The notes below the pieces were generated by a model. The model did not search any database. It worked only from the letters and a program-made list of their open reading frames with translations, and had not been told where the DNA came from. The position numbers and the translations under genes were made by a program. From Patescibacteria group bacterium (GTDB taxonomy: Bacteria; Patescibacteriota; JABMPQ01; JAQVVF01), in NCBI GenBank assembly GCA_041662665.1, contig JBAZSC010000003.1, positions 4,603 to 68,602 of the forward strand: a DNA stretch of 64,000 bases, in the 5' to 3' direction. Below are positions 1-64,000 of this stretch, in pieces (positions within the stretch are counted from its first letter, which is position 1; the number at the start of each line of letters is the position of its first letter).

Positions 1-369
1 AGAATCGGACCGGTGATTGTCGCTATGGCAGGACCTTTTTCCAATTTAGTGATGGTTGTAATTTTTGTTTTGCTATTAAAATTTGTTTATCCTTTAACTG
101 GATTGGGAGAGGGAAATGCTTTATTTGATTTCTTATACACTTTGATTTTGATTAATACATTGTTATTATCTTTCAATATAATTCCAATTCCGCCTTTGGA
201 TGGATCAAGAGTGTTATTTGCTTTGCTTCCGTCATCAGCAGAGAATATAAAAATGTTTTTGGATAAATATGGTTTCTTTATTCTGATTGGATTGTTATTA
301 GTTGGAGGTAGTTTATTTTCAAGATATTTCTATTGGGTGATCGGGATTGTTGATAAGTTTTTGGCATAG
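1..369 (+). CDS. C-terminal fragment of a site-2 protease family (M50-like) membrane metalloprotease; the 5' end lies outside the window
   Basis: Hydrophobic TM segments and the motif NIIPIPPLDGSRV, typical of the M50/S2P C-terminal region. The reading frame is open from base 1. Confidence 0.45.
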   Translation, partial: RIGPVIVAMAGPFSNLVMVVIFVLLLKFVYPLTGLGEGNALFDFLYTLILINTLLLSFNIIPIPPLDGSRVLFALLPSSAENIKMFLDKYGFFILIGLLLVGGSLFSRYFYWVIGIVDKFLA

Positions 370-502
370 ACTGTTTATGAGAAAACAGAAAATAGGAAAC
401 AGTACGACATCGAACTGTTTTCTGTTTACTATTTTCTGCTTTCTAAGAAGAAGCATTGACAATCAAATTTTTATTTGATATTCTTTATGTATTATAAAAA
501 CT

Positions 503-946
503 ATGCCAACTATCAATCAATTAGTTAAACGAAATAGAAAATCTGGAAAAAGAAAATCTAAAGCACCTGCATTGCAGAGGGATTTTAATAAAATCAAAAA
601 ACGATATGTTATGCTTGAAGAAGGAAATCCTTTCAAAAGAGGTGTTTGTACAAAAGTTACAACTACTACTCCAAAAAAACCAAACTCTGCTTTGAGAAAA
701 ATCGCTAGAGTTAGATTAACAAATGGTATGGAAGTTACTGCATATATTCCTGGAGAAGGACATAATTTGCAAGAGCACTCAATTGTTATAGTTCGTGGTG
801 GAAGAGTAAAAGATTTACCAGGTGTTAAATATCATATTGTTCGAGGAATTTTAGATACTGCTGGTGTTGAAGGCAGAATGCAACAAAGAAGTAAATACGG
901 TGCAAAGAAAAGTGCTGGAGGCAAGAAAAAAGAAGCAGCTAAATAA
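503..946 (+). CDS. rpsL: 30S ribosomal protein S12
   Basis: [13 protein letters not shown]... with [10 protein letters not shown] and [13 protein letters not shown]12 signatures. First gene of the str operon. Confidence 0.95.
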
Positions 947-954
947 TCTTAAAG

Positions 955-1078
955 AATTTCTAATTTTTAATTTCTAATTTCTAATAAATTTCCAATTTCT
1001 AATTTCTAATGAATAACTTGTTTGAAAATTAATTCATTAAAAATTTAATAAAAATTGAAAATTAGGAATTAGAAATTG
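955..1078. repeat. Palindromic intergenic element, family A, between rpsL and rpsG
   Basis: aatttctaatttctaat ... gtttgaaaattaattcattaaaaattt ... attaggaattagaaatt. Confidence 0.6.
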
Positions 1079-1088
1079 CAGTTAATTT

Positions 1089-1559
1089 ATGGCAAGACGC
1101 AAAAGACAATATAAAAGAGAATTAAAGCCAGATCCAAAATATGGTAATTTGGTTGTCTCGAAATTTATAAATAGCATAATGGAAAGAGGCAAAAAAGGTG
1201 CAGCTAGAAAAACAATTTATAATACATTAGGTTTTATTTCTACTAAATTAAAAAAAGATCCTATTGAAATTTTTGATTTAGCTTTGAAAAATGTAGCTCC
1301 AGATTTGGAAATCAAAGGTAGAAGAATTGGTGGCGCTAACTATCAGATTCCTTATGAAGTAAGAGGTGATAGAAAACAAACTTTAGCTTTTAGATGGATT
1401 ATTGAAGCTGCTAAAGCTAAAAAAGGTCAGCCAATGTCTATTAGATTAGCAACTGAAATAATTGATGCTTCAAAAAATCAAGGATCTGCTGTTAGAAAGA
1501 AAGAAGATTCTCATAGAATGGCAAGAGCAAACAAAGCTTTTGCACATTTTGCAAGATAA
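1089..1559 (+). CDS. rpsG: 30S ribosomal protein S7
   Basis: S7-like sequence (PDPKYGN..., ...TLAFRWI...) in the conserved position after rpsL. Confidence 0.93.
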   Translation: MARRKRQYKRELKPDPKYGNLVVSKFINSIMERGKKGAARKTIYNTLGFISTKLKKDPIEIFDLALKNVAPDLEIKGRRIGGANYQIPYEVRGDRKQTLAFRWIIEAAKAKKGQPMSIRLATEIIDASKNQGSAVRKKEDSHRMARANKAFAHFAR

Positions 1560-1570
1560 AAATACGAATA

Positions 1571-1634
1571 TCCACCTTCGTCCTGCCTTCGCTTCGGCTA
1601 TGGCAGACAAGCCTGCGGGACTTCGGTGGACAAG
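1571..1634. repeat. GC-rich hairpin repeat, family 'CCACCTTCG...CTTCGGTGGACAAG', copy a
   Basis: tccaccttcg...cttcggtggacaag directly after the rpsG stop. GC-rich island in an AT-rich genome; related copies at 6681, 32143, 49626, 57534 and 62075. Confidence 0.7.
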
Positions 1635-1707
1635 TACGAATAATGCAAATGATACGAATTGCGAATACTGCAAATTCGAAATTTATATCATTTGCATTAT
1701 TTTTTTT
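1634..1707 (+). terminator. Rho-independent terminator candidate after rpsG
   Basis: Inverted repeat aatgcaaatgata / tatcatttgcatt followed by a T8 run. Confidence 0.5.
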
Positions 1708-1835
1708 GTTTAATTTTTATTGTGCATAAGATTGTTGCACTATTTTTATTTAATGATATATTATATTTAACTAGACAGATGCAGGTCGACTGTCAATAAA
1801 CTATTTAAAACAAAATAATTAATTAACAAAAAATT

Positions 1836-2252
1836 ATGAAGAAAATTTTTGCTTTTCTTACAGTTTGCGCACTTACATTAGGAGCAAATATTGCTTTCGC
1901 GCAAAATGATTTAGATTTTAATTTTACAACAACATCAACATTGAATGAAAGCGATGCGGAAGCATTAGCAGGATTAGGAATGGGAATGGGTGTTTTTGGA
2001 ATCATTGTTGCTATCATTGGTGGATTAATTGGATTGTTTTTCTTGATCTTCTGGATTATGATGTTAGTTGATTGTATTAAAAGAGAATTCCCAAATAGAG
2101 GCGTATGGTTGGCTGTTTTGATTATTACATTCTTTATTGGATGGTCATGGTTAGCATCAATCTTATATTATTTCATGGTAAAGAAAAAAAATGTTGGAAC
2201 AATGAAAGGCGGATCTTCAACTCCTGCTGCTCCAGCTGCACCGAAACAATAG
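1836..2252 (+). CDS. Hypothetical secreted/membrane protein with signal peptide, two TM helices and an Ala/Pro-rich C-terminus
   Basis: N-terminal signal-like MKKIFAFLTVCALTLGANIAFA and hydrophobic segments. No recognisable family. Confidence 0.55.
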   Translation: MKKIFAFLTVCALTLGANIAFAQNDLDFNFTTTSTLNESDAEALAGLGMGMGVFGIIVAIIGGLIGLFFLIFWIMMLVDCIKREFPNRGVWLAVLIITFFIGWSWLASILYYFMVKKKNVGTMKGGSSTPAAPAAPKQ

Positions 2253-2282
2253 TCATGAGTTTATAGAATATTACATATTTGC

Positions 2283-2312
2283 AAGGCTCCAATTAATTTT
2301 GGAGCCTTTTGA
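2283..2312 (+). terminator. Rho-independent terminator
   Basis: ggctccaattaattttggagcc hairpin followed by a T run. Confidence 0.6.
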
Positions 2313-2563
2313 TTTTATAATGAAGTTATTGAGTTATAAAGTTATAAAGTCCATAAAGTTTATAAAGTCTGACGTGTTGGTTTTGCGGAGAGATTCTACC
2401 CCCCCATGGGAGGGGTTTCGTAGTTGATGATGAGGGCATGTTTTTATTGTAAATTGTTTACTACGAATCCCTATCTTGGAAAGGTTAGAGGGTTTGGGCT
2501 TGCAAGATTTTTATTTTTTGTTTATACTATTTTAGATTTCTTTGACTAGAAGAGGAGGAAGAA

Positions 2564-3154
2564 ATGAGCACTTTAAAAAATTTTATTTTTTTGTTTATTG
2601 GAGGGAGTTTGTGTTTTATGGGTTATACTTTTTTTGTGAGTAATTTGAACATATTCCAGAGAATAATAGGTTTTTTACTTCTAACAATTTTTGTATTTAT
2701 TTTTGTGAAAATAACAAGGTATGAATATAGAAGTTCGAATTTTGTTAAAAATGTGCAAACTTTTGTTACAGGGAAAAAGCATTTTTGGAATTATTGTGAA
2801 TGCCATAAAAATGAGATTAGTGAAACGGCAAAATTATTGTTTGTATCAAGTATAGTAATTGGAATTTTTGATTTGTTTCTTTCTTTGTATATTTCTATTA
2901 ACTATGACATTATTGATGGATTATTTTTCTTCTTTTTATGTATGTTAATTGTTATGATTTTTGGAGTAAGTGCTGAATATGTAAGAAGATCAGATCAGAA
3001 ATATGCACATTTGAAAGATGAGAATCAAAAATTGCTGAAGCGGAAAGCAATTATTAAAGTTATTCATATTAATCCTGTTCAAGCAGGTCCTAATTTTGGC
3101 AGATATTTTTCAATTCACAATAAAAGAAATGAAAAAGATTATGGTCCTAATTGA
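2564..3154 (+). CDS. Hypothetical integral membrane protein
   Basis: Multiple hydrophobic helices; no recognisable motif. Inserted between rpsG and fusA. Confidence 0.5.
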   Translation: MSTLKNFIFLFIGGSLCFMGYTFFVSNLNIFQRIIGFLLLTIFVFIFVKITRYEYRSSNFVKNVQTFVTGKKHFWNYCECHKNEISETAKLLFVSSIVIGIFDLFLSLYISINYDIIDGLFFFFLCMLIVMIFGVSAEYVRRSDQKYAHLKDENQKLLKRKAIIKVIHINPVQAGPNFGRYFSIHNKRNEKDYGPN

Positions 3155-3337
3155 AGTTCTTTGTCTAGACTGTATTATCAGTCTTTTTTTATGCCAAAAA
3201 TTTTACATAAATTTCTGACAAATTTGAAACGGATAACATAGATAGCTCTTGCAATAATTTTATTTTGTAGTTATAATACGAGCATTGAGTTGGACTTAAG
3301 TGTTTTTAATTTTTATTTAACTTTTTAATTTTTTAAC

Positions 3338-5452
3338 ATGCCTAGAGAGTATTCATTAGAGAAAACAAGGAATATCGGAATTATTGCTCACATTGATGCT
3401 GGTAAAACAACTATTACTGAGCGTATTTTATTTTTTACTGGAATTTCACACAAAATTGGTGAAGTACATGAAGGTGCTGCAATCATGGATTGGATGGAAC
3501 AAGAACAAGAAAGAGGAATTACAATTACTTCAGCAGCAACAACTTGTTTTTGGTCTCCAATTTGGAAAAAAGAACAAGATAAACATCGCATCAATATCAT
3601 TGATACTCCTGGACACGTTGATTTTACTGTAGAAGTTGAAAGATCGTTGCGTGTTTTGGATGGAGCTGTTGTTGTTTTTGACGGCAAGATGGGTGTTGAG
3701 CCTCAATCAGAAACTGTTTGGCATCAAGCTGATAAATACCATGTTCCTAGAATTTGTTTTTTGAATAAGATCAATTTAGTTGGTGGCGATTTTTATAGAA
3801 GTTTAGATTCAATTCATAGCAGACTATCAAAAAATGCTCATCCAGTGATGTTGCCAATTGGTTCTGGTGAAGATATAAAAGGTGCTGTCGATCTTATAAT
3901 GATGAAAGCATATTTTAATGTTGAAGGAAAAGAAGAAGGCATGGAATTATCTGAACCTTCAGAAATTCCTGCTGACATGAAAGAAAAATGCGAAAAATAT
4001 CGTGCAGAATTAATTGAAAAAATTGTTGAAGCAGATGACAAGTTAATGGAAAAATATTTAGAAGGAGCTGAATTGACTGAAGAAGAAATAAGAGCAGCTT
4101 TAAGAAAAGCGACTTTAACTGGTAAGTTTTTTCCAGTTTTGGGTGGTGATGGTAGAAAAGCAATTATTAAAAAAGTATTGGATTATGTTATTGATTGTTT
4201 GCCAAGTCCTTTGGATGTACCAGCAATAGTTGCTTTTGATCCAGAAGATGAAACAAAAAAAATAGAAAGAAAAGTTTCTGATACAGAACCATTTACGGCT
4301 TTGGCGTTTAAAGTTGCAACTGATCCATTTGTAGGAAAATTAGTTTATTTTAGAGTTTATGCTGGAACTTTGACAGCTGGTTCTTACATTTTGAATTCAT
4401 CAACTGACAATAAAGAAAGAGTTGGTAGAATTGTTCGTATGCATGCAAATAAAAGAGAAGAAGTAGAAGAAGTTTATGCTGGAGATATTGCAGCAATTGT
4501 TGGTTTGAAAGGAACAACTACTGGTGATACTTTATGTGATATGGAACATCCTGTAATGTTGGAAAAAATTACTTTTCCTGAACCAGTTATTTCTATTGCA
4601 ATTGAGCCAAAAACAAAAGCTGATCAAGAAAAAATGTCTATGGCTTTGCGTGCTTTGTCTGAAGAAGATCCAACATTTAAAGTTCATACAGACGAAGAAA
4701 CGATGCAAACAATTATTTCTGGTATGGGTGAATTGCACTTGGATGTTTTAGTTGATAGAATGAAAAGAGAATTTAAAGTTGAAGCTAATATTGGAAATCC
4801 TCAAGTTGCTTATAAAGAAACTATTTTGGGTACTGCTGAAGCTGAAGGAAAATATATTAGACAATCAGGAGGTCATGGACAATATGGACATGTATGGTTA
4901 AGACTAGAGCCAAATGAAAGAAATAAAGGCTTCGAATTTATTAACGAAATTAAAGGTGGCGTAATTCCTCAAGAATTTATTCCAGCTGTTGGCAAAGGTT
5001 GTAAAGAAGCTTTGACTGAAGGCGTTATTGCTTCCTATCCAGTAATTGATATTAAGGCAACATTATATGATGGATCTTTCCATGATGTTGATTCCTCTGA
5101 AGCTGCTTTCAAAATTGCTGCATCTATGGCAATGAAAGAAGGCGAGAGAAGAGCAAAACCAATTTTACTTGAACCAATAATGAAAATTGAAGCAATGATG
5201 CCAGCTGAATTTATGGGTGATATTGTTGGAGATTTAAATTCAAAAAGAGCTCAAATTCAAAATATGGAAGACAGAGATAATTTAAAAATTATTTCTGCTA
5301 TGGTTCCATTGGCTTCGATGTTTGGATATGTAACAACAATTAGATCTATTACTTCTGGTCGTGGAAATTTCGTGATGGAATTTGATCATTATGAACAAGT
5401 TCCAAAAAATGTTGAATTGCAAATAGTCGAGGGACGTGTTGGTAAAAAATAA
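3338..5452 (+). CDS. fusA: Elongation factor G
   Basis: GTPase motifs [17 protein letters not shown] and NKID-like, 704 aa, EF-G domains IV-V (GQYGHVWL...). Confidence 0.96.
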
Positions 5453-5600
5453 TTGTAAAATTAGTAAAATTGATAAAATTAATAATTGAGTTTGTTAGAT
5501 AAGTTAGATTTGTTAGATAAGTTAGATTTGTTAGACTAGTTATAAATTCTTTAGGTCAGAAAATAAATCGTAATTAGCAAATATAATTTAAAATAAAAAT

Positions 5601-6023
5601 ATGACAATCAATGTTTTAGATCCAAAAGAATTCCCATCAATTTTAAGATTGTTAAAATCTACTGGTGGAAAATATATTATTGTTGAAGATGGAAAACCTT
5701 CTTTTGCTTTGATGTCAATTTCTGAATACGAAAAGTTATTAAATGATAAAGAAAAGACTGAAAAAAATTCTTCAAGCAAAGCTTTGATTGATAAAATAAA
5801 TTCGGATATTGCTAATTGGAAATTAGAGAATGAAGAAGAGGATAATGATGAAGAAGAAGATTATTCAGAATATATCCCAAAGAAAAATTGGGTAGAAGAT
5901 AAGCAATGCATTGATTATGAAGCGCTAAAAGAAAATAGTCAGAAAAATGATTTAGTGAATGAAGATTTGAGCTATTATTATGATGTTGATGAAGAACAAG
6001 AAGACGAAAGATTTGATTTTTAA
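5601..6023 (+). CDS. Phd/YefM-like antitoxin-fold N-terminal domain fused to a long acidic (D/E-rich) C-terminal tail
   Basis: N-terminus KYIIVEDGKPSFALMSISEYEKLL resembles the Phd/YefM core (ItrrGkpvavlvs.eeyesL). C-terminal half is highly acidic. Confidence 0.45.
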   Translation: MTINVLDPKEFPSILRLLKSTGGKYIIVEDGKPSFALMSISEYEKLLNDKEKTEKNSSSKALIDKINSDIANWKLENEEEDNDEEEDYSEYIPKKNWVEDKQCIDYEALKENSQKNDLVNEDLSYYYDVDEEQEDERFDF

Positions 6024-6077
6024 TATTGCAGGATTAAGTTAAATTGGATAAAAAGGAAATTTTGTTTATATTTATGT

Positions 6078-6497
6078 ATGAGATCTCTTATTTTGCATGT
6101 TAATAAATTTTCTACAGAGATTATTGAAAAATCTAAACGACCAAAAGAAATTATTCCCGAAAATAAAAAATCTAAAGCAGAGGAAATGAAAAATTGTTTA
6201 GTCGTCTTTTTTTGTGTAGAACAGGGAGATAGTGAAAAACAATTAGATGATTTATATAAGGAAATTTTGAAAACAGCTGACGAAGTTAAAACGAAAAACC
6301 TAATGATTTCTCCTTTTGTTCATTTATCAAATAAGATTGCTAGGCCTGAAGTGGCAAAACAACTTTATGAACTGCTAATTGACAAATTTATTGACTTAGA
6401 TTTTGTAATTAAATCATCACATTTTGGTTATCACAAAAGTCTATTGCTTGATATCAAAGGGCATCCAGGATCATTTCGTTATAGAGAGTTTTATTAG
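6078..6497 (+). CDS. Hypothetical protein
   Basis: ORF only. No Doc (HxFxDGNKR) or RelE/YoeB motifs, so it is not an obvious toxin partner for the upstream Phd-like gene. Confidence 0.4.
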   Translation: MRSLILHVNKFSTEIIEKSKRPKEIIPENKKSKAEEMKNCLVVFFCVEQGDSEKQLDDLYKEILKTADEVKTKNLMISPFVHLSNKIARPEVAKQLYELLIDKFIDLDFVIKSSHFGYHKSLLLDIKGHPGSFRYREFY

Positions 6498-6680
6498 AGA
6501 TTTAAGATTTGTAGTTATTAACAAAAAGGTCTTGCTTTATATCAAAAATATTGTTATAATGCTTCTTGCAAAATAGATTTTGGTAAAAACTATTTCTTAT
6601 TTTTGCAAAATTTTTTTAGATTATTATAACGAAGAATTTATATTTGACATTATAATTTTTTGCGTATATAATTAAAATAA

Positions 6681-6715
6681 TCCTCCTTCGTCTTTCTAAG
6701 ACTTCGGAGGATAAG
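6681..6715. repeat. GC-rich hairpin repeat, copy b (tcctccttcg...acttcggaggataag)
   Basis: Same TTCG / CTTCGG-flanked inverted repeat architecture, about 30 nt upstream of tuf. Confidence 0.6.
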
Positions 6716-6741
6716 TAATTAAATAAATTAAAATTAAAAAA

Positions 6742-7935
6742 ATGGCAGAAAAATTTGACAGATCAAAACCACATTTAAACGTTGGAACAATTGGCCATGT
6801 TGATCATGGTAAAACTACTTTAACAGCAGCTATCTTGAAAGTTATCAATGCTACTGGTAAAGGCAAAGCTCAAGAGCGAACAGTTGACCAAATTGACTCA
6901 GCTCCAGAAGAGCGTGAGAGAGGTATTACTATCGCTACAGCTCACTGTGAATACGAAACAGAAAAAAGACACTATGCACACGTTGATTGCCCAGGACATG
7001 CTGATTATATTAAGAATATGATTACTGGCGCAGCTCAAATGGATGGTGCTATTTTGGTTGTTTCTGCTGCTGACGGACCAATGCCTCAAACAAGAGAACA
7101 TATTTTGTTAGCTCGCCAAGTTGGTGTACCAGCTATTGTTGTTTTCTTAAATAAGGTTGATCAAGTTGATGATCCAGAAATGGTTGCTTTAGTTGAAGAA
7201 GAAGTAAGAGAATTATTAAAAAAATATCAATTCCCTGGTGATGAGATTCCAATTGTAAAAGGTTCAGCTTTGAAAGCTTTGGAAGATCCAAATGGTGAAG
7301 CTGGAAAACCAATTTTGGAATTATTGGAAAAATTAGATTCATATATTCCTGAACCAAAAAGAGATGTTGACAAACCTTTATTGATGCCTATTGAAGATGT
7401 ATTTTCAATCGAAGGTCGTGGTACTGTTGTTACAGGCAGAATTGAAAGAGGTATGGTTAAAATTAATGATACAGTTGAAATTGTTGGTTTGAAACCTACT
7501 CAAAAAACTGTTGCAACAGGTATTGAAATGTTTAACAAATCTTTGGATGAAGGTAGAGCTGGTGATAATGCTGGTATTTTACTTCGTGGAACAAAGAAAG
7601 AAGATGTTGAAAGAGGACAAGTATTAGCAAAACCAGGTTCAATTACTCCTCATACTGAATTTGAAGCAGAAAGCTATATTTTGAAAAAAGAAGAAGGTGG
7701 AAGACATACTGCGTTCACAAATGGCTACAAACCACAATTTTATGTTAGAACTACTGATGTTACTGGTGAAGTAACATTGCCTGCTGGAACTGAAATGGTA
7801 ATGCCTGGCGATACTGTCAATGGAATGAAAGTTAAATTAGTTGCTCCAGTTGCTATGGAAGAAAAAATGAAATTCGCTATTCGTGAAGGTGGAAGAACTG
7901 TAGGTGCTGGTGTTGTAACAAAGATTATTAAATAA
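6742..7935 (+). CDS. tuf: Elongation factor Tu
   Basis: [25 protein letters not shown] motifs; 397 aa. Confidence 0.97.
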
Positions 7936-7948
7936 TTTATTTTAATGT

Positions 7949-7978
7949 AGGGTACAAAAATTTTTGTACCCTACTAAT
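7949..7978 (+). terminator. Rho-independent terminator after tuf
   Basis: Perfect hairpin gtagggtacaaaaatttttgtaccctac. Confidence 0.65.
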
Positions 7979-7992
7979 TATAATTAAGCCCT

Positions 7993-8340
7993 TTGATGAC
8001 AAAGACTAAGAATCAAGAAAAGAAAGAAGAGACATCTTCTCCAAGAATAAGAATCAAAATTAAGGCGTTTGATCATAAGATTATTGATCAATCAGCAGAG
8101 CAAATAATTGAAACTGCAAAAAGATCTGGTGCAGAGGTTATTGGCCCGATCCCACTTCCTACTGAAAAGCATAGGGATACTGTTTTGAAATCCACTTTTG
8201 TTCACAAAGATGCTCGTGAGCAATTTGAGATTAGGATCCACAAGAGATTGATTGATATTGTGAAGCCAACACCGAAGACGATTGAAGCTTTGTCGAACCT
8301 TAATTTACCAGCAGGAGTTGATGTAGAGATAAAGATGTAA
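7993..8340 (+). CDS. rpsJ: 30S ribosomal protein S10, with a short N-terminal extension
   Basis: [17 protein letters not shown]...[12 protein letters not shown]...[12 protein letters not shown] matches S10. Confidence 0.93.
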
Positions 8341-8651
8341 CCTTACTCGAATACTTTTTCGAATGATATGCTAATGTTTTTTCGAATGTTAGTGAATGTG
8401 TTTTTGAATAAGATTGAATAAATTTCCGAACCGAATGTTTGTGAACAGTCTTGTGAAGTTTTAAACATTTTTTGTTAACTATTTTTTAGATATAAAGTAG
8501 TATTTAGCAAATAAATAGGCGAGCGAATCGCTTTGGGTTTGTTAACCTAATTTTGTTGTAGTACACTAATGCTACACTAATAACGCTAATTAGACACTAA
8601 TTACTAATGGACACTAATTGTTGTTAATAATGGTTATTTAGATATTATTAT

Positions 8652-9263
8652 ATGAAATTCATTTTTGGCGAAAAAATTGGAATGAGTAGAATGTATAATG
8701 AAGGTAAGCTAGAAGCTGTTACCTTAGTTAAAATTGGTGATTGTTTTGTTACAAGGCTTTTAGATAGCAAAAAAGATGGTTATTCTGCAGTTCAGGTTGG
8801 TTACGATATAGTTAAAAAAGGCGATGGAAGAGTAAAAGGAGCTTTAAATAAGGCTGGAATTAAAGAGAATTTAAGTAATTTTGCCGAATTCAGAGGTGAT
8901 GGCTTGACTTCATTAAAAATAGGTGATAAAATTGATATTTCACAGTTCAAAAAAGGTGATTTATTGTCAATTTCCGGACTTTCAAAAGGTAAGGGTTTTG
9001 CAGGTGTTATGAAACGCCATGGTTTTCATGGTGCTCCACATTCTCATGGTCATAAACATGATATGAGAGCTCCTGGTTCTATTAACTCCGGTCATCCTCA
9101 ACATGTTATGAAAGGTAGAAGAATGGGTGGAAGAATGGGTGGAGAAAATGTAACTTTAAAGAATTCTTCAATTTTGGATATTAATTTAGATGAAAATGTA
9201 TTTGCTGTAAAAGGAGCTTTACCTGGTAAGATTGGCTCATGGTTAAAAATTTGTGGAAATTAA
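8652..9263 (+). CDS. rplC: 50S ribosomal protein L3
   Basis: L3-like (GEKIGMSRMY..., FKKGDLLSISGLSKGKGFAGVMKRHGF). Confidence 0.92.
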   Translation: MKFIFGEKIGMSRMYNEGKLEAVTLVKIGDCFVTRLLDSKKDGYSAVQVGYDIVKKGDGRVKGALNKAGIKENLSNFAEFRGDGLTSLKIGDKIDISQFKKGDLLSISGLSKGKGFAGVMKRHGFHGAPHSHGHKHDMRAPGSINSGHPQHVMKGRRMGGRMGGENVTLKNSSILDINLDENVFAVKGALPGKIGSWLKICGN

Positions 9264-9281
9264 AGATTATTTTGTTTATAT

Positions 9282-9893
9282 ATGTTAAAAGTTGATATAT
9301 TGAATAAAGAAGGAAAGACAGTCGGATCAACGGATTTAGATCCAAAGATTTTTGGTGTAGAAATTAAAACTTCAGTTGTTCATCGTGCTGTTATAGCTCA
9401 ATTGAGCAAGAAAGATGTAACTTCTAAATCAAAAGATCGAGCTGAAGTAAGAGGCGGCGGAATTAAGCCATGGAAGCAAAAAGGTACAGGACGTGCTCGT
9501 GTTGGTTCTATTCGTTCTCCATTATGGAAAGGCGGAGGTAAGACTTTTGGTCCTGTTGCAACAAAGAATGATGTTAAAAAGATTAACAAAAAAGAAAAAA
9601 GAAAAGCTTTACATATGGCGCTTTCTGATAAATTTAATTCAAAGAAATTGATTGTCATAGATGAATTGAAAATGGATGCAATTAAGACTAAAGAATTTGC
9701 AAAAATTTTAAAGAATATAAACGCTTACAAAAGTACTCTTGTAATGTTGAAGGAAAAGGATGAAAAGACAATGAAATCAATCAGAAATATTGCAAGTGTA
9801 AAACCTTTACTATCGAATTTATTGAATGTTTATGATGTTGTTAAGTATGATAAATTAGTTTTAGAAAAAGAAGCATTAAAGAATATTAAATAA
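9282..9893 (+). CDS. rplD: 50S ribosomal protein L4
   Basis: L4-like (KPWKQKGTGRARVGSIRSPLWKGGG); conserved S10-operon order. Confidence 0.92.
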   Translation: MLKVDILNKEGKTVGSTDLDPKIFGVEIKTSVVHRAVIAQLSKKDVTSKSKDRAEVRGGGIKPWKQKGTGRARVGSIRSPLWKGGGKTFGPVATKNDVKKINKKEKRKALHMALSDKFNSKKLIVIDELKMDAIKTKEFAKILKNINAYKSTLVMLKEKDEKTMKSIRNIASVKPLLSNLLNVYDVVKYDKLVLEKEALKNIK

Positions 9894-9972
9894 CGAGTAG
9901 CATGTAGAAAGTAGCAGGTAGAAAGCAGAACTTACTACTTACTACATTTTACTTTCTATTGGAAATAAATTT

Positions 9973-10377
9973 ATGGCGTTGCTAGATGTATTCAAAGGAA
10001 AGAAAAAAGATACTAAGAAAGAAACTTCAGCTAAGAAGAAAGATTTAGGAGTGAAAAAAGAAGTTAAATCAAAAAAAGCTGTAAATATTTATAGTGCTGC
10101 TCACAAGTTTTTATTGAAACCAGTAGTTTCAGAAAAAGGTGCAGATTTGAATATTTCTAATAAATATGTATTTCAAGTAAAGAGAGCTGCTTCTAAGAAA
10201 GAAATCGCAAGAGCAATTTTTGCAGTTTATGGTATTAAACCAATAAAAGTTAATGTCATAAATTTAGCTGGAAAATCAAGACGATATGGCAGAACAATTG
10301 GTCAAACATCTGATAAAAAGAAGGCTATAGTAACATTGCCAGCAGGAAAAAGTATTCAGATTTACGAAGGAGTATAA
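9973..10377 (+). CDS. rplW: 50S ribosomal protein L23, with a ~35-aa lysine-rich N-terminal extension
   Basis: C-terminal part matches L23 (LKPVVSEKG..., YVFQV...KKEI). Confidence 0.88.
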   Translation: MALLDVFKGKKKDTKKETSAKKKDLGVKKEVKSKKAVNIYSAAHKFLLKPVVSEKGADLNISNKYVFQVKRAASKKEIARAIFAVYGIKPIKVNVINLAGKSRRYGRTIGQTSDKKKAIVTLPAGKSIQIYEGV

Positions 10378-10478
10378 TAAATAATTTTCAATTACCAATT
10401 TTCAATTTTCAATTATTTTTTCGAAAATTGTAAAATGAAAATTTATTGAAAATTGATTATTGAAAATTTAATTTAAAT

Positions 10479-11309
10479 ATGCCAATTAAGACTTACAAAC
10501 CAGTAACACCATCAAGACGATATATCACGACCGTTGATTTTTCAATGTTAACTAAAAAAGAACCAGAAAAGGGTTTGATTGTTGCTTTGCAAAAACATAG
10601 TGGTAGAAATCATCGTGGTAAAATTACTGTTCGACATCGTGGTGGAGCAAGCAAGAGACAATACAGAATGATTGATTTTAGAAGATCAAATTATGATGTT
10701 GAAGGTGAAGTTAAAAGTTTAGAATATGATCCAAATAGATCTGCTTTTGTTGCATTAGTACAATATTCTGATGGTACAAAATCATATATTTTAGCTCAAG
10801 AAAATTTGAAAGTTGGAGATAAAGTTAAGAGTTCTTTGAAAAAACTTGAAGCAAATATTGGAAATAGATATCCTTTAAAATATATTCCTACAGGCACTTT
10901 TGTTTCAGAAGTTGAATTTGCGCCAAATAAAGGCGGACAAATGGTTAGAAGCGCTGGTTCTGCTGCACAGCTTTTAGCAATTGAAGGCAAGTTTGCTCAA
11001 TTGAAATTTCCTTCAGGAGAAGTAAGAAATATTTTGATTGATTCTTGTGCGACAGTTGGTAGAGTTAGCAACATTGATCATGGTAATGTTATGATTGGAA
11101 GCGCTGGAAGATCTAGAAAAATGGGAAGAAGACCAGAAGTAAGAGGTAAGGCGATGAATCCAAAAGATCATCCACATGGTGGTGGTGAAGGTAGAAATTC
11201 AATTGGTATGATTCATCCAAAGACAAGATGGGGCAAGCCAGCATTTGGTGTTAAGACTAGAAAACCTCATAAATTATCAGATAAGCTGATTTTAAGAAGA
11301 AGAAAATAA
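10479..11309 (+). CDS. rplB: 50S ribosomal protein L2
   Basis: L2 signatures GRNHRGKITVRHRGGA, HPHGGGEGR. Confidence 0.96.
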   Translation: MPIKTYKPVTPSRRYITTVDFSMLTKKEPEKGLIVALQKHSGRNHRGKITVRHRGGASKRQYRMIDFRRSNYDVEGEVKSLEYDPNRSAFVALVQYSDGTKSYILAQENLKVGDKVKSSLKKLEANIGNRYPLKYIPTGTFVSEVEFAPNKGGQMVRSAGSAAQLLAIEGKFAQLKFPSGEVRNILIDSCATVGRVSNIDHGNVMIGSAGRSRKMGRRPEVRGKAMNPKDHPHGGGEGRNSIGMIHPKTRWGKPAFGVKTRKPHKLSDKLILRRRK

Positions 11310-11336
11310 TTTACAAGATACTAAGTTATATATATT

Positions 11337-11687
11337 ATGTCACGAAGTCTAAAGAAAGGTTTGTGGTGCGATCCAAAACTTTTGAAGAAATTGAAGAAAT
11401 TGAGACAAGGAGATAAGACTATTATTAAGACATGGTCTAGATCTTCAACTATTTTTCCGGAAATGGTTGGTTTTACTATCGGAGTTCACAATGGAAAGGA
11501 ACATATTCCAGTTTTTGTTACAGAAGAAATGGTTGGACATAGACTTGGTGAATTTTCACCAACAAGAAGATTTGAAGTTCATGGTGGTAGAATTGCTAAG
11601 GAAGAAGCAGCAGCAGCTCAAGCAGCTGAATCACAAAAATTAGCAGCTGCACAAGAAGGTGGCGAAAAAAAGGAAGTTAAAGAATAA
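11337..11687 (+). CDS. rpsS: 30S ribosomal protein S19, with an Ala/Glu/Lys-rich C-terminal extension
   Basis: S19 core [47 protein letters not shown]. Confidence 0.93.
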
Positions 11688-11698
11688 TTATTTTAAAT

Positions 11699-12202
11699 AT
11701 GCCAGTTAAAGCAACATTAAGACATTTACATATTGCACCAAGAAAAGCGAAATTAGTTATTGATCTAATTCGTGGTTTGGATGTTATTGATGCTGAGAAT
11801 CAATTGAGATTTTTGAATAAGAAATCTTCTGATTTAGTTTTAAAATTATTATTGTCAGCTACGAGCAATGCAATCAATAATTTTAATATGGAAAAAGATA
11901 ATCTATTTATCTCTAAAACTTTTGTTAATGAAGCACCGACTTTGAAGAGATTTCGTCCTCGAGCTTTCGGCAGAGCTTATACAATTCGAAGAAGAACAAG
12001 CCATATTGAAATAGAATTAGAAGAAAAGATTAAAGGAAAGAAAGCTAAAAAGGTTAAAAAACAAGAAGTGAAAGCAGAAGAAAAGCAAGAAAAGAAAGTT
12101 AAGACAGAAAAGAAGTGGGGCAAAAATAATGATCAGAAACGAGGATTGTTTGGAAGAAAATCAGGCGGAGGAAACAAGATTTTTCAAAGAAAGGCTATGT
12201 AG
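11699..12202 (+). CDS. rplV: 50S ribosomal protein L22, with a ~60-aa lysine-rich C-terminal extension
   Basis: L22 core (RHLHIAPRKAKLVIDLIRG...RPRAFGRAYTIRRRTSHIEI). Confidence 0.9.
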   Translation: MPVKATLRHLHIAPRKAKLVIDLIRGLDVIDAENQLRFLNKKSSDLVLKLLLSATSNAINNFNMEKDNLFISKTFVNEAPTLKRFRPRAFGRAYTIRRRTSHIEIELEEKIKGKKAKKVKKQEVKAEEKQEKKVKTEKKWGKNNDQKRGLFGRKSGGGNKIFQRKAM

Positions 12203-12281
12203 AAGCTGATACACGCTGATTTCTAACGCTGATGTGTATTGATTTAAAAGTTAATAATTTATATATTTTTCAAGTAAACAT

Positions 12282-12923
12282 ATGGGACATAAAATTAGTC
12301 CAATTAGTTTCAGAATAGGTGGGTTACAGACTTGGTCATCGAAGTGGTTTTCAGATAATCAGAAATACAAGAATTATTTGATTAGTGATGTAAAATTAAG
12401 AAAGATGATTTTTGAAAGATTGAAAAATGCAGCTTTATCAATAGTTGAAATTGAAAGAACAGCACAATCAATAATTTTTACATTGCATTCTTCAAGACCT
12501 GGAATTATAATTGGTCGTGGTGGAACAGAAATTGAAGATATGAAAAAAGAAATTGCAAAGAGTGTTGGTTCTGGAATCAAGATTGATATTAATATTAAGG
12601 AAATAAGAGAACCAGAAGCTGATGCTGCAACAGTTGGCGTATTGATTGCAGAACAATTGGAAAAAAGAATTTCTTTTAGAAGAGTTATAAAAAGAGCTTT
12701 AGAGAGAACAATGCAGAATAGAAATGTTAAAGGTTGCAAAATTATGGTTGCTGGAAGATTGGATGGATCAGAAATGTCTAGACGCGAATGGGTTGCAGAA
12801 GGAAAATTACCTTTGCATACATTAAGAGCTAATATCGATTTTGCTAAAAGAGTAGCACAGACAACTATGGGTGCAATCGGAGTCAAGGTTTGGATTTATA
12901 AGGGTGAAGTTTTCCAGAAATAA
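12282..12923 (+). CDS. rpsC: 30S ribosomal protein S3
   Basis: KH-domain S3 sequence (GHKISPISFRIG..., IIGRGG), 213 aa. Confidence 0.94.
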   Translation: MGHKISPISFRIGGLQTWSSKWFSDNQKYKNYLISDVKLRKMIFERLKNAALSIVEIERTAQSIIFTLHSSRPGIIIGRGGTEIEDMKKEIAKSVGSGIKIDINIKEIREPEADAATVGVLIAEQLEKRISFRRVIKRALERTMQNRNVKGCKIMVAGRLDGSEMSRREWVAEGKLPLHTLRANIDFAKRVAQTTMGAIGVKVWIYKGEVFQK

Positions 12924-12948
12924 TTTTACATAACTTAATTTCGAATAT

Positions 12949-13356
12949 ATGTTAATGCCGAAAAAAGTAAAACATAGGAAATGGCAAAAAGGAAGCAATA
13001 AGAGAATTGAAGTTCGCGGAAGTCAATTAAGTTTTGGTATGTTTGGTTTGAAAGCTATGGAAGGAAAATGGCTGACAGCTAGACAAATTGAAGCATCAAG
13101 ACGTGCAATGACAAGATTTATTCAACGTGGTGGAAAAGTTTGGATTAGAATATTTCCTGATAAACCAGTAACTACAAAAGGAGCTGAAACTCCAATGGGT
13201 AAAGGCAAAGGTGCAGTTGATCATTTTGTTGTTTCTGTTGCGCCAGGAAAAATTTTGTTTGAAATGGATGGAGTTACGGAAAAAGTTGCTCGTGAAGCTT
13301 TGAGATTAGCAGCAAATAAATTGCCAGTTAAGACTAAATTTATAGTTGAGTTATAA
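12949..13356 (+). CDS. rplP: 50S ribosomal protein L16
   Basis: L16-like ([13 protein letters not shown]..., RMGKGKG). Confidence 0.93.
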
Positions 13357-13408
13357 GTTAGAGACGAAGCATTGCTTCGTCTGTACTAAAGTTTTAAAGT
13401 TTATAAAT

Positions 13409-13663
13409 ATGAAAGTTAAAGAAATTAGAGAAAAAAAGGATAAAGAGCTTGTAAAAATGTTGGCTGAAAAGAGAGAAAGCCTACGTGAAGTTAGATTTAA
13501 GATTGCTTCGAATCAGCATAAGAATGTAAAAGAGATTTCTTTATTTAAGAAAGATATTGCAAAAGTTTTAACAGTAATGAAAGAAAGATTATTGATAAGC
13601 GCTACAGATTTGACACAAATGAAAGACAAATCTCACACAGATACACAGATAAATGTTAAATAA
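13409..13663 (+). CDS. rpmC: 50S ribosomal protein L29; internal ATG start chosen over the longer ORF
   Basis: MKVKEIREKKDKELVKMLAEKRESLREVRFKIASNQ matches L29. The upstream part of the ORF overlaps rplP, so the start is set at 13409. Confidence 0.85.
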   Translation: MKVKEIREKKDKELVKMLAEKRESLREVRFKIASNQHKNVKEISLFKKDIAKVLTVMKERLLISATDLTQMKDKSHTDTQINVK

Positions 13664-13685
13664 ACTGATATTAAATTTAAATATT

Positions 13686-13949
13686 ATGGAAAAAAATTTA
13701 GATAAGAAAAAAATGCCACGCCAATTGAGAGGCACAGTTGTATCTGATAAGATGGATAAAACCATTGTTGTTGAAGTTGAAAGAATTAAGGCACACCCTA
13801 TTTATAAAAAAAGATACTATATTTCCTTGAAGGTAAAGGCTCATGATTTAGATAATAAAGCTAAAGTTGGCGATGTTGTATTGATTGAACAATGCAGACC
13901 AATTAGTTCAGATAAACATTATAGATTAAAGAAAATTATCAACAGTTAA
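13686..13949 (+). CDS. rpsQ: 30S ribosomal protein S17
   Basis: RQLRGTVVSDKMDKTIVVEVER...YKKRY...KVGDVVLIEQCRPIS. Confidence 0.9.
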   Translation: MEKNLDKKKMPRQLRGTVVSDKMDKTIVVEVERIKAHPIYKKRYYISLKVKAHDLDNKAKVGDVVLIEQCRPISSDKHYRLKKIINS

Positions 13950-14016
13950 CTTTTAACAATTAACAGTTAACAGACATAGTAGTTAATTGTTAAGAGTTAA
14001 GAGTTAAGAGTTAATT

Positions 14017-14382
14017 ATGATACAGACTCAAACAAAATTGAAAGTTGCTGATAACACCGGAGCAAAGATAATCCGTTGTATTAGAGTACACAGAGGATTT
14101 AAAAGAAGATACGCAAGAATTGGCGATACAATTACAGCTGTTGTATTAGATGCTATTCCTGGTGGAGTTGTGAAGAACAAAGAAGTAGTAAAAGCTGTTG
14201 TTGTTAGACAAAGTAAAGAATTGCGTCGAGAAGATGGAACATATATTAGATTTGATGAAAATGCTGCAGTTATTATTGAAGACAAAGAGCCAAGAGGTAC
14301 TAGAATTTTTGGTCCAGTAGCTCGTGAATTGAGAAAAGGTGATTTTACGAAAATTATTTCATTAGCTGTTGAGGTATTATAA
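14017..14382 (+). CDS. rplN: 50S ribosomal protein L14
   Basis: [17 protein letters not shown]...; 121 aa. Confidence 0.95.
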
Positions 14383-14406
14383 AGTAATTATTAATTAGGA
14401 AATCAA

Positions 14407-14715
14407 ATGACGATAAAGAAAGGCGACAATGTATTAGTAATATCTGGTAAAGACAAAGGCAAGGTTGGCAAGGTGCTTTCGGTTTTGCCAAAAAAAGGTA
14501 AAATTATTGTTGAGAATGTTAATAAGATGGCAAAGCATGCTAAATCAAAAAGGCAAGATAAGAAAGGTCAGAAAGTTCAAAAAGATATGCCGATTAATAT
14601 TTCTAATGTTTTGTTTAAATGCCCAAAATGTAATAAGGCTGTTAGAACTGGAGTGAAGATTGGTGAAGAAAAGAAAAAATTTAGAATTTGCAAGAAATGC
14701 AAGGAAACTATCTAA
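14407..14715 (+). CDS. rplX: 50S ribosomal protein L24 (KOW domain), with a C-terminal Cys4 zinc-ribbon-like tail
   Basis: IKKGDNVLVISGKDKGKVGKV KOW motif, plus CPKC...CKKC. Confidence 0.88.
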   Translation: MTIKKGDNVLVISGKDKGKVGKVLSVLPKKGKIIVENVNKMAKHAKSKRQDKKGQKVQKDMPINISNVLFKCPKCNKAVRTGVKIGEEKKKFRICKKCKETI

Positions 14716-14752
14716 GTTATAAAGTTAATAAAGTTTTTAAAGTTATAAAGTA

Positions 14753-15445
14753 ATGACAGAACTACAAAAAAAATATAATGAGAAGATTGTGCCTTTTATG
14801 AAGGAGAAGTTTGGTTACAAAAATGTTAATGAGATCCCAAAGGTTTCTAAGATCGTTTTGAATATTGGTGCAGGAAAGACCTTGAAAGATCCAAAATTAA
14901 TTGATATAATGATTGATAATCTGAAAAGAATCAGCGGGCAGGCTCCTGTTAAGACTCGTGCTGCAAAATCAATAGCTGGATTTGGTATTAAAGAAATGCA
15001 AGTAGTTGGTTTGGCTGTAACGATGCGTGGTGCTAGAATGTATGAATTTATGAATAAGTTTGTTAATGTTGCTTTGCCTCGATTTAGAGATTTTCAAGGA
15101 TTATCTCCAGAAGCTTTTGATGGAAGAGGAAACTATAATATCGGTATCAAAGAACAGATTGTGTTTCCAGAAATAAAAGCTGACGAAATCGAAAAAGTTC
15201 ATGGATTGGAAGTGACTATTTGTACAACTGCTAATACTGATGAAGAAGGATTAGAATTATTAAAGGCTTTCGGATTCTTGTTCAGAAAACGTGGTGAAAG
15301 AGCAAAAGAAGAAGAATTAAAAGAAGTTAGCAAAAAAGAAGCAGTTATGAAGAGATACGACGCAATGAAAAAGAAGCAAACAGTAGCTGGTTCAGCACCT
15401 GCTGTTAAAGCAAAACCAGCGGTTTCAAAAAAAGAATCTAAATAA
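14753..15445 (+). CDS. rplE: 50S ribosomal protein L5, with a ~45-aa Lys/Glu-rich C-terminal extension
   Basis: L5 core ([11 protein letters not shown]..., [10 protein letters not shown]). Confidence 0.93.
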
Positions 15446-15465
15446 ATATATTTTTAAATAATTTT

Positions 15466-15651
15466 ATGGCACGACTGGCATTAATCGCAAAAGCAAAAAA
15501 GAAACCTAAATATTCGACTCGTATTGTAAGACGATGTGAATTGTGCGGCCGAAAACATGGATATATGAGACGCTATGGAATGTGCAGAATTTGTTTTAGA
15601 GAGCTTGCTAGTAAAGGTGAAATTCCTGGAGTAAGAAAGGCATCATGGTAG
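15466..15651 (+). CDS. rpsZ: 30S ribosomal protein S14, zinc-binding type Z
   Basis: 61 aa with CELCGR...CRIC zinc ribbon. Confidence 0.93.
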
Positions 15652-15694
15652 TTTTAAAGTTATAAAGTTTTTAAAGTTATAAAGTACTAAACAT

Positions 15695-16081
15695 ATGGTA
15701 GATCCTATCGCAGACATGTTAACGCAAATTAGAAATGCACAGGCTGTAAAAAAGTCTGAAATTAGTTTACCTTTTTCAAAGGTAAAACTTGCACTTGCAA
15801 AGATTTTGAAAGAAGAAGGCTATATCGTTGATTTTGCAATTTTGGAAAAAAATAAATTCTTGAAAATTGTTTTGAAATATTTAGAAAATGGACAGCCGAT
15901 AATTCAGAAAATTGAGAGAAAAAGTACACCTGGACAAAGAATTTATGTTGGTAGTAAAGAGATTAAGAAGATTCTAGGTGGCTTGGGTACATCTATTGTT
16001 TCGACATCAATGGGTATTATGACAGGAAAAGCTGCTCGAAAAAGAAATCTAGGCGGAGAATTAATTTGTGAAATATTTTAA
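15695..16081 (+). CDS. rpsH: 30S ribosomal protein S8
   Basis: MVDPIADMLTQIRNA... S8 N-terminus. Confidence 0.94.
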   Translation: MVDPIADMLTQIRNAQAVKKSEISLPFSKVKLALAKILKEEGYIVDFAILEKNKFLKIVLKYLENGQPIIQKIERKSTPGQRIYVGSKEIKKILGGLGTSIVSTSMGIMTGKAARKRNLGGELICEIF

Positions 16082-16108
16082 TCGTAGCTAATTAACGCTA
16101 ATAACTAT

Positions 16109-16654
16109 ATGTCAAGAATTGGAAAATTGCCGATTCAAATTCCAGCTGGAGTTGAAGTAAAAATTGTTGATAATACTATTACTGTAAAAAAAGAAAAAAA
16201 TCAGTTACAGTTTTCTTTTAATCCAAAAGTTGATATTACTAGTGATGGTAAAGAAGTGAAAGTTGTAGTAAAAAAAGCAGTTAATCGAAATCTTTGGGGT
16301 GTTACGAGATCAATTATTAATAATATGATTATTGGAGTAACTACAGGATTTGAAAAGAAATTGGAAGTGGAAGGCGTTGGTTTTAATGTTCAAGTCAATG
16401 GTGATAAATTAGTCATGAAGTTAGGTTTTTCTCATCCGATTGAATATAAAGCACCAGAAGGTATTAAATTTGATGTCAAGAAAAATTTAATAACTGTTTC
16501 TGGAATTGATAAGCAATTAGTAGGTCAAGCTGCAGCTGAGATTAGAGAATTTAAGAAGCCTGAGCCATACAAAGGAAAAGGCATACATTATCTTGGTGAA
16601 CATATTATTAGAAAAGAAGGTAAAAAGGCTGTTGCTTCTGAAGGCGGTAAATAG
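16109..16654 (+). CDS. rplF: 50S ribosomal protein L6
   Basis: MSRIGKLPIQIPAGVEV...; 181 aa. Confidence 0.94.
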   Translation: MSRIGKLPIQIPAGVEVKIVDNTITVKKEKNQLQFSFNPKVDITSDGKEVKVVVKKAVNRNLWGVTRSIINNMIIGVTTGFEKKLEVEGVGFNVQVNGDKLVMKLGFSHPIEYKAPEGIKFDVKKNLITVSGIDKQLVGQAAAEIREFKKPEPYKGKGIHYLGEHIIRKEGKKAVASEGGK

Positions 16655-16710
16655 TGCCTCACTCGAATTAATTTTCGAATGAATGCGAATTAGTTTTCAA
16701 ATAGCGTGTA
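16655..16710. repeat. TCGAAT-rich repeat element (cactcgaattaattttcgaatgaatgcgaat)
   Basis: Shares the cactcgaattaattttcgaat core with copies at 44181 (inside recJ) and 45296. A looser copy lies at 8341-8447. Confidence 0.6.
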
Positions 16711-16735
16711 TAATTAATTAATTGTGGTTTAATAT

Positions 16736-17080
16736 ATGAATAAGAAATTACTTAGAACAAGAAGACATAAAAGAATAAGAGCGAGAATGAAAGGTTTTTC
16801 AACAAAGCCTAGATTAGCTGTATTTCGAAGTAATAAACATATTTATGCTCAATTAATTGATGATAATGCTGGTAAGACTTTATTGGCAGGAAAAGACTCT
16901 GAATTAAAGGATATGAAAAAGAAAAAAGGCGAAATAGCTTTTGAAGTTGGTAAATTGATTGCAAAGAAAGCGATAGAAAAAAATATTACAGAAGCTGTTT
17001 TTGATAGAGGTGGATATAAATATGCAGGACGTGTAAAATCGCTTGCGGATGGTGCAAGGAAAGGTGGACTCAAGTTCTAA
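16736..17080 (+). CDS. rplR: 50S ribosomal protein L18
   Basis: RLAVFRSNKHIYAQLIDD...; L18 family. Confidence 0.92.
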   Translation: MNKKLLRTRRHKRIRARMKGFSTKPRLAVFRSNKHIYAQLIDDNAGKTLLAGKDSELKDMKKKKGEIAFEVGKLIAKKAIEKNITEAVFDRGGYKYAGRVKSLADGARKGGLKF

Positions 17081-17149
17081 TAACAAAATTAGAAATAACA
17101 AAATAACTAAATTGCGAATTATAAATTACTTAATTACTGAATTAAATAA

Positions 17150-17746
17150 ATGGCTAGAAATAATAGAAAATTTGGAAGAGATAAAAATGAATTTGATCAA
17201 CAATTAGTTGATATTGCTAGAGTTACTAGAATTGTTGCTGGTGGACGTCGTTTTAGATTTAGAGCAACAATTGTTATGGGTAACAAAAAAGGTATGGTAG
17301 GTATGGGAATGGGTAAAGGCGGAGATGTATCAACTGCAATTGGAAAAGCAGTAGCTATTGCAAAGAAAAATATGATTAAAGTTTCTATTGTTGATAACAC
17401 TATTCCACACGAAGTTTGGGTAAAATATTGTGGTGCAAAAGTATTTTTGAAGCCTGCGAAAGCTGGTACTGGCGTTATTGCTGGCGGAGCTGTTCGTACA
17501 GTTATGGATTTAGCTGGTATCAGAAATATTACAGCAAAGCAATATGGTTCAAATAATACTCCGAATAATGCAATGGCAACTTTGATTGCTTTAAAAGGAT
17601 TGAGAAAACCGGAAGAGATTGCAGAAGCTAGAGGTAAAAAGGTTGAAGATTTAGTTGGCAAGAAACGTGAAGAAAAGAAGGTCGAGGTTAAAGAAGTAAA
17701 GAAAGTAGCTGAAGTTAAGAAACCGGTTAAAACTGTTAAAAAATAG
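17150..17746 (+). CDS. rpsE: 30S ribosomal protein S5, with a ~40-aa Lys/Glu/Val-rich C-terminal extension
   Basis: S5 core (RVTRIVAGGRRFRFRATIVMGN, GTGVIAGGAVR). Confidence 0.93.
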   Translation: MARNNRKFGRDKNEFDQQLVDIARVTRIVAGGRRFRFRATIVMGNKKGMVGMGMGKGGDVSTAIGKAVAIAKKNMIKVSIVDNTIPHEVWVKYCGAKVFLKPAKAGTGVIAGGAVRTVMDLAGIRNITAKQYGSNNTPNNAMATLIALKGLRKPEEIAEARGKKVEDLVGKKREEKKVEVKEVKKVAEVKKPVKTVKK

Positions 17747-17832
17747 ATATTAAGATATTTGAAATTAGATATTAGATATTAGGAGATTTGAAACCTAATT
17801 ACCTAATAAACTAATACAACTAATTAACTACG

Positions 17833-18339
17833 ATGAAATTATACGAATTAAAACCAGCAAAAGGATCTACAAAGAAAAGAAAGATTGTTGGACGTGGAAT
17901 TGGTTCAGGTCATGGAATTTTTTCTGGAAGAGGTTGCAAAGGTCAAAAGGCTAGATCAGGTTATAGCAGACGCCCAAGTTTTGAAGGCGGTAGAACTCCT
18001 TTGTATATGCAAATTCCTAAGAAAAGAGGATTCAAGAGTTTGTCAGATAAATGTGAAATTATTAATGTTTTAAATTTGGAAAAGAATTTCAAAGATAATG
18101 ATACTATTGATAAGAAAGCCATGTCTGAAGCTGGATTAATTAAATCTGCTAAGATGCAAGTAAAGATTTTAGGTGATGGTGATTTAAAGAAAAAATTGAA
18201 TGTTTCTGCTGATTATTTTTCAAAATCTGCAAAAGAAAAAATTGAAAAAGTCGGTGGCAGTATTAAAGTTATTGAAAAGAAAAAAATTAAGACTGTTAAA
18301 GATAAAAAGACTAGATTACAAAATAAAGTAAAAAAGTAA
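17833..18339 (+). CDS. rplO: 50S ribosomal protein L15, with a lysine-rich C-terminal extension
   Basis: MKLYELKPAKGS...GRGIGSGHG... L15 signature. It follows rpsE directly, with no L30 gene in between. Confidence 0.92.
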   Translation: MKLYELKPAKGSTKKRKIVGRGIGSGHGIFSGRGCKGQKARSGYSRRPSFEGGRTPLYMQIPKKRGFKSLSDKCEIINVLNLEKNFKDNDTIDKKAMSEAGLIKSAKMQVKILGDGDLKKKLNVSADYFSKSAKEKIEKVGGSIKVIEKKKIKTVKDKKTRLQNKVKK

Positions 18340-18453
18340 AATATTGAATATTAGATATTGAGATATTTGGAAATTCGGATATTAAAAAATCGACTAGTTA
18401 TGCAAGTTGAGTTGTAAGTTTTTAAATTTTTAGTTTTTTATATTTTTATACGC

Positions 18454-19734
18454 ATGTTTGAGAAGATAGCCCAAATTTTTAAAATAAAAGAACTACGAAA
18501 GAAAATTTTTTTCGCAGTTTCTCTTTTAATTGTGTTTAGACTTGCAGCTCATATTCCAGTTCCTGGTGTTGATGCAGCTGCATTAAAAAGTTTTTTTGAA
18601 GGCAATCAAATTTTTGGTTTATTAAACATGTTTACTGGTGGTGGCATGGAAAACTTTTCAATTGTTGCGATGGGCGTTGGTCCTTACATTACATCTTCGA
18701 TTATTATGCAGCTATTAGTGATGGTTGTTCCTGCTTTGGAAAAAATGCAAAAAGAAGAAGGTGAAGATGGCAGAAGAAAAATGAATCAAATCACTAGATG
18801 GTTAACAATTCCTTTAGCTGCTTTGCAATCTTATTCAATGATTGTGTTGTTACAAAAATCAGGTCAAAATATTTTAGGTGATTTGGATCCTTTTAAATTA
18901 GTAACAATGATTGTGACATTGACTGCTGGAACGATATTTTTGATGTGGTTAGGCGAATTGATAACTGAAAAAGGAATTGGAAATGGTGTTTCATTAATTA
19001 TCTTTGCTGGTATAGTTTCAGCAATACCTATGGCACTTCAGCAAACGTTTGTAAATTTTGAGCAATCGAAGGTAATTGAACTAGTTATTTTCGCAGTTGT
19101 AGCAGTTGTGGTTATTGCTGGTATTGTTTTTATAACAGAAGGACAAAGAAATATTCCTGTTAATTATGCGAGAAGAGTTCGAGGAATGAAAATGTATGGT
19201 GGAACATCTTCACATTTGCCATTGAAAGTTAATCAAGCTGGCGTTATTCCAATCATATTTGCGATGTCATTAATGTTGTTGCCAGGCATGATTGCTAACT
19301 TTTTGGTTAATGTAAATAATGCGATGGTTAAAGATATTGCACAGAATGTTGCTGATTTATTTAATAATAATTTGTTTTACGGCGCAATATATTTTGTAAT
19401 GGTTATTTTCTTTACTTATTTTTATACTGCAGTTACTTTTGATCCAAAACAAATTTCTGAACATTTGCAAAAACAAGGTGGATTTATTCCAGGAATTAGA
19501 CCTGGTACTCATACAAGAGAATATTTGAATAAGACGATGACTAGAATTACTTTAGCTGGTTCATTTTTCTTGGGCCTTGTTGCAGTTTTGCCTTTCATAA
19601 TGAAAGCAGCATTTGATGTGCCATCATTAGTAATTGGCGGTACTGGAATTTTGATTGTCGTAAGTGTTGTAATTGAAACTGTCAGACAAATTGAATCAGA
19701 AATGGTGATGAGAGACTATGAAAGCTTCTATTGA
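18454..19734 (+). CDS. secY: Preprotein translocase subunit SecY
   Basis: 426 aa, 10 TM helices, in the conserved position after rplO. Confidence 0.95.
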   Translation: MFEKIAQIFKIKELRKKIFFAVSLLIVFRLAAHIPVPGVDAAALKSFFEGNQIFGLLNMFTGGGMENFSIVAMGVGPYITSSIIMQLLVMVVPALEKMQKEEGEDGRRKMNQITRWLTIPLAALQSYSMIVLLQKSGQNILGDLDPFKLVTMIVTLTAGTIFLMWLGELITEKGIGNGVSLIIFAGIVSAIPMALQQTFVNFEQSKVIELVIFAVVAVVVIAGIVFITEGQRNIPVNYARRVRGMKMYGGTSSHLPLKVNQAGVIPIIFAMSLMLLPGMIANFLVNVNNAMVKDIAQNVADLFNNNLFYGAIYFVMVIFFTYFYTAVTFDPKQISEHLQKQGGFIPGIRPGTHTREYLNKTMTRITLAGSFFLGLVAVLPFIMKAAFDVPSLVIGGTGILIVVSVVIETVRQIESEMVMRDYESFY

Positions 19735-19811
19735 TTTCTCTAAATTAAAAATTTTGCAATCCAAAATTTTTAATCTCTAATACGACTAATGAATCTCTAA
19801 TATTTTTAAAT

Positions 19812-19838
19812 AATGAAGGTGGAAGCCTTCTTTTTTCT
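19812..19838 (+). terminator. Rho-independent terminator after secY
   Basis: tgaaggtggaagccttctttttt. Near-duplicate of the terminator at 20630. Confidence 0.55.
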
Positions 19839-19890
19839 TGTCTATTTTTTTTGGGAATGCTATATTAGAAGTGAAGTTAATTATAATTTT

Positions 19891-20223
19891 ATGAGTAAAC
19901 AAAAAAAGTTAAAAGAACTAGAAGTGATTACAAAAAGAATTGTTAAGAATTATGCTCCTGAAAAGATTATTCTTTTTGGATCGTATGCTTGGGGTAAGCC
20001 GACAGAAGACAGCGATTTTGATTTAATGATTATAAAAAAGAATAAAAAAAGTGGTAAGGAAGGATTTTTTGAGGAAAATATGAAAGTGAGAGATATAATT
20101 GATGGTGAATTAGCGATTGATGTTTTAATACATACGCCAGAAGAAATTAAAAAAAGGTTGGACATGGGGGATTTCTTTTATGACAATATAATAAAAAAGG
20201 GAAAATATCTTTATGAAAAGTGA
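19891..20223 (+). CDS. Nucleotidyltransferase-domain protein (minimal nucleotidyltransferase, MNT), antitoxin-type component
   Basis: LFGSYAWGKPTEDSDFDLMII matches the GS...D.D polymerase-beta-like NTase motif. Start moved to the internal ATG because the ORF's 5' part overlaps the secY terminator. Confidence 0.8.
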   Translation: MSKQKKLKELEVITKRIVKNYAPEKIILFGSYAWGKPTEDSDFDLMIIKKNKKSGKEGFFEENMKVRDIIDGELAIDVLIHTPEEIKKRLDMGDFFYDNIIKKGKYLYEK

Positions 20224-20614
20224 TAGGAAAGATAAAGAAAAATTATTTCCAGAATGGTTTAGAAAAGCTGAAGAAGATGAACTTTCGGCTAGAGATATTT
20301 TGAATGATCAGGAAGGAGCACCGAGTACGGTTTGTTTTCTGAGTCAACAAATTGCTGAAAAATGTTTGAAAGGATATTTGGTTTATAAGAAAAATGAATT
20401 TCCTAGGATTCATCTTTTGGATAAATTAATAAATTTATGTCGGGAGATTGATCGAAGTTTTGATGATATAATGAAAGAAGCTAAGTTTTTGAGTGATTTT
20501 TATGTTGCAACCCGTTATCCAGGTGATTTTCCTGATTTTGATTTTAAAGATGCAGAGAAGGCTTTTGAAGCAGCTTTAAAGATTAAGAATTTTGTTTTGA
20601 AAAGGATTAAATAA
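20213..20614 (+). CDS. HEPN-domain protein, partner of the MNT gene
   Basis: ATRYPGDFPD motif typical of HEPN domains paired with MNT genes; 11-nt overlap (ATGAAAAGTGA) with the upstream gene. Confidence 0.75.
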   Translation: MKSDRKDKEKLFPEWFRKAEEDELSARDILNDQEGAPSTVCFLSQQIAEKCLKGYLVYKKNEFPRIHLLDKLINLCREIDRSFDDIMKEAKFLSDFYVATRYPGDFPDFDFKDAEKAFEAALKIKNFVLKRIK

Positions 20615-20629
20615 TTTAGATAATAATAT

Positions 20630-20660
20630 ACTGAAGGTTTTAATACCTTCTTTTTTAAGA
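20630..20660 (+). terminator. Rho-independent terminator after the HEPN gene
   Basis: tgaaggttttaataccttctttttt. Confidence 0.55.
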
Positions 20661-20673
20661 ATAAGAATTTTTT

Positions 20674-21333
20674 ATGCAAAAACAATTATTGATATTATTT
20701 ATGGGACCATCTGGTTCTGGAAAAGGCACTCAAGCAAAAATGATTAGCAATGAATTTGGCTTTAATTATATTGAGATGGGCGGAATTTTGCGTTCAGAAG
20801 TAAAAAAACAGACTGATTTAGGCAAGGAAATTGATATAATTATTCATAAAGAAGGAAAATTGGTGCCTGATTTGATGGTTAAAGAGCTGATTAAAAAAGT
20901 ATTAATAGAAAATGATCATGAAAAAACGATTGTTTTAGATGGCTATCCAAGAACGAGCCAGCAAGTTTTTGATTTAGACGAAATTTTAAAAGCAATGGAT
21001 TTAAATAAAGAAATTGTTGTTTTTAATATTAAAATTTCTGATGAAGAGGCAATGAAAAGATTAACTCAAAGAAGGATTTGTGTAGGTTGTAAAAATGTTT
21101 TGCCTGCTGATTCAAAGGATTTAAATTGTCCAAAATGTGGTGGTAAATTAGAACATCGCAGCGATGATAATCCAGAAAAAATTCAAGAGAGATTAAAATG
21201 GGCTCATGAAAAAGTGGAGCCAGCAATTTTGGAATATAAGAAACGTGGAGTTTTGGAGGAAATTAATGGTGAGCGACCAATTGAGATTGTACATAAGGAT
21301 ATTGTTGGAAGGCTTAAAAATATATTATCATAG
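20674..21333 (+). CDS. adk: Adenylate kinase with a zinc-binding LID
   Basis: P-loop GPSGSGKGTQ and LID CVGC...CPKC. Confidence 0.94.
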   Translation: MQKQLLILFMGPSGSGKGTQAKMISNEFGFNYIEMGGILRSEVKKQTDLGKEIDIIIHKEGKLVPDLMVKELIKKVLIENDHEKTIVLDGYPRTSQQVFDLDEILKAMDLNKEIVVFNIKISDEEAMKRLTQRRICVGCKNVLPADSKDLNCPKCGGKLEHRSDDNPEKIQERLKWAHEKVEPAILEYKKRGVLEEINGERPIEIVHKDIVGRLKNILS

Positions 21334-21371
21334 TTTTTAAAGTTATAAAGTTATAAAGTTTTTAAAGTACT

Positions 21372-22127
21372 ATGTCTAAAATCATTATAAAGACAGACGA
21401 AGAAATTGAAATAATTCATGAAGGTGGAAGAAAGCTGGCTCGAATTATGGAAATTTTGAAAGATGAAATATCAAGACCTGGATATCTTACAAAAGGATTG
21501 GATGCTAGAATAAATTTGCTGTGCGAAAAATTTGGCGCTAAACCTGCTTTTATGGGATATCGAGGTTATCCGGCAACTGTTTGTCTGTCTTTGAATGATG
21601 AAATTGTACATTGTCCTCCTGGCGACAGAATAATTAAAGAAGGAGATTTGGTTAGTTTAGATTTTGGGTTGAGATATAAGAATTTATATACTGATAGCGC
21701 AATTAGTTTTGGTGTTGGAAAGATGACGCCTTTGGCTGAAAAATTAATTAAAGTTACTGAAGCTTCATTATATAAAGGTATTGATCAAGTGCGTCCTGAT
21801 GGGCATATCGGAGATATTGGACAAGCAGTTTCGCGATATGCTGAAGCTAATGGATTTTCCGTTGTGCGTGATTTGACTGGTCATGGTGTAGGAAAGGAAG
21901 TTCATGAGCCTCCACAAATTTTAAATTATGGCAGAGAAGGTGTAGGACCAATTATGAAAAAAGGAATGGTTTTGGCAATTGAACCTATGGTCAATGTCGG
22001 TGATTGGAGAATAAAGCAAGGTGTTAATGGCTGGTCAATTATGACTGCTGATGGAGAGTTGTCAGCGCACTTTGAACATACTGTTGCTGTTACTGAGGAT
22101 GGATATGAGATTTTAACTCAGCAATAA
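21372..22127 (+). CDS. map: Methionine aminopeptidase type I
   Basis: 251 aa; metal ligands in conserved contexts (DFG..., HGVG, EPMV). Confidence 0.93.
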   Translation: MSKIIIKTDEEIEIIHEGGRKLARIMEILKDEISRPGYLTKGLDARINLLCEKFGAKPAFMGYRGYPATVCLSLNDEIVHCPPGDRIIKEGDLVSLDFGLRYKNLYTDSAISFGVGKMTPLAEKLIKVTEASLYKGIDQVRPDGHIGDIGQAVSRYAEANGFSVVRDLTGHGVGKEVHEPPQILNYGREGVGPIMKKGMVLAIEPMVNVGDWRIKQGVNGWSIMTADGELSAHFEHTVAVTEDGYEILTQQ

Positions 22128-22260
22128 TTTTCAATTTCTAATTTCTAATTTTTATTAAATTATTAATGAATTAATTTCTAAACATCGACGATAAAAATAG
22201 GTTTGAAAATTAATGCATTAGAAATTCAATAGAAATTAGAAATTTAAAATTAGAAATTTT
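22128..22260. repeat. Palindromic intergenic element, family A (aatttctaatttctaat ... attagaaattagaaatt arms)
   Basis: Inverted terminal arms around an AT-rich core. Homologous copies at 955-1078 and 55341-55509. Confidence 0.65.
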
Positions 22261-22264
22261 AAGC

Positions 22265-22645
22265 ATGAATATTCTAGCAATAGATTTTGGCAGTAAACAC
22301 ATTGGTTTAGCAAAAGGTGATGATCAAAACAAAATAGCTTTGCCTTTTTTAAGTTTGGAAAATAATGGTTTAAATAAATTAATTAACGATTTAAAAGAAA
22401 TTGTTAAAAATGAAAATATAGAGGAGATTGTTGTTGGATTGCCATTAAATATGTCAGGACAAAAAACAGATCAAACTAAAAAGACTGAGTATTTTGCAGA
22501 AAGATTAGGTAAAGAAATTAATATCAAAATTATTCTTGAAGATGAAAGATTGACATCTTTTGGGGCTAAAAAATTAGGTAGTGATGTTGATGAGCATCAA
22601 TTGGCTGCAAGAGAGATTTTACAAGGATATTTGGATAAGAATTAG
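22265..22645 (+). CDS. ruvX: Holliday-junction resolvase-like protein YqgF/RuvX
   Basis: MNILAIDFGSKHIGLAKGD...VVGLPLNMSGQ... RuvX/YqgF pattern. Confidence 0.85.
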   Translation: MNILAIDFGSKHIGLAKGDDQNKIALPFLSLENNGLNKLINDLKEIVKNENIEEIVVGLPLNMSGQKTDQTKKTEYFAERLGKEINIKIILEDERLTSFGAKKLGSDVDEHQLAAREILQGYLDKN

Positions 22646-22649
22646 TTTT

Positions 22650-22717
22650 TTGTGGATAATATTTTATTCTAGACATGGTATACTTAGGTTATCTAAAGAT
22701 AGGATAATAAAACAAAA
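22650..22717 (+). promoter_or_regulatory. Conserved upstream region shared with the paralogous surface-protein gene at 45442
   Basis: ttttgtggataatattttattctagacatggtatacttaggttatctaaa is about 90% identical to 45372-45422; contains a TATACT -10-like hexamer. Confidence 0.55.
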
Positions 22718-25708
22718 ATGTTTTCGAAACGAGCAGGAAAAAATCAAGATCGAATTCTTGAAAAAGTAGGTTTTTTTAGTATTTCAAAATGCAAGATTCT
22801 TTTGAGTCTTTTTTTTGTTTTGGGAGTTTGTTTGTTTATGACGGTAAGGGTAAATGCCGCTTCGACTACATATTATGTTGATGCAACAGGTGGATTAGAT
22901 ACAAATAATGGGACTTCAGTTAGTACACCATGGAAGACAATAACTAAAGTAAATACTTCAATGGATTCTGCCACAATAAAAGCTGGTGATTTTGTTTATT
23001 TTAAACGAGGCGAAACTTTTACAGGATATTTAGATGTTGATGTTACTGGGACTGCTGGAAATATTTTGACTTTTGGCGCTTATGGAGATGGAAATAAGCC
23101 AATTATTAATGCAACTGGTAATAATCGTGCTATTGATGCAAGAACCAATATGTCTTATATAACTTACCAAGATTTAACTGTACAGAATGGAACCACCGAT
23201 CAATTTTTTATCTATGATAGTGCTACAAATATTACTATCAATAATGTAACTATTTCTGGCGGAGCTACAGGTATAAATATTATTACTGGTACTTTTGCTG
23301 ATATCTCTATTACTTCTACTGAAATATCGAATTATACCGGAACAGGAATAGCATTATATAGTGTAACTGGCGGCGGAACAAATATTACCATTGATGGAGT
23401 AACTGAAAATTCAGGTACTGGAACAAGAGGAATCTACATTAGCGCAGGAACATGGAATGGCATTGACATCCTAAATTCAGTATTCAGCAACCATAGTGCA
23501 CAAGGCATACAAACCGCATCATCAGTTGTAAATGATCTGACGATAACTGATGTTACTGCTTCAAGTAATAACGGATATGGTGTGTACTTGGGAGGGAGTG
23601 GTTCAAATTATGATATACATGGTTTGACTGCCAACTCCAATGGCTCTACTGCAGACTATGACGGATTATATCTAAATACTTCATCCAGTTCTTTAAGTAA
23701 TATTACTATTGAAGAAAGCGAATTTAACAGCAATGATGGAAATGGATTAGCATTCGCCAGTACCGGAAGCACTAGCTCCGTTTTATCTACAAACGCTTCA
23801 AGCAATGATGGTGATGGATTTAATATTCATAATGCTTGGACTGATTTAACATTTAATAATTGTATTGCAAATTCTAATGGCCTAGTCGGCCAGTCAGGCG
23901 CAGGCGATGGTTTTTCTTTTCACGAAACAAGTACTGGTACTATTAGAAATAGTATTGCTCAAGATAATATGAAATCATCAGTTGCAAATGTAGGAAGTGC
24001 TCAGGTTGTAATGTATAATAATCTTTTTTCTCATACAACTAATGGTACTCTTGCTCTTGTTTATTTGTCAGAAACAGGAACATATTCGCTATATAATAAT
24101 ACTATTTATAGTGCAGGGCATATAGGGTCTGGTCTGAACGTTGTTGGACCGACTCTAGATGTAAAAAATAACATAATTTATGGTTTCGATATTGGGTTTC
24201 AGAAAACTTCTGGTACTATTACTGAGGATTATAACGATGTATATGGCGCAACTACAGCCAATTTCAGTGGTCTTACTCCAGGCACTCATTCTCTTCAGCT
24301 TGATCCAAAATTAAATAATCCGCCAACTGATTTTTCTCTTCAGTCAGATTCTCCTGCAATTGATTCTGCCTACGATACAAGTATCACCACAGATTATGCC
24401 GGCAAGCAAAGATACGATGATCCAGACGTAGCAAACACCGGAGCAGGAGCAGTACCATATTATGATATGGGAGCTTATGAATATGTTCTTCCACCAGATC
24501 CAATATTTACATCATCATCTCATCCATCGCAATCATCTTGGTATTCAAATACAACAGTCAATATGTCATTGTCATCTAATGGATCTTCAACTACTAATTA
24601 CTATTATCTTGTCAATCAAAATGCAACACCAACTAAAGCAGAAGTCTTAGCTGGTACATTTGATGCTGACGGTATTTTTACAGTAACAATTTCATCTGAT
24701 GGTCAATGGTATATTCATACCATAGCTGTTAATTTAGATAATGATCCGTCAACAAACTACAGCAGCTATTTAGTCCAAATTGACACAGTACCTCCATCAA
24801 TTCCAGGTACTCCTTCAACATCTTCGTTAACAAACAACAACAAGCCAGAATGGACATGGACAGCATCAACAGATGCAACTTCAGGACTAGGTGATCCAGC
24901 TTACAATGTACAATGGTGTGATAATTCAAGCTTTATTGGTTGTGATTTAAATATCTCAACTTCAACAACAAATTCTTTTACTCATTCAATTGCTTTGGCT
25001 GATGGCACTTGGTATTTCAGAGTTCAAGCTATTGATAAAGCTGGAAATACTTCTGATTGGTCAGCTTCAGGTACTGATACAATTTTGACAGTTATTCCTT
25101 TTAACGAAAAAATTAATCTTAAAGATGCAGTTTTAAATCAAACCTATCAAAGCCAACAAAACAATGTAGATCTTCTTTTTTATCTTCTGCCAAAACAGAA
25201 AACAATCAAAGATTTATACATCAAATTAATTAGAAACAAGAAAAAACATCTAAATGGTTTCACAAAGAAAAACAGCTATCCAGGATATCTCAAGCTATTA
25301 TCAAACATCGGCACAGTCAAAAAAGCCTATCAGAAAAATGTTAACAAACATATTAATTTCAGAGTTTCAGTAAGATATTCAAAAACAAAATTAAACAAGA
25401 CGAATATTAAAGAAAAGAATCTAAGACTATTTATTAAAGATCGAGATGGAATATGGCGAGGGCCATACCGAATTTATCAAAACAAAACAACTCATACTCT
25501 AAAATTTAAGATTAGAAACTATTTAGTTAGACAGCCGAAAAACCCAATTCCAAATCCTTTAGATGTTAAGACTAAAAACAGACCATTTGCTCCAACATTT
25601 TACTTTAGAACATTAAAAAAGATTAAATTCGTAATTGCTGAGAAGAATGCCTTATCTAATTTAACTAATTTGGAAACATCGGATAGCCAAGATTTCTTTT
25701 TTGAATAA
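22718..25708 (+). CDS. Large secreted surface protein: leader, right-handed parallel beta-helix region, Ig/Fn3-like region, conserved basic C-terminal domain (~200 aa)
   Basis: 996 aa with a hydrophobic leader FFSISKCKILLSLFFVLGVCLF. Repeated N..T/G-rich beta-helix rungs (pectate-lyase-like). C-terminal 200 aa about 95% identical to the C-terminus of the 45442 gene. Confidence 0.8.
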   Translation: MFSKRAGKNQDRILEKVGFFSISKCKILLSLFFVLGVCLFMTVRVNAASTTYYVDATGGLDTNNGTSVSTPWKTITKVNTSMDSATIKAGDFVYFKRGETFTGYLDVDVTGTAGNILTFGAYGDGNKPIINATGNNRAIDARTNMSYITYQDLTVQNGTTDQFFIYDSATNITINNVTISGGATGINIITGTFADISITSTEISNYTGTGIALYSVTGGGTNITIDGVTENSGTGTRGIYISAGTWNGIDILNSVFSNHSAQGIQTASSVVNDLTITDVTASSNNGYGVYLGGSGSNYDIHGLTANSNGSTADYDGLYLNTSSSSLSNITIEESEFNSNDGNGLAFASTGSTSSVLSTNASSNDGDGFNIHNAWTDLTFNNCIANSNGLVGQSGAGDGFSFHETSTGTIRNSIAQDNMKSSVANVGSAQVVMYNNLFSHTTNGTLALVYLSETGTYSLYNNTIYSAGHIGSGLNVVGPTLDVKNNIIYGFDIGFQKTSGTITEDYNDVYGATTANFSGLTPGTHSLQLDPKLNNPPTDFSLQSDSPAIDSAYDTSITTDYAGKQRYDDPDVANTGAGAVPYYDMGAYEYVLPPDPIFTSSSHPSQSSWYSNTTVNMSLSSNGSSTTNYYYLVNQNATPTKAEVLAGTFDADGIFTVTISSDGQWYIHTIAVNLDNDPSTNYSSYLVQIDTVPPSIPGTPSTSSLTNNNKPEWTWTASTDATSGLGDPAYNVQWCDNSSFIGCDLNISTSTTNSFTHSIALADGTWYFRVQAIDKAGNTSDWSASGTDTILTVIPFNEKINLKDAVLNQTYQSQQNNVDLLFYLLPKQKTIKDLYIKLIRNKKKHLNGFTKKNSYPGYLKLLSNIGTVKKAYQKNVNKHINFRVSVRYSKTKLNKTNIKEKNLRLFIKDRDGIWRGPYRIYQNKTTHTLKFKIRNYLVRQPKNPIPNPLDVKTKNRPFAPTFYFRTLKKIKFVIAEKNALSNLTNLETSDSQDFFFE

Positions 25709-25728
25709 TAATTATATTAACAAAGCCC

Positions 25729-25768
25729 CTCTTGTATTTATTTGGGGCTTTTTGTTTTTTTGATAAAA
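25729..25768 (+). terminator. Rho-independent terminator
   Basis: aaagcccctcttgtatttatttggggcttttt plus a T run. Confidence 0.6.
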
Positions 25769-25886
25769 GTTTGTTATAATATGGCGTAGAAGCGGATTAA
25801 ACGCTGATACTAACGCTGATTCGAACGCTGAAATGAGAATTTGAGATGTAGATCTTTAATTGTTGATAATTTTTATATTTTTTTTA

Positions 25887-26624
25887 ATGATCATGAAACT
25901 TTCAGTAGTAATTCCGGCATACAATGAAGAAAAAAGAATAACAAAAACTTTAGAATCAGTTAATGAATATCTGACAAAACAGGATTTTGATTATGAGATT
26001 TTAGTTGTTGCTAATAATTGTACAGATAATACTGATAAAGTTGTTTTGGATTTGAAAAATAAAATCAAAAATTTAGAATTAATGGATATAGGCGCTGGAA
26101 TACCTGGGAAAGGTGGAGCAGTAAAAGTTGGTTTTTTGAAGGCACAAGGCGAGTACATTATGTTTATGGATGCGGATAATGCAACAAAAATTAATGAATT
26201 AGATCATTTTTGGAATTATTTTGATGAAGGTTATGATATTGTAATTGGTTCGCGTGATACTAAAGGATCAAAAGTTGTTGTTTCTCAAGCTTGGTACAAA
26301 GAATTAGCTGGAAAAATAGGTAATTTATTAATTCAAATTGTGGCCTTACCTGGAATTCATGATACTCAATGTGGATTTAAAATTTTTAAACAAAAAGTTG
26401 TAAAAGACGTTTTTCCAATACAAAAATTAGGTGGATGGGGATTTGATATTGAAATTTTAGCTTTAGCAAAGAAATTTGGTTATAAAATAAAAGAAGAACC
26501 TATTACTTGGTTTAATGCTGTTGGTAGTAAAGTAAGTATGGGTGATTATCTACATGTTTTTTCTGATTTATTTAAAGTTAGGTGGTGGTTGTGGACTGGA
26601 GTTTATAAAGTTAAAAAGTTATAA
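25887..26624 (+). CDS. Family 2 glycosyltransferase, polyprenyl-phosphate sugar synthase-like (DPM1/GtrB/ArnC type)
   Basis: VVIPAYNEE N-terminus, DAD motif (FMDADN), and QCGFK near the C-terminus, as in GT2 Dpm1-like enzymes. Confidence 0.85.
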   Translation: MIMKLSVVIPAYNEEKRITKTLESVNEYLTKQDFDYEILVVANNCTDNTDKVVLDLKNKIKNLELMDIGAGIPGKGGAVKVGFLKAQGEYIMFMDADNATKINELDHFWNYFDEGYDIVIGSRDTKGSKVVVSQAWYKELAGKIGNLLIQIVALPGIHDTQCGFKIFKQKVVKDVFPIQKLGGWGFDIEILALAKKFGYKIKEEPITWFNAVGSKVSMGDYLHVFSDLFKVRWWLWTGVYKVKKL

Positions 26625-26642
26625 AGTTCATAAAGTATTGCT

Positions 26643-27107
26643 ATGTTTCAAAGTTTTTCGCTGATGATTAAGGCGATTCTTATATCAATAGTTGGTGATA
26701 TTAAGATCGTTGTTCCTTTTTTTGCAGCACAAGGACAAATAGCTTGGTGGCAAGTATTATTCGCTTCTGTACTTGGTAATTCTATTTCTGCGATATTTTT
26801 GTTGACATTATTAGTTTTGCTGTCTGATTTTTTGAGACGTAAATTTTCTTTTTGGGATAAATTCTTTACAAACCTTTTTGAAAAAACAAAATTAAAACAT
26901 AAGAAAAATTTTGAAAAATGGGGCGTGTTAGCAGTTCTTTTAGCTGCAGCAATTCCTTTGCCTGGTTTTGGTGGATGGACTGCTGCTATTGTTTCATTTG
27001 TTTTTGGAATTAAATTTAAAAAAGCGGTATTGTTTATTATTTTAGGAATATTTTTGGAAGCTGTTATTATGACTCTTTTGAGTTTTGGGATTAAGAATAT
27101 ATTCTAG
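26643..27107 (+). CDS. Small 4-TM membrane protein, possibly of the small multidrug export-like (COG2426) family
   Basis: IPLPGFGGWTAAIVSFVFGIKFKKA resembles the P.PGTG.WTG motif of that family. Adjacent to the GT2 gene. Confidence 0.4.
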   Translation: MFQSFSLMIKAILISIVGDIKIVVPFFAAQGQIAWWQVLFASVLGNSISAIFLLTLLVLLSDFLRRKFSFWDKFFTNLFEKTKLKHKKNFEKWGVLAVLLAAAIPLPGFGGWTAAIVSFVFGIKFKKAVLFIILGIFLEAVIMTLLSFGIKNIF

Positions 27108-27225
27108 GTTTTGTGTGTTTAGATGTTTGTTAAGTTTAATTAGATTTTATTGTTTTAATAAGTTTTAACGCGGAAAAACGCAGAACTTAACGCGGAAAAT
27201 GCGGAATCGTAATAAATAATAATAT

Positions 27226-27987
27226 ATGCGAAATAAATTAATAGTTGGTAATTGGAAAATGAATTTGACTTTGGAGGAAGCTCGAAGGCTGACTTTGGAT
27301 ATTCGTCAAGGATTAACAAATTTGAGCGAAAAAGTTGAAGTTGCAGTTTGTCCATCATTTGTTCATTTAGCTAACGTTCATTATCAATTGCCATCAAGTA
27401 TAAAATTAGGATCGCAAAATGTTTTTTGGAAAAGTAATGGAGCATATACTGGCGAGATTTCTTGCGATCAACTTTTAGATTTGGGTTGTTCATATGTTAT
27501 TGTTGGTCATTCTGAAAGAAGAAAAAATTTAAGAGAAACTGATGATATGGTTAATGACAAAGTTTTAGAATGCATGCAAAAAGGATTAAAACCAATTATT
27601 TGTGTTGGTGAAACAAATGACGAAAAAGAAAAAAATATGACAGAAGAAAAAGTGACTCAACAAGTTGAATTAGCATTAGAAGGTGTGAAAAGCAAAGATG
27701 TTATAAATATTACAATTGCATATGAACCGATTTGGGCGATTGGTAATTCTAATCCAGCAGAGCCATCTGATGCACAAGCTGTAATTTCAAGAATAAGAGA
27801 TATCTTGAAAAATAATTATTCAGAAAAAGAATCAGAAATGATAAAAATTTTGTATGGAGGAAGTGTGAATCCACAAAATATTGCATCTTTTGTTTTGGAA
27901 AAAGATATTGATGGTGCTTTGGTTGGAGGAGCAAGTATCAAAGCAAATGAATTTGTGGGTATAGTCAAGCAAGTTTTAAAAATATAA
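27226..27987 (+). CDS. tpiA: Triosephosphate isomerase
   Basis: LIVGNWKMN, HSERR, AYEPIWAIG, GGSV motifs. Confidence 0.94.
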   Translation: MRNKLIVGNWKMNLTLEEARRLTLDIRQGLTNLSEKVEVAVCPSFVHLANVHYQLPSSIKLGSQNVFWKSNGAYTGEISCDQLLDLGCSYVIVGHSERRKNLRETDDMVNDKVLECMQKGLKPIICVGETNDEKEKNMTEEKVTQQVELALEGVKSKDVINITIAYEPIWAIGNSNPAEPSDAQAVISRIRDILKNNYSEKESEMIKILYGGSVNPQNIASFVLEKDIDGALVGGASIKANEFVGIVKQVLKI

Positions 27988-27998
27988 TAACTAATAAC

Positions 27999-28108
27999 CA
28001 AATCCCAAATTCCAAACAAATCCCAAATTACAAATTACAAAAATGACGATAGCTTGTAATTTGTGTTTTGTGGATTGTAATTTGTTTGGAATTTGGAGTT
28101 TGTAATTT
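27999..28108. repeat. Palindromic intergenic element, family B (caaatcccaaattccaaacaaat...acaaattacaaa / ttgtaatttgt...tttggaatttgg)
   Basis: Long imperfect inverted repeat between tpiA and fba. Copies at 38306-38428 and 59791-59900. Confidence 0.65.
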
Positions 28109-28110
28109 TT

Positions 28111-28950
28111 ATGTTAATTTCATCTCAGATCTTATTAAAAAAAGCCCAACAAGAGCATTATGCTGTTGGTGCTTTTAATACTTCAGATTTAGAAATTACA
28201 AAAGGAATTGTGAGCGCTTCTGAAGAGATGAATTCGCCAATTATTTTACAAACTTCTGAGGGAGAAATTGTGCATTCTGGCAAAGATATTTTTTTTAATG
28301 CAATGAAAATTTTTGCAGAAAAATCTAAAACTCCAATTAATTTAAATTTAGATCATGGAAAAAGTTTTGAAATGTGCAAATGGGCAGTTGATATTGGCTA
28401 TAATTCTGTAATGATTGATGGTTCAAAATTATCTTTAGACGAAAATATTAAATTAACAAAACAAGTAGTCGATTATGCTCATGAAAGAAGCGTTGTTGTT
28501 GAAGGCGAAATTGGTCTTGTGCCAACACCTGATAAAGGCGAAGAAGTAAAAATCTTAAAAGCTGATCCAAATGAATGTAAAAAATTTGTTGAAGAAACTG
28601 GTTTGGATTTTTTGGCTGTTGGGATTGGCAACGTGCATGGTGAGAACAAAGGAAAGCCAATTTTGGATTTTGAAAGATTAAGTGAAATTTGTAAAGTTGT
28701 TAGTATTCCTTTGGTTTTACATGGTGGTTCAGGAATTTCTGATTTGGATATTAAAAAAGCAATAAGTATGGGAATTTGTAAAATTAATGTTAATACTGAA
28801 CTCCGGCAAGCATTTGTAAAATCTTTGCGTGAATCTTTGGAAGATGAGGACGTGATCAAGCCTTATGATATTATGGAGCCAGTGGAAGATGTGATCAAAA
28901 AGGTTGTTGAGAAGAAGATCGAGATTTTTGGATCTAAAAATAAGATATAA
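28111..28950 (+). CDS. fba: Class II fructose-bisphosphate aldolase
   Basis: LLKKAQQEHYAVGAFN..., LDHG, VEGEIG, LHGGSG class II aldolase motifs. Confidence 0.88.
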   Translation: MLISSQILLKKAQQEHYAVGAFNTSDLEITKGIVSASEEMNSPIILQTSEGEIVHSGKDIFFNAMKIFAEKSKTPINLNLDHGKSFEMCKWAVDIGYNSVMIDGSKLSLDENIKLTKQVVDYAHERSVVVEGEIGLVPTPDKGEEVKILKADPNECKKFVEETGLDFLAVGIGNVHGENKGKPILDFERLSEICKVVSIPLVLHGGSGISDLDIKKAISMGICKINVNTELRQAFVKSLRESLEDEDVIKPYDIMEPVEDVIKKVVEKKIEIFGSKNKI

Positions 28951-28971
28951 AATTGCTCAAATAAAGTTAGT

Positions 28972-29976
28972 ATGTCTAAAACAAAATTTTTAGAATTAAT
29001 CAATTTTTTACAAAAAAACCATAAAGTTTATGGGCCTGTTTTGGATCTGGCAAGCAGATTATTAGTTCGCGAAATAAAAAATCCAGAAGATTTGGTTTTG
29101 AATGGCAGATTGACGCATTATTCTTTTAAAAATTTCTTTTTACCAGCTTGTGAATCTTTGTTTGATTATGATCATCAAAAATTAAAAGAGACAAATTATA
29201 GTTATAAAAAACAAGCAATTGTTGGAATGACAATATCTGATTTAAAAGCATTAGAATTGTATGATCAGGTTTTTGCTAAAGATCCATATTATCAAGAAAG
29301 AAGAAGACAGACTCTGGTGATTGGATATGGTTTGGCGGGCGAAAAAAGTTATTCAGAAGAATTAATTTATGAACAAAAATTTGAGGAAGATATATTAGAA
29401 CATGTTAAATTTGATGTCTTTCTCGAATTAGAATCTAATACGACTAATAAAATCTCTAATGACTTTTGTCACGTTTTTGCTGGATCTGTTGAAGGACAGA
29501 AAGTTTTGGATGGTTTTGGATATAAAGATTATAAAAATATAAAATATGTTGGGCCTATTAAGGAGAACGGTTTAGATAAGACAATGGTCGCTGTTTTTAA
29601 CAAGATGAAAAAGGGTTATGCAAAAAAGATTTGGGAAGATATTGGAAAAAGATGTATAGAATGCGGACAATGCACTTTGGTTTGTCCGACTTGCTATTGT
29701 TTCAGAATTGATGACGAACCAAGTTTAGATAAAGGTAAAGGTAAAAGAATAAGATGTTGGGATGCATGCATGTATCATGAATTTTCAGAAATTTCTGGTA
29801 AGACTAGATTATTGAAAAATACTGAACAGAGAATGTGGTTTTGGTTTTATCATAAATTTGTGAGAATCCCATTCAAATATAAAATACCAGGATGCGTGAA
29901 ATGTGGGCGATGTTCAAGAGTTTGTCCGGTCGATATTGATTTTATGAAGGTTTTGCAGGATGTATTAAAGAGTTAA
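28972..29976 (+). CDS. [NiFe] hydrogenase group 3b-type (sulfhydrogenase-like) beta subunit, 4Fe-4S dicluster protein
   Basis: Two ferredoxin-type motifs CIECGQCTLVCP and CVKCGRCSRVCP. Sits upstream of the FAD/NAD and small/large subunit genes. Confidence 0.7.
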   Translation: MSKTKFLELINFLQKNHKVYGPVLDLASRLLVREIKNPEDLVLNGRLTHYSFKNFFLPACESLFDYDHQKLKETNYSYKKQAIVGMTISDLKALELYDQVFAKDPYYQERRRQTLVIGYGLAGEKSYSEELIYEQKFEEDILEHVKFDVFLELESNTTNKISNDFCHVFAGSVEGQKVLDGFGYKDYKNIKYVGPIKENGLDKTMVAVFNKMKKGYAKKIWEDIGKRCIECGQCTLVCPTCYCFRIDDEPSLDKGKGKRIRCWDACMYHEFSEISGKTRLLKNTEQRMWFWFYHKFVRIPFKYKIPGCVKCGRCSRVCPVDIDFMKVLQDVLKS

Positions 29977-30076
29977 TCGTTGATTTATAAAATGCTTGTA
30001 ACCACAAAGGCACAGAAAATTTTAAGACACAAAAAATGTTAAATTTATTTAGTGTCTTCGTAGATTTTGTGTTTTA

Positions 30077-30943
30077 GTGGTTGCAATGGTTATATCAATT
30101 ATGCTAAATTCGTATAAAACAAAACTTGTAATTATAAAAAGAGTAATTAAAGAATCTTCTGATGTAAAAAGATTTGTTTTAGAATTTGAAAATAAAGTCG
30201 ATCAAGAAAATTTTGATTTTATTCCAGGACAATTTATTAAAGTCTCAGTTCCTGGATTATGCGATGCGCCGTTTACTTTTGGAACAAGCCCAAAAAACAA
30301 AGAAAATTTTGAAATTGCTGTACGAGGAGTCGGAAATTTAACTAATTTTTTGAATCGAATGCAAGTTGGTCAGAAATTAGGAATTAGAGGGCCGTATGGG
30401 AATGGATTTCCAATGGATATAATTAAAAAAAGAAATGTTTTGATTGTTTCTGGAGGTTGCGGATTTGTGCCTTTTAAATCAATTATTGAAGATTATTTAA
30501 TAGATAAAAAAAATTATCAAAGTAAATTCCAGATTTTTTATGGAGCAAGATCTTTTGATGATTTATTATTTAGAGATGATTTTGAAAAATGGGAAAATAA
30601 TGAAATTGAATTGAAATTAATGGTTGACAAGGGAGGCGATGCGATGTGCAAGGATTCGAAGTATAAATGCAATGTTGGTTTAGTGACAGATTTGATTAAA
30701 AATGAAAAATTGGTAGAAAAGCCAGTCGTTTTAGTATGTGGTCCACCAATTATGGTTAAGTTTGTGGTTATGGAATTAGATAAATTATCTATTCCTCATT
30801 CTGATATTTTTGTTTCGTTAGAGCGAAGAATGGAATGCGGAGTTGGAATTTGCGAGCATTGTGCAATCGGTCCTTATTATGTTTGTAAAGATGGACCAGT
30901 GTTTAGTTGGGATAAAATTGAATGGATTCCGGGAGTCGTGTAA
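30077..30943 (+). CDS. Hydrogenase gamma-like subunit: FAD/NAD(P)-binding oxidoreductase with C-terminal 2Fe-2S site (PyrK/HydG-like)
   Basis: Flavin reductase-like fold, with a C-terminal Cys cluster ECGVGICEHCAIG as in PyrK-type electron transfer subunits. Confidence 0.72.
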   Translation: MVAMVISIMLNSYKTKLVIIKRVIKESSDVKRFVLEFENKVDQENFDFIPGQFIKVSVPGLCDAPFTFGTSPKNKENFEIAVRGVGNLTNFLNRMQVGQKLGIRGPYGNGFPMDIIKKRNVLIVSGGCGFVPFKSIIEDYLIDKKNYQSKFQIFYGARSFDDLLFRDDFEKWENNEIELKLMVDKGGDAMCKDSKYKCNVGLVTDLIKNEKLVEKPVVLVCGPPIMVKFVVMELDKLSIPHSDIFVSLERRMECGVGICEHCAIGPYYVCKDGPVFSWDKIEWIPGVV

Positions 30944-31031
30944 AATTAGTAAAATTTATAAAATTAATAAAGCGAGTAATATTTATAAATTCGAAAATTA
31001 AGAAATTGAATATTATTTTAAATTTTTTAGC

Positions 31032-31247
31032 ATGTGCTTAGCGATTCCTGGAAAAATTGTTGATATAAATAAGGATGGATATTTGATTGATTATGAATCA
31101 AAGAAAGTTCAGGTTGCCAATTCTTTAATAAATAATGTAAAATTAGGTGATTGGGTAATTGTGCAAAATAGGTTTATAATTAATAGATTAGATATTCAAG
31201 ATAATGATTTGTTCTTTTCAAATCTCAAAGTAAAGGAGGAAAAGTGA
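31032..31247 (+). CDS. hypC: Hydrogenase maturation factor HypC/HybG family
   Basis: N-terminal MCLAIPGKIV (the HypC MC(L/I)(A/G)(I/V)P signature); 71 aa. Confidence 0.85.
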   Translation: MCLAIPGKIVDINKDGYLIDYESKKVQVANSLINNVKLGDWVIVQNRFIINRLDIQDNDLFFSNLKVKEEK

Positions 31248-31918
31248 TGAGCAGTAAAGAAGGATTGATTGAAGCAGCAAGATTTTCTTGGAATTGTCAG
31301 CCAGATAATAAAATGCTTTGTGATGGATTATATGGTTTTGTTCGTGGTAATGGCGGACATGATGTTGAATGGATTGAAAGGCAATTAAAGAATCTATATT
31401 CATATTTTTATTATCTTTTGATTGCAAGGCAGAATGGTATTTCTGATCCTTTTGATTTGAATGTTGTGCAGGCGCATTGGATTGGCAATGATTTGTTGAG
31501 AATTGTTAAACCTGAAGATGTAAAAAAATTACAGGCTACAGGAGAACTTAAGGCTTTGCCAAAAGAAAAAGAAATGATGATTTTATGGTTGCTGAATAAT
31601 CTAGTAAAATCAGGATCTTGTCCTCATCATAGTTTTCATGCAACTGTAAATGAAAAATTGAATCCAGATTTAATTCGTCAAGGAAAAAGATGTTTTGTTG
31701 AATGTGGCAAGGTAATAGAATTAGAAGATAATTATTTTATTGTTGATATTGATGGAAATACAAGAAAGTGTGGTTATGGTTTTTTGAAAGGTAAGATTCA
31801 AGTTGGCAATTTGGTTTTAATCCATTTGAATGAAGGTCGAAGGATTGCAGATTTGTATGAAAAAATGAGATTGGACGATTGGTCTGCTATCACAATGAGT
31901 TCTTTAAAATTGATTTAA
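31244..31918 (+). CDS. Hypothetical protein with a HypC-like OB-fold at its C-terminus; translationally coupled to hypC by an ATGA overlap
   Basis: C-terminal ...ECGKVIELEDNYFIVDIDGNTRKCGYGFLKGKIQVGNLVLIHLNEG parallels the HypC core (G.V..I......A.VDfgG..r.v....v...vGDyVLVHvG) but lacks the N-terminal Met-Cys. N-terminal 130 aa is novel and Cys/His-bearing. Confidence 0.4.
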   Translation: MMSSKEGLIEAARFSWNCQPDNKMLCDGLYGFVRGNGGHDVEWIERQLKNLYSYFYYLLIARQNGISDPFDLNVVQAHWIGNDLLRIVKPEDVKKLQATGELKALPKEKEMMILWLLNNLVKSGSCPHHSFHATVNEKLNPDLIRQGKRCFVECGKVIELEDNYFIVDIDGNTRKCGYGFLKGKIQVGNLVLIHLNEGRRIADLYEKMRLDDWSAITMSSLKLI

Positions 31919-31999
31919 TTCAGATTTCTGATCTTTAATCTTTCGATTAGAGATTTTTTACCTGCATTAAATATTTTGCGAAAATATTTTTAAATAAAA

Positions 32000-32794
32000 A
32001 TGGAACAACAAAAATTAAAAGTAGCGATGGTTTCTTTAACTTCCTGTGAAGGATGCTATTTTAGTTTGCTTGATTTGGGAAATGAATTTTTGGAAATCGC
32101 AGATAAAATTGATTTAGTTAAATTTAGATTACTTAAGGAAGACCCGCCTTCGCTCCTAGCGAATTCGGAGCTTCGGCGGGCAAAGGAAAAATATGATATA
32201 ACTTTTGTTGAAGGAAGTCCGATTTCAGAAGATAATTTTGATAAATTAATTGATTTAAGATTAAGGACGAAAAAAATGATAGTTTTGGGAGGATGTGCTC
32301 ATACTGGTGGAACGTATGCAATGCGAAATCATACAGACAAGAAAAAAGCCTGCAAATATGTTTATCCAAAAACGAATAAAAAAATTTTTAATCCTAATAT
32401 TTTAGAATTATCAAAAGTTGTACATATCGATGGGATTATTCCAACTTGTCCAGTTAATCCAAGAGAATTCGTAAGATTTATGTCTTTTGTTTTGAATAGT
32501 TTGACTTTTAAAATTACTGAGAGGCCAGTTTGTTATGAATGTCAGTTAGCGCAAACTTCTTGTTTATTAAAAATGGGATTGCCATGTTTTGGACCAATGG
32601 CTTTGGGTGGTTGCGATGCTCCTTGTCCTAGAGCAGGTATGCCATGCCAATTATGTCGTGGGCCAATGAAAGAAATACAATGGGATAATTTTGAAAAGAA
32701 AATGAAAGATATTATGGGAGCAAAAGTTTGGGAAAAAGATTATAATGAAATATTGGAAATTTTTAATGTTAAAGACAAGATAAGTGTTGAATAA
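32000..32794 (+). CDS. [NiFe] hydrogenase small (delta) subunit
   Basis: VAMVSLTSCEGCYFSLLD N-terminal proximal-cluster motif, plus C-terminal Cys motifs (CPVNP, CYEC, CDAPC, CQLC). Carries an in-frame GC-rich repeat insertion at 32143-32186. Confidence 0.82.
   Translation: MEQQKLKVAMVSLTSCEGCYFSLLDLGNEFLEIADKIDLVKFRLLKEDPPSLLANSELRRAKEKYDITFVEGSPISEDNFDKLIDLRLRTKKMIVLGGCAHTGGTYAMRNHTDKKKACKYVYPKTNKKIFNPNILELSKVVHIDGIIPTCPVNPREFVRFMSFVLNSLTFKITERPVCYECQLAQTSCLLKMGLPCFGPMALGGCDAPCPRAGMPCQLCRGPMKEIQWDNFEKKMKDIMGAKVWEKDYNEILEIFNVKDKISVE
32143..32186. repeat. GC-rich hairpin repeat, copy c, inserted in-frame within the hydrogenase small-subunit CDS
   Basis: cccgccttcgctcctagcgaattcggagcttcggcgggcaaagg, encoding DPPSLLANSELRRAKE. 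Same family as the 1571, 57534 and 62075 copies. Confidence 0.65.
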
Positions 32795-32903
32795 GTTAGA
32801 CTAGTTAGATTAGTTAGATTTGTTTCGGAAATTATGATATTCGGAAATTAACTACCCAACTTTTAGTTGGGGTTCGTCAAACTTTAGTTTGAAGTCGTAG
32901 ATA

Positions 32904-33269
32904 TTGGATATTAAGATATTAGAAATTAAATATTTTTTTATGGAAATAAAACAAGAAATTAAAAAATCAGAGGCCGTTAAAATTTTTGCTGAAAAAAATG
33001 GTGAGATTGTTGGAAGAGCATATTTATATTTGATAAAAAATGATTTGCATACAGAGCCTTATGGATTATTGGAAGATGTTTTTGTTTCGGAAAATCAAAG
33101 AGGAAAAGGTACAGGTACAAAATTAGTTCAAGCTGTAATTGAAGAAGCGAAAAAAAGAAAGTGTTATAAATTAATTGCAACAAGTAGAAAATCAAGAGAA
33201 CAAGTGCATCAATGGTATTTAAAATTAGGTTTTGAAGATTATGGATGTGAATTTAGAATAAATTTTTAA
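32904..33269 (+). CDS. GNAT family N-acetyltransferase
   Basis: QRGKGTGTKLVQAV acetyl-CoA-binding motif; about 110 aa. The start may be the internal ATG at 32940. Confidence 0.75.
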   Translation: MDIKILEIKYFFMEIKQEIKKSEAVKIFAEKNGEIVGRAYLYLIKNDLHTEPYGLLEDVFVSENQRGKGTGTKLVQAVIEEAKKRKCYKLIATSRKSREQVHQWYLKLGFEDYGCEFRINF

Positions 33270-33282
33270 TTTGTACTATTTT

Positions 33283-33392
33283 TGCCAAAAATTATTTTTC
33301 TTCAGTCTGCGGAACTCGCCTCGTTTCACTCGGCTCAGACAATCCTCGACTTCAGAAAAAAAATTTTTGGCAAAATAAATTTTTAATTTATT
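33283..33392. repeat. Palindromic element immediately upstream of the hydrogenase large-subunit gene
   Basis: Arms tttttgccaaaaatt / aatttttggcaaaa flank a GC-richer core cttcagtctgcggaactcgcctcgtttcactcggctcagacaatcctcgacttcag. Confidence 0.5.
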
Positions 33393-34700
33393 ATGTCAAA
33401 GAAAATAATAAAAATAAATCATCTAGCAAAAATGGAAGGGCATGCATCTTTTGAAGGTAGGATTTTGGCTGGAGAAATTTCAGAAGCGCATATTATTACA
33501 GAAGAAGGTGCAAGATTGATTGAAGGAACTTTAATTGGCAGACATTATTCTGAAGCGCCGACAATTACTTCTAGAATTTGCGGAATTTGTCCAATTGTTC
33601 ATCATCTAACTGCAGTTAAAGCTTTAGAGGAATGTTTTGAAGTTAAAGTTAGTTCTGAAGTTGTAATGTTACGCAAAATTTTGGAATTGGCGCAAATTAT
33701 TCATAGTCATGCTTTACATCTTTTCTTTTTGTCATTGCCGGACTTTTTGAATTATGATGATACAAAAAAAATGGCAGGCAGATATCCAAATGAAGCACAG
33801 ATGGCAATTGATATTCGAAAATGGGCAACTGATTTATGTTTGGCGATTGGAGGCAGAATTACTCATCCATTAACAAATATGGTTGGCGGATTTAGAAGAT
33901 GGCCAGAAGAAGAAAAATTAGAAAATTTCTTGGATGGATCTGGTGATATTTTAGAAATGGCATTGAAAATTGCTCAATTATTTAGAGATTTGGATTATCC
34001 AAAATTTGATAACTTGGGAAATTTTATTGCATTATCAAATGATAATGAATATGCAATATATGATGGTGAAGTTAAAGTTTGGGAAACAAAGAAAAATTTA
34101 GCTAAAAAAATATTTGGTAAAGAAATGAAAAATTACGAGGCTGTAAAATTTATAAAATTAATAAAAGAAGTTGAATTGCAAAACGAGATGGTTAAGCGAG
34201 TTAAATTTAAAAGAAAGCCATTTTTCTGCGGAGCATTAGCCCGAATAAATATTAATAAATATTTATTGAATGAAGAGGCATCAAAATTTTTGGAAACAAC
34301 AAATATTGATTTTCCTTCTAGCAACACTTTCTATAATGTTTTAGCACAGGCTGTTGAATTAATTCATTGTATTGAAGAAATTAGAAATTTATTACGAGAG
34401 CTAAAGAAAATAAATTGGTTGAATGCAAAAAATGCAAGTTTTAAAATAAAAGCAGGAAAAGGTGTTGGAGCAATTGAAGCTCCAAGAGGCACTTTGTATC
34501 ATTATTATGAAACTGATAAAGATGGATATATTAAAAATTGCAATATAATTACACCAACTGCTCAATTTTTAGCAAAGTTAGAAGATGATTTGGGTGTATT
34601 TCTTGGAGATATTAAAAATTTAACAGATCTGGAAAGAAGAAATAAAATAAAAATGATGATTAGAGCGTTTGATCCATGTATTTCTTGTGCGACACATTAA
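33393..34700 (+). CDS. [NiFe] hydrogenase large (alpha) subunit
   Basis: N-terminal RICGICPIVHH (RxCGxCxxxH) and C-terminal DPCISCATH (DPCxxCxxH) Ni-Fe ligand motifs; 435 aa. Confidence 0.9.
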   Translation: MSKKIIKINHLAKMEGHASFEGRILAGEISEAHIITEEGARLIEGTLIGRHYSEAPTITSRICGICPIVHHLTAVKALEECFEVKVSSEVVMLRKILELAQIIHSHALHLFFLSLPDFLNYDDTKKMAGRYPNEAQMAIDIRKWATDLCLAIGGRITHPLTNMVGGFRRWPEEEKLENFLDGSGDILEMALKIAQLFRDLDYPKFDNLGNFIALSNDNEYAIYDGEVKVWETKKNLAKKIFGKEMKNYEAVKFIKLIKEVELQNEMVKRVKFKRKPFFCGALARININKYLLNEEASKFLETTNIDFPSSNTFYNVLAQAVELIHCIEEIRNLLRELKKINWLNAKNASFKIKAGKGVGAIEAPRGTLYHYYETDKDGYIKNCNIITPTAQFLAKLEDDLGVFLGDIKNLTDLERRNKIKMMIRAFDPCISCATH

Positions 34701-34714
34701 TTAAATTAAAAAAT

Positions 34715-35047
34715 ATGAATAAAAATAAAAAAAATATTAGTACAGAAGGAAAAGAAATTTTAAGATTGCGTGATCTTTATAACTATTTACAAAAGCATCC
34801 AACTGACAAAGAAAATTTTTATAGCAGGATTCAGAATATGAAAAAAAAGTTAGACATTTTGGAGAAAAAGTTGAATGTTAAAGGTAAGATAATTATTTCA
34901 AAAAAAGAAAATAAGTCTTTAGAAGCAGCAATCAAAGCAGTTAAAAATAAAGGATTTGTTGATAATAAAAAAGAATTTGCTAAATTTTTGTATAATTGGC
35001 AATTATTTTTAGAGATGGAAAATAGAGTGAATAGTTTGGATAAGTAA
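34715..35047 (+). CDS. Hypothetical lysine-rich small protein
   Basis: ORF only. Confidence 0.35.
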   Translation: MNKNKKNISTEGKEILRLRDLYNYLQKHPTDKENFYSRIQNMKKKLDILEKKLNVKGKIIISKKENKSLEAAIKAVKNKGFVDNKKEFAKFLYNWQLFLEMENRVNSLDK

Positions 35048-35053
35048 AATATT

Positions 35054-35530
35054 TTGATTTTAAATAATATGAAAAAAGTTAGGGTAAAAAATAAGAAAAA
35101 TATTGGAATTGAAAAATTAGCTAAAGAAATGAGAGCTGGTTTTAAAGAAATGCATAAAGAGATGAATGCTAGTTTTAAGGAAATGCATGCTGGTTTTAAA
35201 GAAATGCATGCTAATTTTAAAGAGGTAGATAAAAGATTCTATGAGCTTTATGATTTTTTGCAAAAGCACATGGTGACTAAGGAAGAGCTTAATAATATTT
35301 TGAGTAATTATGCAACGAAGAAAGATTTACAGGAAGTTAAAAATGAGTTGATGAATACAATGGATAAAATTGTTGGTGATTATAATACTGATAAACAAGA
35401 GCATGTAACTTTTATTTTGCATTTAGACCGATTGGCAGAAATGGAAATTAAAATTGGCAAAATGGATAAAGAGATTAAAACAATTAAAAATATAATTTTT
35501 AAAGATGCACGATTTTCATGCAGCAGATAA
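35054..35530 (+). CDS. Hypothetical coiled-coil protein with tandem FKEMH repeats
   Basis: RAGFKEMHKEMNASFKEMHAGFKEMHANFKEV internal repeats. Confidence 0.4.
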   Translation: MILNNMKKVRVKNKKNIGIEKLAKEMRAGFKEMHKEMNASFKEMHAGFKEMHANFKEVDKRFYELYDFLQKHMVTKEELNNILSNYATKKDLQEVKNELMNTMDKIVGDYNTDKQEHVTFILHLDRLAEMEIKIGKMDKEIKTIKNIIFKDARFSCSR

Positions 35531-35762
35531 TATTTTAAAAACTGCTATAGAATATGCCAAAGAAAATAAGTTAAAAAAAGTTGATAAAATTAAGATTGAA
35601 TTAGGAAAATTTATTGAACATGGGCAAGAAATTTTGGCTGATAATTTAGAATTTAATATAAAAATGTTAGCAAAAGGGACGATTGCAGAAAATTGTGAAA
35701 TTGTTATTATAGAAAAACGAGGAGAAAATGGATATAGATTAGATGAAATTGAAGGAGAATAA
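35505..35762 (+). CDS. HypA-like (hydrogenase nickel insertion) N-terminal domain protein lacking the C-terminal zinc finger
   Basis: MHDFHAADNILKTAIEYAKENKLKKVDKIKIELGKF... follows the HypA N-domain pattern (MHE, IxIxxG, EILxxxxEF) but ends at 85 aa without CxxC...CxxC. Confidence 0.4.
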   Translation: MHDFHAADNILKTAIEYAKENKLKKVDKIKIELGKFIEHGQEILADNLEFNIKMLAKGTIAENCEIVIIEKRGENGYRLDEIEGE

Positions 35763-35807
35763 AATATTCGGATATTATGATATTACGGATATTAGATATT
35801 TAATTTT

Positions 35808-37025
35808 ATGAACAAAAAAACGATCAAAGATATTGATGTTAAAAATAAAATTGTTTTAGTGAGGGATGATTTTAATGTGCCAATTAAGGATAGAAAAATT
35901 TTGGATGATTTTAAGATTAGAAAAAGTCTTGATACGATTAATTATTTGATTAAACAAAATGCAAAAATTGTTTTAATGTCACATTTAGGAAAACCGAAAG
36001 GAAAGATAGTTGAGAATTTACGATTAAAACCGGTTGCTGAATGTCTAGCTGCAATGATGAATAAGAGAATTGTAACCACAAAAACACAAAAAACTGGTGA
36101 AGACTCAAAAAATGGTGTGATTTATTATTGTGATGATTGCATAGGCAATATTGTAAAGAAAACTATTAATGATGCAGATTTTGGCGATATTATTTTGTTG
36201 GAGAATGTTAGATTTTATCCAGAAGAAGAAAAAAATGATGTAGAATTTGCTAAAAAACTGGCGAGTTTAGGTGAGATATTTTGCGAAGATGGATTCGGAT
36301 CAGTACATCGGGGCCACGCCTCTGTTTCAGGAATTGCTAAATTTTTACCCGCTGTTGCTGGATTATTGCTGGAAAGAGAAGTCGATGTTTTGACAGAAGT
36401 TTTAGAAAAACCAGAACATCCATATCTAGTTATTTTAGGCGGAGCAAAAATTTCAACAAAATTAAATTTGATAAATAAATTAGCTAAACAAGCAGACAAG
36501 CTGTTGGTTGCTGGTGCTTTATCAAATACTATTTTTATGGCGAATGGCTTAAATGTTGGCGGTTCTCTTGTTGAAAAAGAAATGATTGATCAGATTAAAA
36601 CAACTGTTTTGAAAAATAATAATATTGATATACCAATTGATGTTGTAGTTGGAAAAGAAAATGGTGATAATGCGAGAATTGTTGATGTTGGAAATGGTAT
36701 AAGTAATGATGAATTTATTTATGATATTGGTCCAAAGACTATTGAATTGTTTAAAAGAAAAATTGATAAATCTAGTTTGGTTGTTTGGAATGGACCAATG
36801 GGAAAATTTGAAAATGAAAGATACGCAAAAGGAACATTTGAATTAGCAAAAGAATTAGTGAAGGTTAAAAAAGCTGTTGTTGGTGGAGGCGAGACTTCAA
36901 TGGCAATCAGAGAGTTAGGATTAGAAGATAAAATTTATCATTTATCAACTGGAGGTGGTGCTATGTTGGAATTTTTGGAAGGAAAAGAGATGCCAGGAAT
37001 AGAATGCTTGCAAGTTAAAAGTTAA
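35808..37025 (+). CDS. pgk: Phosphoglycerate kinase
   Basis: 405 aa PGK pattern (VLVRDDFNVP, ...GGGA...). Confidence 0.92.
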   Translation: MNKKTIKDIDVKNKIVLVRDDFNVPIKDRKILDDFKIRKSLDTINYLIKQNAKIVLMSHLGKPKGKIVENLRLKPVAECLAAMMNKRIVTTKTQKTGEDSKNGVIYYCDDCIGNIVKKTINDADFGDIILLENVRFYPEEEKNDVEFAKKLASLGEIFCEDGFGSVHRGHASVSGIAKFLPAVAGLLLEREVDVLTEVLEKPEHPYLVILGGAKISTKLNLINKLAKQADKLLVAGALSNTIFMANGLNVGGSLVEKEMIDQIKTTVLKNNNIDIPIDVVVGKENGDNARIVDVGNGISNDEFIYDIGPKTIELFKRKIDKSSLVVWNGPMGKFENERYAKGTFELAKELVKVKKAVVGGGETSMAIRELGLEDKIYHLSTGGGAMLEFLEGKEMPGIECLQVKS

Positions 37026-37058
37026 TAAAGTTTTTAAAGTATAAAGTAATAAATTTAT

Positions 37059-38300
37059 ATGAAGATAAACAAAATTAGAGCAAGAGAAATCCTTGATTCA
37101 AGAGGAGAGCCAACTGTAGAAGTGAAGGTCGATCTTGATGATGGAAAATTTGGAATAGCAAAAGTTCCTTCTGGTGCTTCAACAGGCGAGCATGAGGCTT
37201 TGGAATTAAGGGATAATGACAAAAAAAGATATGGAGGCAAAGGAGTAATGAGGGCATGTAAAAATGTTAATGATATTATTTCGGAAAGATTAGTTGGAAT
37301 GGATGTTTTTAAGCAAGAAAAAATCGATCGAACTTTGATAGCATTGGATGGAACTCCAAATAAATCAAAGTTAGGAGCAAACGCAATTCTTGGAGTGTCG
37401 TTGGCTTGTTGTGTTGCAGCAGCTAATTCTAAAGAAATAGAATTATATCAATATATTGGTGAAATTTTTGGGAATAATAATTTTGTTTTACCACAAGCAT
37501 ATTTTAATATCATTAATGGTGGAAAGCATGCTGATTCTGGATTGGATGTCCAAGAATTCATGATTGTGCCAAAAGCAATTAATTTTTTTGAAAAAGTAAG
37601 AGTTGGATCTGAAGTTTTTCATGCTTTGAAAGATATTTTGCAAAGAAGAGAATATTCAGTTGGTGTTGGAGATGAAGGTGGCTTTGCACCAAAATTAGAT
37701 AGCAATGAAGATGCGATTGAAACAATTTTGAGAGCAATTGAAGAAGCAGGATATAAACCAGGTGCTGATGTTAATATTGCATTGGATGTTGCTGCATCTT
37801 CTTTTTATAATAAAGAAAAAGGATATTGTTTGAATTCTGGTAAATGCATTGAGTCAGATCATTTAATAGCAATGTTTTCGGATTGGATTAGCAAATATCC
37901 AATAAAAATGATTGAAGATTTATTGGCTGAAGATGATTGGGAAGGTTGGAAGAAAGCTACAGAAAAATTAGGCGATAAAGTTCAAATTGTCGGCGATGAT
38001 TTATTTGTAACGAATATAGAAAGAGTGAAAAAAGGAATAAAAGAAAATTGCGCAAATTCTGTTTTGATAAAGCTAAATCAAATTGGAACTTTGACAGAAA
38101 CTTTTGAATGCATAAAATTAGCAAAATCAAAAGGATATGCAACAATGATTTCACATCGATCTGGTGAAACAATTGATACTTTTATTGCTGATCTTTGTGT
38201 TGGTACAAATTCCGCACAAATTAAATCTGGATCATTATCTCGTGGTGAAAGAGTATGCAAATATAATAGGTTGATGGAGATAGAGGAATTGTTGAAATAA
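37059..38300 (+). CDS. eno: Enolase
   Basis: [22 protein letters not shown]..., SHRSGETED-like, IKLNQIGT motifs. Confidence 0.95.
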
Positions 38301-38305
38301 TTAAA

Positions 38306-38428
38306 AATTACAAATCTCAAATTCCAAACAAAATCCAAATTACAAATTACAAAGTCGACGGTTTGTTTTTTGTGTTTTGTATATTGTAATTTGTTTGGGA
38401 TTTGGAATTTGTGATTTGGGATTTAATG
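38306..38428. repeat. Palindromic intergenic element, family B, between eno and gpmI
   Basis: caaatctcaaattccaaacaaaatccaaattacaaattacaaa ... ttgtaatttgtttgggatttggaatttgtgatttggg. Confidence 0.65.
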
Positions 38429-38437
38429 CAAAAACTA

Positions 38438-40017
38438 TGAATTACAAACAAGCAGTATTAATTATCCTAGATGGCTTTGGTATTGCGCCTCCAGGAAAAG
38501 GAAATTGTGCGACATTGGCGAAAATGCCATATTATAATTCTTTATTACAGAATTATACTCATACAGTAATAAAAGCTTCTGGCGAGGAAGTTGGTTTGCC
38601 TTGGGGTGATGTTGGAAATTCTGAAGTTGGACATGGTAATTTGGGAGCTGGCAGGATTTCTTATCAAAGCTTGCCATTAATAAATACAGCAATTTTAAAT
38701 AAATCCTTTTTTAAAAACGAAGCTTTGATGGGAGCAATTCATCATGTCAAGAAAAATAAAAGTTCGTTGCATATTATGGGATTGATTAGTGCTGGCGGAG
38801 TTCATTCACATATTGAGCATTTATTTGCTTTATTAAAATTAGCTAAGCAAAATAGAATCAAAAAAGTCTATATTCATTGTTTTATGGATGGACGAGATAT
38901 GCCAAAAGATTCTGGTTTAGATGCCGTAAAAAAAATTCAAAAAGAAACAAGCGGATTTTTTTCAGTAGGAAAAATTGCGACATTATCTGGTAGATTTTTT
39001 GCAATGGATCGAGATAATAATTGGGATAGAATTGAAAAGTCTTACAATACTATGACTGGAAATTGGAGCGTCGGAACGTCGGAACCAAAATTTTTTGCTG
39101 ATCCAATTAATGCCGTAGAGGATTCTTATGCTAATAAAATTTATGATGAGCAAATGGAGCCAATTGTAATTGGGACAAAGGAAAAACCAGTAGCAAAAAT
39201 TTCAAAAGGAGATGCTGTGATATTTTTTAATTTTAGAGCTGATCGAGCAAGACAGATGACCGAAGCTTTTGTCAGTGATAATTTTAAAGGTTTTAAGCGA
39301 GAAAAAATTGAGGATTTATTTTTCGTTTGTTTTACTGAATACGAAAAAGGATTATGTAAGAACATTGCATTTATGCAAAAAGAAACTCCAAATGGCTTGT
39401 CAGAAACCATTAGCAAGAATAATTTAAAACAATTTCATACAGCTGAAACAGAAAAATTTGCTCATGTAACTTTTTTCTTTAACTCTGGACGTGAAAAACC
39501 TTTTGCAGGCGAGGTACATAAAGTTGTTCCTTCTCCAAAAGTAAAATCTTATGACGAAAAACCAGAAATGTCGGCAGAAGGTGTGACAGTTGAAGCTATA
39601 AAAGCAATAAAAGAAAAATATAATTTTGTTTTGATAAATTTTGCAAATCCAGATATGGTTGGACATACTGGCAATATTATGGCAACAATAAAAGGATTAG
39701 AGCTTGTTGATACTTGTTTGAAAAAAATTATTCCAGAAGTTTTAAATAATAATGGAGTTGTTGTTTTAACAGCTGATCATGGAAATTGCGAGGAAAAAAT
39801 AAATTTGCAAAATGGTAGAATAGAAAAAGAGCATACTGCAAATCCAGTACCTTTGGTTTTGATTGGAAAAGGATTGGAGCGAAAGTCAGATAATATTGAT
39901 TTGAGTATTGAATCTTCAACTGGAGCGTTGGCTGATGTGGCGCCGACAATACTTTCTTTGCTTGGTTTAAAAAAGCCGGAAGAGATGACGGGATTGGATT
40001 TGACGAAAGTGATTTAG
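38438..40017 (+). CDS. gpmI: 2,3-bisphosphoglycerate-independent phosphoglycerate mutase
   Basis: iPGM motifs (ILDGFG, SEVGHGN, GRDxP, ADHGN). Start set at the internal ATG, because the longer ORF overlaps the family B repeat. Confidence 0.9.
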
Positions 40018-40169
40018 ATATTCGGAAATTCGGATATTAAGAAATTAGAAATTGGAAATTATTATTTAATTTAGTTCAGATATAAATTTCGTGGTAGCCT
40101 AAAATTAAAAAGTATAAATTACTTTCGAAAATAGATTCGAAAACATTAGAAAATTAATTTGAGTATTAT

Positions 40170-40736
40170 ATGAAAATAAAAATAGAAGTAAGTGCAAGGC
40201 ATATTCATTTGAGCCAAGAACATTTGGATCAACTTTTTGGAAAGGATTATAAATTAACAAAAAAACAAGGATTATCGCAAGAAGGTGAATTTGCTTGTGA
40301 AGAAACTTTGAAAGTTGTTGGACCAAAATTAGAAATTGATCATGTTAGAATAATCGGGCCAGTTAGACCAAGAACACAAATCGAAGTTTCAAAAACTGAT
40401 GGTTTTATGTTAGGCAATATTCCTCCATTAAGAATTTCTGGAGATGTAGTTGGATCAGCGCCAGTGAAATTAGTTGGGCCTAAGGGTTTTGTTGATTTAT
40501 TAGAAGGAATGATTATTGCAATGAGACATATTCATATATCGGAAGAACAGGCAGAAGGTTTAAAATTGAAGGATGGTCAAAGAGTTTCTATTTCTTGTTT
40601 TGGTGATAGAGGTCTGTTATTTAATAATGTTGTTGTTAGAGTTAATCCGAAATTTGATTTTTATTTACAGCTTGATACTGATGAGGCAAATGCTGCTGGT
40701 GTGGAAAATGGAGATGTCGGGGAATTGATTATTTAA
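40170..40736 (+). CDS. pduL: PduL-type phosphate acetyl/propionyltransferase (phosphotransacylase)
   Basis: Two tandem PduL repeats, each with a RHIH motif (SARHIHLS and AMRHIHIS). Confidence 0.8.
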   Translation: MKIKIEVSARHIHLSQEHLDQLFGKDYKLTKKQGLSQEGEFACEETLKVVGPKLEIDHVRIIGPVRPRTQIEVSKTDGFMLGNIPPLRISGDVVGSAPVKLVGPKGFVDLLEGMIIAMRHIHISEEQAEGLKLKDGQRVSISCFGDRGLLFNNVVVRVNPKFDFYLQLDTDEANAAGVENGDVGELII

Positions 40737-40744
40737 TTTCTACC

Positions 40745-40845
40745 CAGCTTTAGCTGGGGTATGTGCAACTTTAGTTGCAGTAGAAGTTTGATGAAAAAAT
40801 AAAGTTTTTCGAACCACAACTAAAGTTGGGTAGATGCTTAATAAA
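40745..40845. repeat. Tandem hairpin element (acccagctttagctggggt, gcaactttagttgc, caactaaagttggg)
   Basis: Hairpins built around a CTTTAG core. Related pair at 32838-32900 (acccaacttttagttggggt, caaactttagtttg). Confidence 0.5.
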
Positions 40846-40850
40846 TTTTT

Positions 40851-41549
40851 ATGCACGAACAAATTGGCGAAATAAGTCAAAAAGATATTATGGAATCAGG
40901 TGTTGAAAAAACTCCAGGTTTAGAAATTGCAAAAACCGAAGAATCAGAAGAAGCTGTAAAATTGTTAGACGAAATTGCAGGAGATATTGAGAATGATCTA
41001 AATATAAAAGCTGAAAGAATGATAATGCTTAGAGAAGCTTTGGGAAAATTGCGATTTAATTTTGGAGCGGAAGGCGAGACAATGACAGCTGAAGAATTAA
41101 AAAAAGTTCCTGATATGAAAGAAAATGTTGAGATTTATGAAGCTATGAAACGAGATTTTCATCTTGGTCGGGCAACACGAATTGATGAAGTTACTTATCT
41201 TACTCCAGGAATGGCAGAAGAAATAATCTTTGTTTATGATCCTGATGAAACTATGTCATTAATGAGTTTAAAAGTAATGACTGATAAACTAGCTGAAGTT
41301 TTGGGTAATGCAGAAGAAGTTAACATAAGGTTACCAAAATTAAATATTTTAACTGGAAAACAGTTGCGAAGTCTTTTGGCAAAAACTAATACTGTTAGTT
41401 TGCGGGGTTTGGATACCGTGCAGGTTGATGGAGATTTAGCGATAACTATAGACCAATGTGCTGGAAGAATTGTTATGGATGACAAGCAAATTGATAGGTT
41501 AAAAGAACTTTTTCCGAAGTTCGAATTTCGTAGAATTATGGGGCATTAA
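40851..41549 (+). CDS. Unknown-family protein, paralog 1 of a tandem pair
   Basis: 232 aa. Shared N-terminal motif (EISQKDIMESGxEKTPGLExAKT) and C-terminus (ELFPxxxFRxxMGH) with the gene at 41612. Confidence 0.6.
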   Translation: MHEQIGEISQKDIMESGVEKTPGLEIAKTEESEEAVKLLDEIAGDIENDLNIKAERMIMLREALGKLRFNFGAEGETMTAEELKKVPDMKENVEIYEAMKRDFHLGRATRIDEVTYLTPGMAEEIIFVYDPDETMSLMSLKVMTDKLAEVLGNAEEVNIRLPKLNILTGKQLRSLLAKTNTVSLRGLDTVQVDGDLAITIDQCAGRIVMDDKQIDRLKELFPKFEFRRIMGH

Positions 41550-41611
41550 TTAATAGACTGAAATTATATAACCTTTAGGTTAAAGCCAAGTAGAAATATT
41601 AAACATTTTTT

Positions 41612-42310
41612 ATGAAAGAACAATTTGGTGAAATAAGTCAAAAAGATATTATGGAATCAGGTGCTGAAAAGACACCTGGTTTAGAATTGGCAAAAACAAA
41701 AGAATTGGATGAAGTTGCAAGTCGAGCTGATGAAATTGCTGATGATTTAAAAAATGATCGAAATATAAAAGCTGAACAATTGATTGGATTAGAAGTGGCT
41801 TTGGGAAAATTGAAGGTTAATTTTGGCGCTGAAGGTGAGACTATGACAGTTGAAGAATTAAAAAAAGTTCCTGATGCAAAAGAAAATGCTAGACTTTATA
41901 GGATAATTGAAAATGCAGTTAAAGAAGGAAAGGCAATTGGGATGGAAGAAGTTACTTATCTTACTCCTGGTATAGCTAGAAAGTTAGTATCTGTTTTAGC
42001 GCCATATCAGATTGCGGATTTGTTAAATCTTAAAGTAATGACTGATGGAGTAGCTGAAGTTTTAGGTAAAGCAGAAAAAGTAAGTATAAGTTCAGCAGCA
42101 TTGGAAAAAATAACATGGAGACAATTGAATGCTTTGTTTGCAAAAACTAATACTGTTCATATGTGGGGTTTAGAAGTGGATAAAAATGATAGGAAATTAG
42201 CTAGAATTATTAATTTACATTCAGAACGAATGGTTATGAATGGTAGTCAAATTGATAAATTACATGAATTATTTCCAGATTTAAATTTTCGCGGACTTAT
42301 GGGCCATTAA
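41612..42310 (+). CDS. Unknown-family protein, paralog 2 of a tandem pair
   Basis: 232 aa, about 50% identical to 40851..41549 along the full length. Confidence 0.6.
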   Translation: MKEQFGEISQKDIMESGAEKTPGLELAKTKELDEVASRADEIADDLKNDRNIKAEQLIGLEVALGKLKVNFGAEGETMTVEELKKVPDAKENARLYRIIENAVKEGKAIGMEEVTYLTPGIARKLVSVLAPYQIADLLNLKVMTDGVAEVLGKAEKVSISSAALEKITWRQLNALFAKTNTVHMWGLEVDKNDRKLARIINLHSERMVMNGSQIDKLHELFPDLNFRGLMGH

Positions 42311-42323
42311 TTAAAGTTTTATT

Positions 42324-43400
42324 ATGCAAAAATATATACTAGTTATAAATTCAGGTTCAACTTCTTTAAAATACAAATTATTTTTAGAGACTGATTTAAA
42401 GATGATTAGATCTGGATATATTGAACACATTGGTGAAAGTGAAATTAAAGATCATGAGCAAGCTTTTGGAATAGTTTTGGAAGAAATCAAAGATTATAAA
42501 AATGATATTGTAAAAATTGGACATCGAGTTGTGCATGGAGGAACTAAGTTTGTAGAGCCAACAAAGATTGATGAAAACGTTTTGAAAGAATTAGAAGAAG
42601 TAAGTAAATTAGCGCCATTACATAATCCAGCAAATTTAATGGGAATTAAGGCATCTATGAAATTATTGCCAAATGTTTTAAATGTTGCTGTTTTCGATAC
42701 TGCTTTTCATCAAAGTATTCCAGAAAAAGCGTGGAGATATGCGATTGATGATAAATATTTTAAACAATATGGAGTGAGGCGATATGGATTTCATGGGATA
42801 TCACATGAATATGTTTGTGGACAAGTTAAAAGTCAAAAGTCTAAAGTCAAAAGTAACAATTCAAAATTAAAAATAATCTCCTGCCATCTTGGTGGTGGAT
42901 GTTCGGTTTGTGCTATTTCTGATGGCAAATCTGTTGATACTTCGATGGGATTTACGCCACTTGAGGGATTGGTGATGATGAGCAGATGTGGTGATATTGA
43001 TCCAGCAATAGTGACATATTTGCAGAAAAAAGAAAATTTAAGCGTTGATCAAATTGAAGAAATTTTGAATTTTAAATCTGGAATTTTTGCATTATGTGGT
43101 GAGACAAATTGGTTGAAAGTTTTGGAACGTGTTAAAGTTAATGATAGATTAGCAAAAATGGCTTTTGATATTTTTGTTTATAGAATAAAAAAATATATTG
43201 GTAGTTATTACGCAATTTTAGGCGGACTTGATGTTTTGGTTTTTACTGGATCAATTGGATCTGGAGATGCTTTAACTCGAGAGGCTGTTTGTGACGGTTT
43301 GCCATTTTTGGAAAATGTTGAAGTGACGGCGATTAAGACGGATGAGGAAATGATGATCTCTAGGAAAATTCTAAGCACTAAATTCGTTAAAAGCTTCTAA
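42324..43400 (+). CDS. ackA: Acetate kinase
   Basis: ILVINSGSTSLKYKLF N-terminus, HLGGG, and ASKHD-family fold. Small Lys/Ser-rich insertion (SQKSKVKSNNSKLK). Confidence 0.88.
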   Translation: MQKYILVINSGSTSLKYKLFLETDLKMIRSGYIEHIGESEIKDHEQAFGIVLEEIKDYKNDIVKIGHRVVHGGTKFVEPTKIDENVLKELEEVSKLAPLHNPANLMGIKASMKLLPNVLNVAVFDTAFHQSIPEKAWRYAIDDKYFKQYGVRRYGFHGISHEYVCGQVKSQKSKVKSNNSKLKIISCHLGGGCSVCAISDGKSVDTSMGFTPLEGLVMMSRCGDIDPAIVTYLQKKENLSVDQIEEILNFKSGIFALCGETNWLKVLERVKVNDRLAKMAFDIFVYRIKKYIGSYYAILGGLDVLVFTGSIGSGDALTREAVCDGLPFLENVEVTAIKTDEEMMISRKILSTKFVKSF

Positions 43401-43450
43401 GGTCGCTTTTAACTTCTAAGCAAATTCAAAGAACAAAAATATAAATATAC

Positions 43451-43550
43451 GAAGAGGCTCAGCCTTTTATTTAAATTGTTGGTTTGTGTTTTTAATAAAG
43501 TTGATTTTAAATGTAATTGCTTAGTTTTTTTAATAAAAGGCTGAGCCTCT
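43451..43550. repeat. Long-range inverted repeat directly upstream of recJ
   Basis: aagaggctcagccttttatttaaa ... ttaataaaaggctgagcctctt (about 19-bp stem, about 55-nt loop). Confidence 0.5.
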
Positions 43551-43557
43551 TAAGATT

Positions 43558-45293
43558 ATGCAAAGACTTTGGCAGGTAAAACAAAAAATAAGTGAAGATT
43601 TTATTAATAAATTTCCAGAATTTGATTCTGTGATTTTGCAATTGTTATTTAATAGAGGAATTGATAATCAGAAAAAGATTGATGAATTTTTTAATCCAGA
43701 TTATTCAAAAAATTTATTTGATCCATTTTTATTGAAAGATATGGATCGAGCGGTTGAAAGAATTTTTAAGGCATTAAAGAATAAAGAAAGAGTTGGAATT
43801 TTTGGTGACTATGATGCTGATGGCGTAACATCATCTGTTTTATTAACAGAATTATTTAAAAAAATTGGTTTGGCTGGGCAAGTTTATATTCCTGATCGAG
43901 TCTCTGAAGGCTATGGAATGAATAAGAAAGCAATTGATTGGCTAGCAAAAAAAGATATTAAATTGATTGTCAGTTGTGATTGTGGTGTTTCAAACAAGGA
44001 AGAAATTGATTATGCAAAAGAAAAATATGGAATTGATTGCGTAATTACTGATCACCATCATGTTCCTATAGATTTTGATAAAAAATATATTGTTGTTGAC
44101 TCAAAAAGAAAGGGTGATAAATATCCATATAAAGAGTTGGCGGGTGTTGGCGTTGTTTTTAAGCTGGCTCAGGCATTGATCACTCGAATTAATTTTCGAA
44201 TAAAAGCGAATGAATTTTCGAATGTTAAACTTGAAAATGGTTGGGAAAAGAGTTTGCTTGATTTAGTGACGATTGGCACGATTGCGGATTGTTCGCCGAT
44301 TATTTCGGAGAATAGAACATTGGTGAAATATGGATTAAATATTATAAAAGAGACTGAAAGAATTGGTTTGCAAAGTTTGATGCAAGTAGCTTGCGTTGAT
44401 CCAAAATTAATTAATAGCGACAGAATCGGTTTTGCAATTGCGCCAAGAATTAATTCAGCTGGCAGAATGGATCATGCTTCGGCATCGTATAAACTTTTGA
44501 TTACAGAAGATTTGGAAAAAGCAGTTTGGTTGTCTAAAAAAATCGATAAGACAAATTCAAGCCGGCAATCTTTGACAAGTAAATTAGTTGATGAGGCAAA
44601 AAAGAAAATTGGCGATGTCAAAGATCAAAAAGTATTAATGGCATCTGGTGGAAATGGCCTTTGGGCGTTGTAGGTATTGTGGCTGGCAGGATTTGTGAAG
44701 AATATAATCGGCCAACTTTGATTTGTGGTAAGGGCTTGATTGAATCTGTTGGATCAGCTAGAAGTATTCCTGCTTTTGATATTATTGACGCTATTTCTTC
44801 TTGTAAAAATTTGTTATTAGAATATGGCGGACATAAACAAGCAGCTGGCTTTTCTTTGAAAAATGAAAATTTTGAAAAATTTCATAAAAAATTAGAAAAA
44901 ATTGCAACAGAAAAAATAGATGAAAAAGATTTACAGCCAGTAATTGAAATTGACAGCGAAGTTGATTTTAAAGATGTGAATTGGAATTTGTATGAAAGAT
45001 TATTAGATTTTGAACCTCATGGAATTGGAAATCGAAAGCCGGTTTTTTTGGCAAAAGATATTCAAGTTATTAATGCTTATCCTGTTGGCAAAACAAAAAA
45101 GCATTTAAAAATGAAAATTAAGTCTAATTCCGATAGTCGGATTTTTGATGTGATTGGTTTTAATCATGGACATAGAGTAGAGGAGTTAAATAAAAAAGGT
45201 AAAATGGATATTGTTTTTAATTTGGATTGTAATGAATGGAATGGAGAAAAGATTTTGCAGTTGAGACTTGTTGATTTTAGGATTTCACTCTAA
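43558..45293 (+). pseudogene. recJ: Single-stranded-DNA exonuclease RecJ, split into two ORFs (43558..44673 and 44661..45293) by a frameshift near 44650-44662
   Basis: N-terminal ORF carries DHH motifs (GDYDADGVTS, ITDHHH). C-terminal ORF carries DHHA1 (GGHKQAAGF). The canonical ...WxPGVVGIVAGRI junction appears as WKWPLGVVGIVAGRI in the shifted frame. Could be a real pseudogene, a sequencing error or a slippage site. Confidence 0.7.
44181..44230. repeat. TCGAAT-rich repeat inserted in-frame within recJ
   Basis: cactcgaattaattttcgaataaaagcgaatgaattttcgaatg encodes ITRINFRIKANEFSN. Its 22-nt core aattttcgaataaaagcgaat recurs at 45296 just after the recJ stop. Confidence 0.65.
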
Positions 45294-45295
45294 TA

Positions 45296-45360
45296 AATTT
45301 TCGAATAAAAGCGAATTCATTAAAAAATTTCTATTCAAAATTTTTTAATTCGAATGATGT
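45296..45360. repeat. TCGAAT-rich repeat, intergenic copy
   Basis: aattttcgaataaaagcgaattcattaaaaaatttc...aattcgaatg. Confidence 0.6.
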
Positions 45361-45371
45361 TCCGATAACTT

Positions 45372-45441
45372 TTTGTGGATAATATTTTATTCTAGATATG
45401 GTATACTTAGATTATCTAAAATTGGTATAATTAAAACAAAT
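45372..45441 (+). promoter_or_regulatory. Conserved upstream region shared with the surface-protein gene at 22718
   Basis: ttttgtggataatattttattctagatatggtatacttagattatctaaa, about 90% identical to 22650-22700. Confidence 0.55.
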
Positions 45442-47856
45442 ATGTATTTTTTTAATACAAAAATAAACAAAAAAGTACGAGGGGGGGGGCTTAATGGAAA
45501 GGTAAAATTTTTTAGTATTTCAAAATACAAGATTCTTTTGAGTCTTTTTTTTGTTTTGGGGGTTTGTTTTTGTTTTGGTAAAATAACGTTTGCTTATCCA
45601 CCCTATACACCAAATTCTGATTTAGTTGTTGTGGGTCCTTATGATACTGCACCAACAAGTGGAGTAAAAAATATAGGTGATGGAGTAGGCGATGGAGTTG
45701 CTAAACGTTATTGGTTAAACGGCGGTCAAAAATACAGAATTCGGCAGAATGGAACCATTAGTAAAGCTAAGGTCTGGGTACCAAACTCTAATGGAACATT
45801 TACTTTTTTTCAAATTCAAATATGGAGACCAAATGGAACAAATTTTGATTTAGTAGGAGAATCGGAAAATTTTTATTCTTCAATTACAAAAAATCAAGTT
45901 AATGAGATCACTTTATCTTCTCCTATCTCCAATGTTCAAGAAGGAGATTATTATGGAATTGTAATTTCGATGAATGGTGATACTGGGTCAATGTATGCAA
46001 GAAGTGGTTTGACCGGAGTCAATCTATACTATACTTCGACGACGCCTAGTGATACTAATTATAATTGGTTGGCAAATTCTAAACTATCAGGATATGCTAT
46101 TCCACTAGAATTATATATGCAAGCGCCACAGGGTGTTTTTATCGGTGATTCTATTGTGGCTGGTCATCCTGCTAATTATAGTTTCTTAGAAACTACAGCA
46201 ACAACAGATATTAGTTCTACTATTGAGAAACAATTTAGTAATCTTACAGGATATACTTATCAAAATATGGGTATTGGTTCACAGACAACTTCTAACATAT
46301 CTGCTCGTTTTACCAATGATGCATTAAATTTAAAACCTAGATTTATAGTAGTTGAAGGAGGAGTAAATGATTTAGCTGGAAGTGTAGATAAGTCTGTTTT
46401 TATTGCAAATTGGACGAGCATGTTGGATGCGGTACAAGCAGATGATGATATAACAACAATAATAATTTTGAAAATCTTACCTTGGACAGATGGAACAAAT
46501 ATTCAAATGCAAACTAGAGATGATTGGAACGCATCATTAGTTACTTTGTCATCAGGATATTCAAAGGCTATAGTTGTTGATGCGAGTACTTATGTGGGGC
46601 AGTTTCGTGCAGGTGGTGATGTTGGAAATCTTTGGGATATACAACTCGCTTATGATGAGTCGGGAGTACATTTTAATCAAGCAGGAAATTCTCAAATAGC
46701 ACAAGCAATTGCCGATGCATTAGATAGTGATGCTCCAGTTACAACTGCTCTTCCATTAGGGGGAATATATAACAGTTTTAAAACAGTAACTTTATCTTGT
46801 GATGATGGTAGCGGACAAGGATGTAATAAAACATATTACACAATTGACGGGACAGATCCAACTACAAGCTCACCTGAATATACTGTTCCTCTAGATATTT
46901 CTTCTAATACTACTTTAAAATTCTTTTCAGTTGATGTTGTTGATAACCAAGAATCAGTAAAAACAGAAGTTTATGTTATTGACACAGAATCACCAGTAAC
47001 AACTGCTACTCCAGCTGGTGGAACATACGATAGCGTTCAAGTAGTTACTTTGACAACAGATGAAGCAGCAACAACATATTACACATTAGATGGCACAGAT
47101 CCAACAATTTTATCGTTAGTCTATTCTTTGCCAATCACAATTTCTGAAACATCAGTTCTTAAATTTTTTTCAGTTGATAATGTTGGAAATTCCGAAAGTG
47201 TAAAAACTGAAGAATATATTATTAATACTGAAGCTCCATTTATTCCTTTCATTGAAAAACTTAATTTAGAAAACGTAATTCTAAATCAAACCTATCAAAG
47301 TCAACAAAACAATGCAGATCTTCTTTTCTATCTTCTTCCTAAACAAAAAGTAATCAAAGATCTATATATTAAATTAATCAGAAACAAGAAGAAACACCTT
47401 AATGGTTTTACAAAAAAGAATAGTTATCCAGGTTATTTAAAACTATTATCAAATATTGGTACAGTAAAAAAAGCTTATCAAAAAAATGTTAATAAGCATA
47501 TTAATTTTAGAGTCTCTGTTAGATATTCTAAAACAAAATTAAACAAGACTAACATCAAAGAAAAGAATCTAAGATTATTTATTAAAGATCGAGATGGTAT
47601 TTGGCGAGGACCATACAGAATTTATCAAAACAAAACAACTCATACTCTAAAATTTAAGATTAGAAATTATTTAGTTAGACAACCGAAAAATCCTGTTCCA
47701 AATCCACTTGATGTCAAAACAAAAAATAGACCATTTGCGCCATCATTTTACTTTAGAACTTTGAAAAAGATTAAATTCGTAATTGCAGAGAAAAATACAT
47801 TATCTAAATTAACAAATTCTGAAACATCGGATAGCCAAGATTTTGATTTTGAATAA
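45442..47856 (+). CDS. Large secreted surface protein: leader, SGNH/GDSL hydrolase domain, two CHB_HEX_C-like (chitobiase/beta-hexosaminidase C-terminal-like) repeats, conserved basic C-terminal domain
   Basis: Leader FFSISKYKILLSLFFVLGVC matches the 22718 gene. GDSL block VFIGDSIVAG, block III GGVNDL and block V DESGVHFNQAG. Tandem ~80-aa repeats (YYTIDGTDPTTSS... / YYTLDGTDPT...). C-terminal 200 aa about 95% identical to the 22718 protein. G9 tract at 45481-45489. Confidence 0.8.
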   Translation: MYFFNTKINKKVRGGGLNGKVKFFSISKYKILLSLFFVLGVCFCFGKITFAYPPYTPNSDLVVVGPYDTAPTSGVKNIGDGVGDGVAKRYWLNGGQKYRIRQNGTISKAKVWVPNSNGTFTFFQIQIWRPNGTNFDLVGESENFYSSITKNQVNEITLSSPISNVQEGDYYGIVISMNGDTGSMYARSGLTGVNLYYTSTTPSDTNYNWLANSKLSGYAIPLELYMQAPQGVFIGDSIVAGHPANYSFLETTATTDISSTIEKQFSNLTGYTYQNMGIGSQTTSNISARFTNDALNLKPRFIVVEGGVNDLAGSVDKSVFIANWTSMLDAVQADDDITTIIILKILPWTDGTNIQMQTRDDWNASLVTLSSGYSKAIVVDASTYVGQFRAGGDVGNLWDIQLAYDESGVHFNQAGNSQIAQAIADALDSDAPVTTALPLGGIYNSFKTVTLSCDDGSGQGCNKTYYTIDGTDPTTSSPEYTVPLDISSNTTLKFFSVDVVDNQESVKTEVYVIDTESPVTTATPAGGTYDSVQVVTLTTDEAATTYYTLDGTDPTILSLVYSLPITISETSVLKFFSVDNVGNSESVKTEEYIINTEAPFIPFIEKLNLENVILNQTYQSQQNNADLLFYLLPKQKVIKDLYIKLIRNKKKHLNGFTKKNSYPGYLKLLSNIGTVKKAYQKNVNKHINFRVSVRYSKTKLNKTNIKEKNLRLFIKDRDGIWRGPYRIYQNKTTHTLKFKIRNYLVRQPKNPVPNPLDVKTKNRPFAPSFYFRTLKKIKFVIAEKNTLSKLTNSETSDSQDFDFE
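45481..45489 (+). repeat. Homopolymeric G9 tract inside the 5' coding region (codes RGGG)
   Basis: gggggggggc in a roughly 30% GC genome; absent from the paralog at 22718. Confidence 0.9.
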
Positions 47857-47865
47857 GAAATTAAG

Positions 47866-47900
47866 AATACTAAAACAGGCTAAAAAAATAGTCTGTTTTT
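47866..47900 (+). terminator. Rho-independent terminator candidate
   Basis: aaacaggctaaaaaaatagtctgttttttt. Confidence 0.45.
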
Positions 47901-47975
47901 TTATTGTTAAAATTGTTAAATTGTTTTATTGTTGATATATAGGAATATTTTTTGTGAATTATTTATTAAAATAAA

Positions 47976-48326
47976 ATGTTAACTAAAACAGATCTAAAAT
48001 CAATAGCTGGCTTGATAAATAAAAGCGCTAATGGTTTGGAAAAAAGACTAGATAAAAAGATTAATAATTTAGACAAAAAATTTGATAAAAAGTTTGATTC
48101 TTTTGCAATTATGGTTCAAAAAGGTTTTGAACATGTTGATAAAAGATTTGAAAACATCGAGCAAGATATTTCAGTAATGAAAACAAGTATTTCAAAAATA
48201 GAGACAGATGTTTCTGAAATGAAAATAAGACTTTCAAAAATAGAGACAGATATTTCTGAAATGAAAGAAGATATCGAATATTTGAAGCAAAAATTGATTG
48301 TAGTTGAAGAAAAATTGATTATTTAG
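47976..48326 (+). CDS. Hypothetical coiled-coil protein with an internal 30-nt tandem repeat
   Basis: SKIETDVSEMK / SKIETDISEMK repeat; direct DNA repeat at 48189-48265. Confidence 0.45.
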   Translation: MLTKTDLKSIAGLINKSANGLEKRLDKKINNLDKKFDKKFDSFAIMVQKGFEHVDKRFENIEQDISVMKTSISKIETDVSEMKIRLSKIETDISEMKEDIEYLKQKLIVVEEKLII

Positions 48327-48469
48327 AACAAAAAATTGGTGGATTATCAAAAGTTGAACAAGAAGATGTTGATGTTTTGGCTGTTGATTTAGAAAAATTA
48401 AAAGTTAAAGTACAAGATTTAAAAGTGCAGGTTCAAAATCAAAAAACATTAAGTTAATTATATTTTTTT

Positions 48470-48913
48470 ATGGCAACAACAGATTATATTGATAGTAAGA
48501 AAACTAAAGAATTAGATATTTATACTGATGGCGGATCCAGAGGAAATCCTGGCAATGCAGCAATTGGAGTGGTGATTTATAATTCTGATGGTTTGGCAGT
48601 TGAAAAAGTTTCTGAATATATTGGTGAAGCAACAAATAATCAAGCGGAATATAATGCGTTGATTGTTGGTTTGCAAGAAGCGCAGAATTATAAAGCAAAA
48701 TCTGTTCATTGTTATTTGGATAGTGAATTAGTTGTAAAACAGATGAAAGGACAGTACAAAGTTAAGAATGAAAATATGAAACCTTTATTTACAGTTGTCC
48801 AAGGATTAATTAAAAATTTTGAAAGTGTGAAATTTACGCATATTCCTCGCGAGAAAAATAAAGAAGCGGATCGTCTTGTTAATTTGGCATTGGATAAAGC
48901 AAAAAAAAGTTAG
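48470..48913 (+). CDS. rnhA: Ribonuclease HI
   Basis: LDIYTDGGSRGNPGNAAIGVVIY, NNQAEYNALIVGL, and DSELVVKQM with a C-terminal D: type 1 RNase H catalytic residues (D, E, D, D). Confidence 0.85.
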   Translation: MATTDYIDSKKTKELDIYTDGGSRGNPGNAAIGVVIYNSDGLAVEKVSEYIGEATNNQAEYNALIVGLQEAQNYKAKSVHCYLDSELVVKQMKGQYKVKNENMKPLFTVVQGLIKNFESVKFTHIPREKNKEADRLVNLALDKAKKS

Positions 48914-49016
48914 ACTAGTTAGATTTGTTAGACTGGTTAACAATCTGAAATCTGACATTGCTAAATTGTTTCATTGTTAAATTGTTTTTTGGCTTATTTG
49001 AGCTTATATAAATACA

Positions 49017-49045
49017 TTGACAAAAATGTATTTTTTTGTTATGTT
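49017..49045 (+). promoter_or_regulatory. Sigma70-like promoter for the RNase P RNA
   Basis: TTGACA (49017-49022), 17-nt spacer, TATGTT (49040-49045); about 6 nt upstream of the predicted P1 5' end. Confidence 0.5.
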
Positions 49046-49050
49046 GATAT

Positions 49051-49618
49051 GACTCAAGTAAGTTGAGTGATTGCTCTGTACATGGTTTGCAAAAATTATG
49101 TGCGGAGAGGAAAGTCCGGGCATCATTTGGAGGTTGGATGTGAGAAATGGGAAATGGGAAAAGAAAAATTCTCATTTTCTCATATCCCATATCCAACTTC
49201 CAATTTCGTGGTAGTTCCGAAATGGAACCAAGTATAAGAAATTGCTAACTGCTAATAGTTTATAGCTAATAGTTGATAGTTGTTTCGAAGCTAGGACCAG
49301 TGCCACAGAGACGTAAACTACCGGGGAACTAGTAACTAGGAAACTAGTAATTAGGGAACTGGAAAAGGTGAAAAGAGTGGTGTAAAAGACCACAGATTGT
49401 CATGGTGACATGGCAATGGGGTAAACTCTACCTGATGCAACCCAATATAAACTGGGGCATGAATTGTCAAGCAATTGACAATCCAGAGAGATAATCACTG
49501 AATCTCTAATTTGCACTAATTTAGCACAAATAGCACGAATAACTATTTGTGAAATTCGTGATAAATTTGTGCCTATTAGAGATTCTACAGAACCTGGCTT
49601 ATAGACTTACTTGAGTCA
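49051..49618 (+). ncRNA. rnpB: RNase P RNA (bacterial type A), unusually long at about 568 nt owing to AT-rich helix expansions
   Basis: P4 strands GAGGAAAGTCCGGGC (49087-49101) and ACAGAACCTGGCTTA (49588-49602). Conserved AAGGTGAAAAGAGTGGTGTAAAAGACCAC. 13-bp P1 pairing gactcaagtaagt / acttacttgagtc. Confidence 0.85.
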
Positions 49619-49625
49619 TTTTAAT

Positions 49626-49658
49626 CTGCCTACGTCTTGAGGGACTTCGGTAGACAAG
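49626..49658. repeat. GC-rich hairpin repeat, copy f, just 3' of rnpB
   Basis: tctgcctacgtcttgagggacttcggtagacaag. Confidence 0.55.
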
Positions 49659-49783
49659 AAGTTATAAACAACCCAACATGTTTTGTTGAGTTTTTTTTAT
49701 TTTTGGGTTAGAATAATGTTAGTAAACAGGAAACAGAAAACAGTATTTTCTATTTTCTATTTTTCATTAACTATTTTCTATAA

Positions 49784-51169
49784 ATGAAACGATCTGAATT
49801 ATTTTTTACTGCGGCATTAGTACCACTTGACTTTTTAATGTTATTATTGGCTGCTGTTTCAGCTTATTTTTTGAGATTCACTTCTTACTTTGTAGATCTT
49901 CGAGAAGTAAAATTTGATATGCCGTTTGCAAAATTTATAGTATTTGTTTCTATTATTGCTTTGGCTTGGTTAATAATTTTTGCCTTTTTGGGATTATATG
50001 ATGTAAAAAAGAAAAGAAGATTTGTTGATGATTTATATTTAGTTTTTGTTGCAGTTTCAACTGGCATGGCAGCAATATTTGCATATTTGTTTTTTTCACA
50101 AGAATTATTTGGGTCGCGTTTCATTGTTTTATTTGTATGGTTGTTCAGTATTGTCTATGTTGTTATTGCAAGACAATTTGTAAAAATTTTTCAAAAATGG
50201 CTTTATAGATTCAACATTGGCGTTCATCGAGTAGTTTTAGTTGGTCTTAATTCAATCAGTCAAAGCATAGTTAAATATTTAACCGAAAAAAAATATTCTG
50301 GCTATAAAGTGGTGGCAAGAATAAAAAGTTTTGATGAAACAGTTGAAGGAACATTGGAAAGAATTTCTCAACGAAAAGGCATTGATGAAATTATTCAGAT
50401 AGATCCAAAATTACCAAAAGGCCAAGTATTATCTTTGATTGATTTTGCTGATGAAAGAAAAATTGATTTTAAATATGCTCCAGATCTTTTTGGAACTCAA
50501 GCAACGAATATTGATGTTGAAACTTTTTATGGCGTACCGATTGTATATTTAAGGAGAACTCCTTTGGATGGATGGGGTAGAATTATAAAAAGAATAATTG
50601 ATTTTATTTTAGCATTAATTTTATTGATTATTTTATCGCCAATATTTTTTTTAGTCGCATTAATTATAAAAATTGATTCACGAGGTCCAGTGTTTGTGAG
50701 ATTGAAGCGTGTTAAAAAAGATGGAGAATTCTATATTTTTAAATTCAGGTCAATGGTTAAAAATGCGCATAAAATGAAAAAGGAATTATTAAAATATAGT
50801 GATAGAAAGGGTCCATTATTTAAGATGAAGGATGATCCTCGAGTTACCAGGGTTGGCAGAATTTTGAGAAAAACAAGAATTGATGAATTACCGCAATTGA
50901 TGAATGTTGTTTGCAATGAAATGAGCTTAATCGGTCCAAGACCGCATGAGCCACAAGAGGTTGAAAAATATACAAAACATCAAAGAAGAGTTTTGGAAAT
51001 AAAACCTGGAATGACTGGAATGGCTCAAGTTTCTGGAGCTTCAGATCTTAGTTTTAATGAAGAAGTTAGATTAGATACTTATTATATTGAAGATTGGTCA
51101 TTGTTATTAGATTTACAGATTTTTTTAAAAACAATTATTATTGTTATAACAATGCATGGAGCAGCGTAG
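49784..51169 (+). CDS. Polyprenyl-phosphate sugar phosphotransferase (bacterial sugar transferase family, WbaP/EpsB-like), initiating enzyme
   Basis: N-terminal TM bundle, then C-terminal catalytic domain with RPxxPxLxQL-type block ...DELPQLMNV... and LIGPRPH. Confidence 0.85.
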   Translation: MKRSELFFTAALVPLDFLMLLLAAVSAYFLRFTSYFVDLREVKFDMPFAKFIVFVSIIALAWLIIFAFLGLYDVKKKRRFVDDLYLVFVAVSTGMAAIFAYLFFSQELFGSRFIVLFVWLFSIVYVVIARQFVKIFQKWLYRFNIGVHRVVLVGLNSISQSIVKYLTEKKYSGYKVVARIKSFDETVEGTLERISQRKGIDEIIQIDPKLPKGQVLSLIDFADERKIDFKYAPDLFGTQATNIDVETFYGVPIVYLRRTPLDGWGRIIKRIIDFILALILLIILSPIFFLVALIIKIDSRGPVFVRLKRVKKDGEFYIFKFRSMVKNAHKMKKELLKYSDRKGPLFKMKDDPRVTRVGRILRKTRIDELPQLMNVVCNEMSLIGPRPHEPQEVEKYTKHQRRVLEIKPGMTGMAQVSGASDLSFNEEVRLDTYYIEDWSLLLDLQIFLKTIIIVITMHGAA

Positions 51170-51312
51170 TGCGAAATCCTGAATTCTAAATCCTAAACTC
51201 TAAACAAATCAAAAATCCAAATATTAAAATTCAAAGAGTTGGGTTTTGAAATTTAGGTTTTATGTTTTGAATTTATTTAGAATTTAGAGTTTAGAAATTA
51301 GAATTTTAATTT

Positions 51313-52437
51313 ATGAAGGTCGCTTTAGTACATGATTTTTTAAATCAAGTTGGTGGAGCTGAAAAAGTTTTGGAAATTTTTCATGAAATTTTTCCGAGAG
51401 CTCCTGTCTATACAATTACCTACGATGAAAAAGAAACTCGGGGTGTTTTTAAGCACTTAAATATTAAGACGTCTTTTATTCAACGTTTGCCTTTTGGTGT
51501 CAAACAATACAAATGGTATATTTCAATGATGCCGGCAGCAATTGAGCAATTTGATTTTTCTAAATATGATATTGTTTTATCTGATTGTTCTGCTTTTTCA
51601 AAAGGCGTGATTGTTCGACCAGAGACTTTGCATATTAGCTATGTTCATTCACCAACAAGATATCTTTGGAATGATACGCACAGCTATACTGAAGAAATAA
51701 AACAACCAGGTGTTATCAAAAAAATGTTGCCTTTAGTATTGCAAAAAATTAGGACTTGGGATCAATTGGCAGCTTTGAGAGTTGATAAAATGATTGCAAA
51801 TTCCAAAACTGTTTCAGAAAGAATTGAAAAATATTATAAAAGAAAAAGTGATATTATTTATCCGCCAGTTGAAACAGACAAATATTATATTTCTAATGAC
51901 ATTGATGATTATTTTTTGGTTGTCTCTAGACTTCGTCCATACAAGCGAGTTGATTTAGTTGTTGAAGCTTTTAATGCATTGCGTTTGCCTTTGAAAGTAA
52001 TCGGCACAGGAGAAGAATTAGAAACTTTAAAGAAAATGGCAAATGATAATATTGAATTTTTAGGTCCAGTTTCTGATAAAGAAAAAGCTTATTATCTTTC
52101 AAGATGCAAGGCGTTTATTCATCCGCAAGAAGAAGATTTTGGTATTACAGCTCTGGAAGCAATGGCATCTGGTAGACCAGTAATTGCTTATAAAAAAGGC
52201 GGAGCAGTGGAAACTGTAATTCCTGGTAAGAGCGGTATTCTATTTGAAGATCAATCGCCTTGGAGTTTAGTTGATGCAGTTCGTGATTTTGATTCGAAAA
52301 ATTTTAATCCAGAAGAAATTAGAAAAAGAGCTTTGGATTTTGATATTAAATTATTTAAAGATAGAATTGAAAAATATATTTTTGATTCTTATCGAGAATT
52401 TAAAGATAGCAGAGAAAATTATTATAAAATAAATTAA
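51313..52437 (+). CDS. Glycosyltransferase family 4
   Basis: GT4 E-x7-E region EDFGITALEAMASGRPVIA. Confidence 0.82.
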   Translation: MKVALVHDFLNQVGGAEKVLEIFHEIFPRAPVYTITYDEKETRGVFKHLNIKTSFIQRLPFGVKQYKWYISMMPAAIEQFDFSKYDIVLSDCSAFSKGVIVRPETLHISYVHSPTRYLWNDTHSYTEEIKQPGVIKKMLPLVLQKIRTWDQLAALRVDKMIANSKTVSERIEKYYKRKSDIIYPPVETDKYYISNDIDDYFLVVSRLRPYKRVDLVVEAFNALRLPLKVIGTGEELETLKKMANDNIEFLGPVSDKEKAYYLSRCKAFIHPQEEDFGITALEAMASGRPVIAYKKGGAVETVIPGKSGILFEDQSPWSLVDAVRDFDSKNFNPEEIRKRALDFDIKLFKDRIEKYIFDSYREFKDSRENYYKIN

Positions 52438-52446
52438 AAAATAATT

Positions 52447-53058
52447 ATGAATCCAAAGAATTATATTCAAGTAGTTTTAAGGCACAAATTTACAATAATT
52501 GCGTGTATTGTTTTGTGCGGTTTGGCAGCGTTGATTTATGCTTATGTAAAGCCTCAATCTTTTAGTTCAAATATTTCAATGTCTTTTCATAGAGTGAACA
52601 AAGAGGCAACAGTTGATTATCAATATGATAATTATTATGCTGGCAAGGCTGTAGAAATTGTTTCTAATACTGTTGCTGGATGGTTGCAAACTCCAAATAT
52701 TGTTCAGGAAATTTATACAACAGCAAATGTTACTCCTGATGATATTTATAAAGATGCAAAGAAATTTAAACCAAAACAAGTTTCTGCTCATCAAGTAGAA
52801 ATGAGATTAACTAATAAAAATAGGCAAGATTTGGAAAAATTATCAAAAGCAACTGTGTCTGTTATGAAAAATAAAGTTGCAAATTTGGAAGTAACAAATG
52901 AACAGAAAAATGCTTTTGATGTGATTTCTGAAGATCCAATAATTACAGAAGTAAAATATAGTCCATTAATGTTGACTTTGATTGGACTTGTGGCTGGATT
53001 ATTTGTGGGCATTGGATTAGCATTTTTGTGGGAGTATTTTAGAGATGAAAGTAACTAG
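52447..53058 (+). CDS. Short polysaccharide co-polymerase / chain-length determinant (Wzz-like) protein
   Basis: N-terminal TM, periplasmic-type middle, C-terminal TM with a G-rich helix (LIGLVAGLFVGIGLAFLWEYF). Located within the glycan locus. Confidence 0.5.
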   Translation: MNPKNYIQVVLRHKFTIIACIVLCGLAALIYAYVKPQSFSSNISMSFHRVNKEATVDYQYDNYYAGKAVEIVSNTVAGWLQTPNIVQEIYTTANVTPDDIYKDAKKFKPKQVSAHQVEMRLTNKNRQDLEKLSKATVSVMKNKVANLEVTNEQKNAFDVISEDPIITEVKYSPLMLTLIGLVAGLFVGIGLAFLWEYFRDESN

Positions 53059-53084
53059 TAATAAGTAACTAGTAACTGAATTTT

Positions 53085-54134
53085 ATGGAGAGATCTGTTG
53101 AGACTTCGCAATTTGCAGATATTAAAGAACCTGGAGAAGTAAAAGAAACTCCAGGTTTTGAATTTGAAAAAACAGAATATTCAGAACAGTTTGTTACAGA
53201 AGCAAATGAAATTGCAAAAGCAATAGAAAGAGACAAGCCAGTTTTGCTTGATCAAGTGTTGAAATTAAGAGAAGCATTAGAAAAAATGGTTGAATCAGAT
53301 CCAAAAGTTGAAGCAAAAAGATTGTTTGGCGAAGGATATATGGGACCAGATGAAATAGAAGCTCATTTTACAGTTCAAGATGAGAATGGAAATGTTGAAA
53401 AGTTATTTGAATATACTCCTGAAGAAAAAGAGAAGATCAATCAGATGTTGCGAGAGAAATTAGATGATCCGCAAATCAAAGATTTAATCAGAAGAACACC
53501 AAAAGAAGAATTGCGAGAAAAATTTCAGCTATTTCTTTTTCCTGATAAATTCAAAGATGGCATGCCGGTAACAATGAAAAGTTTGAATGAAAGATTTCAG
53601 CCTGAAATGACAAGACGAGGTTTAGGAAAATTGTTTGTCGGTGATGTTACTGAAAGTTGGTATGCTAAAGTTGAAGAGCCATTTTTTATTTCAGATTCAG
53701 CTAAAAAATTAGAATGGAAACTAGTTAGTCGTGGAAATATTGAAGGTTCATATAATCATGATGCTTTTGATGAAACTAGAATTTTGCGAGAATTTTTAAC
53801 AGTAAATAACTTAGCAACTACTGAAGAATTAGCCGAGGCTTGGAATGGAAAACTAGATGCTTTAAGACAGTTACAACTAACTGACGTGAAGGATGCAGCC
53901 AGACAATTATCAGAACTTAAAATTAACCAAAATTACAGAATGGATCCTTTGCAAGTGATATTCTTGCATGCAATGCAGAAAAGTTTTCTAGGAAATAATT
54001 ATACAAGAACCGCTAAGCTTTCATCAGATGGCCGCTTGGTTGATGTTGGTCGCTGTAGTGCTGGTGGTGCGGGAGTGCGTACTGCGTTTCTTGTTAATTT
54101 CAGTGGTATTTTGGGTGTTTCTTTTTCCATCTAA
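53085..54134 (+). CDS. Unknown-family protein, third member of the family at 40851/41612 (shared N-terminal ~80 aa, different C-terminal region)
   Basis: IKEPGEVKETPGFEFEKTEYSE...LKLREALEKM parallels IMESGVEKTPGLEIAKTEESE...IMLREALGKL. Confidence 0.5.
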   Translation: MERSVETSQFADIKEPGEVKETPGFEFEKTEYSEQFVTEANEIAKAIERDKPVLLDQVLKLREALEKMVESDPKVEAKRLFGEGYMGPDEIEAHFTVQDENGNVEKLFEYTPEEKEKINQMLREKLDDPQIKDLIRRTPKEELREKFQLFLFPDKFKDGMPVTMKSLNERFQPEMTRRGLGKLFVGDVTESWYAKVEEPFFISDSAKKLEWKLVSRGNIEGSYNHDAFDETRILREFLTVNNLATTEELAEAWNGKLDALRQLQLTDVKDAARQLSELKINQNYRMDPLQVIFLHAMQKSFLGNNYTRTAKLSSDGRLVDVGRCSAGGAGVRTAFLVNFSGILGVSFSI

Positions 54135-54146
54135 TTTTATTTAAGT

Positions 54147-55337
54147 ATGATAATCGGTATCGATATAAGATCATTAATGGAAGGGAAAAGAAGCGGAGTA
54201 CAGCAATATCTGATTAATTTAATGCGCAATTTGTTTGTTATAGATTCTAAAAATCAATACAAACTATTTTGTAATGCTTATAAAAAAAATAGTTTGGATG
54301 TCAGTGAATTTGAAAAATTTCCTAACGTCAAAGTTTGCAAATTTAATTATCCTAATAAGGTTTTGAATACTAGTTTCTGGTTGTTGAAATATCCAAAGAT
54401 CGATAGTTTGATCAAAGATTTGGATATTTTTTTTGCGCCAAATATTTTGTTTTCAGCCATTTCTCCTAATTGTAAATTTGTAACAACAATTCATGATTTG
54501 TCATTTGATTATTTTAGACGATTTTATTCAATGAAGCGGAGATTTTGGCATAATATTGTTGGACCGAAAAAAAAGATTAAGAAATCCGATGCTGTAATTT
54601 GTGTTTCGGAGTCGACGGCGAATGATTTGATTAATAAATATGGTGTTTCTAAAGATAAAGTGCATGTTGTATATTCGGGCATAGAGAATAGACAACAGGA
54701 AACAGAAAACAGGAAACTAGATATTAAAAATAAATATAATTTGTCGGATAATTTTGTGTTGTTTCTTGGAGCAATGGAGCCAAGGAAAAATATTGTGGGA
54801 TTGATTGAAGCCTTTGAGTTACTTAAAAAACAAGAAAACAATAAAACAAAAAAACAAACTGACTACAAATTACAAATAACAAATAATTTTCAAAATTTGA
54901 AACTTGTTGTTGCTGGTTCTTCTGGCTGGTTAGAAAAAAGAGTGAATAAAATTTATGAGCAAAGTAAATTTAAAAATGATATAATGTTTTTAGGATATGT
55001 TGATGAAAAAGATAAATCTGCTTTGTACAGTTTAGCAAAATTGTTTGTTTATCCGTCTTTTTATGAAGGATTTGGTTTTCCGCCCCTTGAAGCAATGGCT
55101 TGCAATTGTCCAGTTGTAACTTCTAATGTTGGATCATTATCTGAAGTTTGTGAAAAAGCAGCGATTTTAGTTGATCCATATAATGTTAATGAAATCTTTG
55201 AAGCAATGAAGCAAGGACTTTCTGATGAAAAGTTGCGTAAATATTTGATTGCTGAAGGGCAAAAACAAGTTGTTAAGTTTAATTGGCAGAATTGTGCGAG
55301 GGAGACGCTTAAGGTATTCGAAATGTTAAATAGTTGA
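54147..55337 (+). CDS. Glycosyltransferase family 4
   Basis: EGFGFPPLEAMACNCPVVTSNVGSLSEV. Confidence 0.82.
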   Translation: MIIGIDIRSLMEGKRSGVQQYLINLMRNLFVIDSKNQYKLFCNAYKKNSLDVSEFEKFPNVKVCKFNYPNKVLNTSFWLLKYPKIDSLIKDLDIFFAPNILFSAISPNCKFVTTIHDLSFDYFRRFYSMKRRFWHNIVGPKKKIKKSDAVICVSESTANDLINKYGVSKDKVHVVYSGIENRQQETENRKLDIKNKYNLSDNFVLFLGAMEPRKNIVGLIEAFELLKKQENNKTKKQTDYKLQITNNFQNLKLVVAGSSGWLEKRVNKIYEQSKFKNDIMFLGYVDEKDKSALYSLAKLFVYPSFYEGFGFPPLEAMACNCPVVTSNVGSLSEVCEKAAILVDPYNVNEIFEAMKQGLSDEKLRKYLIAEGQKQVVKFNWQNCARETLKVFEMLNS

Positions 55338-55340
55338 TGA

Positions 55341-55509
55341 ATTTTTAATTTTCAATTTCTAATTTCTATTAAATTTTTAATGCATTAATTTCTAAACGCT
55401 TTCGTCAAAGGTTTAAAAATTAGTTAATTAGAGTTAAAAGCGACATTAAGGAGCTTTTAACGGGTAGTAACCCTTTAATAGAAATTGAAAATTAGAAATT
55501 AGAAATTTT
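55341..55509. repeat. Palindromic intergenic element, family A, longest copy
   Basis: ttcaatttctaatttctat ... gaaattgaaaattagaaattagaaatttt. Contains the internal hairpin gttaaaagc...gcttttaac, which also occurs at 43385-43412. Confidence 0.65.
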
Positions 55510-55511
55510 CT

Positions 55512-56639
55512 ATGCGAATTGCAATTGACGCTCGTTTCTTTGGTCCCTTTGGAAAAGGCCTTGGGCGTTATACTGAAAAATTAATAAAATATTTAGAAAA
55601 AGTTGATCAGAAAAATGATTATACTATTTTTTTGCGTAAAGAAAATTTTGATTATTATATAGTTGAAAACAAAAATTTTAAAAAAGAATTGGCTGATTTT
55701 AAATGGTATACATTAAATGAGCAAAGAAATATGCCAAAAGTTTTGAAAAAAGGTAATTTTGATTTAGTCCATTTTCCGCATTTTAATGTTCCATTATTTT
55801 ATAAAGGCGATTTTGTAGTAACAATTCATGATTTGATTCTGCTTGATTTTCCAACAAAAAGAACAACTACGCTTGGACCGATAAAATATGCCTTAAAAAA
55901 TATGGCTTATAAAAAAGTTATTAGCTCTGCAGTTAAAAAAGCAAAAAAAGTAATAACAGTTTCCGAATATACTAAAAAAAGATTAATAGAGCATTTTGAT
56001 TTAGATGATGATAAAATTGTGGTAACATATGAAGCTTGCGAGAAAATTCATCCAGAAAAAGAAGTGATAAATAAAGATTTTTTAAGAATGCATAAGATTG
56101 AAAAGAATTATCTATTGTATGTTGGCAATGCATATCCGCATAAAAATCTTGAAAGATTATTGAAAGTTTTTAAAAATTTAAGAAAAGATAATTTTGATTA
56201 TCAGCTTGTTTTAGTTGGAAAAAATGATTATTTTTATCAAAGATTACAAGATTTAGCAAAAGAGTTAGGATTGCTAGATTCTAACCAAGTTGTTTTTTAT
56301 GGTTTTGCTAAAGATAGCGATCTTGCTACTTTATATCAAAATGCATCTTTATATGTTTTTCCATCTTTTATTGAGGGTTTTGGTTTGCCACCTCTTGAAG
56401 CAATGAGCTATGGTTTGCCAGTTGTAACTTCAAAAACTTCTTGTTTGCCAGAAATTTTGGGAGATGCAGCGCAATATTTTGATCCAAAAATAGAGAAAGA
56501 TATTGCTGATGTCATTTTAAATGTTATTAATGATAATATTTTAAAGGAAGAAATGAAGAGTAAGGGCTTAGAGCAAGTGAAAAAATATAGTTGGGAAAGA
56601 TGTGCAAAAGAAACGTTAGATGTGTACGAGAGTTTATAA
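55512..56639 (+). CDS. Glycosyltransferase family 4
   Basis: EGFGLPPLEAMSYGLPVVTSKTSCLPEI. Confidence 0.82.
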   Translation: MRIAIDARFFGPFGKGLGRYTEKLIKYLEKVDQKNDYTIFLRKENFDYYIVENKNFKKELADFKWYTLNEQRNMPKVLKKGNFDLVHFPHFNVPLFYKGDFVVTIHDLILLDFPTKRTTTLGPIKYALKNMAYKKVISSAVKKAKKVITVSEYTKKRLIEHFDLDDDKIVVTYEACEKIHPEKEVINKDFLRMHKIEKNYLLYVGNAYPHKNLERLLKVFKNLRKDNFDYQLVLVGKNDYFYQRLQDLAKELGLLDSNQVVFYGFAKDSDLATLYQNASLYVFPSFIEGFGLPPLEAMSYGLPVVTSKTSCLPEILGDAAQYFDPKIEKDIADVILNVINDNILKEEMKSKGLEQVKKYSWERCAKETLDVYESL

Positions 56640-56801
56640 AGTTATAAGGTTATAAAGTTGGAGCATTATTCATGCTCTATTTTTTTTGATAAAAATATGT
56701 TATTATAAATTCGCGAATAGACACAAATGAAGCACAAATTTCACTAATGAATATCTGTGTATTTGTGTGATTTGTGCTAGAATAGTGCAAATTCGAGATT
56801 C

Positions 56802-59780
56802 ATGATAAACAAAAACAAATTTAGAATTATTGGTGATGTAGCGGATTTTAATAATGGTCCGGCAGTTTTAGATTTGCGTGAAATTGGAAAAGCAAGAAAA
56901 CTTGAAGAAAAGCAGAGATTAGAGAAAGATTTGATTAATCTAAGATCATCGCAGAAAAACGCAGAAGCGAACGTAGAAAACGCAGAAGCGAACGCAGAAA
57001 ATGCGGAAACTAATGCGGAAAATGAGGAAGCTAACTTACTTGTTGATCAGGTAGGTGCAGAAAAAGCAGTAGAACAAATACAAATACAAGAATTACAGAA
57101 ACCTAAAGTTCAAGAAAAAAATGATGAGCAAATTTTAGTTCAGCATGAAGATCAAGTGAAGCCCGTTGTTTTACCTCAAGCAGAAATTGTTGCTAAACCG
57201 TTAGTGATTAAGGATGAAAAACCAAAAGTAAAAAAAATGTCTTTTAGCAAGAATTGGTTGCAAAGACAAGCAGAAAAGAAAAAAATAAGAAATGCAAAAA
57301 TAGCTGAGATTAAAAGAATAAAATTAGAAAAACAACAGAAAGAACAGGAATTAAAGAAAGCAAGAATTTTAGAACAGCAAAATATAAAATTAAAAAAAGA
57401 ATTAGAAAAAAGAGAAGCAAAAAAATTATGGCTTTTAGCAAAACAGGAAGCTAAACGTAAAAAGTTAGAGGAGAAAAAGGCATTACAAGAAAAAATATTA
57501 TTACAAAAACAACAACTAAAATTAAAAAAAGAATCCGCCTTCGCTCTTGCTAGAGCTACGGCGGACAAAGAAAGAATTTTGGAAAAGCAAAGATTGGAAT
57601 TAGAATTGAAAGCAAGACAGGAAGAATTGAGACTTAGAAAAATAGCCGAAAAGCAAGAATTAGAATTAAGATTGCAATTAGAACAACAAGAAAAAGAAGA
57701 GAGAAAATTAATTGAACAGCAAAGAAAAAGTTTTCAAGAACAGCAAAAACCAAAAGTTGATTATTTATTATTATTTAAAAATAGATTTGGCAAGAGTTTT
57801 AGATTCTCATTAATCTTTTTTGTTCTGGTTTGCGCTATTTTAATGTCTGGAATTAAGGGTTTAGATTTTTTTAGTTCTCAAGCAAAAAATACAAAATCAA
57901 AAATATTAAGCGATGCAATGGTTGCTTATCAATATATGGGATCAGCAACTAATTCAGCGACAAGCAAGGATTTTGAAATGGCATCTTATAAATTTGGCGT
58001 GGCTGGAGATAGATTTTTGAATGCGCAAAAAGATTTGAATCAATATGGCGAAGTTTTGACTTCAGTTCTAAAAATTATGCCTGGCGCATCAGCTGTTAGA
58101 TCAGGCGATAATTTGCTGTCAGCTGGCGCTAATTTATCACAAGCTGGAGAATATTTATCATCAGCAGTAACTCCTTTTAATGATTTAGGCAGTTTTATTA
58201 GCTTGCCTAGTGATGAAAATAGCAATAACCAAAAAACTACTTTAACAGAATTATTATCTGAAGCAACGAATAATTTGAATTTAGCAATTGGAAAATTAGA
58301 TGCTGCTAACTCAGATTTAAAGAATGTAAAAGTTTCTGATTTGCCTTCTGATGTAGCGCCAAAAATTGCAACAATTAAAGATAATTTGCCAACGATTAGT
58401 TCTGATTTAAAAACTTTGACTTCTTATTCTGATAATTTTTTGCAAATGCTTGGACATAAGGGCGCAAAAAGATATTTAGTATTATTTGAAAACAATAGGG
58501 AATTAAGACCTACTGGCGGATTTATGGGAACATATGCTTTAGTTGATATTGATTCTGGTAAGATAAAAAATATTAAAATAGAAGGTCCATATAATTTGGA
58601 TGGAAATTTAATGGAAAAAATAATTGCTCCAGAGCCATTACGATTGATTCAAGTTAAATTATTTTTGAGAGATTCTAATTGGTTTTTAGATTTTCCAATG
58701 TCAGCAAAAAAAGTAATGTCAATGTATGAAAAATCAGGCGGGCCTACAGTTGATGGCGTTTTTACAGTTACAGGTAATGTGATGGAAGCTTTGTTAGGAG
58801 TAACAGGCGAAATTGATATGCCAGAATATGGAACAGCAGTCAATGCTGATAATTTTTTTGATAAAACGCAGTTTGAAGTGGAATATGATTATGACAAACA
58901 AGAAAATGAACCAAAGAAATTTTTGGCAGATCTTTTTCCAGTATTCCTTGACAGATTGTCAAATTTAAGCAAGGATAAATGGTTGGAAACTGCAAATGTG
59001 ATGTATAAGATGCTTGATCAGAAAGATATTATGATGTATTTTAATGATGAAAAACTAGAAAATTTTGTAAAAGAATTTAATTGGACTGGCGAGATAAAGA
59101 ATCCAAGCAAAGATTATTTATCAACTGTTATAACAAATATTGGCGGAGGAAAAACAGATGATGTTATTGACCAAAATATTTTTCATGAAGCAGAAATTCA
59201 AGATGATGGTTCAGTGATTGATACAATAACAGTAACAAGAATTCATAATGGCGATCCAAATGATATGTGGACTAGTGTTAAGAATATGGCTTATATGAGA
59301 TTTTATGTTCCACTAGGAAGCGAGATGATTGAAGCTCGAGGTTTTGATAAAGAATTTTGGGGAGTTCTTCGACCGTTAGAAGAAGGTTCTAACCCTGATC
59401 CTTTGATTTCAAATATTGAAAATAATACAAAAGTTAATAATGAAAATGGAATTAGAATTATGGAAGAAGGCGGTAAGACTGTTTTTGCAAATTGGATTGG
59501 TATCGAATGTGGTCAAGCAAAAACAATGGTGATAAAATATAGATTACCTTTTAAAGTGCAAAAGACTGGTCAAGATGCAGCGACTTCTTATGCAATGTTT
59601 TTTCAAAAACAACCAGGTACAAAAGCGTTTGAAACAACAAGTATTTTGAAATATCCAATAGATTATTATGTTAATTGGAAATATTCTTCTGATAATATGT
59701 TGACTGAAGTTTCTGATGGATTGCAATATAGGACAAATTTGAATAAAGATAAAGCATATGCAGTGGTATTTGTGAAATAG
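56802..59780 (+). CDS. Large envelope protein: charged coiled-coil N-terminal region with oligopeptide repeats, one TM helix, and a large extracytoplasmic domain that appears DUF4012-like
   Basis: E/K/Q-rich 300 aa with NAEAN repeats; TM FRFSLIFFVLVCAILMSGI; then LVLFENNRELRPTGGFMGTYALVDID, resembling the DUF4012 N.E.R.TGGF.G signature (recalled from memory, not searched). Confidence 0.55.
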   Translation: MINKNKFRIIGDVADFNNGPAVLDLREIGKARKLEEKQRLEKDLINLRSSQKNAEANVENAEANAENAETNAENEEANLLVDQVGAEKAVEQIQIQELQKPKVQEKNDEQILVQHEDQVKPVVLPQAEIVAKPLVIKDEKPKVKKMSFSKNWLQRQAEKKKIRNAKIAEIKRIKLEKQQKEQELKKARILEQQNIKLKKELEKREAKKLWLLAKQEAKRKKLEEKKALQEKILLQKQQLKLKKESAFALARATADKERILEKQRLELELKARQEELRLRKIAEKQELELRLQLEQQEKEERKLIEQQRKSFQEQQKPKVDYLLLFKNRFGKSFRFSLIFFVLVCAILMSGIKGLDFFSSQAKNTKSKILSDAMVAYQYMGSATNSATSKDFEMASYKFGVAGDRFLNAQKDLNQYGEVLTSVLKIMPGASAVRSGDNLLSAGANLSQAGEYLSSAVTPFNDLGSFISLPSDENSNNQKTTLTELLSEATNNLNLAIGKLDAANSDLKNVKVSDLPSDVAPKIATIKDNLPTISSDLKTLTSYSDNFLQMLGHKGAKRYLVLFENNRELRPTGGFMGTYALVDIDSGKIKNIKIEGPYNLDGNLMEKIIAPEPLRLIQVKLFLRDSNWFLDFPMSAKKVMSMYEKSGGPTVDGVFTVTGNVMEALLGVTGEIDMPEYGTAVNADNFFDKTQFEVEYDYDKQENEPKKFLADLFPVFLDRLSNLSKDKWLETANVMYKMLDQKDIMMYFNDEKLENFVKEFNWTGEIKNPSKDYLSTVITNIGGGKTDDVIDQNIFHEAEIQDDGSVIDTITVTRIHNGDPNDMWTSVKNMAYMRFYVPLGSEMIEARGFDKEFWGVLRPLEEGSNPDPLISNIENNTKVNNENGIRIMEEGGKTVFANWIGIECGQAKTMVIKYRLPFKVQKTGQDAATSYAMFFQKQPGTKAFETTSILKYPIDYYVNWKYSSDNMLTEVSDGLQYRTNLNKDKAYAVVFVK
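57534..57570. repeat. GC-rich hairpin repeat, copy d, in-frame within the DUF4012-like CDS
   Basis: tccgccttcgctcttgctagagctacggcggacaaag, encoding SAFALARATADKE. Confidence 0.6.
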
Positions 59781-59790
59781 TTAGTAAAGC

Positions 59791-59900
59791 TACAAATTCC
59801 AAATTCCAAACAAATTACAAACCACAAGTCACAAACTTTTTGTTTTTGTAATTTGGGATTTGTAGTTTGTTTGGAATTTGGTGCTTGTAATTTGTAATTT
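59791..59900. repeat. Palindromic intergenic element, family B, between the DUF4012-like gene and murJ
   Basis: caaattccaaattccaaacaaattacaaaccacaag ... ttgtaatttgggatttgtagtttgtttggaatttggtg. Confidence 0.65.
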
Positions 59901-59902
59901 TT

Positions 59903-61450
59903 ATGAAATTGTTTGAAAAGTATAAAAAATATTTTATATCAGGCGCGTTGATTTTAGGTATCTCTTCTTTTTTATCGCGCTTTTTAGGTTTGGTTAGAGA
60001 TAGATTATTTGCTGAACAATTTGGTGCAGGCAGAGATTTGGATGCATATTATGCAGCATTTAGAATTCCAGATTTTATTTTTAATTTGTTGATTTTAGGC
60101 GCATTATCTTCGGCATTTATTCCAATTTTTGTTGATTATTTATCACAAAAAAAACAAAAAGAAGCATGGCATTTGGCTAATTCGTTACTGAATATTATTC
60201 TAGGAATTACGATTGTAATTTGCGCGATTATATTTATTTTTGCGCCTCATTTGATGTTTTTGATTGCGCCTGGATTTAGCGGATCTGAAAAAGAGTTAAC
60301 TGCACAATTAACTCGAATCATGCTTTTGTCGCCGATATTTTTTGGATTTTCGAATATCGCTGGTGCGATTTTAACTTCATATAAAAGATTCTTTTTTTAT
60401 GCTTTAGCTCCAATAATGTATAATTTAGGAATTATTTTTGGAGCTTGGTTTTTAGTTGATCCTTATGGTATAAAAGGAATAGCTTATGGTGTTGTAATTG
60501 GCGCATTTTTGCATTTTATTGTTCAACTGCCAAGTATTTATAAATTAGGTTATCGTTATAAATTCATTTTTGATTATACGCATAAGGGTGTTCAGAGAGT
60601 TGTAAATTTAATGATTCCATCAATTATGGGTCTTGCAATGACACAGATAAATCTTTGGGTAATTACAGTAATTGCATCATTAATTTCAGTCGGCAGTATT
60701 ACTATTTTTAATTTTGCGAGCAATTTGCAATATTTTCCAGTCGGAGTATTCGGAATATCAATTGGTCTTGCTGCTTTTCCAAAATTAGCTGAAGCAGTTT
60801 CGTTAAAAAAATCAATGTTGTTTAAAAATACTTTCTCTTTTGCATTTTCGAAAATTATGTTTTTTGTAATTCCAATTTCTGTTTTTATGCTGTTGATGCG
60901 CGCGCAAATTGTTAGGTTAGTTTTAGGTTCTGGAAAATTTGATTGGGAAGATACATATTTAACAGCGCAATCTTTAGGACTTTTTACTTTAAGTTTGTTT
61001 GCTCAAGCATTAATTCCTCTTTTAGTCAGGTCTTTTTATTCGATGCAAGATGCAAAGACTCCAGTTTTTATTAGTATAGTTTCAATGATAACAAATATTG
61101 CTGGCGGATTAATATTATCAAAATATTTTGGTGTATTAGGATTGGCTTTAGCGTTTTCTTTTGCAGCATTGATAAATATGTTATTATTGTTTGTAGTATT
61201 GAGATATCGGCTTGGTGATTTGGGAGATTCGGAAATTATAAAAAGTATTTTAAAGACTTCTTTTTTAACAATCATTTCTGGAATAGTTTGTTATTGTTTA
61301 TTAATTATTATGGCGAATTTTGTTGATATGGAAACATTTATTGGAATATTATTGCAAGCAAGCGTTGCATTTGTTGGAGGAGCAGGAGTATTTATTCTAT
61401 TAGCTTGGGTGTTCAAGTTTCGTGAACTAGGAATTGTAAAAAGTAACTAG
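59903..61450 (+). CDS. murJ: Lipid II flippase MurJ (MviN)
   Basis: N-terminal LSRFLGLVRDRLFAEQFGAGRDLDAYYAAFRIPDF MurJ signature; 14 TM helices; 515 aa. Confidence 0.88.
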   Translation: MKLFEKYKKYFISGALILGISSFLSRFLGLVRDRLFAEQFGAGRDLDAYYAAFRIPDFIFNLLILGALSSAFIPIFVDYLSQKKQKEAWHLANSLLNIILGITIVICAIIFIFAPHLMFLIAPGFSGSEKELTAQLTRIMLLSPIFFGFSNIAGAILTSYKRFFFYALAPIMYNLGIIFGAWFLVDPYGIKGIAYGVVIGAFLHFIVQLPSIYKLGYRYKFIFDYTHKGVQRVVNLMIPSIMGLAMTQINLWVITVIASLISVGSITIFNFASNLQYFPVGVFGISIGLAAFPKLAEAVSLKKSMLFKNTFSFAFSKIMFFVIPISVFMLLMRAQIVRLVLGSGKFDWEDTYLTAQSLGLFTLSLFAQALIPLLVRSFYSMQDAKTPVFISIVSMITNIAGGLILSKYFGVLGLALAFSFAALINMLLLFVVLRYRLGDLGDSEIIKSILKTSFLTIISGIVCYCLLIIMANFVDMETFIGILLQASVAFVGGAGVFILLAWVFKFRELGIVKSN

Positions 61451-61476
61451 GAATTTGTAACTAGTAACTAAAAATT

Positions 61477-62052
61477 ATGGATGAAATAATTTTGGCAACT
61501 GGCTCGCCATATAGACAACAGTTATTCAGTAATTTAGGATTGAATTTTCGTGCTGAAAAAAGTGATGTTGATGAGAATTTTTCTGATCGACCAAGTGATC
61601 CTAAAAAATTAGTTATAGAATTAGCAAAAAGAAAAGCTTTAACAATTGCCAAGAAAAATAAAACAGGAATTGTAATTGGATTTGATTCGATTGGATATGC
61701 ATCCGGAAAGATATTAGAAAAGCCAGTTTCAAGAAAAGATGCTTTTAAAATGTTAAAAAAACTTTCAGGAAGTTCATGGTATTTTGTGACTGGAATTTTT
61801 ATAATTAATATTGAAAAAAATAAAAGTTTGAAAAAAGTTGTTTCAACAAAAATATATTTTAGACAAATTTCTGATTTTGAAATAAATAAATATCTTGATC
61901 AAGATAAAAATTATTGTACTTATGCTTCTGGATTTAATGCTTCAAAATATTATAGTTCAACTTTTTGCGATCGAATTTCTGGAAGCTATAATAATTTATG
62001 CGGAGGTTTGCCTTTAGAAGTAATTATAAAGATGTTAGATAAAATAAAATAA
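61477..62052 (+). CDS. maf: Maf-like nucleoside triphosphate pyrophosphatase
   Basis: IILATGSPYRQQLFSNLGLNFRAEKSDVDE Maf N-terminal motif; 191 aa. Confidence 0.8.
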   Translation: MDEIILATGSPYRQQLFSNLGLNFRAEKSDVDENFSDRPSDPKKLVIELAKRKALTIAKKNKTGIVIGFDSIGYASGKILEKPVSRKDAFKMLKKLSGSSWYFVTGIFIINIEKNKSLKKVVSTKIYFRQISDFEINKYLDQDKNYCTYASGFNASKYYSSTFCDRISGSYNNLCGGLPLEVIIKMLDKIK

Positions 62053-62074
62053 ATTTTTATAAATAAATAAAACA

Positions 62075-62177
62075 TCCACCTTCGCTTCTGCGGAAGCTTC
62101 GGTGGACAAGTTCCGCCTTCGCTCTGAGGAGCTTCTGCCTTCGCTGAAGCTTCGGCAGACAAGTCGGCGGACAAAGG
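62075..62177. repeat. GC-rich hairpin repeat cluster, copy e: 2-3 tandem units immediately upstream of the 62187 gene
   Basis: tccaccttcgcttctgcggaagcttcggtggacaag, then ttccgccttcgctctgaggagcttctgccttcgctgaagcttcggcagacaag, then tcggcggacaaagg. Confidence 0.7.
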
Positions 62178-62186
62178 AAAACAAAA

Positions 62187-63746
62187 ATGCGAAAAAAAGT
62201 ATTATTGGGAGTTGTATTTTTTGCGAGCATGATTTTGGCTTTTCTAGGCTTTGCAAAAATGACATTGGCTTGGACAGATATTACTGGCGCAATATCTGGT
62301 TCATCGGTAACGGATTTGTTATATGCATCTGATGGATCAATTTATGCTAGTGGTACATATAATGATGGAGAGTTAGCAAAAGTATGGCGATACACAAATG
62401 GATCTTGGATAGATATAACTGGCGATATTGTTGGATCAGGAGTCCAAACTTTAATACAGACATCAGATGGATCAATTTATGCTGGCGGACAATATAATCT
62501 TTTTCATGCAAGAGTTTGGAAATATGCAAATGGCGTTTGGACTGATGTAACTAGTGATATTAGTGGATATATAATCAATTCTTTAATGTTGGCATCCGAT
62601 GGCTCGATTTATGCAGGTGGAACTATGACAGAAAATGGTTCTGATTTTTTTGCACGAGTTTGGAAATATTCAAATAATATTTGGAGCGATATAACAGGTA
62701 CTTTGACTGGAACGGAAATTTATTCTTTAAAACAATTTTTTGATGGTTCAATTTATGCTGGTGGTTATGATGTTGATAATGCAAAAGTATGGAAATATTC
62801 TGATAATAGTTGGAACGATATTTCTTCTAATTTAAGCGAAGGTTCAGTGTATACTTTAGCTCAAACAAAAAGTGGATTGATCTTTGCTGGCGGTAATTTT
62901 GATCTTGGTTCTGGACAATTTGGCGGTGTTTATAGGTATGATAATGGAATGTGGAATAATGCAGGTTTAATGACTAATATCGTTGGAGGTGTTTATGATT
63001 TACAAACATTGGGTGATATTGTTTACGTTGGAGGTTATGAACCTACAGATTCTGGCCATGAAGCGAAAATATGGACTTATTCTAATGGTGTTTGGAGTGG
63101 AGATGTTTTAGGGATATCTACAGATTATCATACAGATGTAAGATCTTTATTGTTTGCTTCTGACGGTTTATATGCTGGTGGCGACCAAGCTTCTTTGGCA
63201 AAAGTATGGACCCGCTCATATACAACAGAAGAATGGCGCTTGATTGAAGAGAATAATTTAGAAAATGGCGATGAAGTGACATTACTTCCAGAATTAAATA
63301 CTCAAACTATTTCTGGTCAAGATCTTATTCTTAATTTTACAAAGCTTCCAAACAAATTAACAAAAAATAGCGCGTATTATATGCAATGGCAAAGATTTAA
63401 TGCATATCCAAAAAAATGGAAGAATGTTAAAAAGACTGCTTTAAAAAGATATTGGAAGTTAACTACGAATTTGAATAAATACAAAGCTAAAAAATCTTCA
63501 CAGAAATTTAAAGTAAAAGTGACTTTCAAATATACTAAAAAATTATTTAATGCTTTAAAAAAGAAAAATTCATTAGCTACAAAATCAAATTTGACTTTGA
63601 AGTATAGAAATAAAAAAACTTCTTGGAAAACTGTGACTTCTGTTTTTACTGATGCAAAATTAGTTAAAAAGAATAAGAAAATGATTGTAAAATATTTTAC
63701 TCATTTTCCTAAAAAGACAAACTATTTTGCAATTGGATTGAAATAG
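62187..63746 (+). CDS. Secreted repeat protein (about 8 copies of a ~45-aa WxDITG...SDGSIYAGG unit, beta-propeller-like) with a lysine-rich basic C-terminal domain
   Basis: Signal peptide VFFASMILAFLGFA; recurring DGSIYA(G/S)G and (V/A)W(K/R)Y motifs; C-terminal 130 aa K-rich. Confidence 0.7.
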   Translation: MRKKVLLGVVFFASMILAFLGFAKMTLAWTDITGAISGSSVTDLLYASDGSIYASGTYNDGELAKVWRYTNGSWIDITGDIVGSGVQTLIQTSDGSIYAGGQYNLFHARVWKYANGVWTDVTSDISGYIINSLMLASDGSIYAGGTMTENGSDFFARVWKYSNNIWSDITGTLTGTEIYSLKQFFDGSIYAGGYDVDNAKVWKYSDNSWNDISSNLSEGSVYTLAQTKSGLIFAGGNFDLGSGQFGGVYRYDNGMWNNAGLMTNIVGGVYDLQTLGDIVYVGGYEPTDSGHEAKIWTYSNGVWSGDVLGISTDYHTDVRSLLFASDGLYAGGDQASLAKVWTRSYTTEEWRLIEENNLENGDEVTLLPELNTQTISGQDLILNFTKLPNKLTKNSAYYMQWQRFNAYPKKWKNVKKTALKRYWKLTTNLNKYKAKKSSQKFKVKVTFKYTKKLFNALKKKNSLATKSNLTLKYRNKKTSWKTVTSVFTDAKLVKKNKKMIVKYFTHFPKKTNYFAIGLK

Positions 63747-63763
63747 AGTCGTTGATAATGCTA

Positions 63764-63797
63764 AGCCGTAAATAATTTCGTTTACGGCTTTTTTAAT
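63764..63797 (+). terminator. Rho-independent terminator
   Basis: aagccgtaaataatttcgtttacggctttttt. Confidence 0.6.
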
Positions 63798-63839
63798 TTA
63801 TGTCATAATATATTTAATATTATTTATTAAAAACAAAAA

Positions 63840-64000
63840 TGAAAAAATTATTATTTGGACTTGTTTTTTGTGCAAGCCTAGCAATCAGTTGTATTGGTTT
63901 TGCTAAGACAACTCTAGCTTGGACAGATATAACAGGTAGTTTGAATGGGACAGAAATTAGCGATTTAGTACAGGCAACTGATGGATCAATTTATGCGTGT
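63840..64000 (+). CDS. N-terminal part of a tandem paralog of the 62187 repeat protein; continues beyond the window
   Basis: MKKLLFGLVFCASLAISCIGFAKTTLAWTDITGSLNGTEISDLVQATDGSIYAC parallels the 62187 N-terminus. Confidence 0.65.

Follow-up and report, generated by a model that had tools for sequence, protein, structure and literature searches.

The ERIC or IRU sequence is an imperfect, G+C-rich palindrome of about 125 bp that occupies transcribed operon spacers in either orientation. Its sequence is conserved between genera, while its locations differ by species. It is not known to have a transposase or to make clear target duplications. The Correia elements (CREE/NEMIS), confined to the genus Neisseria, are intergenic palindromic repeats of 100–155 bp bounded by terminal repeats of 26 bp, with an IHF site and duplication of a TA target; they are co-transcribed, and RNase III cleaves the hairpins formed in their RNA. 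The RPEs of Rickettsia are palindromic repeats of 100–150 bp in small, AT-rich, host-dependent genomes. Their diverged copies have no known transposase and no heptad periodicity; they typically lie in frame within protein-coding genes, and the functional genes that carry them include RNA genes. REP/BIME sequences are abundant extragenic palindromes between co-directional genes and are known targets for further insertions.

REPs are described as G+C-rich and 20–40 bp long, with GTAG/CGTC at the head and an associated RAYT gene (PMC3733652). Intergenic heptamer repeats, namely TAACTGA in Beggiatoaceae and Cyanobacteria and the cyanobacterial STRR, have a period of 7 and lie near start codons, and their patchy cross-phylum spread suggests transfer (PMC4679880). 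It was also reported that CPR 23S genes carry many short uncharacterised insertions at helix 25/45-type sites, suggested to be intervening sequences (IVSs) excised by RNase III; the available sections of that report do not link these rRNA insertions to a genome-wide repeat family (PMC11270868).

The window analysed here, 64,000 nt from a Patescibacteria group bacterium, harbors three copies of a palindromic family, family A, of 123–168 bp (Table 1). The original prediction had claimed three copies, at S12|S7, Peptidase_M24 (map)|RuvX and GT4|GT4. All are present between these genes, far beyond chance. The 17-mer AATTTCTAATTTCTAAT, allowing up to two mismatches, matches the window 23 times against 0.41 expected, clustered at the three sites, and the internal block AATGCATTAATTTCTAAAC occurs four times against 0.24 expected, only within the three copies. 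The three spacers are colinear in a MAFFT alignment with 71% column identity. Their pairwise local scores lie 9 to 16 SD over shuffles and exceed those of all other intergenic regions of the window. An HMM trained solely on 13 copies from other genomes recovers A1 at 955–1076 (E=8.2e-16 on the + strand, 1.2e-08 on the −), A2 at 22126–22257 (1.1e-15 and 1.6e-14) and A3 at 55341–55507 (8.8e-10 and 7e-14). Beyond these, the only match of this HMM in the window is a weak one to a short degenerate relative, which has a similar hairpin at the orthologous site of the relative CAZNOH01.

Table 1. Positions of the family A copies, their parts and one degenerate relative in the window.
Feature	Position	Strand	Context or basis
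A1, family A copy	955..1077	+	between rpsL (503-946) and rpsG (1089-1559)
A1 5' terminal array, four AATTYYY heptads	955..982	+	module map
A1 conserved core GTTTGAAAATTAATTCATT, inner portion of 3' arm	1020..1038	+	module map
A1 3' terminal array, four RRRAATT-type heptads	1050..1077	+	module map
A2, family A copy	22126..22258	+	between map (21372-22127) and ruvX (22265-22645)
A2 inner 5' arm, AATGAATT-AATTTCT-AAAC	22165..22183	+	
A2 loop, 17 nt, not conserved	22184..22200	+	
A2 inner 3' arm, GTTT-GAAAATT-AATGCATT	22201..22219	+	
A3, family A copy	55340..55507	-	between two GT4 glycosyltransferase genes (54147-55337, 55512-56639)
A3 inner arm, AATGCATT-AATTTCT-AAAC	55379..55397	+	exact match to a block of the original prediction
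A3 nested insertion, 41 nt, in 3' arm	55433..55473	+	alignment gap and fold
Short degenerate relative, AATTTTC/GAAAATT heptad hairpin without core	10383-10468		between rplW and rplB; HMM E=5e-5 and inverted repeat

The boundaries first given, 955–1078, 22128–22260 and 55341–55509, locate the right sites, and their exact ends are refined to those in Table 1. Family A is a palindrome over its whole length, not a pair of short terminal repeats flanking a core. The proposed 17–20-nt inverted terminal arms are thereby replaced by arms of 58 nt, each following the plan of four AATTYYY heptads, 4 nt, a heptad, AATGMATT, a heptad and AAAC, with a short variable loop between them. The most complete palindrome is A2, whose arms (22126–22183 and 22201–22258) are 81% complementary. 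Those of A1 extend over 42 nt with 81% complementarity, and the outer arms of A3 (55340–55373 and 55474–55507) over 34 nt with 85%. The conserved internal blocks noted earlier do exist, as the inner parts of both arms and not as separate units. The polarity of A3 is opposite to that of A1. Other small hairpins are nested within A3 and within copies of three other loci (L025, L045 and L047); the insertion in A3 is predicted to fold into two small hairpins of its own, and no second copy of it was found in the window or 340 loci.

The copies sit tightly between their neighbours. A1 lies 8 nt from the rpsL stop codon and 11 nt from the rpsG ATG. The first heptad of A2 shares 2 nt with the map TAA stop, and the ruvX ATG is 6 nt past the last heptad; A3 begins 2 nt past a TGA stop and ends 4 nt before the next ATG. 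Among 13 copies, the median gap is 2 nt from stop codon to element and 7 nt from element to start codon. Comparison of 17 copies, drawn from at least 13 genomes, shows that similarity stops exactly at the first AATT on one side and past the last one on the other, with four terminal heptads on each side in every case. Across about 20 copies of varied genomic origin, the AATT cores and the following T are near-invariant while heptad positions 6–7 drift freely, the drift next to AATT being confined to pyrimidines in the 5' arm and purines in the 3' arm. This pattern is not what simple neutral decay would give if the copies were dead, and it suggests that the sequence of every copy is under constraint.

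About 25 genomes of ultra-small (CPR/Patescibacteria) bacteria contain the module; their record titles assign them to Parcubacteria, Saccharibacteria, Berkelbacteria, Yanofskybacteria and Moraniibacteriota. About 24 of the 32 CPR-labelled loci matched by the core pattern contain the full module, and a search with nhmmer of 1.5 Mb of fetched loci gave about 30 full copies, up to 3 per 8 kb (L119). Two public assemblies end within copies (L128, L336). The non-repetitive core GTTTGAAAATTAATKCATT is common to copies in other candidate phyla, with E down to 1e-21. The GC content of copies is 10–26% against 31–52% for their loci (r=0.22), and AT-rich copies are found even in hosts of 47–52% GC; the composition of the family is independent of the host. 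Copies within one genome are only slightly more alike (79%) than those of different candidate phyla (75%), which gives no hint that the family multiplied recently in a burst. In other genomes about 7 copies are sense and 11 antisense relative to the genes. One copy lies in helix 25 of a 23S rRNA gene (L067; Rfam LSU, 1215 bits, inserted after position 583 of the model). The 23S gene of L001 contains a second, and that of L030 contains a match to the core pattern. The copies matched no family in Rfam, and we found no published description of family A.

Orthologous spacers were compared in the relatives STF1_73 (JAQVVF01) and CAZNOH01, whose genes are 82–85% identical in DNA to those of the window. 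Depending on the genome, the rpsL|rpsG spacer contains family A or a second subfamily, or is empty (26 nt), and map|ruvX is occupied by a different hairpin family in each of four relatives. The M50|rpsL spacer has family A only in CAZNOH01, the empty site being 40 nt, and the rplD|rplW site is empty in close relatives (16–17 nt). Families A and C are exchanged between sugar-transferase|GT4 and GT4|GT4 when the window is compared with CAZNOH01. Family A is one of many heptad-built hairpin families that fill the spacers of this genome; others, with the unrelated heptads CAAATTA, AATCCTA, GTAGAAA, CGCTGAT and more, are interchangeable in the same spacers. Some spacers are filled in every relative examined (map|ruvX 4/4, DUF4012|MurJ 4/4, sugar-transferase|GT4 3/3), and a hairpin could be needed there.

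The suggestion that the copies are MITE-like holds in that they are discrete, non-coding, palindromic, sharp-ended, dispersed, and polymorphic or replaced at orthologous sites. It does not extend to target-site duplications, none being visible in 17 copies, or to a transposase or longer parent element; neither of these, nor a RAYT-like gene, was found in the window or the loci examined. Phage, plasmid and viral collections yielded no family A copy that could serve as a vector. An AATT target duplication, if present, would be masked by the element termini.

The other suggestion was a structured intergenic RNA. A long hairpin is predicted for each copy, and all fold better than shuffled controls: A1 at −23.7 kcal/mol (z −3.3) on the + strand and −31.2 (z −5.8) on the −, A2 at −32.5 (z −6.2) and −33.2 (z −7.0), and A3 at −52.1 (z −9.0) and −45.6 (z −7.4). 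The spacers of the window as a class also fold better than its coding DNA (mean z −2.7 vs −0.3). Among 20 copies, paired cells of the arms amount to 79.8% against 80.6±0.6% when shuffled, with a covariation score of 0.123 vs 0.122. Chimeric hairpins fold no worse than native ones (p=0.84), and pairing at variable heptad positions is 66% in native and 69% in chimeric hairpins. This absence of covariation is expected if copies descend from palindromic sources, without individual selection for pairing. The lack of strand preference, the placement in either orientation and the lack of compensatory arm changes argue against a selected RNA structure.

We favour, with about even confidence, the explanation that family A is a palindromic repeat that propagates by copying, comparable to ERIC, Correia elements or RPEs, and that it is co-transcribed, looped out as a hairpin and probably cleaved by RNase III. 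Its spread is most likely that of selfish DNA, and an RNA-processing role is also possible. Such essentially selfish DNA would move by mobility or recombination and survive where a self-folding insert is harmless, namely in flush stop/start spacers of operons and at helix tips of structural RNA genes. Since it has neither promoter nor terminator, it is presumably transcribed together with the adjacent genes. Within the transcript its two arms would pair into a long, imperfect, AU-rich hairpin that loops the insert out, bringing the upstream stop and the downstream start within about 10 nt at the stem base, which may be why the insert is tolerated. The hairpin would probably be cut by RNase III, as for 23S rRNA intervening sequences. 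In favour of this explanation are the sharp ends, the spread over many genomes at a composition independent of the host, the turnover at orthologous sites, the placement in either orientation, the missing covariation, the copies in RNA genes, the nested hairpins, the assemblies that end within copies, the flush placement and the lack of promoter-like sites, terminator-like sites and Rfam matches. Against it count the failure to find a target duplication, a transposase or parent element, or a vector, the lack of a recent burst, the near-invariant AATT cores and the spacers filled in every relative examined.

A rather unlikely alternative is that the long stem between cistrons is itself the selected function, whichever sequence family supplies it, as an RNase III processing site, an mRNA-end stabiliser or a holder of stop and start for coupled translation. 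The strength of the predicted hairpins, the flush placement, the folding of window spacers as a class and the several spacers that hold a hairpin in every relative though its family differs all speak for it, and the confinement to Y in the 5' arm and to R in the 3' arm leaves most positions pairable without compensation. It is opposed by the missing covariation, the indifference to strand and orientation, the three empty orthologous sites, and the module within 23S rRNA genes, where punctuating an operon makes no sense; nor does a generic stem need an AT-rich sequence conserved across candidate phyla. That conservation, kept whatever the host GC, would suit an array of AATT cores every 7 nt, six per arm, bound by a putative CPR protein on dsDNA or ssRNA, with the palindrome as two converging arrays. 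Cold-shock-domain proteins bind one heptamer each on single-stranded RNA, and the ribbon-helix-helix omega repressor binds 7-bp heptads on double-stranded DNA. CspB heptamer binding is cited in PMC4679880. The contrast between near-invariant AATT(T) and free drift at positions 6–7, the fixed heptad count and spacing, and the orientation independence fit such an array. It is distinctly improbable, however, as many unrelated heptad families share the same spacers and one binding protein cannot cover them all. No Csp or other obvious partner is encoded in the window, no candidate protein was found, and copies inside rRNA helices are left unexplained.

Very improbable is an origin in situ, by polymerase slippage yielding heptanucleotide repeats and template switching yielding quasi-palindromes in an AT-rich, repair-poor genome, the likeness of copies arising by convergence. 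Window spacers do autocorrelate at lag-7 and lag-14 (0.37 and 0.35 vs 0.29 in coding DNA), many unrelated heptad families are present, and plain (AATTTTT)n microsatellites are frequent in AT-rich viral contigs. Among the long simple repeats of prokaryotes, those with a heptanucleotide unit were reported to be the most common (Mrazek 2007, cited in PMC4679880). For family A the recovery by the foreign-copy HMM already largely refutes this origin, and the sharp ends, the exactly four terminal heptads, the core common to other candidate phyla, the AT-rich copies in hosts of high GC and the same family at non-orthologous sites of related genomes stand against it. It is hardly conceivable that family A is a transcription signal, whether an intrinsic terminator or attenuator or a mobile promoter, despite its intergenic hairpins and the TTTT after A2 and A3. 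Terminator-like sites number 0 at the three copies, and promoter-like sites are no more frequent than in shuffles. The stems are AU-rich and none is G+C-rich, whereas true G+C-rich terminators with a T run occur elsewhere in the window (for example 25720–25755, 2285–2320 and 56655–56690), and copies lie within normally co-transcribed operons such as rpsL-rpsG and cdaA-ybbR.

As a copy-propagated repeat, family A resembles ERIC in being an imperfect palindrome of about 125 bp in operon spacers, in either orientation, with a sequence shared across genomes at differing sites and with neither a transposase nor a target duplication found. It differs in its 10–26% GC, phased AATT heptads and fixed [7x4][4][7][8][7][4] plan, in spanning candidate phyla and not one family, and in occurring also in rRNA genes; the sequences are probably unrelated, ERIC being G+C-rich. 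Like the Correia elements it is an intergenic palindromic repeat, and RNase III processing is supposed by analogy; unlike them, it shows no visible target duplication and is not confined to one genus. With RPEs it has in common the palindromic form, the small genomes of its hosts, the diverged copies, the lack of a transposase in the sequences searched and the occurrence in RNA genes; unlike RPEs, its copies lie in spacers, with some in rRNA genes, and have heptad periodicity. Like REP/BIME sequences it is an extragenic palindrome between co-directional genes. It is 3–5 times longer than REPs, AT-rich and without the GTAG/CGTC head, and no RAYT is in view; REP-like targeting by further insertions could explain the repeatedly filled spacers. 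The L067 copy resembles a 23S rRNA IVS, an extended stem-loop in a 23S hairpin at the helix-25 IVS site, whereas the copies of the window lie between protein genes. With TAACTGA/STRR, family A shares a period of 7, an intergenic position near start codons and a patchy cross-phylum spread. In those repeats, however, the heptamers form direct tandem arrays whose copy number varies and for which no folding is predicted; in family A the heptads are fixed in number and arranged as inverted arrays, and there is a non-repetitive core.

The three palindromic intergenic spacers of the original prediction are present as described, and their flanking gene pairs, S12/S7, Map/RuvX and GT4/GT4 (glycosyltransferases), were confirmed. 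The window has 31% G+C with all long ORFs on the plus strand, and it contains the str, S10 and spc ribosomal-protein operons, glycolysis genes, a NiFe hydrogenase and a glycosyltransferase cluster. The three copies of the repeat, here called family A (A1, A2 and A3), are 123–168 bp long with 13–22% G+C. The 17-mer first noticed in them occurs 23 times in the window versus 0.41 expected, and the internal block 4 times versus 0.24 expected, confined to the three spacers. Their proposed relatedness also holds against shuffled sequence, as the pairwise local scores lie 9.3–16.2 SD over shuffles and above all other window spacers. The three spacers align colinearly with 71% column identity. The strictest window test used a profile from 13 copies, all from genomes other than the window's. 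It recovered A1, A2, A3 and one weak relative, with no further matches in the window (see table of coordinates).

Terminal inverted arms around a core had been proposed for these elements. The inverted symmetry was found, whereas a layout of short terminal repeats was not, as the palindrome spans the whole length. The 5′ arm consists of four AATTYYY heptads (28 nt), 4 nt (ATTA), a heptad, the 8-mer AATGMATT, a heptad and AAAC. The 3′ arm mirrors this plan with GTTT, a heptad, AATKCATT, a heptad, NAAT and four RRRAATT-type heptads. Within the full-length symmetry the ends, (AATTYYY)x4 and (RRRAATT)x4, are sharp and conserved. The inner 5′ arm of A1 is degenerate. By profile score A1 is in plus and A3 in minus polarity, and A2 is near-symmetric. 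All three copies fold below shuffled controls on either strand (z −3.3 to −9.0), thus showing no strand preference in folding.

Coordinates of family A copies and other features (window positions unless a locus, L, from another genome or metagenome is named)
Feature	Position	Description
A1	955-1077	rpsL/rpsG; profile match 955-1076, E=8.2e-16; fold + strand -23.7 kcal/mol (z -3.3), - strand -31.2 (z -5.8)
A2	22126-22258	map/ruvX; cleanest copy; arms 22126-22183 / 22201-22258, 58 nt, 81% complementary, 17-nt loop; profile match 22126-22257, E=1.1e-15; fold + strand -32.5 kcal/mol (z -6.2), - strand -33.2 (z -7.0)
A3	55340-55507	GT4/GT4; profile match 55341-55507, E=7e-14, minus strand; fold + strand -52.1 kcal/mol (z -9.0), - strand -45.6 (z -7.4)
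A3 nested insertion	55433-55473	41 nt, two small hairpins of its own; unique in data examined
Weak relative	10383-10468	profile match, E=5e-5
rplD/rplW hairpin	9894-9972	79 nt; GTAGAAA/TTACTAC heptads; starts 1-3 nt from stop codon
Family B	27999-28102, 38305-38424, 59786-59901	CAAATTA/CAAATCC heptads; 7,7,7,4,7,7,7 loop-mirror layout
Family C	51170-51312; L209 9858-10000; L337 5875-6000	AATCCTA heptads
Direct 8-mer arrays	14716-14752, 15652-15694, 21334-21371, 56640-56660, 2320-2370	GTTATAAA; not inverted
G+C-rich hairpin family	1570-1635, 6683-6715, 62070-62170, 49625-49650	CCACCTTCG...CTTCGGTGG/GGACAAG
G+C-rich heptad/8-mer hairpins	L155 6021-6113; L137 12018-12105	GGGACAGT.../...CTGTTCCA; z -8 to -10.5
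CGCTGAT arrays	12203-12235, 25795-25835
Second 23S insertion	L067 5121-5267	LSU model position ~283; 146 nt for 6
RNase P RNA	49055-49617	RF00010, 137.9 bits; 563 nt vs 367-position model
Inverted repeat in RNase P RNA	49500-49541/49544-49585	holds the 71-nt insert
Apparently split RecJ	43558-44673; 44661-45293	overlapping ORFs: DHH; DHHA1 + RecJ_OB
Stand-alone ORF	6078-6497	between fusA and tuf; PF08915, E=2e-26

A scan for the core pattern, with one genome per species, returned 120 matches, mostly chance matches in AT-rich non-CPR genomes, and the CPR subset was selected by context. The complete family A module was found in about 24 of the 32 CPR-labelled loci. In the aligned copies, from at least 13 genomes, the flanks are unrelated up to the first AATT and right after the last, and every copy has exactly four terminal heptads per side. 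Therefore, family A is a discrete unit and not a microsatellite. Across 1.5 Mb of fetched loci, nhmmer recovered about 30 copies of full length, including two each in L007, L025 and L082 and three in L119, inside a ribosomal-protein operon. Carriers are labelled Parcubacteria, Saccharibacteria, Berkelbacteria (candidate phylum), Yanofskybacteria, Moraniibacteriota or "Patescibacteria group". Four further carriers (L036, L074, L114 and L119), on contigs of 40–47% G+C, are labelled Gammaproteobacteria or Bdellovibrionales; the gene order after secY in L119 is CPR-like. These contigs may be mislabelled or misbinned CPR, or family A may reach beyond CPR.

Copy G+C stays at 10–26% in host loci ranging from 31% to 52% (r=0.22), showing that the family A sequence is not produced by host composition. 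The distribution is patchy. No copy was present in 80 metagenome-scan loci encoding about 50%-identical Map proteins (median 52% G+C), and in the 48 of these that are at least 4 kb long the period-7 signal was absent and the spacer folds, with a mean z of −0.77, were barely below shuffles. Three contigs from independent public assemblies of the same or closely related genomes, L128 (which starts 15 nt before rpsG), L336 (32 nt before GT4) and L124, end inside family A copies. The repeats thus appear to break short-read assemblies of these genomes.

The elements fit closely between genes. For 13 copies between co-directional ORFs of at least 80 codons, the median gap is 2 nt from stop codon to element and 7 nt from element to start codon, and A2 overlaps the TAA stop. 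The neighbors are housekeeping pairs such as rpsL/rpsG, map/ruvX, cdaA/ybbR, murA/mreB and ribosomal-protein genes, and the orientation relative to them is mixed (about 7 sense, 11 antisense). Intrinsic terminators were rejected, as no terminator-like site (G+C-rich stem plus U tract) was detected at A1, A2 or A3; promoter-like sites were not in excess there. G+C-rich terminators with a T run exist at other window sites. Co-transcription with the neighboring genes is therefore the natural inference. Arm pairing would bring the stop and start codons to the base of the stem, about 10 nt apart, which could plausibly be why the element is tolerated in tightly packed operons.

Arm covariation was absent in three independent tests. 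Native 5′ and 3′ halves gave −24.1 kcal/mol versus −25.5 for between-copy chimeras (p=0.84), and at the three variable positions of the terminal heptads 66% of native cells were paired versus 69% of chimeric ones (p=0.91). Across 20 copies and 47 pairs, 79.8% of cells were paired versus 80.6±0.6% after partner shuffling, with a covariation score of 0.123 versus 0.122 shuffled. Slid-register pairing, at 35–58%, is far under in-register pairing, which places the palindrome in the family consensus. AATT cores, and the T after each, are near-invariant; heptad positions 6–7 drift from one pyrimidine to another in the 5′ arm and from one purine to another in the 3′ arm. Copies are 79% identical within one genome and 75% between genomes, and subfamily signatures, e.g. 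AATGATC and AATTTAC heptads, reappear in distant genomes. The pattern is consistent with copies that descend from palindromic sources and are not individually selected for pairing. The AATT phasing implies some sequence-level constraint, and simple decay of dead copies does not explain it.

Orthologous spacers were compared with two relatives of the window genome, STF1_73 (JAQVVF01) and CAZNOH01, whose gene DNA is 82–85% identical to the window, and with further related contigs (L211, L212 and L339) where available.

Occupants of orthologous spacers in the window and its relatives
Spacer	Window	STF1_73	CAZNOH01	Other contigs
rpsL/rpsG	family A	shorter second subfamily	none (26 nt)
M50/rpsL	CAGAAAA-type hairpin	none (40 nt)	family A (E=9e-12)
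map/ruvX	family A		family C (AATCCTA)	L211, second AATT subfamily; L212, AAATGTC family
sugar-transferase/GT4	family C	a third family	family A (E=4e-12)
GT4/GT4	family A	gene order differs	family C
DUF4012/MurJ	family B	family C	family C	L339, family B
rplD/rplW	79-nt hairpin	none (16 nt)	none (17 nt)

Between the window and CAZNOH01, families A and C are exchanged at the sugar-transferase/GT4 and GT4/GT4 spacers. The window copy of family C and the CAZNOH01 copy in map/ruvX are colinear over the full length, with about two-thirds of positions identical. The spacers are thus lasting "slots", with occupants that turn over on a time scale like that of species divergence. The rplD/rplW hairpin is the clearest case of gain or loss among the compared spacers.

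Copies also lie within RNA genes. In L067 a family A copy interrupts a hairpin of the 23S gene (bacterial LSU model, 1215 bits), directly following model position 583. Classical intervening sequences occupy this helix-25 site, and an extended stem-loop at helix 25 is a property of this copy only, not of the window copies. In the second 23S insertion of L067 a G+C-rich hairpin is nested within a heptad hairpin of the CGCAGAT type. This insertion resembles the CGCTGAT arrays of the window. L001 carries a family A copy within the 3′ part of the 23S gene, and L030 a core-pattern match within the 23S gene. Many short unclassified insertions at intervening-sequence sites, supposedly cut by RNase III, were reported in CPR 23S genes, and in the passages searched they are not tied to any dispersed repeat family (PMC11270868). 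The window RNase P RNA owes its excess length to three inserts of 144 nt (replacing about 15 positions), 22 nt and 71 nt, all made of heptad-type repeats resembling the intergenic hairpins.

In the window, family A stands at the extreme of a broader heptad-hairpin phenomenon. Lag-7 and lag-14 autocorrelations of the spacers are 0.37 and 0.35 versus 0.29 in coding DNA, and the mean fold z is −2.7 on either strand versus −0.3 for coding controls. About 18 of the 41 window spacers form strong hairpins from other heptads. Family B has arms of up to 50 nt and fold z down to −8.3; the 3′ arm of its copy at 38305-38424 enters an ORF whose called start is TTG 38377, and the true start therefore probably lies downstream of that codon.

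Further kinds of repeat were noticed. The direct GTTATAAA arrays fill short spacers directly behind stop codons (rplX/rplE, rpsN/rpsH and adk/map), and in CAZNOH01 the same spacers hold a G+C-rich hairpin family instead (gtagagacg...cgtctctac). The CCACCTTCG...CTTCGGTGG/GGACAAG hairpins are conspicuous against the 31% G+C background. G+C-rich hairpins are also nested in the family A copies of L025, L045 and L047, with no kinship to the G+C-rich family of the window implied. The hairpins of L155 and L137 sit between convergent genes on unrelated, higher-GC metagenome contigs; repeat-built hairpins are thus not limited to AT-rich genomes. Two genes of the window deserve mention on their own account. 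RecJ appears to be divided between two overlapping ORFs, which could reflect a genuine gene split, a frameshift or a sequencing error, and the ORF between fusA and tuf matches the archaea-type editing domain of threonyl-tRNA synthetase.

MITE-like elements or structured intergenic RNAs had been suggested for the three palindromes. The MITE comparison holds for inverted repeats, non-coding content, dispersal and presence/absence polymorphism (three copies in 64 kb, relatives with copies at sites that are not orthologous, and empty sites) and fails for target-site duplication. No direct repeat was found in the 5-nt flanks of 17 copies, nor a duplication at three filled-versus-empty orthologous sites; a duplicated AATT would in either case look like element termini. 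The strain-level comparison of L121 and L122 revealed no element indel. Within the small part of each genome covered, no transposase, RAYT, RNase III or Csp was found in the 44 window ORFs by Pfam scan or in genes beside copies elsewhere, and no widely spaced arm pairs pointed to a long parent element. The core pattern had no match in IMG/VR; (AATTTYY)4 matched 120 loci there (L215–L334), all plain microsatellites without the hairpin module. Heptamer microsatellites of the (AATTTTT)n and (AATTAAA)n types occur often in viral contigs, a good many of which are giant-virus MAGs. Phage and plasmid collections gave no blastn match, although the low-complexity filter may hide matches. On the RNA side, only the RNase P RNA passes the Rfam 15 gathering score in the window, and the best match on A2 (E=0.16) reaches 16.6 bits versus the 80-bit threshold.

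The reading we favor, with roughly even confidence, is that family A is a copy-propagated palindromic repeat similar in kind to ERIC, Correia and RPE elements, co-transcribed with its neighbors and folded out of the transcript as a hairpin, which RNase III probably cleaves where the surrounding RNA must be trimmed. Our confidence is no higher because no target duplication, transposase or vector was identified, the AATT phasing is unexplained and the occupied spacers leave room for other explanations. The strongest of these, a selected function of the hairpin itself, for which the persistent occupation of spacers leaves room, we consider unlikely. That the elements act as protein-binding arrays is more doubtful still. 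Convergent slippage is very improbable, because it conflicts with the sharp ends and with a core that is shared yet non-repetitive. A heptanucleotide SSR/STRR-like array was rejected: period 7 is present, but all copies have four heptads at each end, in inverted arrays, and a conserved non-repetitive core. A terminator or promoter role, having failed the direct scans of all three copies, is the least credible.

A bolder reading takes hairpin cassettes as obligatory operon punctuation in this CPR lineage, much as mitochondrial transcripts are punctuated by tRNAs. Most intercistronic spacers would have to hold a long hairpin, with families A, B, C and others interchangeable; the stems would be cut, probably by RNase III, to yield separate mRNAs; a CPR-specific factor would read the invariant AATT phasing and also copy cassettes from spacer to spacer; and the short insertions of CPR rRNA and RNase P RNA would themselves be such cassettes. 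That all these parts hold together seems to us a long shot.

A large part of bacterial diversity belongs to the CPR, and to our knowledge their non-coding DNA is almost unstudied. Full-text literature, searched with literal sequence strings included, gave no published description of family A. The highest inverted-repeat densities were reported in CPR phyla (PMC13155455), and a conserved hairpin module common to candidate phyla would account for these record values. Family A would also explain some of the short insertions in CPR 23S rRNA termed "uncharacterised" (PMC11270868), and some CPR contig breaks, given the public contigs that end inside copies. Its sequence is a specific, searchable marker for such elements. 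Two questions are raised: what holds AATT to a 7-nt spacing when base pairs do not covary, and what carries interchangeable cassettes among the same operon spacers. The answer could be a new mechanism of mobilisation or a new way of processing operon mRNA in organisms whose regulatory machinery is minimal.

Small palindromic intergenic repeats are a known kind, of which family A is a variant. What sets it apart is a fixed heptad architecture, a sequence conserved from one candidate phylum to another whatever the host composition, arms that do not covary, and families that trade places between spacers. Heptamer repeats were reported in other phyla (PMC4679880). CRISPR and TIGR guide arrays were rejected, as the copies are single and dispersed without spacer units, and their neighbors are housekeeping genes rather than cas or tas genes; TIGR units are 36 nt and adjoin Tas genes (PMC12045711). 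REP/BIME elements are G+C-rich palindromes of 20–40 bp with a GTAG/CGTC head, unlike family A, in which this head is absent over 123–168 bp. ERIC elements are G+C-rich and are not known to be related to family A in sequence. The resemblance to ERIC is accordingly claimed in behavior only and not as membership: a palindrome of 123–168 bp versus about 127 bp, placed flush between operon genes, with a sequence conserved across candidate phyla while its locations differ between relatives.

Follow-up and report, generated by a model that had tools for sequence, protein, structure and literature searches.

A hairpin unit of 30-45 bases has recently inserted at seven sites of a small Patescibacteria genome. 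The 64-kb window, by which we mean the whole stretch of DNA that was analysed, contains nine copies of this unit at these seven sites, two of which hold nested pairs, all on the + strand. Since the sites are empty in relatives and the relatives hold copies of their own elsewhere, we conclude that the element is mobile, and the copies probably represent a family of non-autonomous, REP-like mini-transposons of 30-45 nt, possibly moved as single-stranded DNA. Judging from the genomes compared, the element is a cross-phylum family and not a genome-specific repeat, a conclusion beyond the reach of an earlier note that considered this single stretch.

Anatomy of the unit and its copies in the window

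The consensus unit, T-CCNCC-TTC-(short stem-loop of variable sequence)-TTC-GGNGG-A-CAAG, measures 30-45 nt and is G+C-rich in a host window of 31% GC (Patescibacteria/CPR MAG). An outer stem of 6 bp encloses an internal loop (3x3, TTC/TTC) and, beyond it, an inner hairpin that varies between copies; the unit ends in a CAAG tail. The TTCG blocks had been compared to tetraloops; folds and pair counts give instead the internal loop with its flanking stems. RNA structure prediction yielded a stable two-helix hairpin for the copies (z-scores of -1.9 to -4.7), identical in RNA and DNA folds, and both DNA strands fold equally well. The two stems are backed by compensatory changes, as 91.8% of the alignment cells are paired compared to 38-47% when the partners are slid by 1-3 columns, and two-sided changes are found in 79 cells, a level reached by none of 500 shuffles. 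Among the matches listed, 78% of the copies have complementary bases at the free N positions, versus 37.5% by chance.

A terminator identity was considered and rejected, the CAAG tail being followed by unrelated sequence with no T-run and copies being present within ORFs as well; terminator-like calls were absent from two element-bearing spacers. The Rfam scan of the window matched the RNase P RNA alone and nothing over the elements, and that of 17 other loci gave no match over the elements, E-values up to 10 returning chance-level matches only.

Within the window, CCNCCTTCG occurs six times on the + strand and never on the - strand (chance expectation, 0.27), and TTCGGNRGACAAG, with at most one mismatch, occurs five times versus 0.31 expected. 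A covariance model trained on copies from other genomes together with this window, and run with filters off, gave seven top matches of 37-48 bits, all on the + strand, followed by a next best of 9.4 bits; those window copies that were used in the training match it by construction. Compared with this density of nine copies in 64 kb, a 707-kb sample of unselected bacterial DNA yielded one match of at least 30 bits. The same copies are found at the same places when two other samples are assembled independently, which rules out an assembly artefact.

The motif is present at all six loci listed in the earlier note, at the coordinates given there, but the copies number nine and not six. The block at 1571..1634, previously taken for a single copy, comprises an outer copy (+ strand, 34 nt minus the inner copy, 37.9 bits) lying 12 nt downstream of the rpsG stop, and a second copy of 30 nt (1582..1611, + strand, recovered by pattern scan; CCTGCC...GGCAGACAAG) that sits in the inner stem of the first and is flanked by the halves of this stem (GTC|...|CTGCGGGAC); the composite was folded. 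The 35-nt copy of the tuf leader (6681..6715, + strand, 41.1 bits) begins 9 nt past the -10 hexamer of a promoter (TTGACA-17-TATAAT, 6644-6672) that matches 12 of the 12 sigma-70 consensus positions, so that the tuf mRNA is expected to carry this hairpin at its 5' terminus. Another copy, of 34 nt (49625..49658, + strand, 37.0 bits), is found 8 nt past the 3' end of the RNase P RNA, which was located at 49055-49617. The spacer between maf and the gene at 62187 had been thought to carry 2-3 simple tandem units; it contains one simple copy of 36 nt (62075..62110, + strand, 45.5 bits) and then a nested pair, in which an outer copy of 34 nt without its insert (62112..62175, + strand, pattern scan and sequence) is split at its right-hand GCT^TCGG by an inner 30-nt copy (62134..62163, + strand; TCTGCC...GGCAGACAAG) giving the best score of the window, 48.1 bits. 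The abutment of these copies on genes, as first described, was thus recovered at each of these places.

Two further copies were confirmed to lie in-frame within genes. In the [NiFe]-hydrogenase small-subunit-like gene (32000-32794), the copy at 32143..32186 (+ strand, 38.4 bits) encodes ...PPSLLANSELRRA..., a segment placed by the protein model between strands E37-42 and E65-71 with a pLDDT of about 50, versus 80-85 on either side. In the DUF4012 gene (56802-59780), the 36-nt copy at 57534..57569 (+ strand, 40.6 bits) encodes SAFALARATADK in a stretch rich in Lys and Glu, and an independent assembly (L229) contains it as well. The addition of about 13-16 residues that had been proposed requires correction: 12-15 residues are encoded, but relative to orthologs the hydrogenase is longer by a net 10 aa and the DUF4012 protein by 4 aa, since the original low-complexity loop lacks a few of its codons. 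Both in-gene copies replaced 4-8 codons and are not clean insertions. Both sites are low-complexity, indel-prone loops, and the in-frame loops hosting copies are charged, poorly conserved and at the protein surface. All nine window copies are sense relative to the flanking genes, and in this gene-dense CPR genome they persist only in low-harm places, namely short spacers, transcript 5' or 3' ends and in-frame loops.

Empty sites, target preference and nesting

All seven window sites were found empty in relatives whose proteins, at the loci compared, share about 73-93% identity. The hydrogenase segment is missing in 21 of the 22 orthologs aligned, and the DUF4012 segment is missing in all five orthologs (62-85% identity). 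Had the two peptides been ancestral, orthologs should carry them; the opposite was found, both being absent at 79-85% identity. One hydrogenase ortholog (P0007 from L003, 79% identical) has acquired an independent copy in the same loop, a few codons away. No copy is present at the 1571 site in three related genomes (L225, L226 and L227), the tuf-leader copy is a clean insertion at AAAATAA^TAATTAAA compared to three relatives, and the copy following the RNase P RNA is a clean insertion at TTTTAA^AAGTT compared to L004, in which a 27-nt spacer lacks the entire 62075-62177 block. Reciprocally, L001 carries clean in-frame insertions of 33 nt in a GT2 gene and of 36 nt in an Fe-S protein gene at positions where the window is empty, and relatives also hold decayed copies. 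One site has TACGAATA on both sides, for which a duplication or a local repeat could account.

These comparisons show that units come and go at orthologous sites between close genomes. In addition, the 1571 composite, outer and inner copies together, reappears at a different locus of the related genome L227 (about 2700-2770), and composites move as single units. The mobile, REP-like character suggested earlier is therefore supported by the empty sites and by the relatives' own copies, but the MITE-like alternative given with it is not, the unit being shorter than 50 nt.

The insertion point is best seen in Bradyrhizobium, where a REP repeat either lacks the element (CTGGATTGCT^TCGCT...) or contains it as an insert of exactly 30 nt, located at GCT^TCG and without target duplication. 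The flank consensus drawn from 120 copies, among the matches listed, is GCT|...|TCGG, and a filled site exceeds an empty one by exactly the unit, the ambiguity being 2 nt at most. At the level of sequence, these alignments show insertion without a detectable target-site duplication. The window copies sit after A-rich sequence and the GCT^TCG preference was not seen among them. It should be noted that CTTCG is found twice within the element and again at its preferred target. Insertions also favour the loops of other hairpins, such as REP loops, a tRNA D-loop and the internal loop of the element itself, and flanks with stems of at least 6 bp accompany 17.5% of the copies versus 9.5% of the controls (among the matches listed). 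Nesting at the right-hand GCT^TCGG or CT^ACGG is shared by the 62112 composite and by seven composites from other phyla (L053, L054, L055, L106, L110, L114 and L117), and the 1571 composite departs from it; with this exception, insertion of the element into itself appears to be confined to a single point, the right-hand GCT^TCGG.

Distribution across phyla and fit to coding sequence

The element was detected in more than 10 phyla and at no fewer than 120 loci, isolate genomes included (Bradyrhizobium, Niastella); its hosts comprise CPR/Patescibacteria, Bradyrhizobium, Bacteroidota, Acidobacteriota, Verrucomicrobiota and Planctomycetota. Its commonest form among the matches listed is exactly 30 nt long, and the same 30-mer occurs in unrelated phyla. 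As far as the aligned copies tell, a single element with nearly unchanged end sequences is shown to be present in many bacterial phyla. REP/RAYT systems are typically confined to a lineage, and ends so nearly identical across phyla are unusual for them. The element was not found in E. coli and was essentially absent from the plasmids searched, and we found no published description of the family. Regarding orientation, among the matches listed, the top strand of the element coincides with the G-rich strand in a ratio of 64:46 overall and of 41:19 in strongly skewed loci, both confounded with gene direction, and in low-GC genomes the ratio is 25:10, or about 2.5:1 to the purine-rich/coding strand, confounded here again with gene orientation. 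As a sign of replication-coupled single-strand transposition, for which the active strand would be expected on the lagging-strand template, this bias is only moderate.

In-frame copies were found in conserved genes encoding a P-type ATPase, GluRS, ArgRS, ComM, MgsA and an ABC ATPase, in both orientations, antisense copies being included in the GluRS and ArgRS genes. Among the matches listed, the length is divisible by three in 65 of 95 distinct units (p = 3e-12) and, when the 30-mers are left aside, in 34 of 64 (p = 9e-4), and 57% of the units are stop-free in all six frames versus 15% of shuffles. This excess and the stop-free frames, within the matches listed, support the idea, put forward in the earlier note, that in-frame insertion is selected for. 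The dominant form consists of exactly 10 codons with zero stops in six frames and is commonly read SAFAKASADK.

Mechanism and relation to known systems

We propose that an enzyme acting in trans mobilises the copies, and that it would recognise one strand by its conserved outer stem, its internal loop and its CAAG tail. By analogy, the likeliest candidate would be a single-strand-DNA HUH-type transposase, as RAYT on REPs or TnpA on IS200/IS605, because these systems also use a hairpin and a short tag, make no duplication and have a short specific target. The element has in common with HUH-type transposition (IS200/IS605 or IS91) that hairpins define its ends, that it makes no target duplication and that a specific short sequence serves as its insertion site; no transposase-like ORF was detected among the 30 window ORFs scanned against Pfam (64 kb of genome). 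Selection may have favoured frame-neutral, stop-free variants because these are able to persist inside genes. Single copies, such as the 5' hairpin of the tuf mRNA and the hairpin following the RNase P RNA, may have a secondary influence on how stable these RNAs are, and such effects are not needed to explain the distribution of the copies.

The copies could otherwise be functional RNA hairpins held in place by selection, as mRNA stabilisers, processing sites or protein-binding sites, their likeness reflecting a shared RNA function. We hold this to be quite improbable. It is in agreement with the sense orientation of nine of nine window copies, with their location at transcript ends (+1 to +2 of the tuf mRNA, after the RNase P RNA and after rpsG), with the stable RNA folds and the stems kept by compensatory changes, and with the orientation bias of low-GC genomes among the matches listed. 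It is at odds with sites that are not conserved even at about 73-93% protein identity, with in-ORF copies lying in both orientations, with nesting of the copies in one another, in unrelated REPs and in tRNA fragments, and with the absence of terminator features and of an Rfam family, both DNA strands moreover folding equally. Exaptation of single copies as RNA elements may nevertheless have occurred.

Movement that dispenses with a dedicated single-strand-DNA transposase is unlikely in our opinion; an RNA intermediate with reverse transcriptase, template switching or repair synthesis at replication hairpins, and a topoisomerase or site-specific nuclease acting at CTT|CG could each be envisaged. 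The repeated CTTCG shared with the target, the preference for hairpin loops and the excess of flanking stems would fit such a route, as would the small size of CPR genomes, the lack of a transposase in the window and the sense orientation of the window copies, but ends conserved across phyla point to a sequence-specific protein, poly-A tails or other marks of retro-insertion are absent, and antisense copies occur in genes. That there is no repeat family at all, the copies being ancestral sequence or ordinary lineage-specific indels with accidental G+C palindromes, retains a practically negligible probability and is already refuted by the data: the two in-gene sites are indeed indel-prone, but nine copies share their ends versus 0.3 expected, they score 37-48 bits versus 9 bits, one 30-mer is found across unrelated phyla, and filled and empty Bradyrhizobium REPs differ by exactly 30 nt. 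A broader proposition, tentative and somewhat doubtful, is that of a pan-bacterial 30-nt mobile element that would rank with the smallest known, with a sequence moulded to do no harm to translation, and colonising genes as readily as spacers. If true, it would cross phyla by means of a widely shared enzyme or a universal host process able to recognise the CCNCC-TTC...TTC-GGNGG-ACAAG hairpin and to place it at GCT^TCG or in hairpin loops.

The mobility of REPs is attributed to a single-strand-DNA HUH enzyme (RAYT) acting in trans. Like REPs, which measure 20-40 nt, the element is a dispersed, mostly intergenic, G+C-rich imperfect palindrome, present in many copies and bearing a short conserved tag at one end; REPs also occur within coding regions, tRNA-synthetase and repair genes among them, according to PMC3733652. 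By contrast, its tag is CAAG (CTTG on the other strand), GTAG/CGTC being on neither strand; its units are mostly single, tandem or nested, inverted REPIN-like pairs being uncommon, with inverted neighbours at only a few loci (L015, L044, L059) among the 118 covariance-model matches listed; and its ends hardly change from one phylum to another, whereas each REP family is restricted to a lineage. The 30 window ORFs scanned include no RAYT. In Bradyrhizobium, the element is a guest inside a resident CGTC-type REP, and it probably accounts for the 'large GCGG/CCGC-type loops' described for the GTAG-14 REPs of this genus (PMC3733652). A MITE identity was rejected, as the unit of 30-45 nt has no terminal inverted repeats around a core and no target duplication. 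MITEs carry IS-derived terminal inverted repeats, generate a target-site duplication and measure about 70-300 bp or more.

The G+C clusters of yeast mitochondria are palindromic mini-elements of a very A+T-rich genome, varying from strain to strain and in some cases lying in-frame within a gene (var1), for which we know of no mechanism; they differ from the element by their organellar location and unrelated sequences. The Rickettsia palindromic elements (RPE) were reportedly described by Ogata et al. in 2000. These (see PMC3733652) are, like the element, selfish palindromes found in-frame in functional genes and beside RNA genes of a small, A+T-rich, gene-dense host genome, adding a peptide loop that leaves the protein intact. 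RPEs are however about 100-150 bp long and restricted to Rickettsia, whereas the element is 30-45 nt long, presumably unrelated in sequence, and cross-phylum. The small dispersed repeats (SDR) of Nostocaceae, said to have been described by Elhai et al. in 2008 as mobile repeats of 21-27 nt, are reportedly largely excluded from coding sequence and, to our knowledge, have no encoded function or transposase. The SDR, mentioned in PMC5861425 and PMC3116915, resemble the element in being very small, inserting at specific short sequences and nesting in other repeats, and differ in belonging to one cyanobacterial family. Finally, IS200/IS605 and IS91 share with the element the lack of target duplication, a specific tetranucleotide and subterminal hairpins that define the ends, but they are of kilobase size, carry a transposase gene and have two ends that differ from each other. 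IS91 uses CTTG/GTTC beside its oriIS palindrome (PMC13181058), and the bottom strand of the element similarly starts with CTTG followed by a hairpin, with the difference that the tetranucleotide of IS91 belongs to the target whereas the CAAG of the element lies within the inserted 30 nt.

Copies in the window and their fold

Protein matches assign the window, in which the G+C content is 31% and every gene lies on the + strand, to a Patescibacteria (CPR) MAG. The hairpin motif was present at all six loci listed in the earlier note, and the total was revised to nine copies at seven sites, two of which are composites with one copy nested inside another. The composite at 1571-1634 (+ strand) holds a second copy at 1582-1611; the other, at 62112-62175 (+ strand), contains a copy at 62134-62163 and is preceded by a simple copy at 62075-62110. 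The sequence CCNCCTTCG occurs six times in the window, only on the + strand, for 0.27 occurrences expected, and the right-hand block TTCGGNRGACAAG five times for 0.31 expected. When a covariance model built from an alignment of 76 copies, from the window and other genomes, was run on the window with filters off, it returned seven matches of 37-48 bits, all on the + strand, the rest scoring at most 9.4 bits. Identical copies at identical positions were found on short contigs of two independent assemblies from other samples. The density of nine copies in 64 kb compares with two strong and four weak copies in about 132 kb of relatives, and 707 kb of control DNA around fusA from unselected metagenomic bacteria (results of an EF-G metagenome scan, comprising only distant relatives, at most 65% identical) gave one match, of 30 bits.

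The unit can be written T-CCNCC-TTC-[G-stem, loop, stem-C]-TTC-GGNGG-A-CAAG. RNA and DNA folding agreed throughout on one architecture, in which the outer stem has 6 bp and is followed by a 4-nt single-stranded tail, the two TTC triplets face each other in a symmetric 3x3 internal loop, and the inner stem, of 2-7 bp, is closed by a small loop. Across the 76-sequence alignment, 91.8% of cells are paired, and shifting the partners by one to three columns lowers this to 38-47%; changes on both sides were seen at 7 of 11 pairs (79 cells, a value reached by none of 500 shuffles). Four outer pairs are fixed by the search pattern, and the covariation is carried by the free ones, namely the central N pair, the closing T/A pair and every pair of the inner stem. 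Folds and pairing place the TTCG blocks, which the earlier note had likened to UUCG tetraloops, in the 3x3 internal loop, and the tetraloop reading was abandoned. The outer stem, loop triplets and CAAG tail are constant across copies while the sequence of the inner hairpin varies from copy to copy, the pattern expected if recognition is limited to the ends. Neither strand was favoured by wobble pairs (G-T versus A-C) or by folding energy, both DNA strands folding equally well.

Filled and empty sites between and within genes

By comparison with three relatives, the copy in the tuf leader (6681-6715) is a 35-nt insertion at AAAATAA^TAATTAAA, and the copy 3' of the RNase P RNA (49625-49658) is a 34-nt insertion at TTTTAA^AAGTT by comparison with one relative. 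The 103-nt block 3' of maf, starting at 62075, is absent from a relative whose spacer measures 27 nt, and the post-rpsG copy (1571-1634) is absent from all three relatives compared. A composite whose architecture is almost identical to that of 1571-1634 lies at a different locus in GCA_964574655.1, and composites therefore move as units. Remnants of the element decayed towards A+T were also found in relatives. Target-site duplications were sought and none was found at clean sites; the flanking TACGAATA of the 1571 copy and AAAACA of the 62075 block were unconvincing as duplications, their surroundings being repetitive and A+T-rich.

Intergenic insertions are cleaner than those in genes. In the hydrogenase small-subunit-like protein (32000-32794, + strand, Pfam Oxidored_q6), the copy at 32143-32186 encodes DPPSLLANSELRRAKE, which replaces a shorter E/K-rich loop found in five orthologs (82-85% identity) and 15 more distant ones. 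The same loop of the 79% identical ortholog P0007 holds a separate copy, TCCGCCTTCGTCCAGTGTCGCTGGACTCCGGCGGACAAG, located a few codons further downstream, which is an independent event. The DUF4012 protein (copy at 57534-57569) reads SAFALARATADK where five orthologs read AEEKSLRE. The in-frame insertion proposed by the earlier note for both genes is thus borne out by ortholog alignment, both segments being absent from the compared orthologs except for the separate copy of P0007. The net gain over orthologs is 10 residues in the hydrogenase protein and 4 in the DUF4012 protein, so part of the original codons was lost. Both sites are low-complexity charged segments, and in the flavodoxin-like domain of an AlphaFold model two strands enclose the hydrogenase insert, whose pLDDT is about 50 against 80-85 on either side. 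Conversely, a family-2 glycosyltransferase of the related genome GCA_964574655.1 contains 33 nt inserted in frame at a site that is empty in the window, and an Fe-S protein of that genome contains a clean 36-nt insertion, I-R-E-[PAFASEEAVVGK]-G-G-L-D, that is likewise missing from the window.

Other features were observed in the same DNA. A second, A+T-rich type of repeat forms imperfect palindrome clusters (CACAAAT/ATTTGTG and (C/T)ACGAAT/ATTCGT(A/G)) after rpsG (1563-1690), in the 3' part of the RNase P RNA gene (49500-49580) and upstream of the DUF4012 gene (56700-56790), with similar strings in relatives L006 and L007. The RNase P RNA (49055-49617) measures 563 nt against a 367-position model and contains near its 3' end an A+T-rich insertion of about 60 nt, common to L006 and absent from relative L004. 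Short tandem (A/G)TTATAAAG motifs (gagttataaagttataaagtccataaagtttataaagtc) occupy the spacers at 2330-2370, 56640-56660 and 49659-49668, one of them immediately 3' of the element at 49625-49658. Between 33280 and 33380, a distinct G+C-rich segment, CAGTCTGCGGAACTCGCCTCGTTTCACTCGGCTCAGAC, lies between the arms of an A+T-rich inverted repeat, TTTTGCCAAAAATT...AATTTTTGGCAAAA, within a 124-nt spacer 5' of the hydrogenase large-subunit gene (30 nt in relative L001); it may be another inserted palindromic element. The G+C-rich stretch TTGCGGAGAGATTCTACCCCCCCATGGGAGGGGTTTCG (2383-2429), upstream of the ORF at 2564-3154, lies outside the hairpin family; it is possibly a leader structure. RecJ is apparently split into two overlapping ORFs, 43558-44673 and 44661-45293, the latter with DHHA1 and RecJ_OB domains; in a relative one gene of 572 aa encodes all of DHH, DHHA1 and RecJ_OB, and the split may be real or may stem from a frameshift or a sequencing error. 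Toxin-antitoxin-like genes are found within the translation gene cluster, namely a Phd/YefM-like ORF between fusA and tuf (5601-6023) and a nucleotidyltransferase/HEPN pair 3' of secY and ribosomal genes (19813-20614). Homing-endonuclease-type genes occur in relatives and are absent at the matching places of the window: a LAGLIDADG gene adjoining lepA (L006, 17197-18018) and a GIY-YIG gene adjoining RNase H (L004, 355-612).

Distribution, targets and coding compatibility

Searched in a set holding one genome for each bacterial species (596 Gb), a two-end pattern with 20 specified bases matched at least 120 loci, for roughly 30 chance matches expected by a uniform-composition estimate. Hosts among the matches listed, whose G+C content ranges from 35% to 73%, include many species of Bradyrhizobium (with two complete genomes) and other Alphaproteobacteria, Niastella populi, Chitinophaga and other Bacteroidota, Acidobacteriota, Verrucomicrobiota, Planctomycetota, Kiritimatiellia, Elusimicrobia, Armatimonadetes, Chloroflexota, a cyanobacterium, Bdellovibrionales and Gammaproteobacteria, as well as at least 12 CPR lineages, among them Komeili-, Portnoy-, Adler-, Kaiser-, Roizman-, Gracili- and Saccharibacteria and Parcubacteria. 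The minimal 29+1 = 30-nt form accounts for 63 of the 120 listed copies, 28 of which have the centre TCCGCCTTCGCCAAGGCTTCGGCGGACAAG in common, and the bases at the two unconstrained N positions complement each other in 78% of the listed copies, against 37.5% by chance; the cross-phylum matches are therefore not due to chance. None of 5,426 E. coli genomes contains the element, and 72,556 plasmids yielded essentially none, with partial matches at chance level only. Rfam returned no family at gathering or permissive thresholds. No published description was found in open-access full text by sequence, encoded peptides or topic; the nearest statement is that Bradyrhizobium REPs have unusually large 'GCGG/CCGC-type loops' of complementary residues, in a study that also reports REPs inside genes of several species (PMC3733652). 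Such conservation of a 30-nt hairpin across phyla implies that a conserved machinery recognises it; the discovery of that machinery would either add a new mobilisation system or reveal a further activity of one already known.

Bradyrhizobium provides a controlled comparison of insertion, for there a resident CGTC-type REP exists in an empty form (CTGGATTGCT^TCGCTGCGCTCGCAATGACG, five loci) and in a form filled with exactly TCCGCC...GACAAG (30 nt, eight loci), with no duplication beyond a 2-nt ambiguity. Over the 120 listed copies, G-C-T precedes the unit and T-C-G-G follows it, so that the joined flanks restore GCT^TCGG, a sequence present in the right half of the element itself. In accordance with this target, the guest sits at GCT^TCGG or CT^ACGG of the host copy in the 62112 composite and in all seven composites from other phyla. 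The 1571 composite departs from this rule, its guest having entered the host copy's inner stem (GTC^CTGCG). Units that abut directly head to tail (CAAG|TCC) are likewise common. The sequence around a copy could pair into a stem of at least 6 bp in 17.5% of cases against 9.5% of permuted controls, a roughly twofold excess, which suggests a preference for the loops of existing hairpins. On a Komeilibacteria contig (L015), the element occupies the D-loop of repeated 5' tRNA-Asn gene fragments, at AGCT^CAATGG. There, a tandem array at 2700-3140, made of units of about 95 nt that each combine a 5' fragment of the adjacent tRNA gene with the hairpin element in its D-loop, lies just upstream of the intact gene, read by eye as tRNA-Asn(GTT). 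The window's own copies lack the GCT^TCG target and are preceded by A-rich sequence, perhaps owing to the scarcity of GCTTCG in this 31%-GC genome (10 occurrences, mostly within elements) or to a relaxed target of the sub-family.

In-gene copies also occur outside the window. Counting Pfam-verified cases only, simple ORF calling being unreliable in high-GC loci, copies lie in frame in the sense orientation in a P-type ATPase, a Niastella ABC ATPase, a RecF/SMC-like ATPase and Kaiserbacterium MgsA, and in the antisense orientation in Portnoybacterium GluRS, Chitinophaga ArgRS, an Eco57I-type methylase and a ComM-like ATPase. The commonest sense peptide is S-A-F-A-K-A-S-A-D-K. The consensus 30-mer comprises ten codons with no stop in any of the six frames. 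Unit length is divisible by three in 65 of 95 distinct units (p = 3e-12) and still in 34 of 64 when 30-mers are excluded (p = 9e-4), copies not being phylogenetically independent; all six frames are free of stops in 57% of units but in 15% of shuffles matched for composition, a generous control since the conserved ends are stop-free by pattern. Lengths follow a 30/33/36 series and not the 30/32/34 series of base-pair addition, which points to family-level selection for frame neutrality. The element adds loops of 10-15 residues to hydrogenase, tRNA synthetases and ATPases and yields spurious small ORFs with the motifs PPS...LRRT, LRQGFGGQ and AFAKASADK, and is therefore relevant to annotation and to the reading of alignment indels.

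Effect on the host and mode of movement

Because sites turn over fast, copies nest and antisense copies reside in genes, the element most likely has no host function. A role as a terminator was rejected, there being no T-run, nor any terminator-like calls at two spacers that carry the element. Some copies may have an incidental effect. The tuf copy starts 9 nt 3' of the -10 box of a perfect promoter (TTGACA-17-TATAAT), so that the tuf mRNA should begin with a stable hairpin, and the 3' end of the RNase P RNA is capped by another copy; these two provide natural experiments on RNA stability. More generally, the element is a sequence-defined case of selfish DNA within essential genes of ultra-small CPR genomes, and therefore a marker of recent insertions and strain-level variation in unculturable organisms.

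The nine window copies lie on the same strand as the genes, which is strongly G-rich (GC skew +0.27); the two-sided probability of finding seven independent sites on one strand is about 1.6%. The top strand of the element falls on the locally G-rich strand in a ratio of 64:46 overall, 41:19 where skew is strong and 25:10 in low-GC genomes, a moderate bias that is inseparable from gene direction in 8-kb fragments. No transposase-like gene was found among the 30 window ORFs scanned, and there was no sign of a phage vector, with 17 matches in 2.9 million viral contigs (IMG/VR). The initial proposal of a small mobile element, REP- or MITE-like, is supported, with filled and empty sites in relatives as the evidence of mobility; its MITE-like part was rejected, the unit measuring 30-45 nt and filled sites exceeding empty ones by just the unit, with up to 2 nt of ambiguity. 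From its anatomy, movement of the element would best match HUH-type single-strand-DNA systems, because it combines one hairpin with a short conserved single-stranded tag, leaves no duplication, uses a short specific target and prefers loops, and also because composites move by their outer ends. RNA-mediated spread, or a host process acting on the repeated CTT|CG motif, is a possible alternative.

Among HUH systems, those most like the element in anatomy are REP/RAYT, IS200/IS605 and the IS91 family, the last of which has CTTG/GTTC adjoining a subterminal palindrome (PMC13181058). Taken together, these results identify the element as a miniature mobile hairpin of REP-like type. Entities of this kind are known; the present variant is unusual in its cross-phylum conservation, its self-nesting at a fixed site, its ten-codon stop-free design and its frequent residence in essential genes, including those of CPR bacteria.

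Follow-up and report, generated by a model that had tools for sequence, protein, structure and literature searches.

What is a pair of small genes, coding for a minimal nucleotidyltransferase (MNT) and a HEPN protein, doing between secY and adk, and how did it come to be bracketed there by two hairpins of the same stem? The window (the whole 64-kb stretch of DNA that was analysed) had been read from its sequence alone as carrying a toxin–antitoxin (TA)-like module of a kind best known as mobile, inserted into the ribosomal super-operon with what looked like duplication of its target. The features of the locus are given here by window position.

18454–19734, + strand: secY (PF00344 SecY, 8e-115, 384 bits); upstream flank, which here ends the spc-type ribosomal cluster
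19744–19774, no strand: perfect 13-bp AT-rich palindrome, immediately 3′ of the secY stop
19772–19782 and 19792–19802, no strand: AATCTCTAATA, two copies, 3′ of the 13-bp palindrome
19815–19836, + strand: left hairpin hp1, GAAGGT-GGAA-GCCTTC + T6 (GAAGGTGGAAGCCTTC+T6), −7.7 kcal/mol; terminator-like, 3′ of secY
19838–19866, + strand: promoter-like P2, TTGTCT-17 nt-TATATT with TG extension (consensus scan), 5′ of MNT
19891–20223, + strand: MNT, minimal nucleotidyltransferase, 110 aa (PF18765, PF01909); putative antitoxin/modifier
20213–20614, + strand: HEPN protein, 133 aa (PF05168), classical/HEPN-T type
20597–20624: promoter-like site TTGAAA-16-GATAAT (consensus scan), overlapping the HEPN 3′ end
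20633–20656, + strand: right hairpin hp2, GAAGGT-TTTAAT-ACCTTC + T6 (GAAGGTTTTAATACCTTC+T6), −7.6 kcal/mol; terminator/attenuator-like, at the cassette 3′ end
20657–20673, + strand: short adk leader AAGAATAAGAATTTTTT, similar to the 3′-most ∼20 nt of the leaders preceding adk in relatives L003 and L004
20674–21333, + strand: adk (PF00406); downstream flank
21372–22127, + strand: map (PF00557), 3′ of adk

MNT and HEPN are the only coding content between 19735 and 20673, and no further MNT or HEPN gene was found in the 64-kb window. Their overlap is exactly 11 nt (20213–20223); MNT lies 5′ of HEPN, adjacent and on the same strand, as it does in each homologous locus having both genes. The mechanically called ORF for MNT, 19813–20223 (136 aa), begins inside the left hairpin and 5′ of the predicted promoter; since homologues are 105–112 aa long, 19891 is the likelier start.

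The two proteins had been described as a nucleotidyltransferase with a GS...D.D motif and a HEPN protein with ATRYPGDFPD, encoded between secY and adk with an 11-nt overlap; this description was confirmed by translation and by Pfam, both proteins matching NTase or HEPN profiles above the Pfam cut-offs. MNT matches Polbeta PF18765 (1.5e-11, 44.7 bits; cut-off 26.9) and NTP_transf_2 PF01909 (9e-11, 42.4 bits; cut-off 21), and its translation contains an exact GSX10DXD motif (as defined in PMC7641770), read as G30 S31, ten residues and D42-F-D44. Against the NCBIfam MntA equivalog NF047752 it reaches 30.5 bits only (cut-off 60). PADLOC recognises MNT alone, as candidate system PDC-S09, and HEPN was matched by neither PADLOC nor NCBIfam.

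In the Pfam search of HEPN, PF05168 was the sole match (1.3e-24, 87.1 bits, cut-off 22; profile positions 3–115 of 117), with no match to DUF86/PF01934 or PF08780. The ATRYPGDFPD segment contributes R101-Y102-P-G-D105, which are accompanied by H67; the Rx4-6H RNase motif is absent, there being no His 4–6 residues past R101. In a family alignment (29 homologues) H67, Y97 and R101 are invariant, Y102-P-G is near-invariant and D105 is mostly kept. As conserved polar residues, R101, H67 and D105 would be compatible with an alternative active site. Among solved structures the nearest relatives are 1WOL, 1UFB and TM0613, all of them uncharacterised HEPN proteins. An AF2 model (pLDDT 86) matched 4NQF and the sacsin HEPN domain at TM 0.8 and classical HEPN domains at TM 0.67–0.81; its matches to the HepT toxins 7AE6, 7AE8 and 7AE9 reached only TM 0.35–0.47 (E>0.08).

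Profiles and motifs place the pair among the Class II HEPN/MNT modules, as a PF01909/PF18765 MNT with a PF05168 classical HEPN. Class II has been described as PF05168 HEPN with PF01909 MNT, lacking RX4HXY and keeping a conserved Tyr (Yao et al. 2020, PMC7641770), and HEPN-T as having the H replaced by D, another H being conserved at a different position (Anantharaman et al. 2013, PMC3710099). The window pair shares all of this: both Pfam families above threshold, MNT 5′ of an overlapping HEPN, GSX10DXD in MNT, and a HEPN without RX4HXY that has the conserved Tyr, R...D for R...H and a His conserved elsewhere. It differs from the Class II modules already described in its location, a reduced Patescibacteria genome in which it separates an essential gene from the promoter of that gene; the prevalence of Class II has been described as highest in archaea and hyperthermophiles (PMC7641770). 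With the type VII HepT/MntA systems (Class I) the pair has in common the gene order and overlap, GSX10DXD in MNT, and a HEPN Tyr near the conserved Arg as candidate AMPylation site, but its HEPN lacks DUF86/PF01934 and Rx4-6H, its MNT falls below the MntA equivalog cut-off and its structural match to HepT stops at TM 0.35–0.47. Kanamycin nucleotidyltransferase and HI0073/HI0074 likewise combine a Pol-beta-fold NTase with a four-helix HEPN-like partner, whereas in the window the two are encoded by distinct small genes, whose distribution is patchy and decaying; 1NO5 (HI0073) was a weak match only.

The secY–adk junction, which had been supposed to be highly conserved, is normally tight: the gaps at 95 Patescibacteria junctions have a median of 19 bp, 9 of them being longer than 400 bp. 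A metagenome scan with SecY gave 80 loci, none above 65 % identity, and was used for junction statistics only. Outside the window's own lineage, none of the surveyed Patescibacteria junction loci has a relative of MNT or HEPN; the exact window SecY sequence is not on record. Close relatives have SecY proteins 94–96 % identical to that of the window and differ in the content of the spacer. The synteny comparison yielded an empty-site relative, L004 (SecY 96 % identical), with a 130-bp spacer and a single hairpin; L003 and L005 carry a Zn-ribbon gene in the spacer. A palindrome similar to that at 19744–19774 was also found in L003. On the sister relations of window, L003 and L004 the informative sites (10, 7 and 3) disagree. 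The cassette is thus accessory and lies at a locally variable spot; its history could be gain in an ancestor followed by losses, or allele swapping by recombination. Rfam at the gathering threshold returned nothing in the alternative-cargo and GC-rich-insert loci (L003, L005, L085, L078, L019, L134 and L135).

Accessory-gene hotspots between conserved core genes are known, as are non-autonomous elements that accrete in tandem at a single attachment site, and islands inserted at the dusA 5′ end with restoration of dusA. The secY–adk spacer resembles these in being one core-gene spot with alternative cargoes by genome (empty, Zn-ribbon, MNT–HEPN, further genes), separated by repeats derived from local sequence. 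Unlike them, its cargoes are smaller than 1 kb with no recombinase seen, and its repeats consist of a terminator hairpin, accompanied or not by a promoter, and not of a defined att core.

Cassette copies also adjoin adk in at least three other lineages; these are L043, L134 and L135, which are 1-kb contigs placed by 70–82 Adk residues or by MNT alone. In L043, MNT, HEPN and Adk are 87, 77 and 79 % identical to the window, and the HEPN motif has degenerated to RFSGG. MNT of L134 is 92 % identical; in L135 it is 76 % identical, and there HEPN has been deleted, MNT kept, and adk comes next. Upstream of P2, both L134 and L135 carry other cargo and a different hairpin (CTCCGA..TCGGAG). The divergence of the cassette (dS 0.4–1.2, dN/dS 0.06–0.15) is on a par with that of adk; dN/dS is 0.06–0.13 for MNT and, against L043, 0.15 for HEPN. 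By these substitution rates the cassette is old, having stayed beside adk under purifying selection until synonymous sites approach saturation.

Homologous modules were also encountered in other contexts. One (L136) shares a TA island with MazE-PIN and with an MNT–HepT fusion. Another adjoins a PemK toxin, and there the leader and first 13–14 codons of rpoC are duplicated (L047). Also encountered were an rpoB–rpoC array with four 68-nt repeats, a module whose end lies 1 nt short of the prfB start codon, and one flanked by 93-nt repeats resembling a tRNA 3′ half. Searches for direct repeats flanking the homologous modules in L136, L046, L131 and L132 gave noise-level matches only.

Over its whole length (hairpin, P2, leader, ATG) the L004 spacer can be aligned with the left spacer of the window (score 57, 0/2000 shuffles), so the cassette now lies behind the former adk promoter. 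Homologues of the P2 block precede adk directly in L004 and in the right-hand copies of L003 and L005; in L134 and L135 the block is also 5′ of MNT. Because secY is followed in this clade by a terminator and a promoter, the cassette heads the adk–map unit rather than lying within a co-transcribed ribosomal operon, and its placement inside the ribosomal super-operon by the sequence-only reading was revised. Between hp2 and the adk ATG a promoter scan found none; the site at 20597–20624, which is not conserved in L043 or L135, could serve adk. The promoters and terminators were called by consensus match, and the hp2 hairpin is weak. The former adk promoter is predicted to drive MNT–HEPN, with adk–map expressed by read-through of hp2 (−7.6 kcal/mol). 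If so, adk would fall silent on loss of the cassette together with its promoter.

The hairpins hp1 and hp2 have the stem GAAGG/CCTTC and a T-run in common (18 nt) and differ in their loops. Their description as near-duplicates holds for the stems, with positions that had been set 2 nt early: GAAGG-N2-10-CCTTCTTTT has 2 sites in 64 kb versus 0.01 expected, and at least two sites occurred in 0/100 shuffles. The window's + strand has six further terminator-like hairpins, none of which has a related stem, and in 1.04 Mb of loci the GAAGG-stem motif is confined to the secY–adk junction of the window's clade. The stem of hp1 is one position (a G.U wobble) away from those of the L004 and L003 left hairpins, though the flanking genes have dS 0.7–1.4, and compensatory changes were seen (T-A to C-G in the sixth pair; G-C to A-T in the right-hand hairpin of L005). 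There is one hairpin copy at the empty site and there are two around Zn-ribbon or MNT–HEPN cargo, the Zn-ribbon cargo of L003 being bracketed by a 27-nt repeat of 85 % identity (0/2000 shuffles). Related hairpins occupy the hp2 position in L043 and L135, where they have drifted (AAGGGCTT... and GGAAGGCA...); no such hairpin lies downstream of homologous modules in other contexts. The right spacer of the window aligns with L004 over the hairpin only (10/2000 shuffles, p ∼0.005), and the local alignment of left and right window spacers is not significant alone (135/2000 shuffles). The hairpin duplication is real, non-random and tracks occupancy; both hairpins appear to be functional and kept by selection.

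A fresh insertion of a mobile TA cassette, with target-site duplication of the secY terminator, would explain why same-stem hairpins flank the cassette against a chance expectation of 0.01, why the empty site of a close relative has a single hairpin and why the unrelated L003 cargo is bracketed likewise. It is nevertheless highly improbable. The loops differ, and direct repeats do not abut both cassette ends: ∼55 nt, homologous to the empty-site adk promoter and leader, separate hp1 from the MNT ATG. No transposase or integrase was found in or beside the cassette (19735–20673), whose flanks are secY and adk, and terminal inverted repeats are not significant, the best flanking pair being 28/37 complementary (best 37-nt window of shuffles: mean 25.6, sd 1.5). 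A HEPN search of viral contigs and a phage collection gave nothing, and plasmids held no close copy, only HEPN+NTase pairs at 30–34 % identity on Bacillus plasmids. Since the copies in other lineages stand at dS ∼1, any duplication would be ancient and visible only through selection on the hairpins. The hairpin pair is not a classical target-site duplication, nor is the cassette a fresh transposon hop. Of what was proposed from the letters alone, a target duplication is not supported in its clean form and nothing marks a recently mobile element; the cassette is a true accessory insertion, of old date. Hairpin ends of IS200/IS605 type were dropped because the empty site keeps its hairpin; an integron attC was informally considered and dropped, with no integrase or attC-like core seen. 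It is also possible, if quite unlikely, that hp1 and hp2 are independent intrinsic terminators, alike in stem by convergence or chance, with hp2 having arrived with the cassette. Independent terminators would fit the mere 18 nt that the window spacers have in common, the drift of the hairpins following HEPN or MNT in L043 and in L135, and the different hairpin upstream of P2 in L134 and L135; but the motif is absent elsewhere in the window and in the 1.04 Mb of related loci, the window's other terminators have unrelated stems, homologous modules elsewhere lack the downstream hairpin, and hairpins likewise bracket the unrelated Zn-ribbon cargo. As between copying of hp1 and a convergent terminator, copying is favoured: the most likely origin of hp2 is local duplication of hp1 on entry of cargo into the spacer, and not target duplication of the transposase type.

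With regard to function, the HEPN/MNT pair is TA-like, and "toxin" is a label that we infer for HEPN, whose class is without the RNase motif. No biochemical study of any Class II pair has been reported and none has been shown to be toxic (PMC7641770). The pair might instead be a two-subunit nucleotidyltransferase of the kanamycin nucleotidyltransferase or HI0073/HI0074 type with a cellular, non-TA function, in which HEPN would bind the substrate. Substrate binding by HEPN was the original proposal for such pairs (PMC3710099). The missing Rx4-6H, a fold most similar to that of classical, non-catalytic HEPN domains (sacsin among them, TM 0.8) and purifying selection on both genes across long divergence agree with this possibility, which we consider unlikely in view of the patchy distribution among close relatives, the conserved R101, H67 and D105 with their compatibility with an alternative active site, and the homologous modules in the TA island of L136 and beside PemK in L047. 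The loss of HEPN with MNT kept in L135 and the RFSGG motif of L043 also speak against it, since decay of the toxin first is the expectation for a TA pair.

We therefore favour, with a probability of about 0.6, a Class II HEPN/MNT accessory cassette in the secY–adk spacer, long resident behind the former adk promoter, ended by hp2 and with read-through to adk. By analogy with type VII HepT/MntA, MNT of this cassette would probably nucleotidylylate HEPN, with the near-invariant Tyr102 beside Arg101 as candidate site; the modification would restrain a growth-inhibiting or RNA-targeting activity of HEPN, giving an addiction or abortive-infection type of module. Such a TA-like function, with restraint of HEPN by MNT, is held at low certainty because this HEPN class lacks Rx4-6H and has never been biochemically tested in the literature.

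Thousands of Class II HEPN/MNT pairs exist, and the window cassette is a compact, clearly selected example, for which L135 (HEPN lost, MNT kept) and L043 (degenerate RYPGD) point to residues worth testing. Its location outweighs its identity: an essential gene has been split from its promoter, and relatives of the cassette lie before rpoC and prfB. It is conceivable, though doubtful, that an unrecognised process in Patescibacteria parks small cassettes (MNT–HEPN, PemK, others) before essential genes and duplicates the 5′ region of the target. If so, the duplicated part would be terminator, promoter and leader at adk, and the leader with the first 13–14 rpoC codons in L047; repeated insertion at one point would build arrays, and the secY–adk cassette, the rpoB–rpoC and prfB modules and that with 93-nt repeats would be instances. 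A cassette parked in this way would seize the expression signals of an essential gene and be hard to delete. Should such placement be general, it would bear on the persistence of selfish or defence modules in shrinking genomes and affect the annotation of operons and promoters in Patescibacteria.

The forward strand of the window, which has a G+C content of about 30%, holds nearly all of its long open reading frames (ORFs). A minimal nucleotidyltransferase gene (MNT) and a HEPN gene overlap by 11 nt between secY and adk; this overlap and the Pfam matches agree with what had been read from the sequence alone.

Features of the secY-adk junction (forward-strand coordinates of the window)
18454-19734, secY, Pfam match
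19815-19836, left hairpin (hp1), 6-bp stem and T6
19838-19866, promoter-like block, TTGTCT-17-TATATT with TG extension, by promoter prediction
19891-20223, MNT, 110 aa, over the Pfam thresholds of Polbeta and NTP_transf_2
20213-20614, HEPN, 133 aa, Pfam HEPN (PF05168), 87 bits
20633-20656, right hairpin (hp2), 6-bp stem and T6
20674-21333, adk, Pfam match
21372-22127, map, Pfam match

The MNT start was taken as 19891 because a longer mechanical ORF from 19813 starts within hp1, 5′ of the predicted promoter, and homologues are 105-112 aa long. Near-duplicate hairpins had been claimed to flank the pair; both are present, 2 nt 3′ of where they were first placed, with predicted folding energies of -7.6 to -7.7 kcal/mol each. 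The motif GAAGG-N2-10-CCTTCTTTT occurs in the window only in hp1 and hp2 (expected 0.01), and the stems of other terminator-like hairpins in the window are unrelated. Between hp2 and adk (17 nt) no promoter-like site was predicted. Directly 3′ of the secY stop (19744-19802), a perfect 13-bp AT-rich palindrome precedes two copies of AATCTCTAATA spaced by 20 nt; the short direct repeats there differ in two related loci (L004, GAATCTCACGAAT twice; L003, GCTGATTT three times). A 30-nt AT-rich unit (ATTAGATATTAG...ATTTGAAA) is found in the spacers 5′ of rplO (L15) and secY (17735-17793, 18343-18372), and a 37-nt direct repeat (89% identity, copies 1105 nt apart) lies within ORF 43558-44673 (44180-44216) and at the end of ORF 44661-45293 (45285-45321).

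The GSX10DXD motif of the MNT is exact. In the alignment of the HEPN family, H67, Y97 and R101 do not vary, Y102-P103-G104 hardly vary and D105 is mostly conserved, and no His is found 4-6 residues after the conserved Arg. This alignment fits both the description of HEPN-T (PF05168), with the conserved H replaced by D and a conserved H elsewhere (Anantharaman et al. 2013, PMC3710099), and that of Class II HEPN/MNT pairs, with a HEPN lacking RX4HXY, the conserved Tyr present and an MNT that retains GSX10DXD (PMC7641770). An AlphaFold model of the HEPN (29 homologues as input, pLDDT 86) matched the classical HEPN domains 4NQF and, at TM 0.8, sacsin HEPN, whereas the type VII toxin HepT was matched at TM 0.35-0.47 only; the closest solved relatives (1WOL, 1UFB and TM0613) are structural-genomics proteins of unknown function. 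PADLOC recognised the MNT alone, as candidate system PDC-S09. From motif and profile comparisons, therefore, the pair is classed as a predicted Class II HEPN/MNT system, every testable feature of which it has, and not as a member of type VII HepT/MntA, the family that has been characterised (Class I; NCBIfam MntA equivalog 30.5 bits, cut-off 60).

Species-representative genomes and metagenomes, scanned with SecY, yielded 120 loci. At the 95 junctions with both genes placeable, the secY-adk gap had a median of 19 bp and exceeded 400 bp in nine; the window's own lineage aside, no MNT or HEPN relative was found at these junctions. The module is accessory, because the closest relatives carry either an empty 130-bp spacer (L004, SecY 96% identical: one hairpin, GAAGGTGGAAACCTTC and T6, then promoter-like block and leader, then adk) or other cargo, namely about 0.6 kb with a fast-evolving Zn-ribbon ORF after a conserved non-coding stretch (L003, SecY 94% identical) and cargo of the same kind in L005 (SecY 82% identical), the two ORFs being 33% identical. 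L004 supplies the empty-site relative expected if, as had been proposed, the pair was inserted here.

The Zn-ribbon cargo (L003, 7380-7935; L005, 2060-2666) has the ORF pattern CPKC...CxxC and a sub-threshold match to the Cas12f/TnpB TNB zinc-ribbon domain (21 bits, cut-off 26); the conserved non-coding stretch of about 120 nt 5′ of the ORF ends in a hairpin and T-run with compensatory changes, and no Rfam family matched this cargo. ORF-poor inserts of 0.5-0.8 kb at other secY-adk junctions (L085, 6276-6788; L078, 6276-6874; L019, 7276-8069), clearly richer in G+C than their host loci (L085, 0.55 vs 0.39), may be structured RNAs; they had no Rfam match at the gathering threshold. In distant Patescibacteria, secY-adk(-map) junctions (L031/L105, 4995-7170; L058, 6588-7184; L025, 7969-8532; L028; L079) are occupied by, among others, an additional AAA_18 kinase-like gene, receiver-domain proteins on the opposite strand, and a PemK/MazF toxin accompanied by an unknown protein of 231 aa.

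The L004 spacer reads hairpin, T-run, CTTGT, about 14 nt, GAATG-TATATT, leader and ATG. The entire spacer aligned end to end with the left spacer of the window as far as the start codon of MNT (score 57, 0/2000 shuffles), and with the right spacer across the hairpin only (10/2000 shuffles). The end-to-end alignment indicates that the cassette now lies between the putative former adk promoter and leader and the adk start codon. Since secY is followed in this clade by a terminator and then a promoter, the cassette appears to head the adk-map unit. An insertion within the ribosomal super-operon had been claimed: the location between secY and adk holds, at what is predicted to be an operon boundary and not mid-way through a co-transcribed ribosomal operon, which makes it somewhat less surprising. 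Expression of adk-map would proceed by read-through of the weak hp2.

By protein searches, the cassette was also found adjoining adk in three short contigs.

Further adk-adjoining cassettes (percentages relative to the window)
L043, MNT 87%, HEPN 77%, Adk 79% over 82 residues; related hairpin 10 nt 5′ of the adk ATG
L134, MNT 92%; promoter block of the window upstream, with further small genes and an unlike hairpin before it
L135, MNT 76%; promoter block of the window; HEPN deleted; GGAAGGCA..TGCCTTC hairpin, then adk

Because the synonymous divergence (0.4-1.2) and dN/dS (0.06-0.15) between these copies and the window resemble those of adk, the cassette has long co-diverged with its flank under purifying selection. 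In L135 (383-830) the MNT has an altered C-terminus, HEPN is entirely gone, and a 12-nt remnant, AAGGTTTTAATA, exactly matches the 5′ arm of hp2 together with its loop. The HEPN of L043 (255-656) reads RFSGG where the family has near-invariant RYPGD; together with the loss of HEPN beside a kept MNT in L135, this fits TA-type decay, toxin first. Since L135 and L043 branch, by Adk, outside the group of the window, L003 and L004, the simplest history seems to be that the cassette was gained once and then lost or replaced in L003 and L004; homologous recombination across the flanks, exchanging alleles, is equally possible. Support for the branching order within that group conflicts (10, 7 and 3 informative sites).

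Homologous modules (about 65% identity) also lie directly 5′ of essential genes in other Patescibacteria. In four loci (L047-L050) the rpoB-rpoC interval holds a module 64-66% identical to that of the window, accompanied by a PemK toxin and further small genes (L047, 2300-5900, as in L048-L050: 181-aa gene, MNT-HEPN, 207-aa gene, PemK toxin). A 68-nt unit of L047, equivalent to the rpoC leader and first 13-14 codons, is present in four copies (3289, 3655, 5047 and 5696), so that MRVLDLESIRIKLA, the N-terminus of RpoC, also opens the MNT. In L044 (2400-4560) the HEPN stop lies 1 nt 5′ of the ATG of a prfB-like release-factor gene with a CTT TGA C +1 frameshift site; a 38-nt hairpin and TTGACA unit (2426 and 3587, 95% identity) stands 5′ of a 236-aa ORF and of MNT, and a large serine recombinase gene is located 3 kb downstream. 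In L133 (1-3750), 93-nt direct repeats (76% identity) lie on both sides of MNT-HEPN and end in the manner of a tRNA 3′ half (TTCGAGTCCAGGCACGTCCACA); another MNT gene follows, and upstream two GIY-YIG genes in perfect 300-nt tandem duplication are separated by 55-nt copies, four in number, of the tRNA-Met 3′ half. Four other module contexts (L136, L046, L131 and L132) had no comparable flanking repeats. The repeats in L047, L044 and L133 are a lead towards a general mode of insertion that duplicates the 5′ region of its target, although such a mode is doubtful. Upstream of type II secretion/type IV pilus genes in L136 (1-4000), a MazE-PIN pair and a Class I gene, in which MNT and HepT are fused, cluster with a Class II homologue of the module, in what looks like a small TA island.

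Within 1.04 Mb of related loci, the GAAGG/CCTTC hairpin with T-run was found at this junction of this clade only: one copy in the empty site, and a pair bracketing the MNT-HEPN of the window and, likewise, the unrelated Zn-ribbon gene of L003 (in L003 a 27-nt flanking repeat, 85% identity, 0/2000 shuffles). This supports a true link between hairpin duplication and cargo, and independent or convergent terminators, although the left and right hairpin regions of the window did not align significantly by themselves (135/2000 shuffles), are quite improbable. Between the window and L004, hp1, the T-run and the -35 region show one difference despite a dS of 0.7-1.4 at flanking synonymous sites, and stems in this clade also vary by compensatory changes; the hairpins are therefore probably functional elements kept by selection. 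The sequence-only reading had the hairpins as a target duplication left by insertion; its observation was confirmed and its interpretation supported in part. A classical target-site duplication was rejected because of the non-significant left-right alignment, the differing loops of hp1 and hp2, a left copy that does not abut the module, and the absence of a transposase and of significant terminal inverted repeats; that a mobile element recently inserted here and truly duplicated its target site is accordingly very unlikely. The entry points differ, the Zn-ribbon cargo lying upstream of the promoter block and MNT-HEPN downstream. The copy may have arisen by duplication in place during insertion, by a single crossover that integrated a circle with its own copy of the spacer, or by another route.

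The best overall reading, with a probability of roughly 0.6, is that a Class II HEPN/MNT cassette has long resided here, with a captured adk promoter, constrained loss and an MNT that modifies a HEPN Tyr. The captured promoter would drive expression of the cassette, and this coupling would constrain its loss; by analogy with type VII systems, the MNT would nucleotidylylate a HEPN Tyr near R101 and so restrain an inhibitory activity, this biochemical step being the weakest part of the reading. The pair might instead be the two subunits of a nucleotidyltransferase that serves the cell, which is unlikely in view of the patchy distribution, a decay that starts with the toxin and the TA-island neighbours of homologous modules. 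The cassette adds a further case to Class II HEPN/MNT, a class already known but uncharacterised, for which there was no biochemical study as of 2020 (PMC7641770), and its position is unusual and informative.
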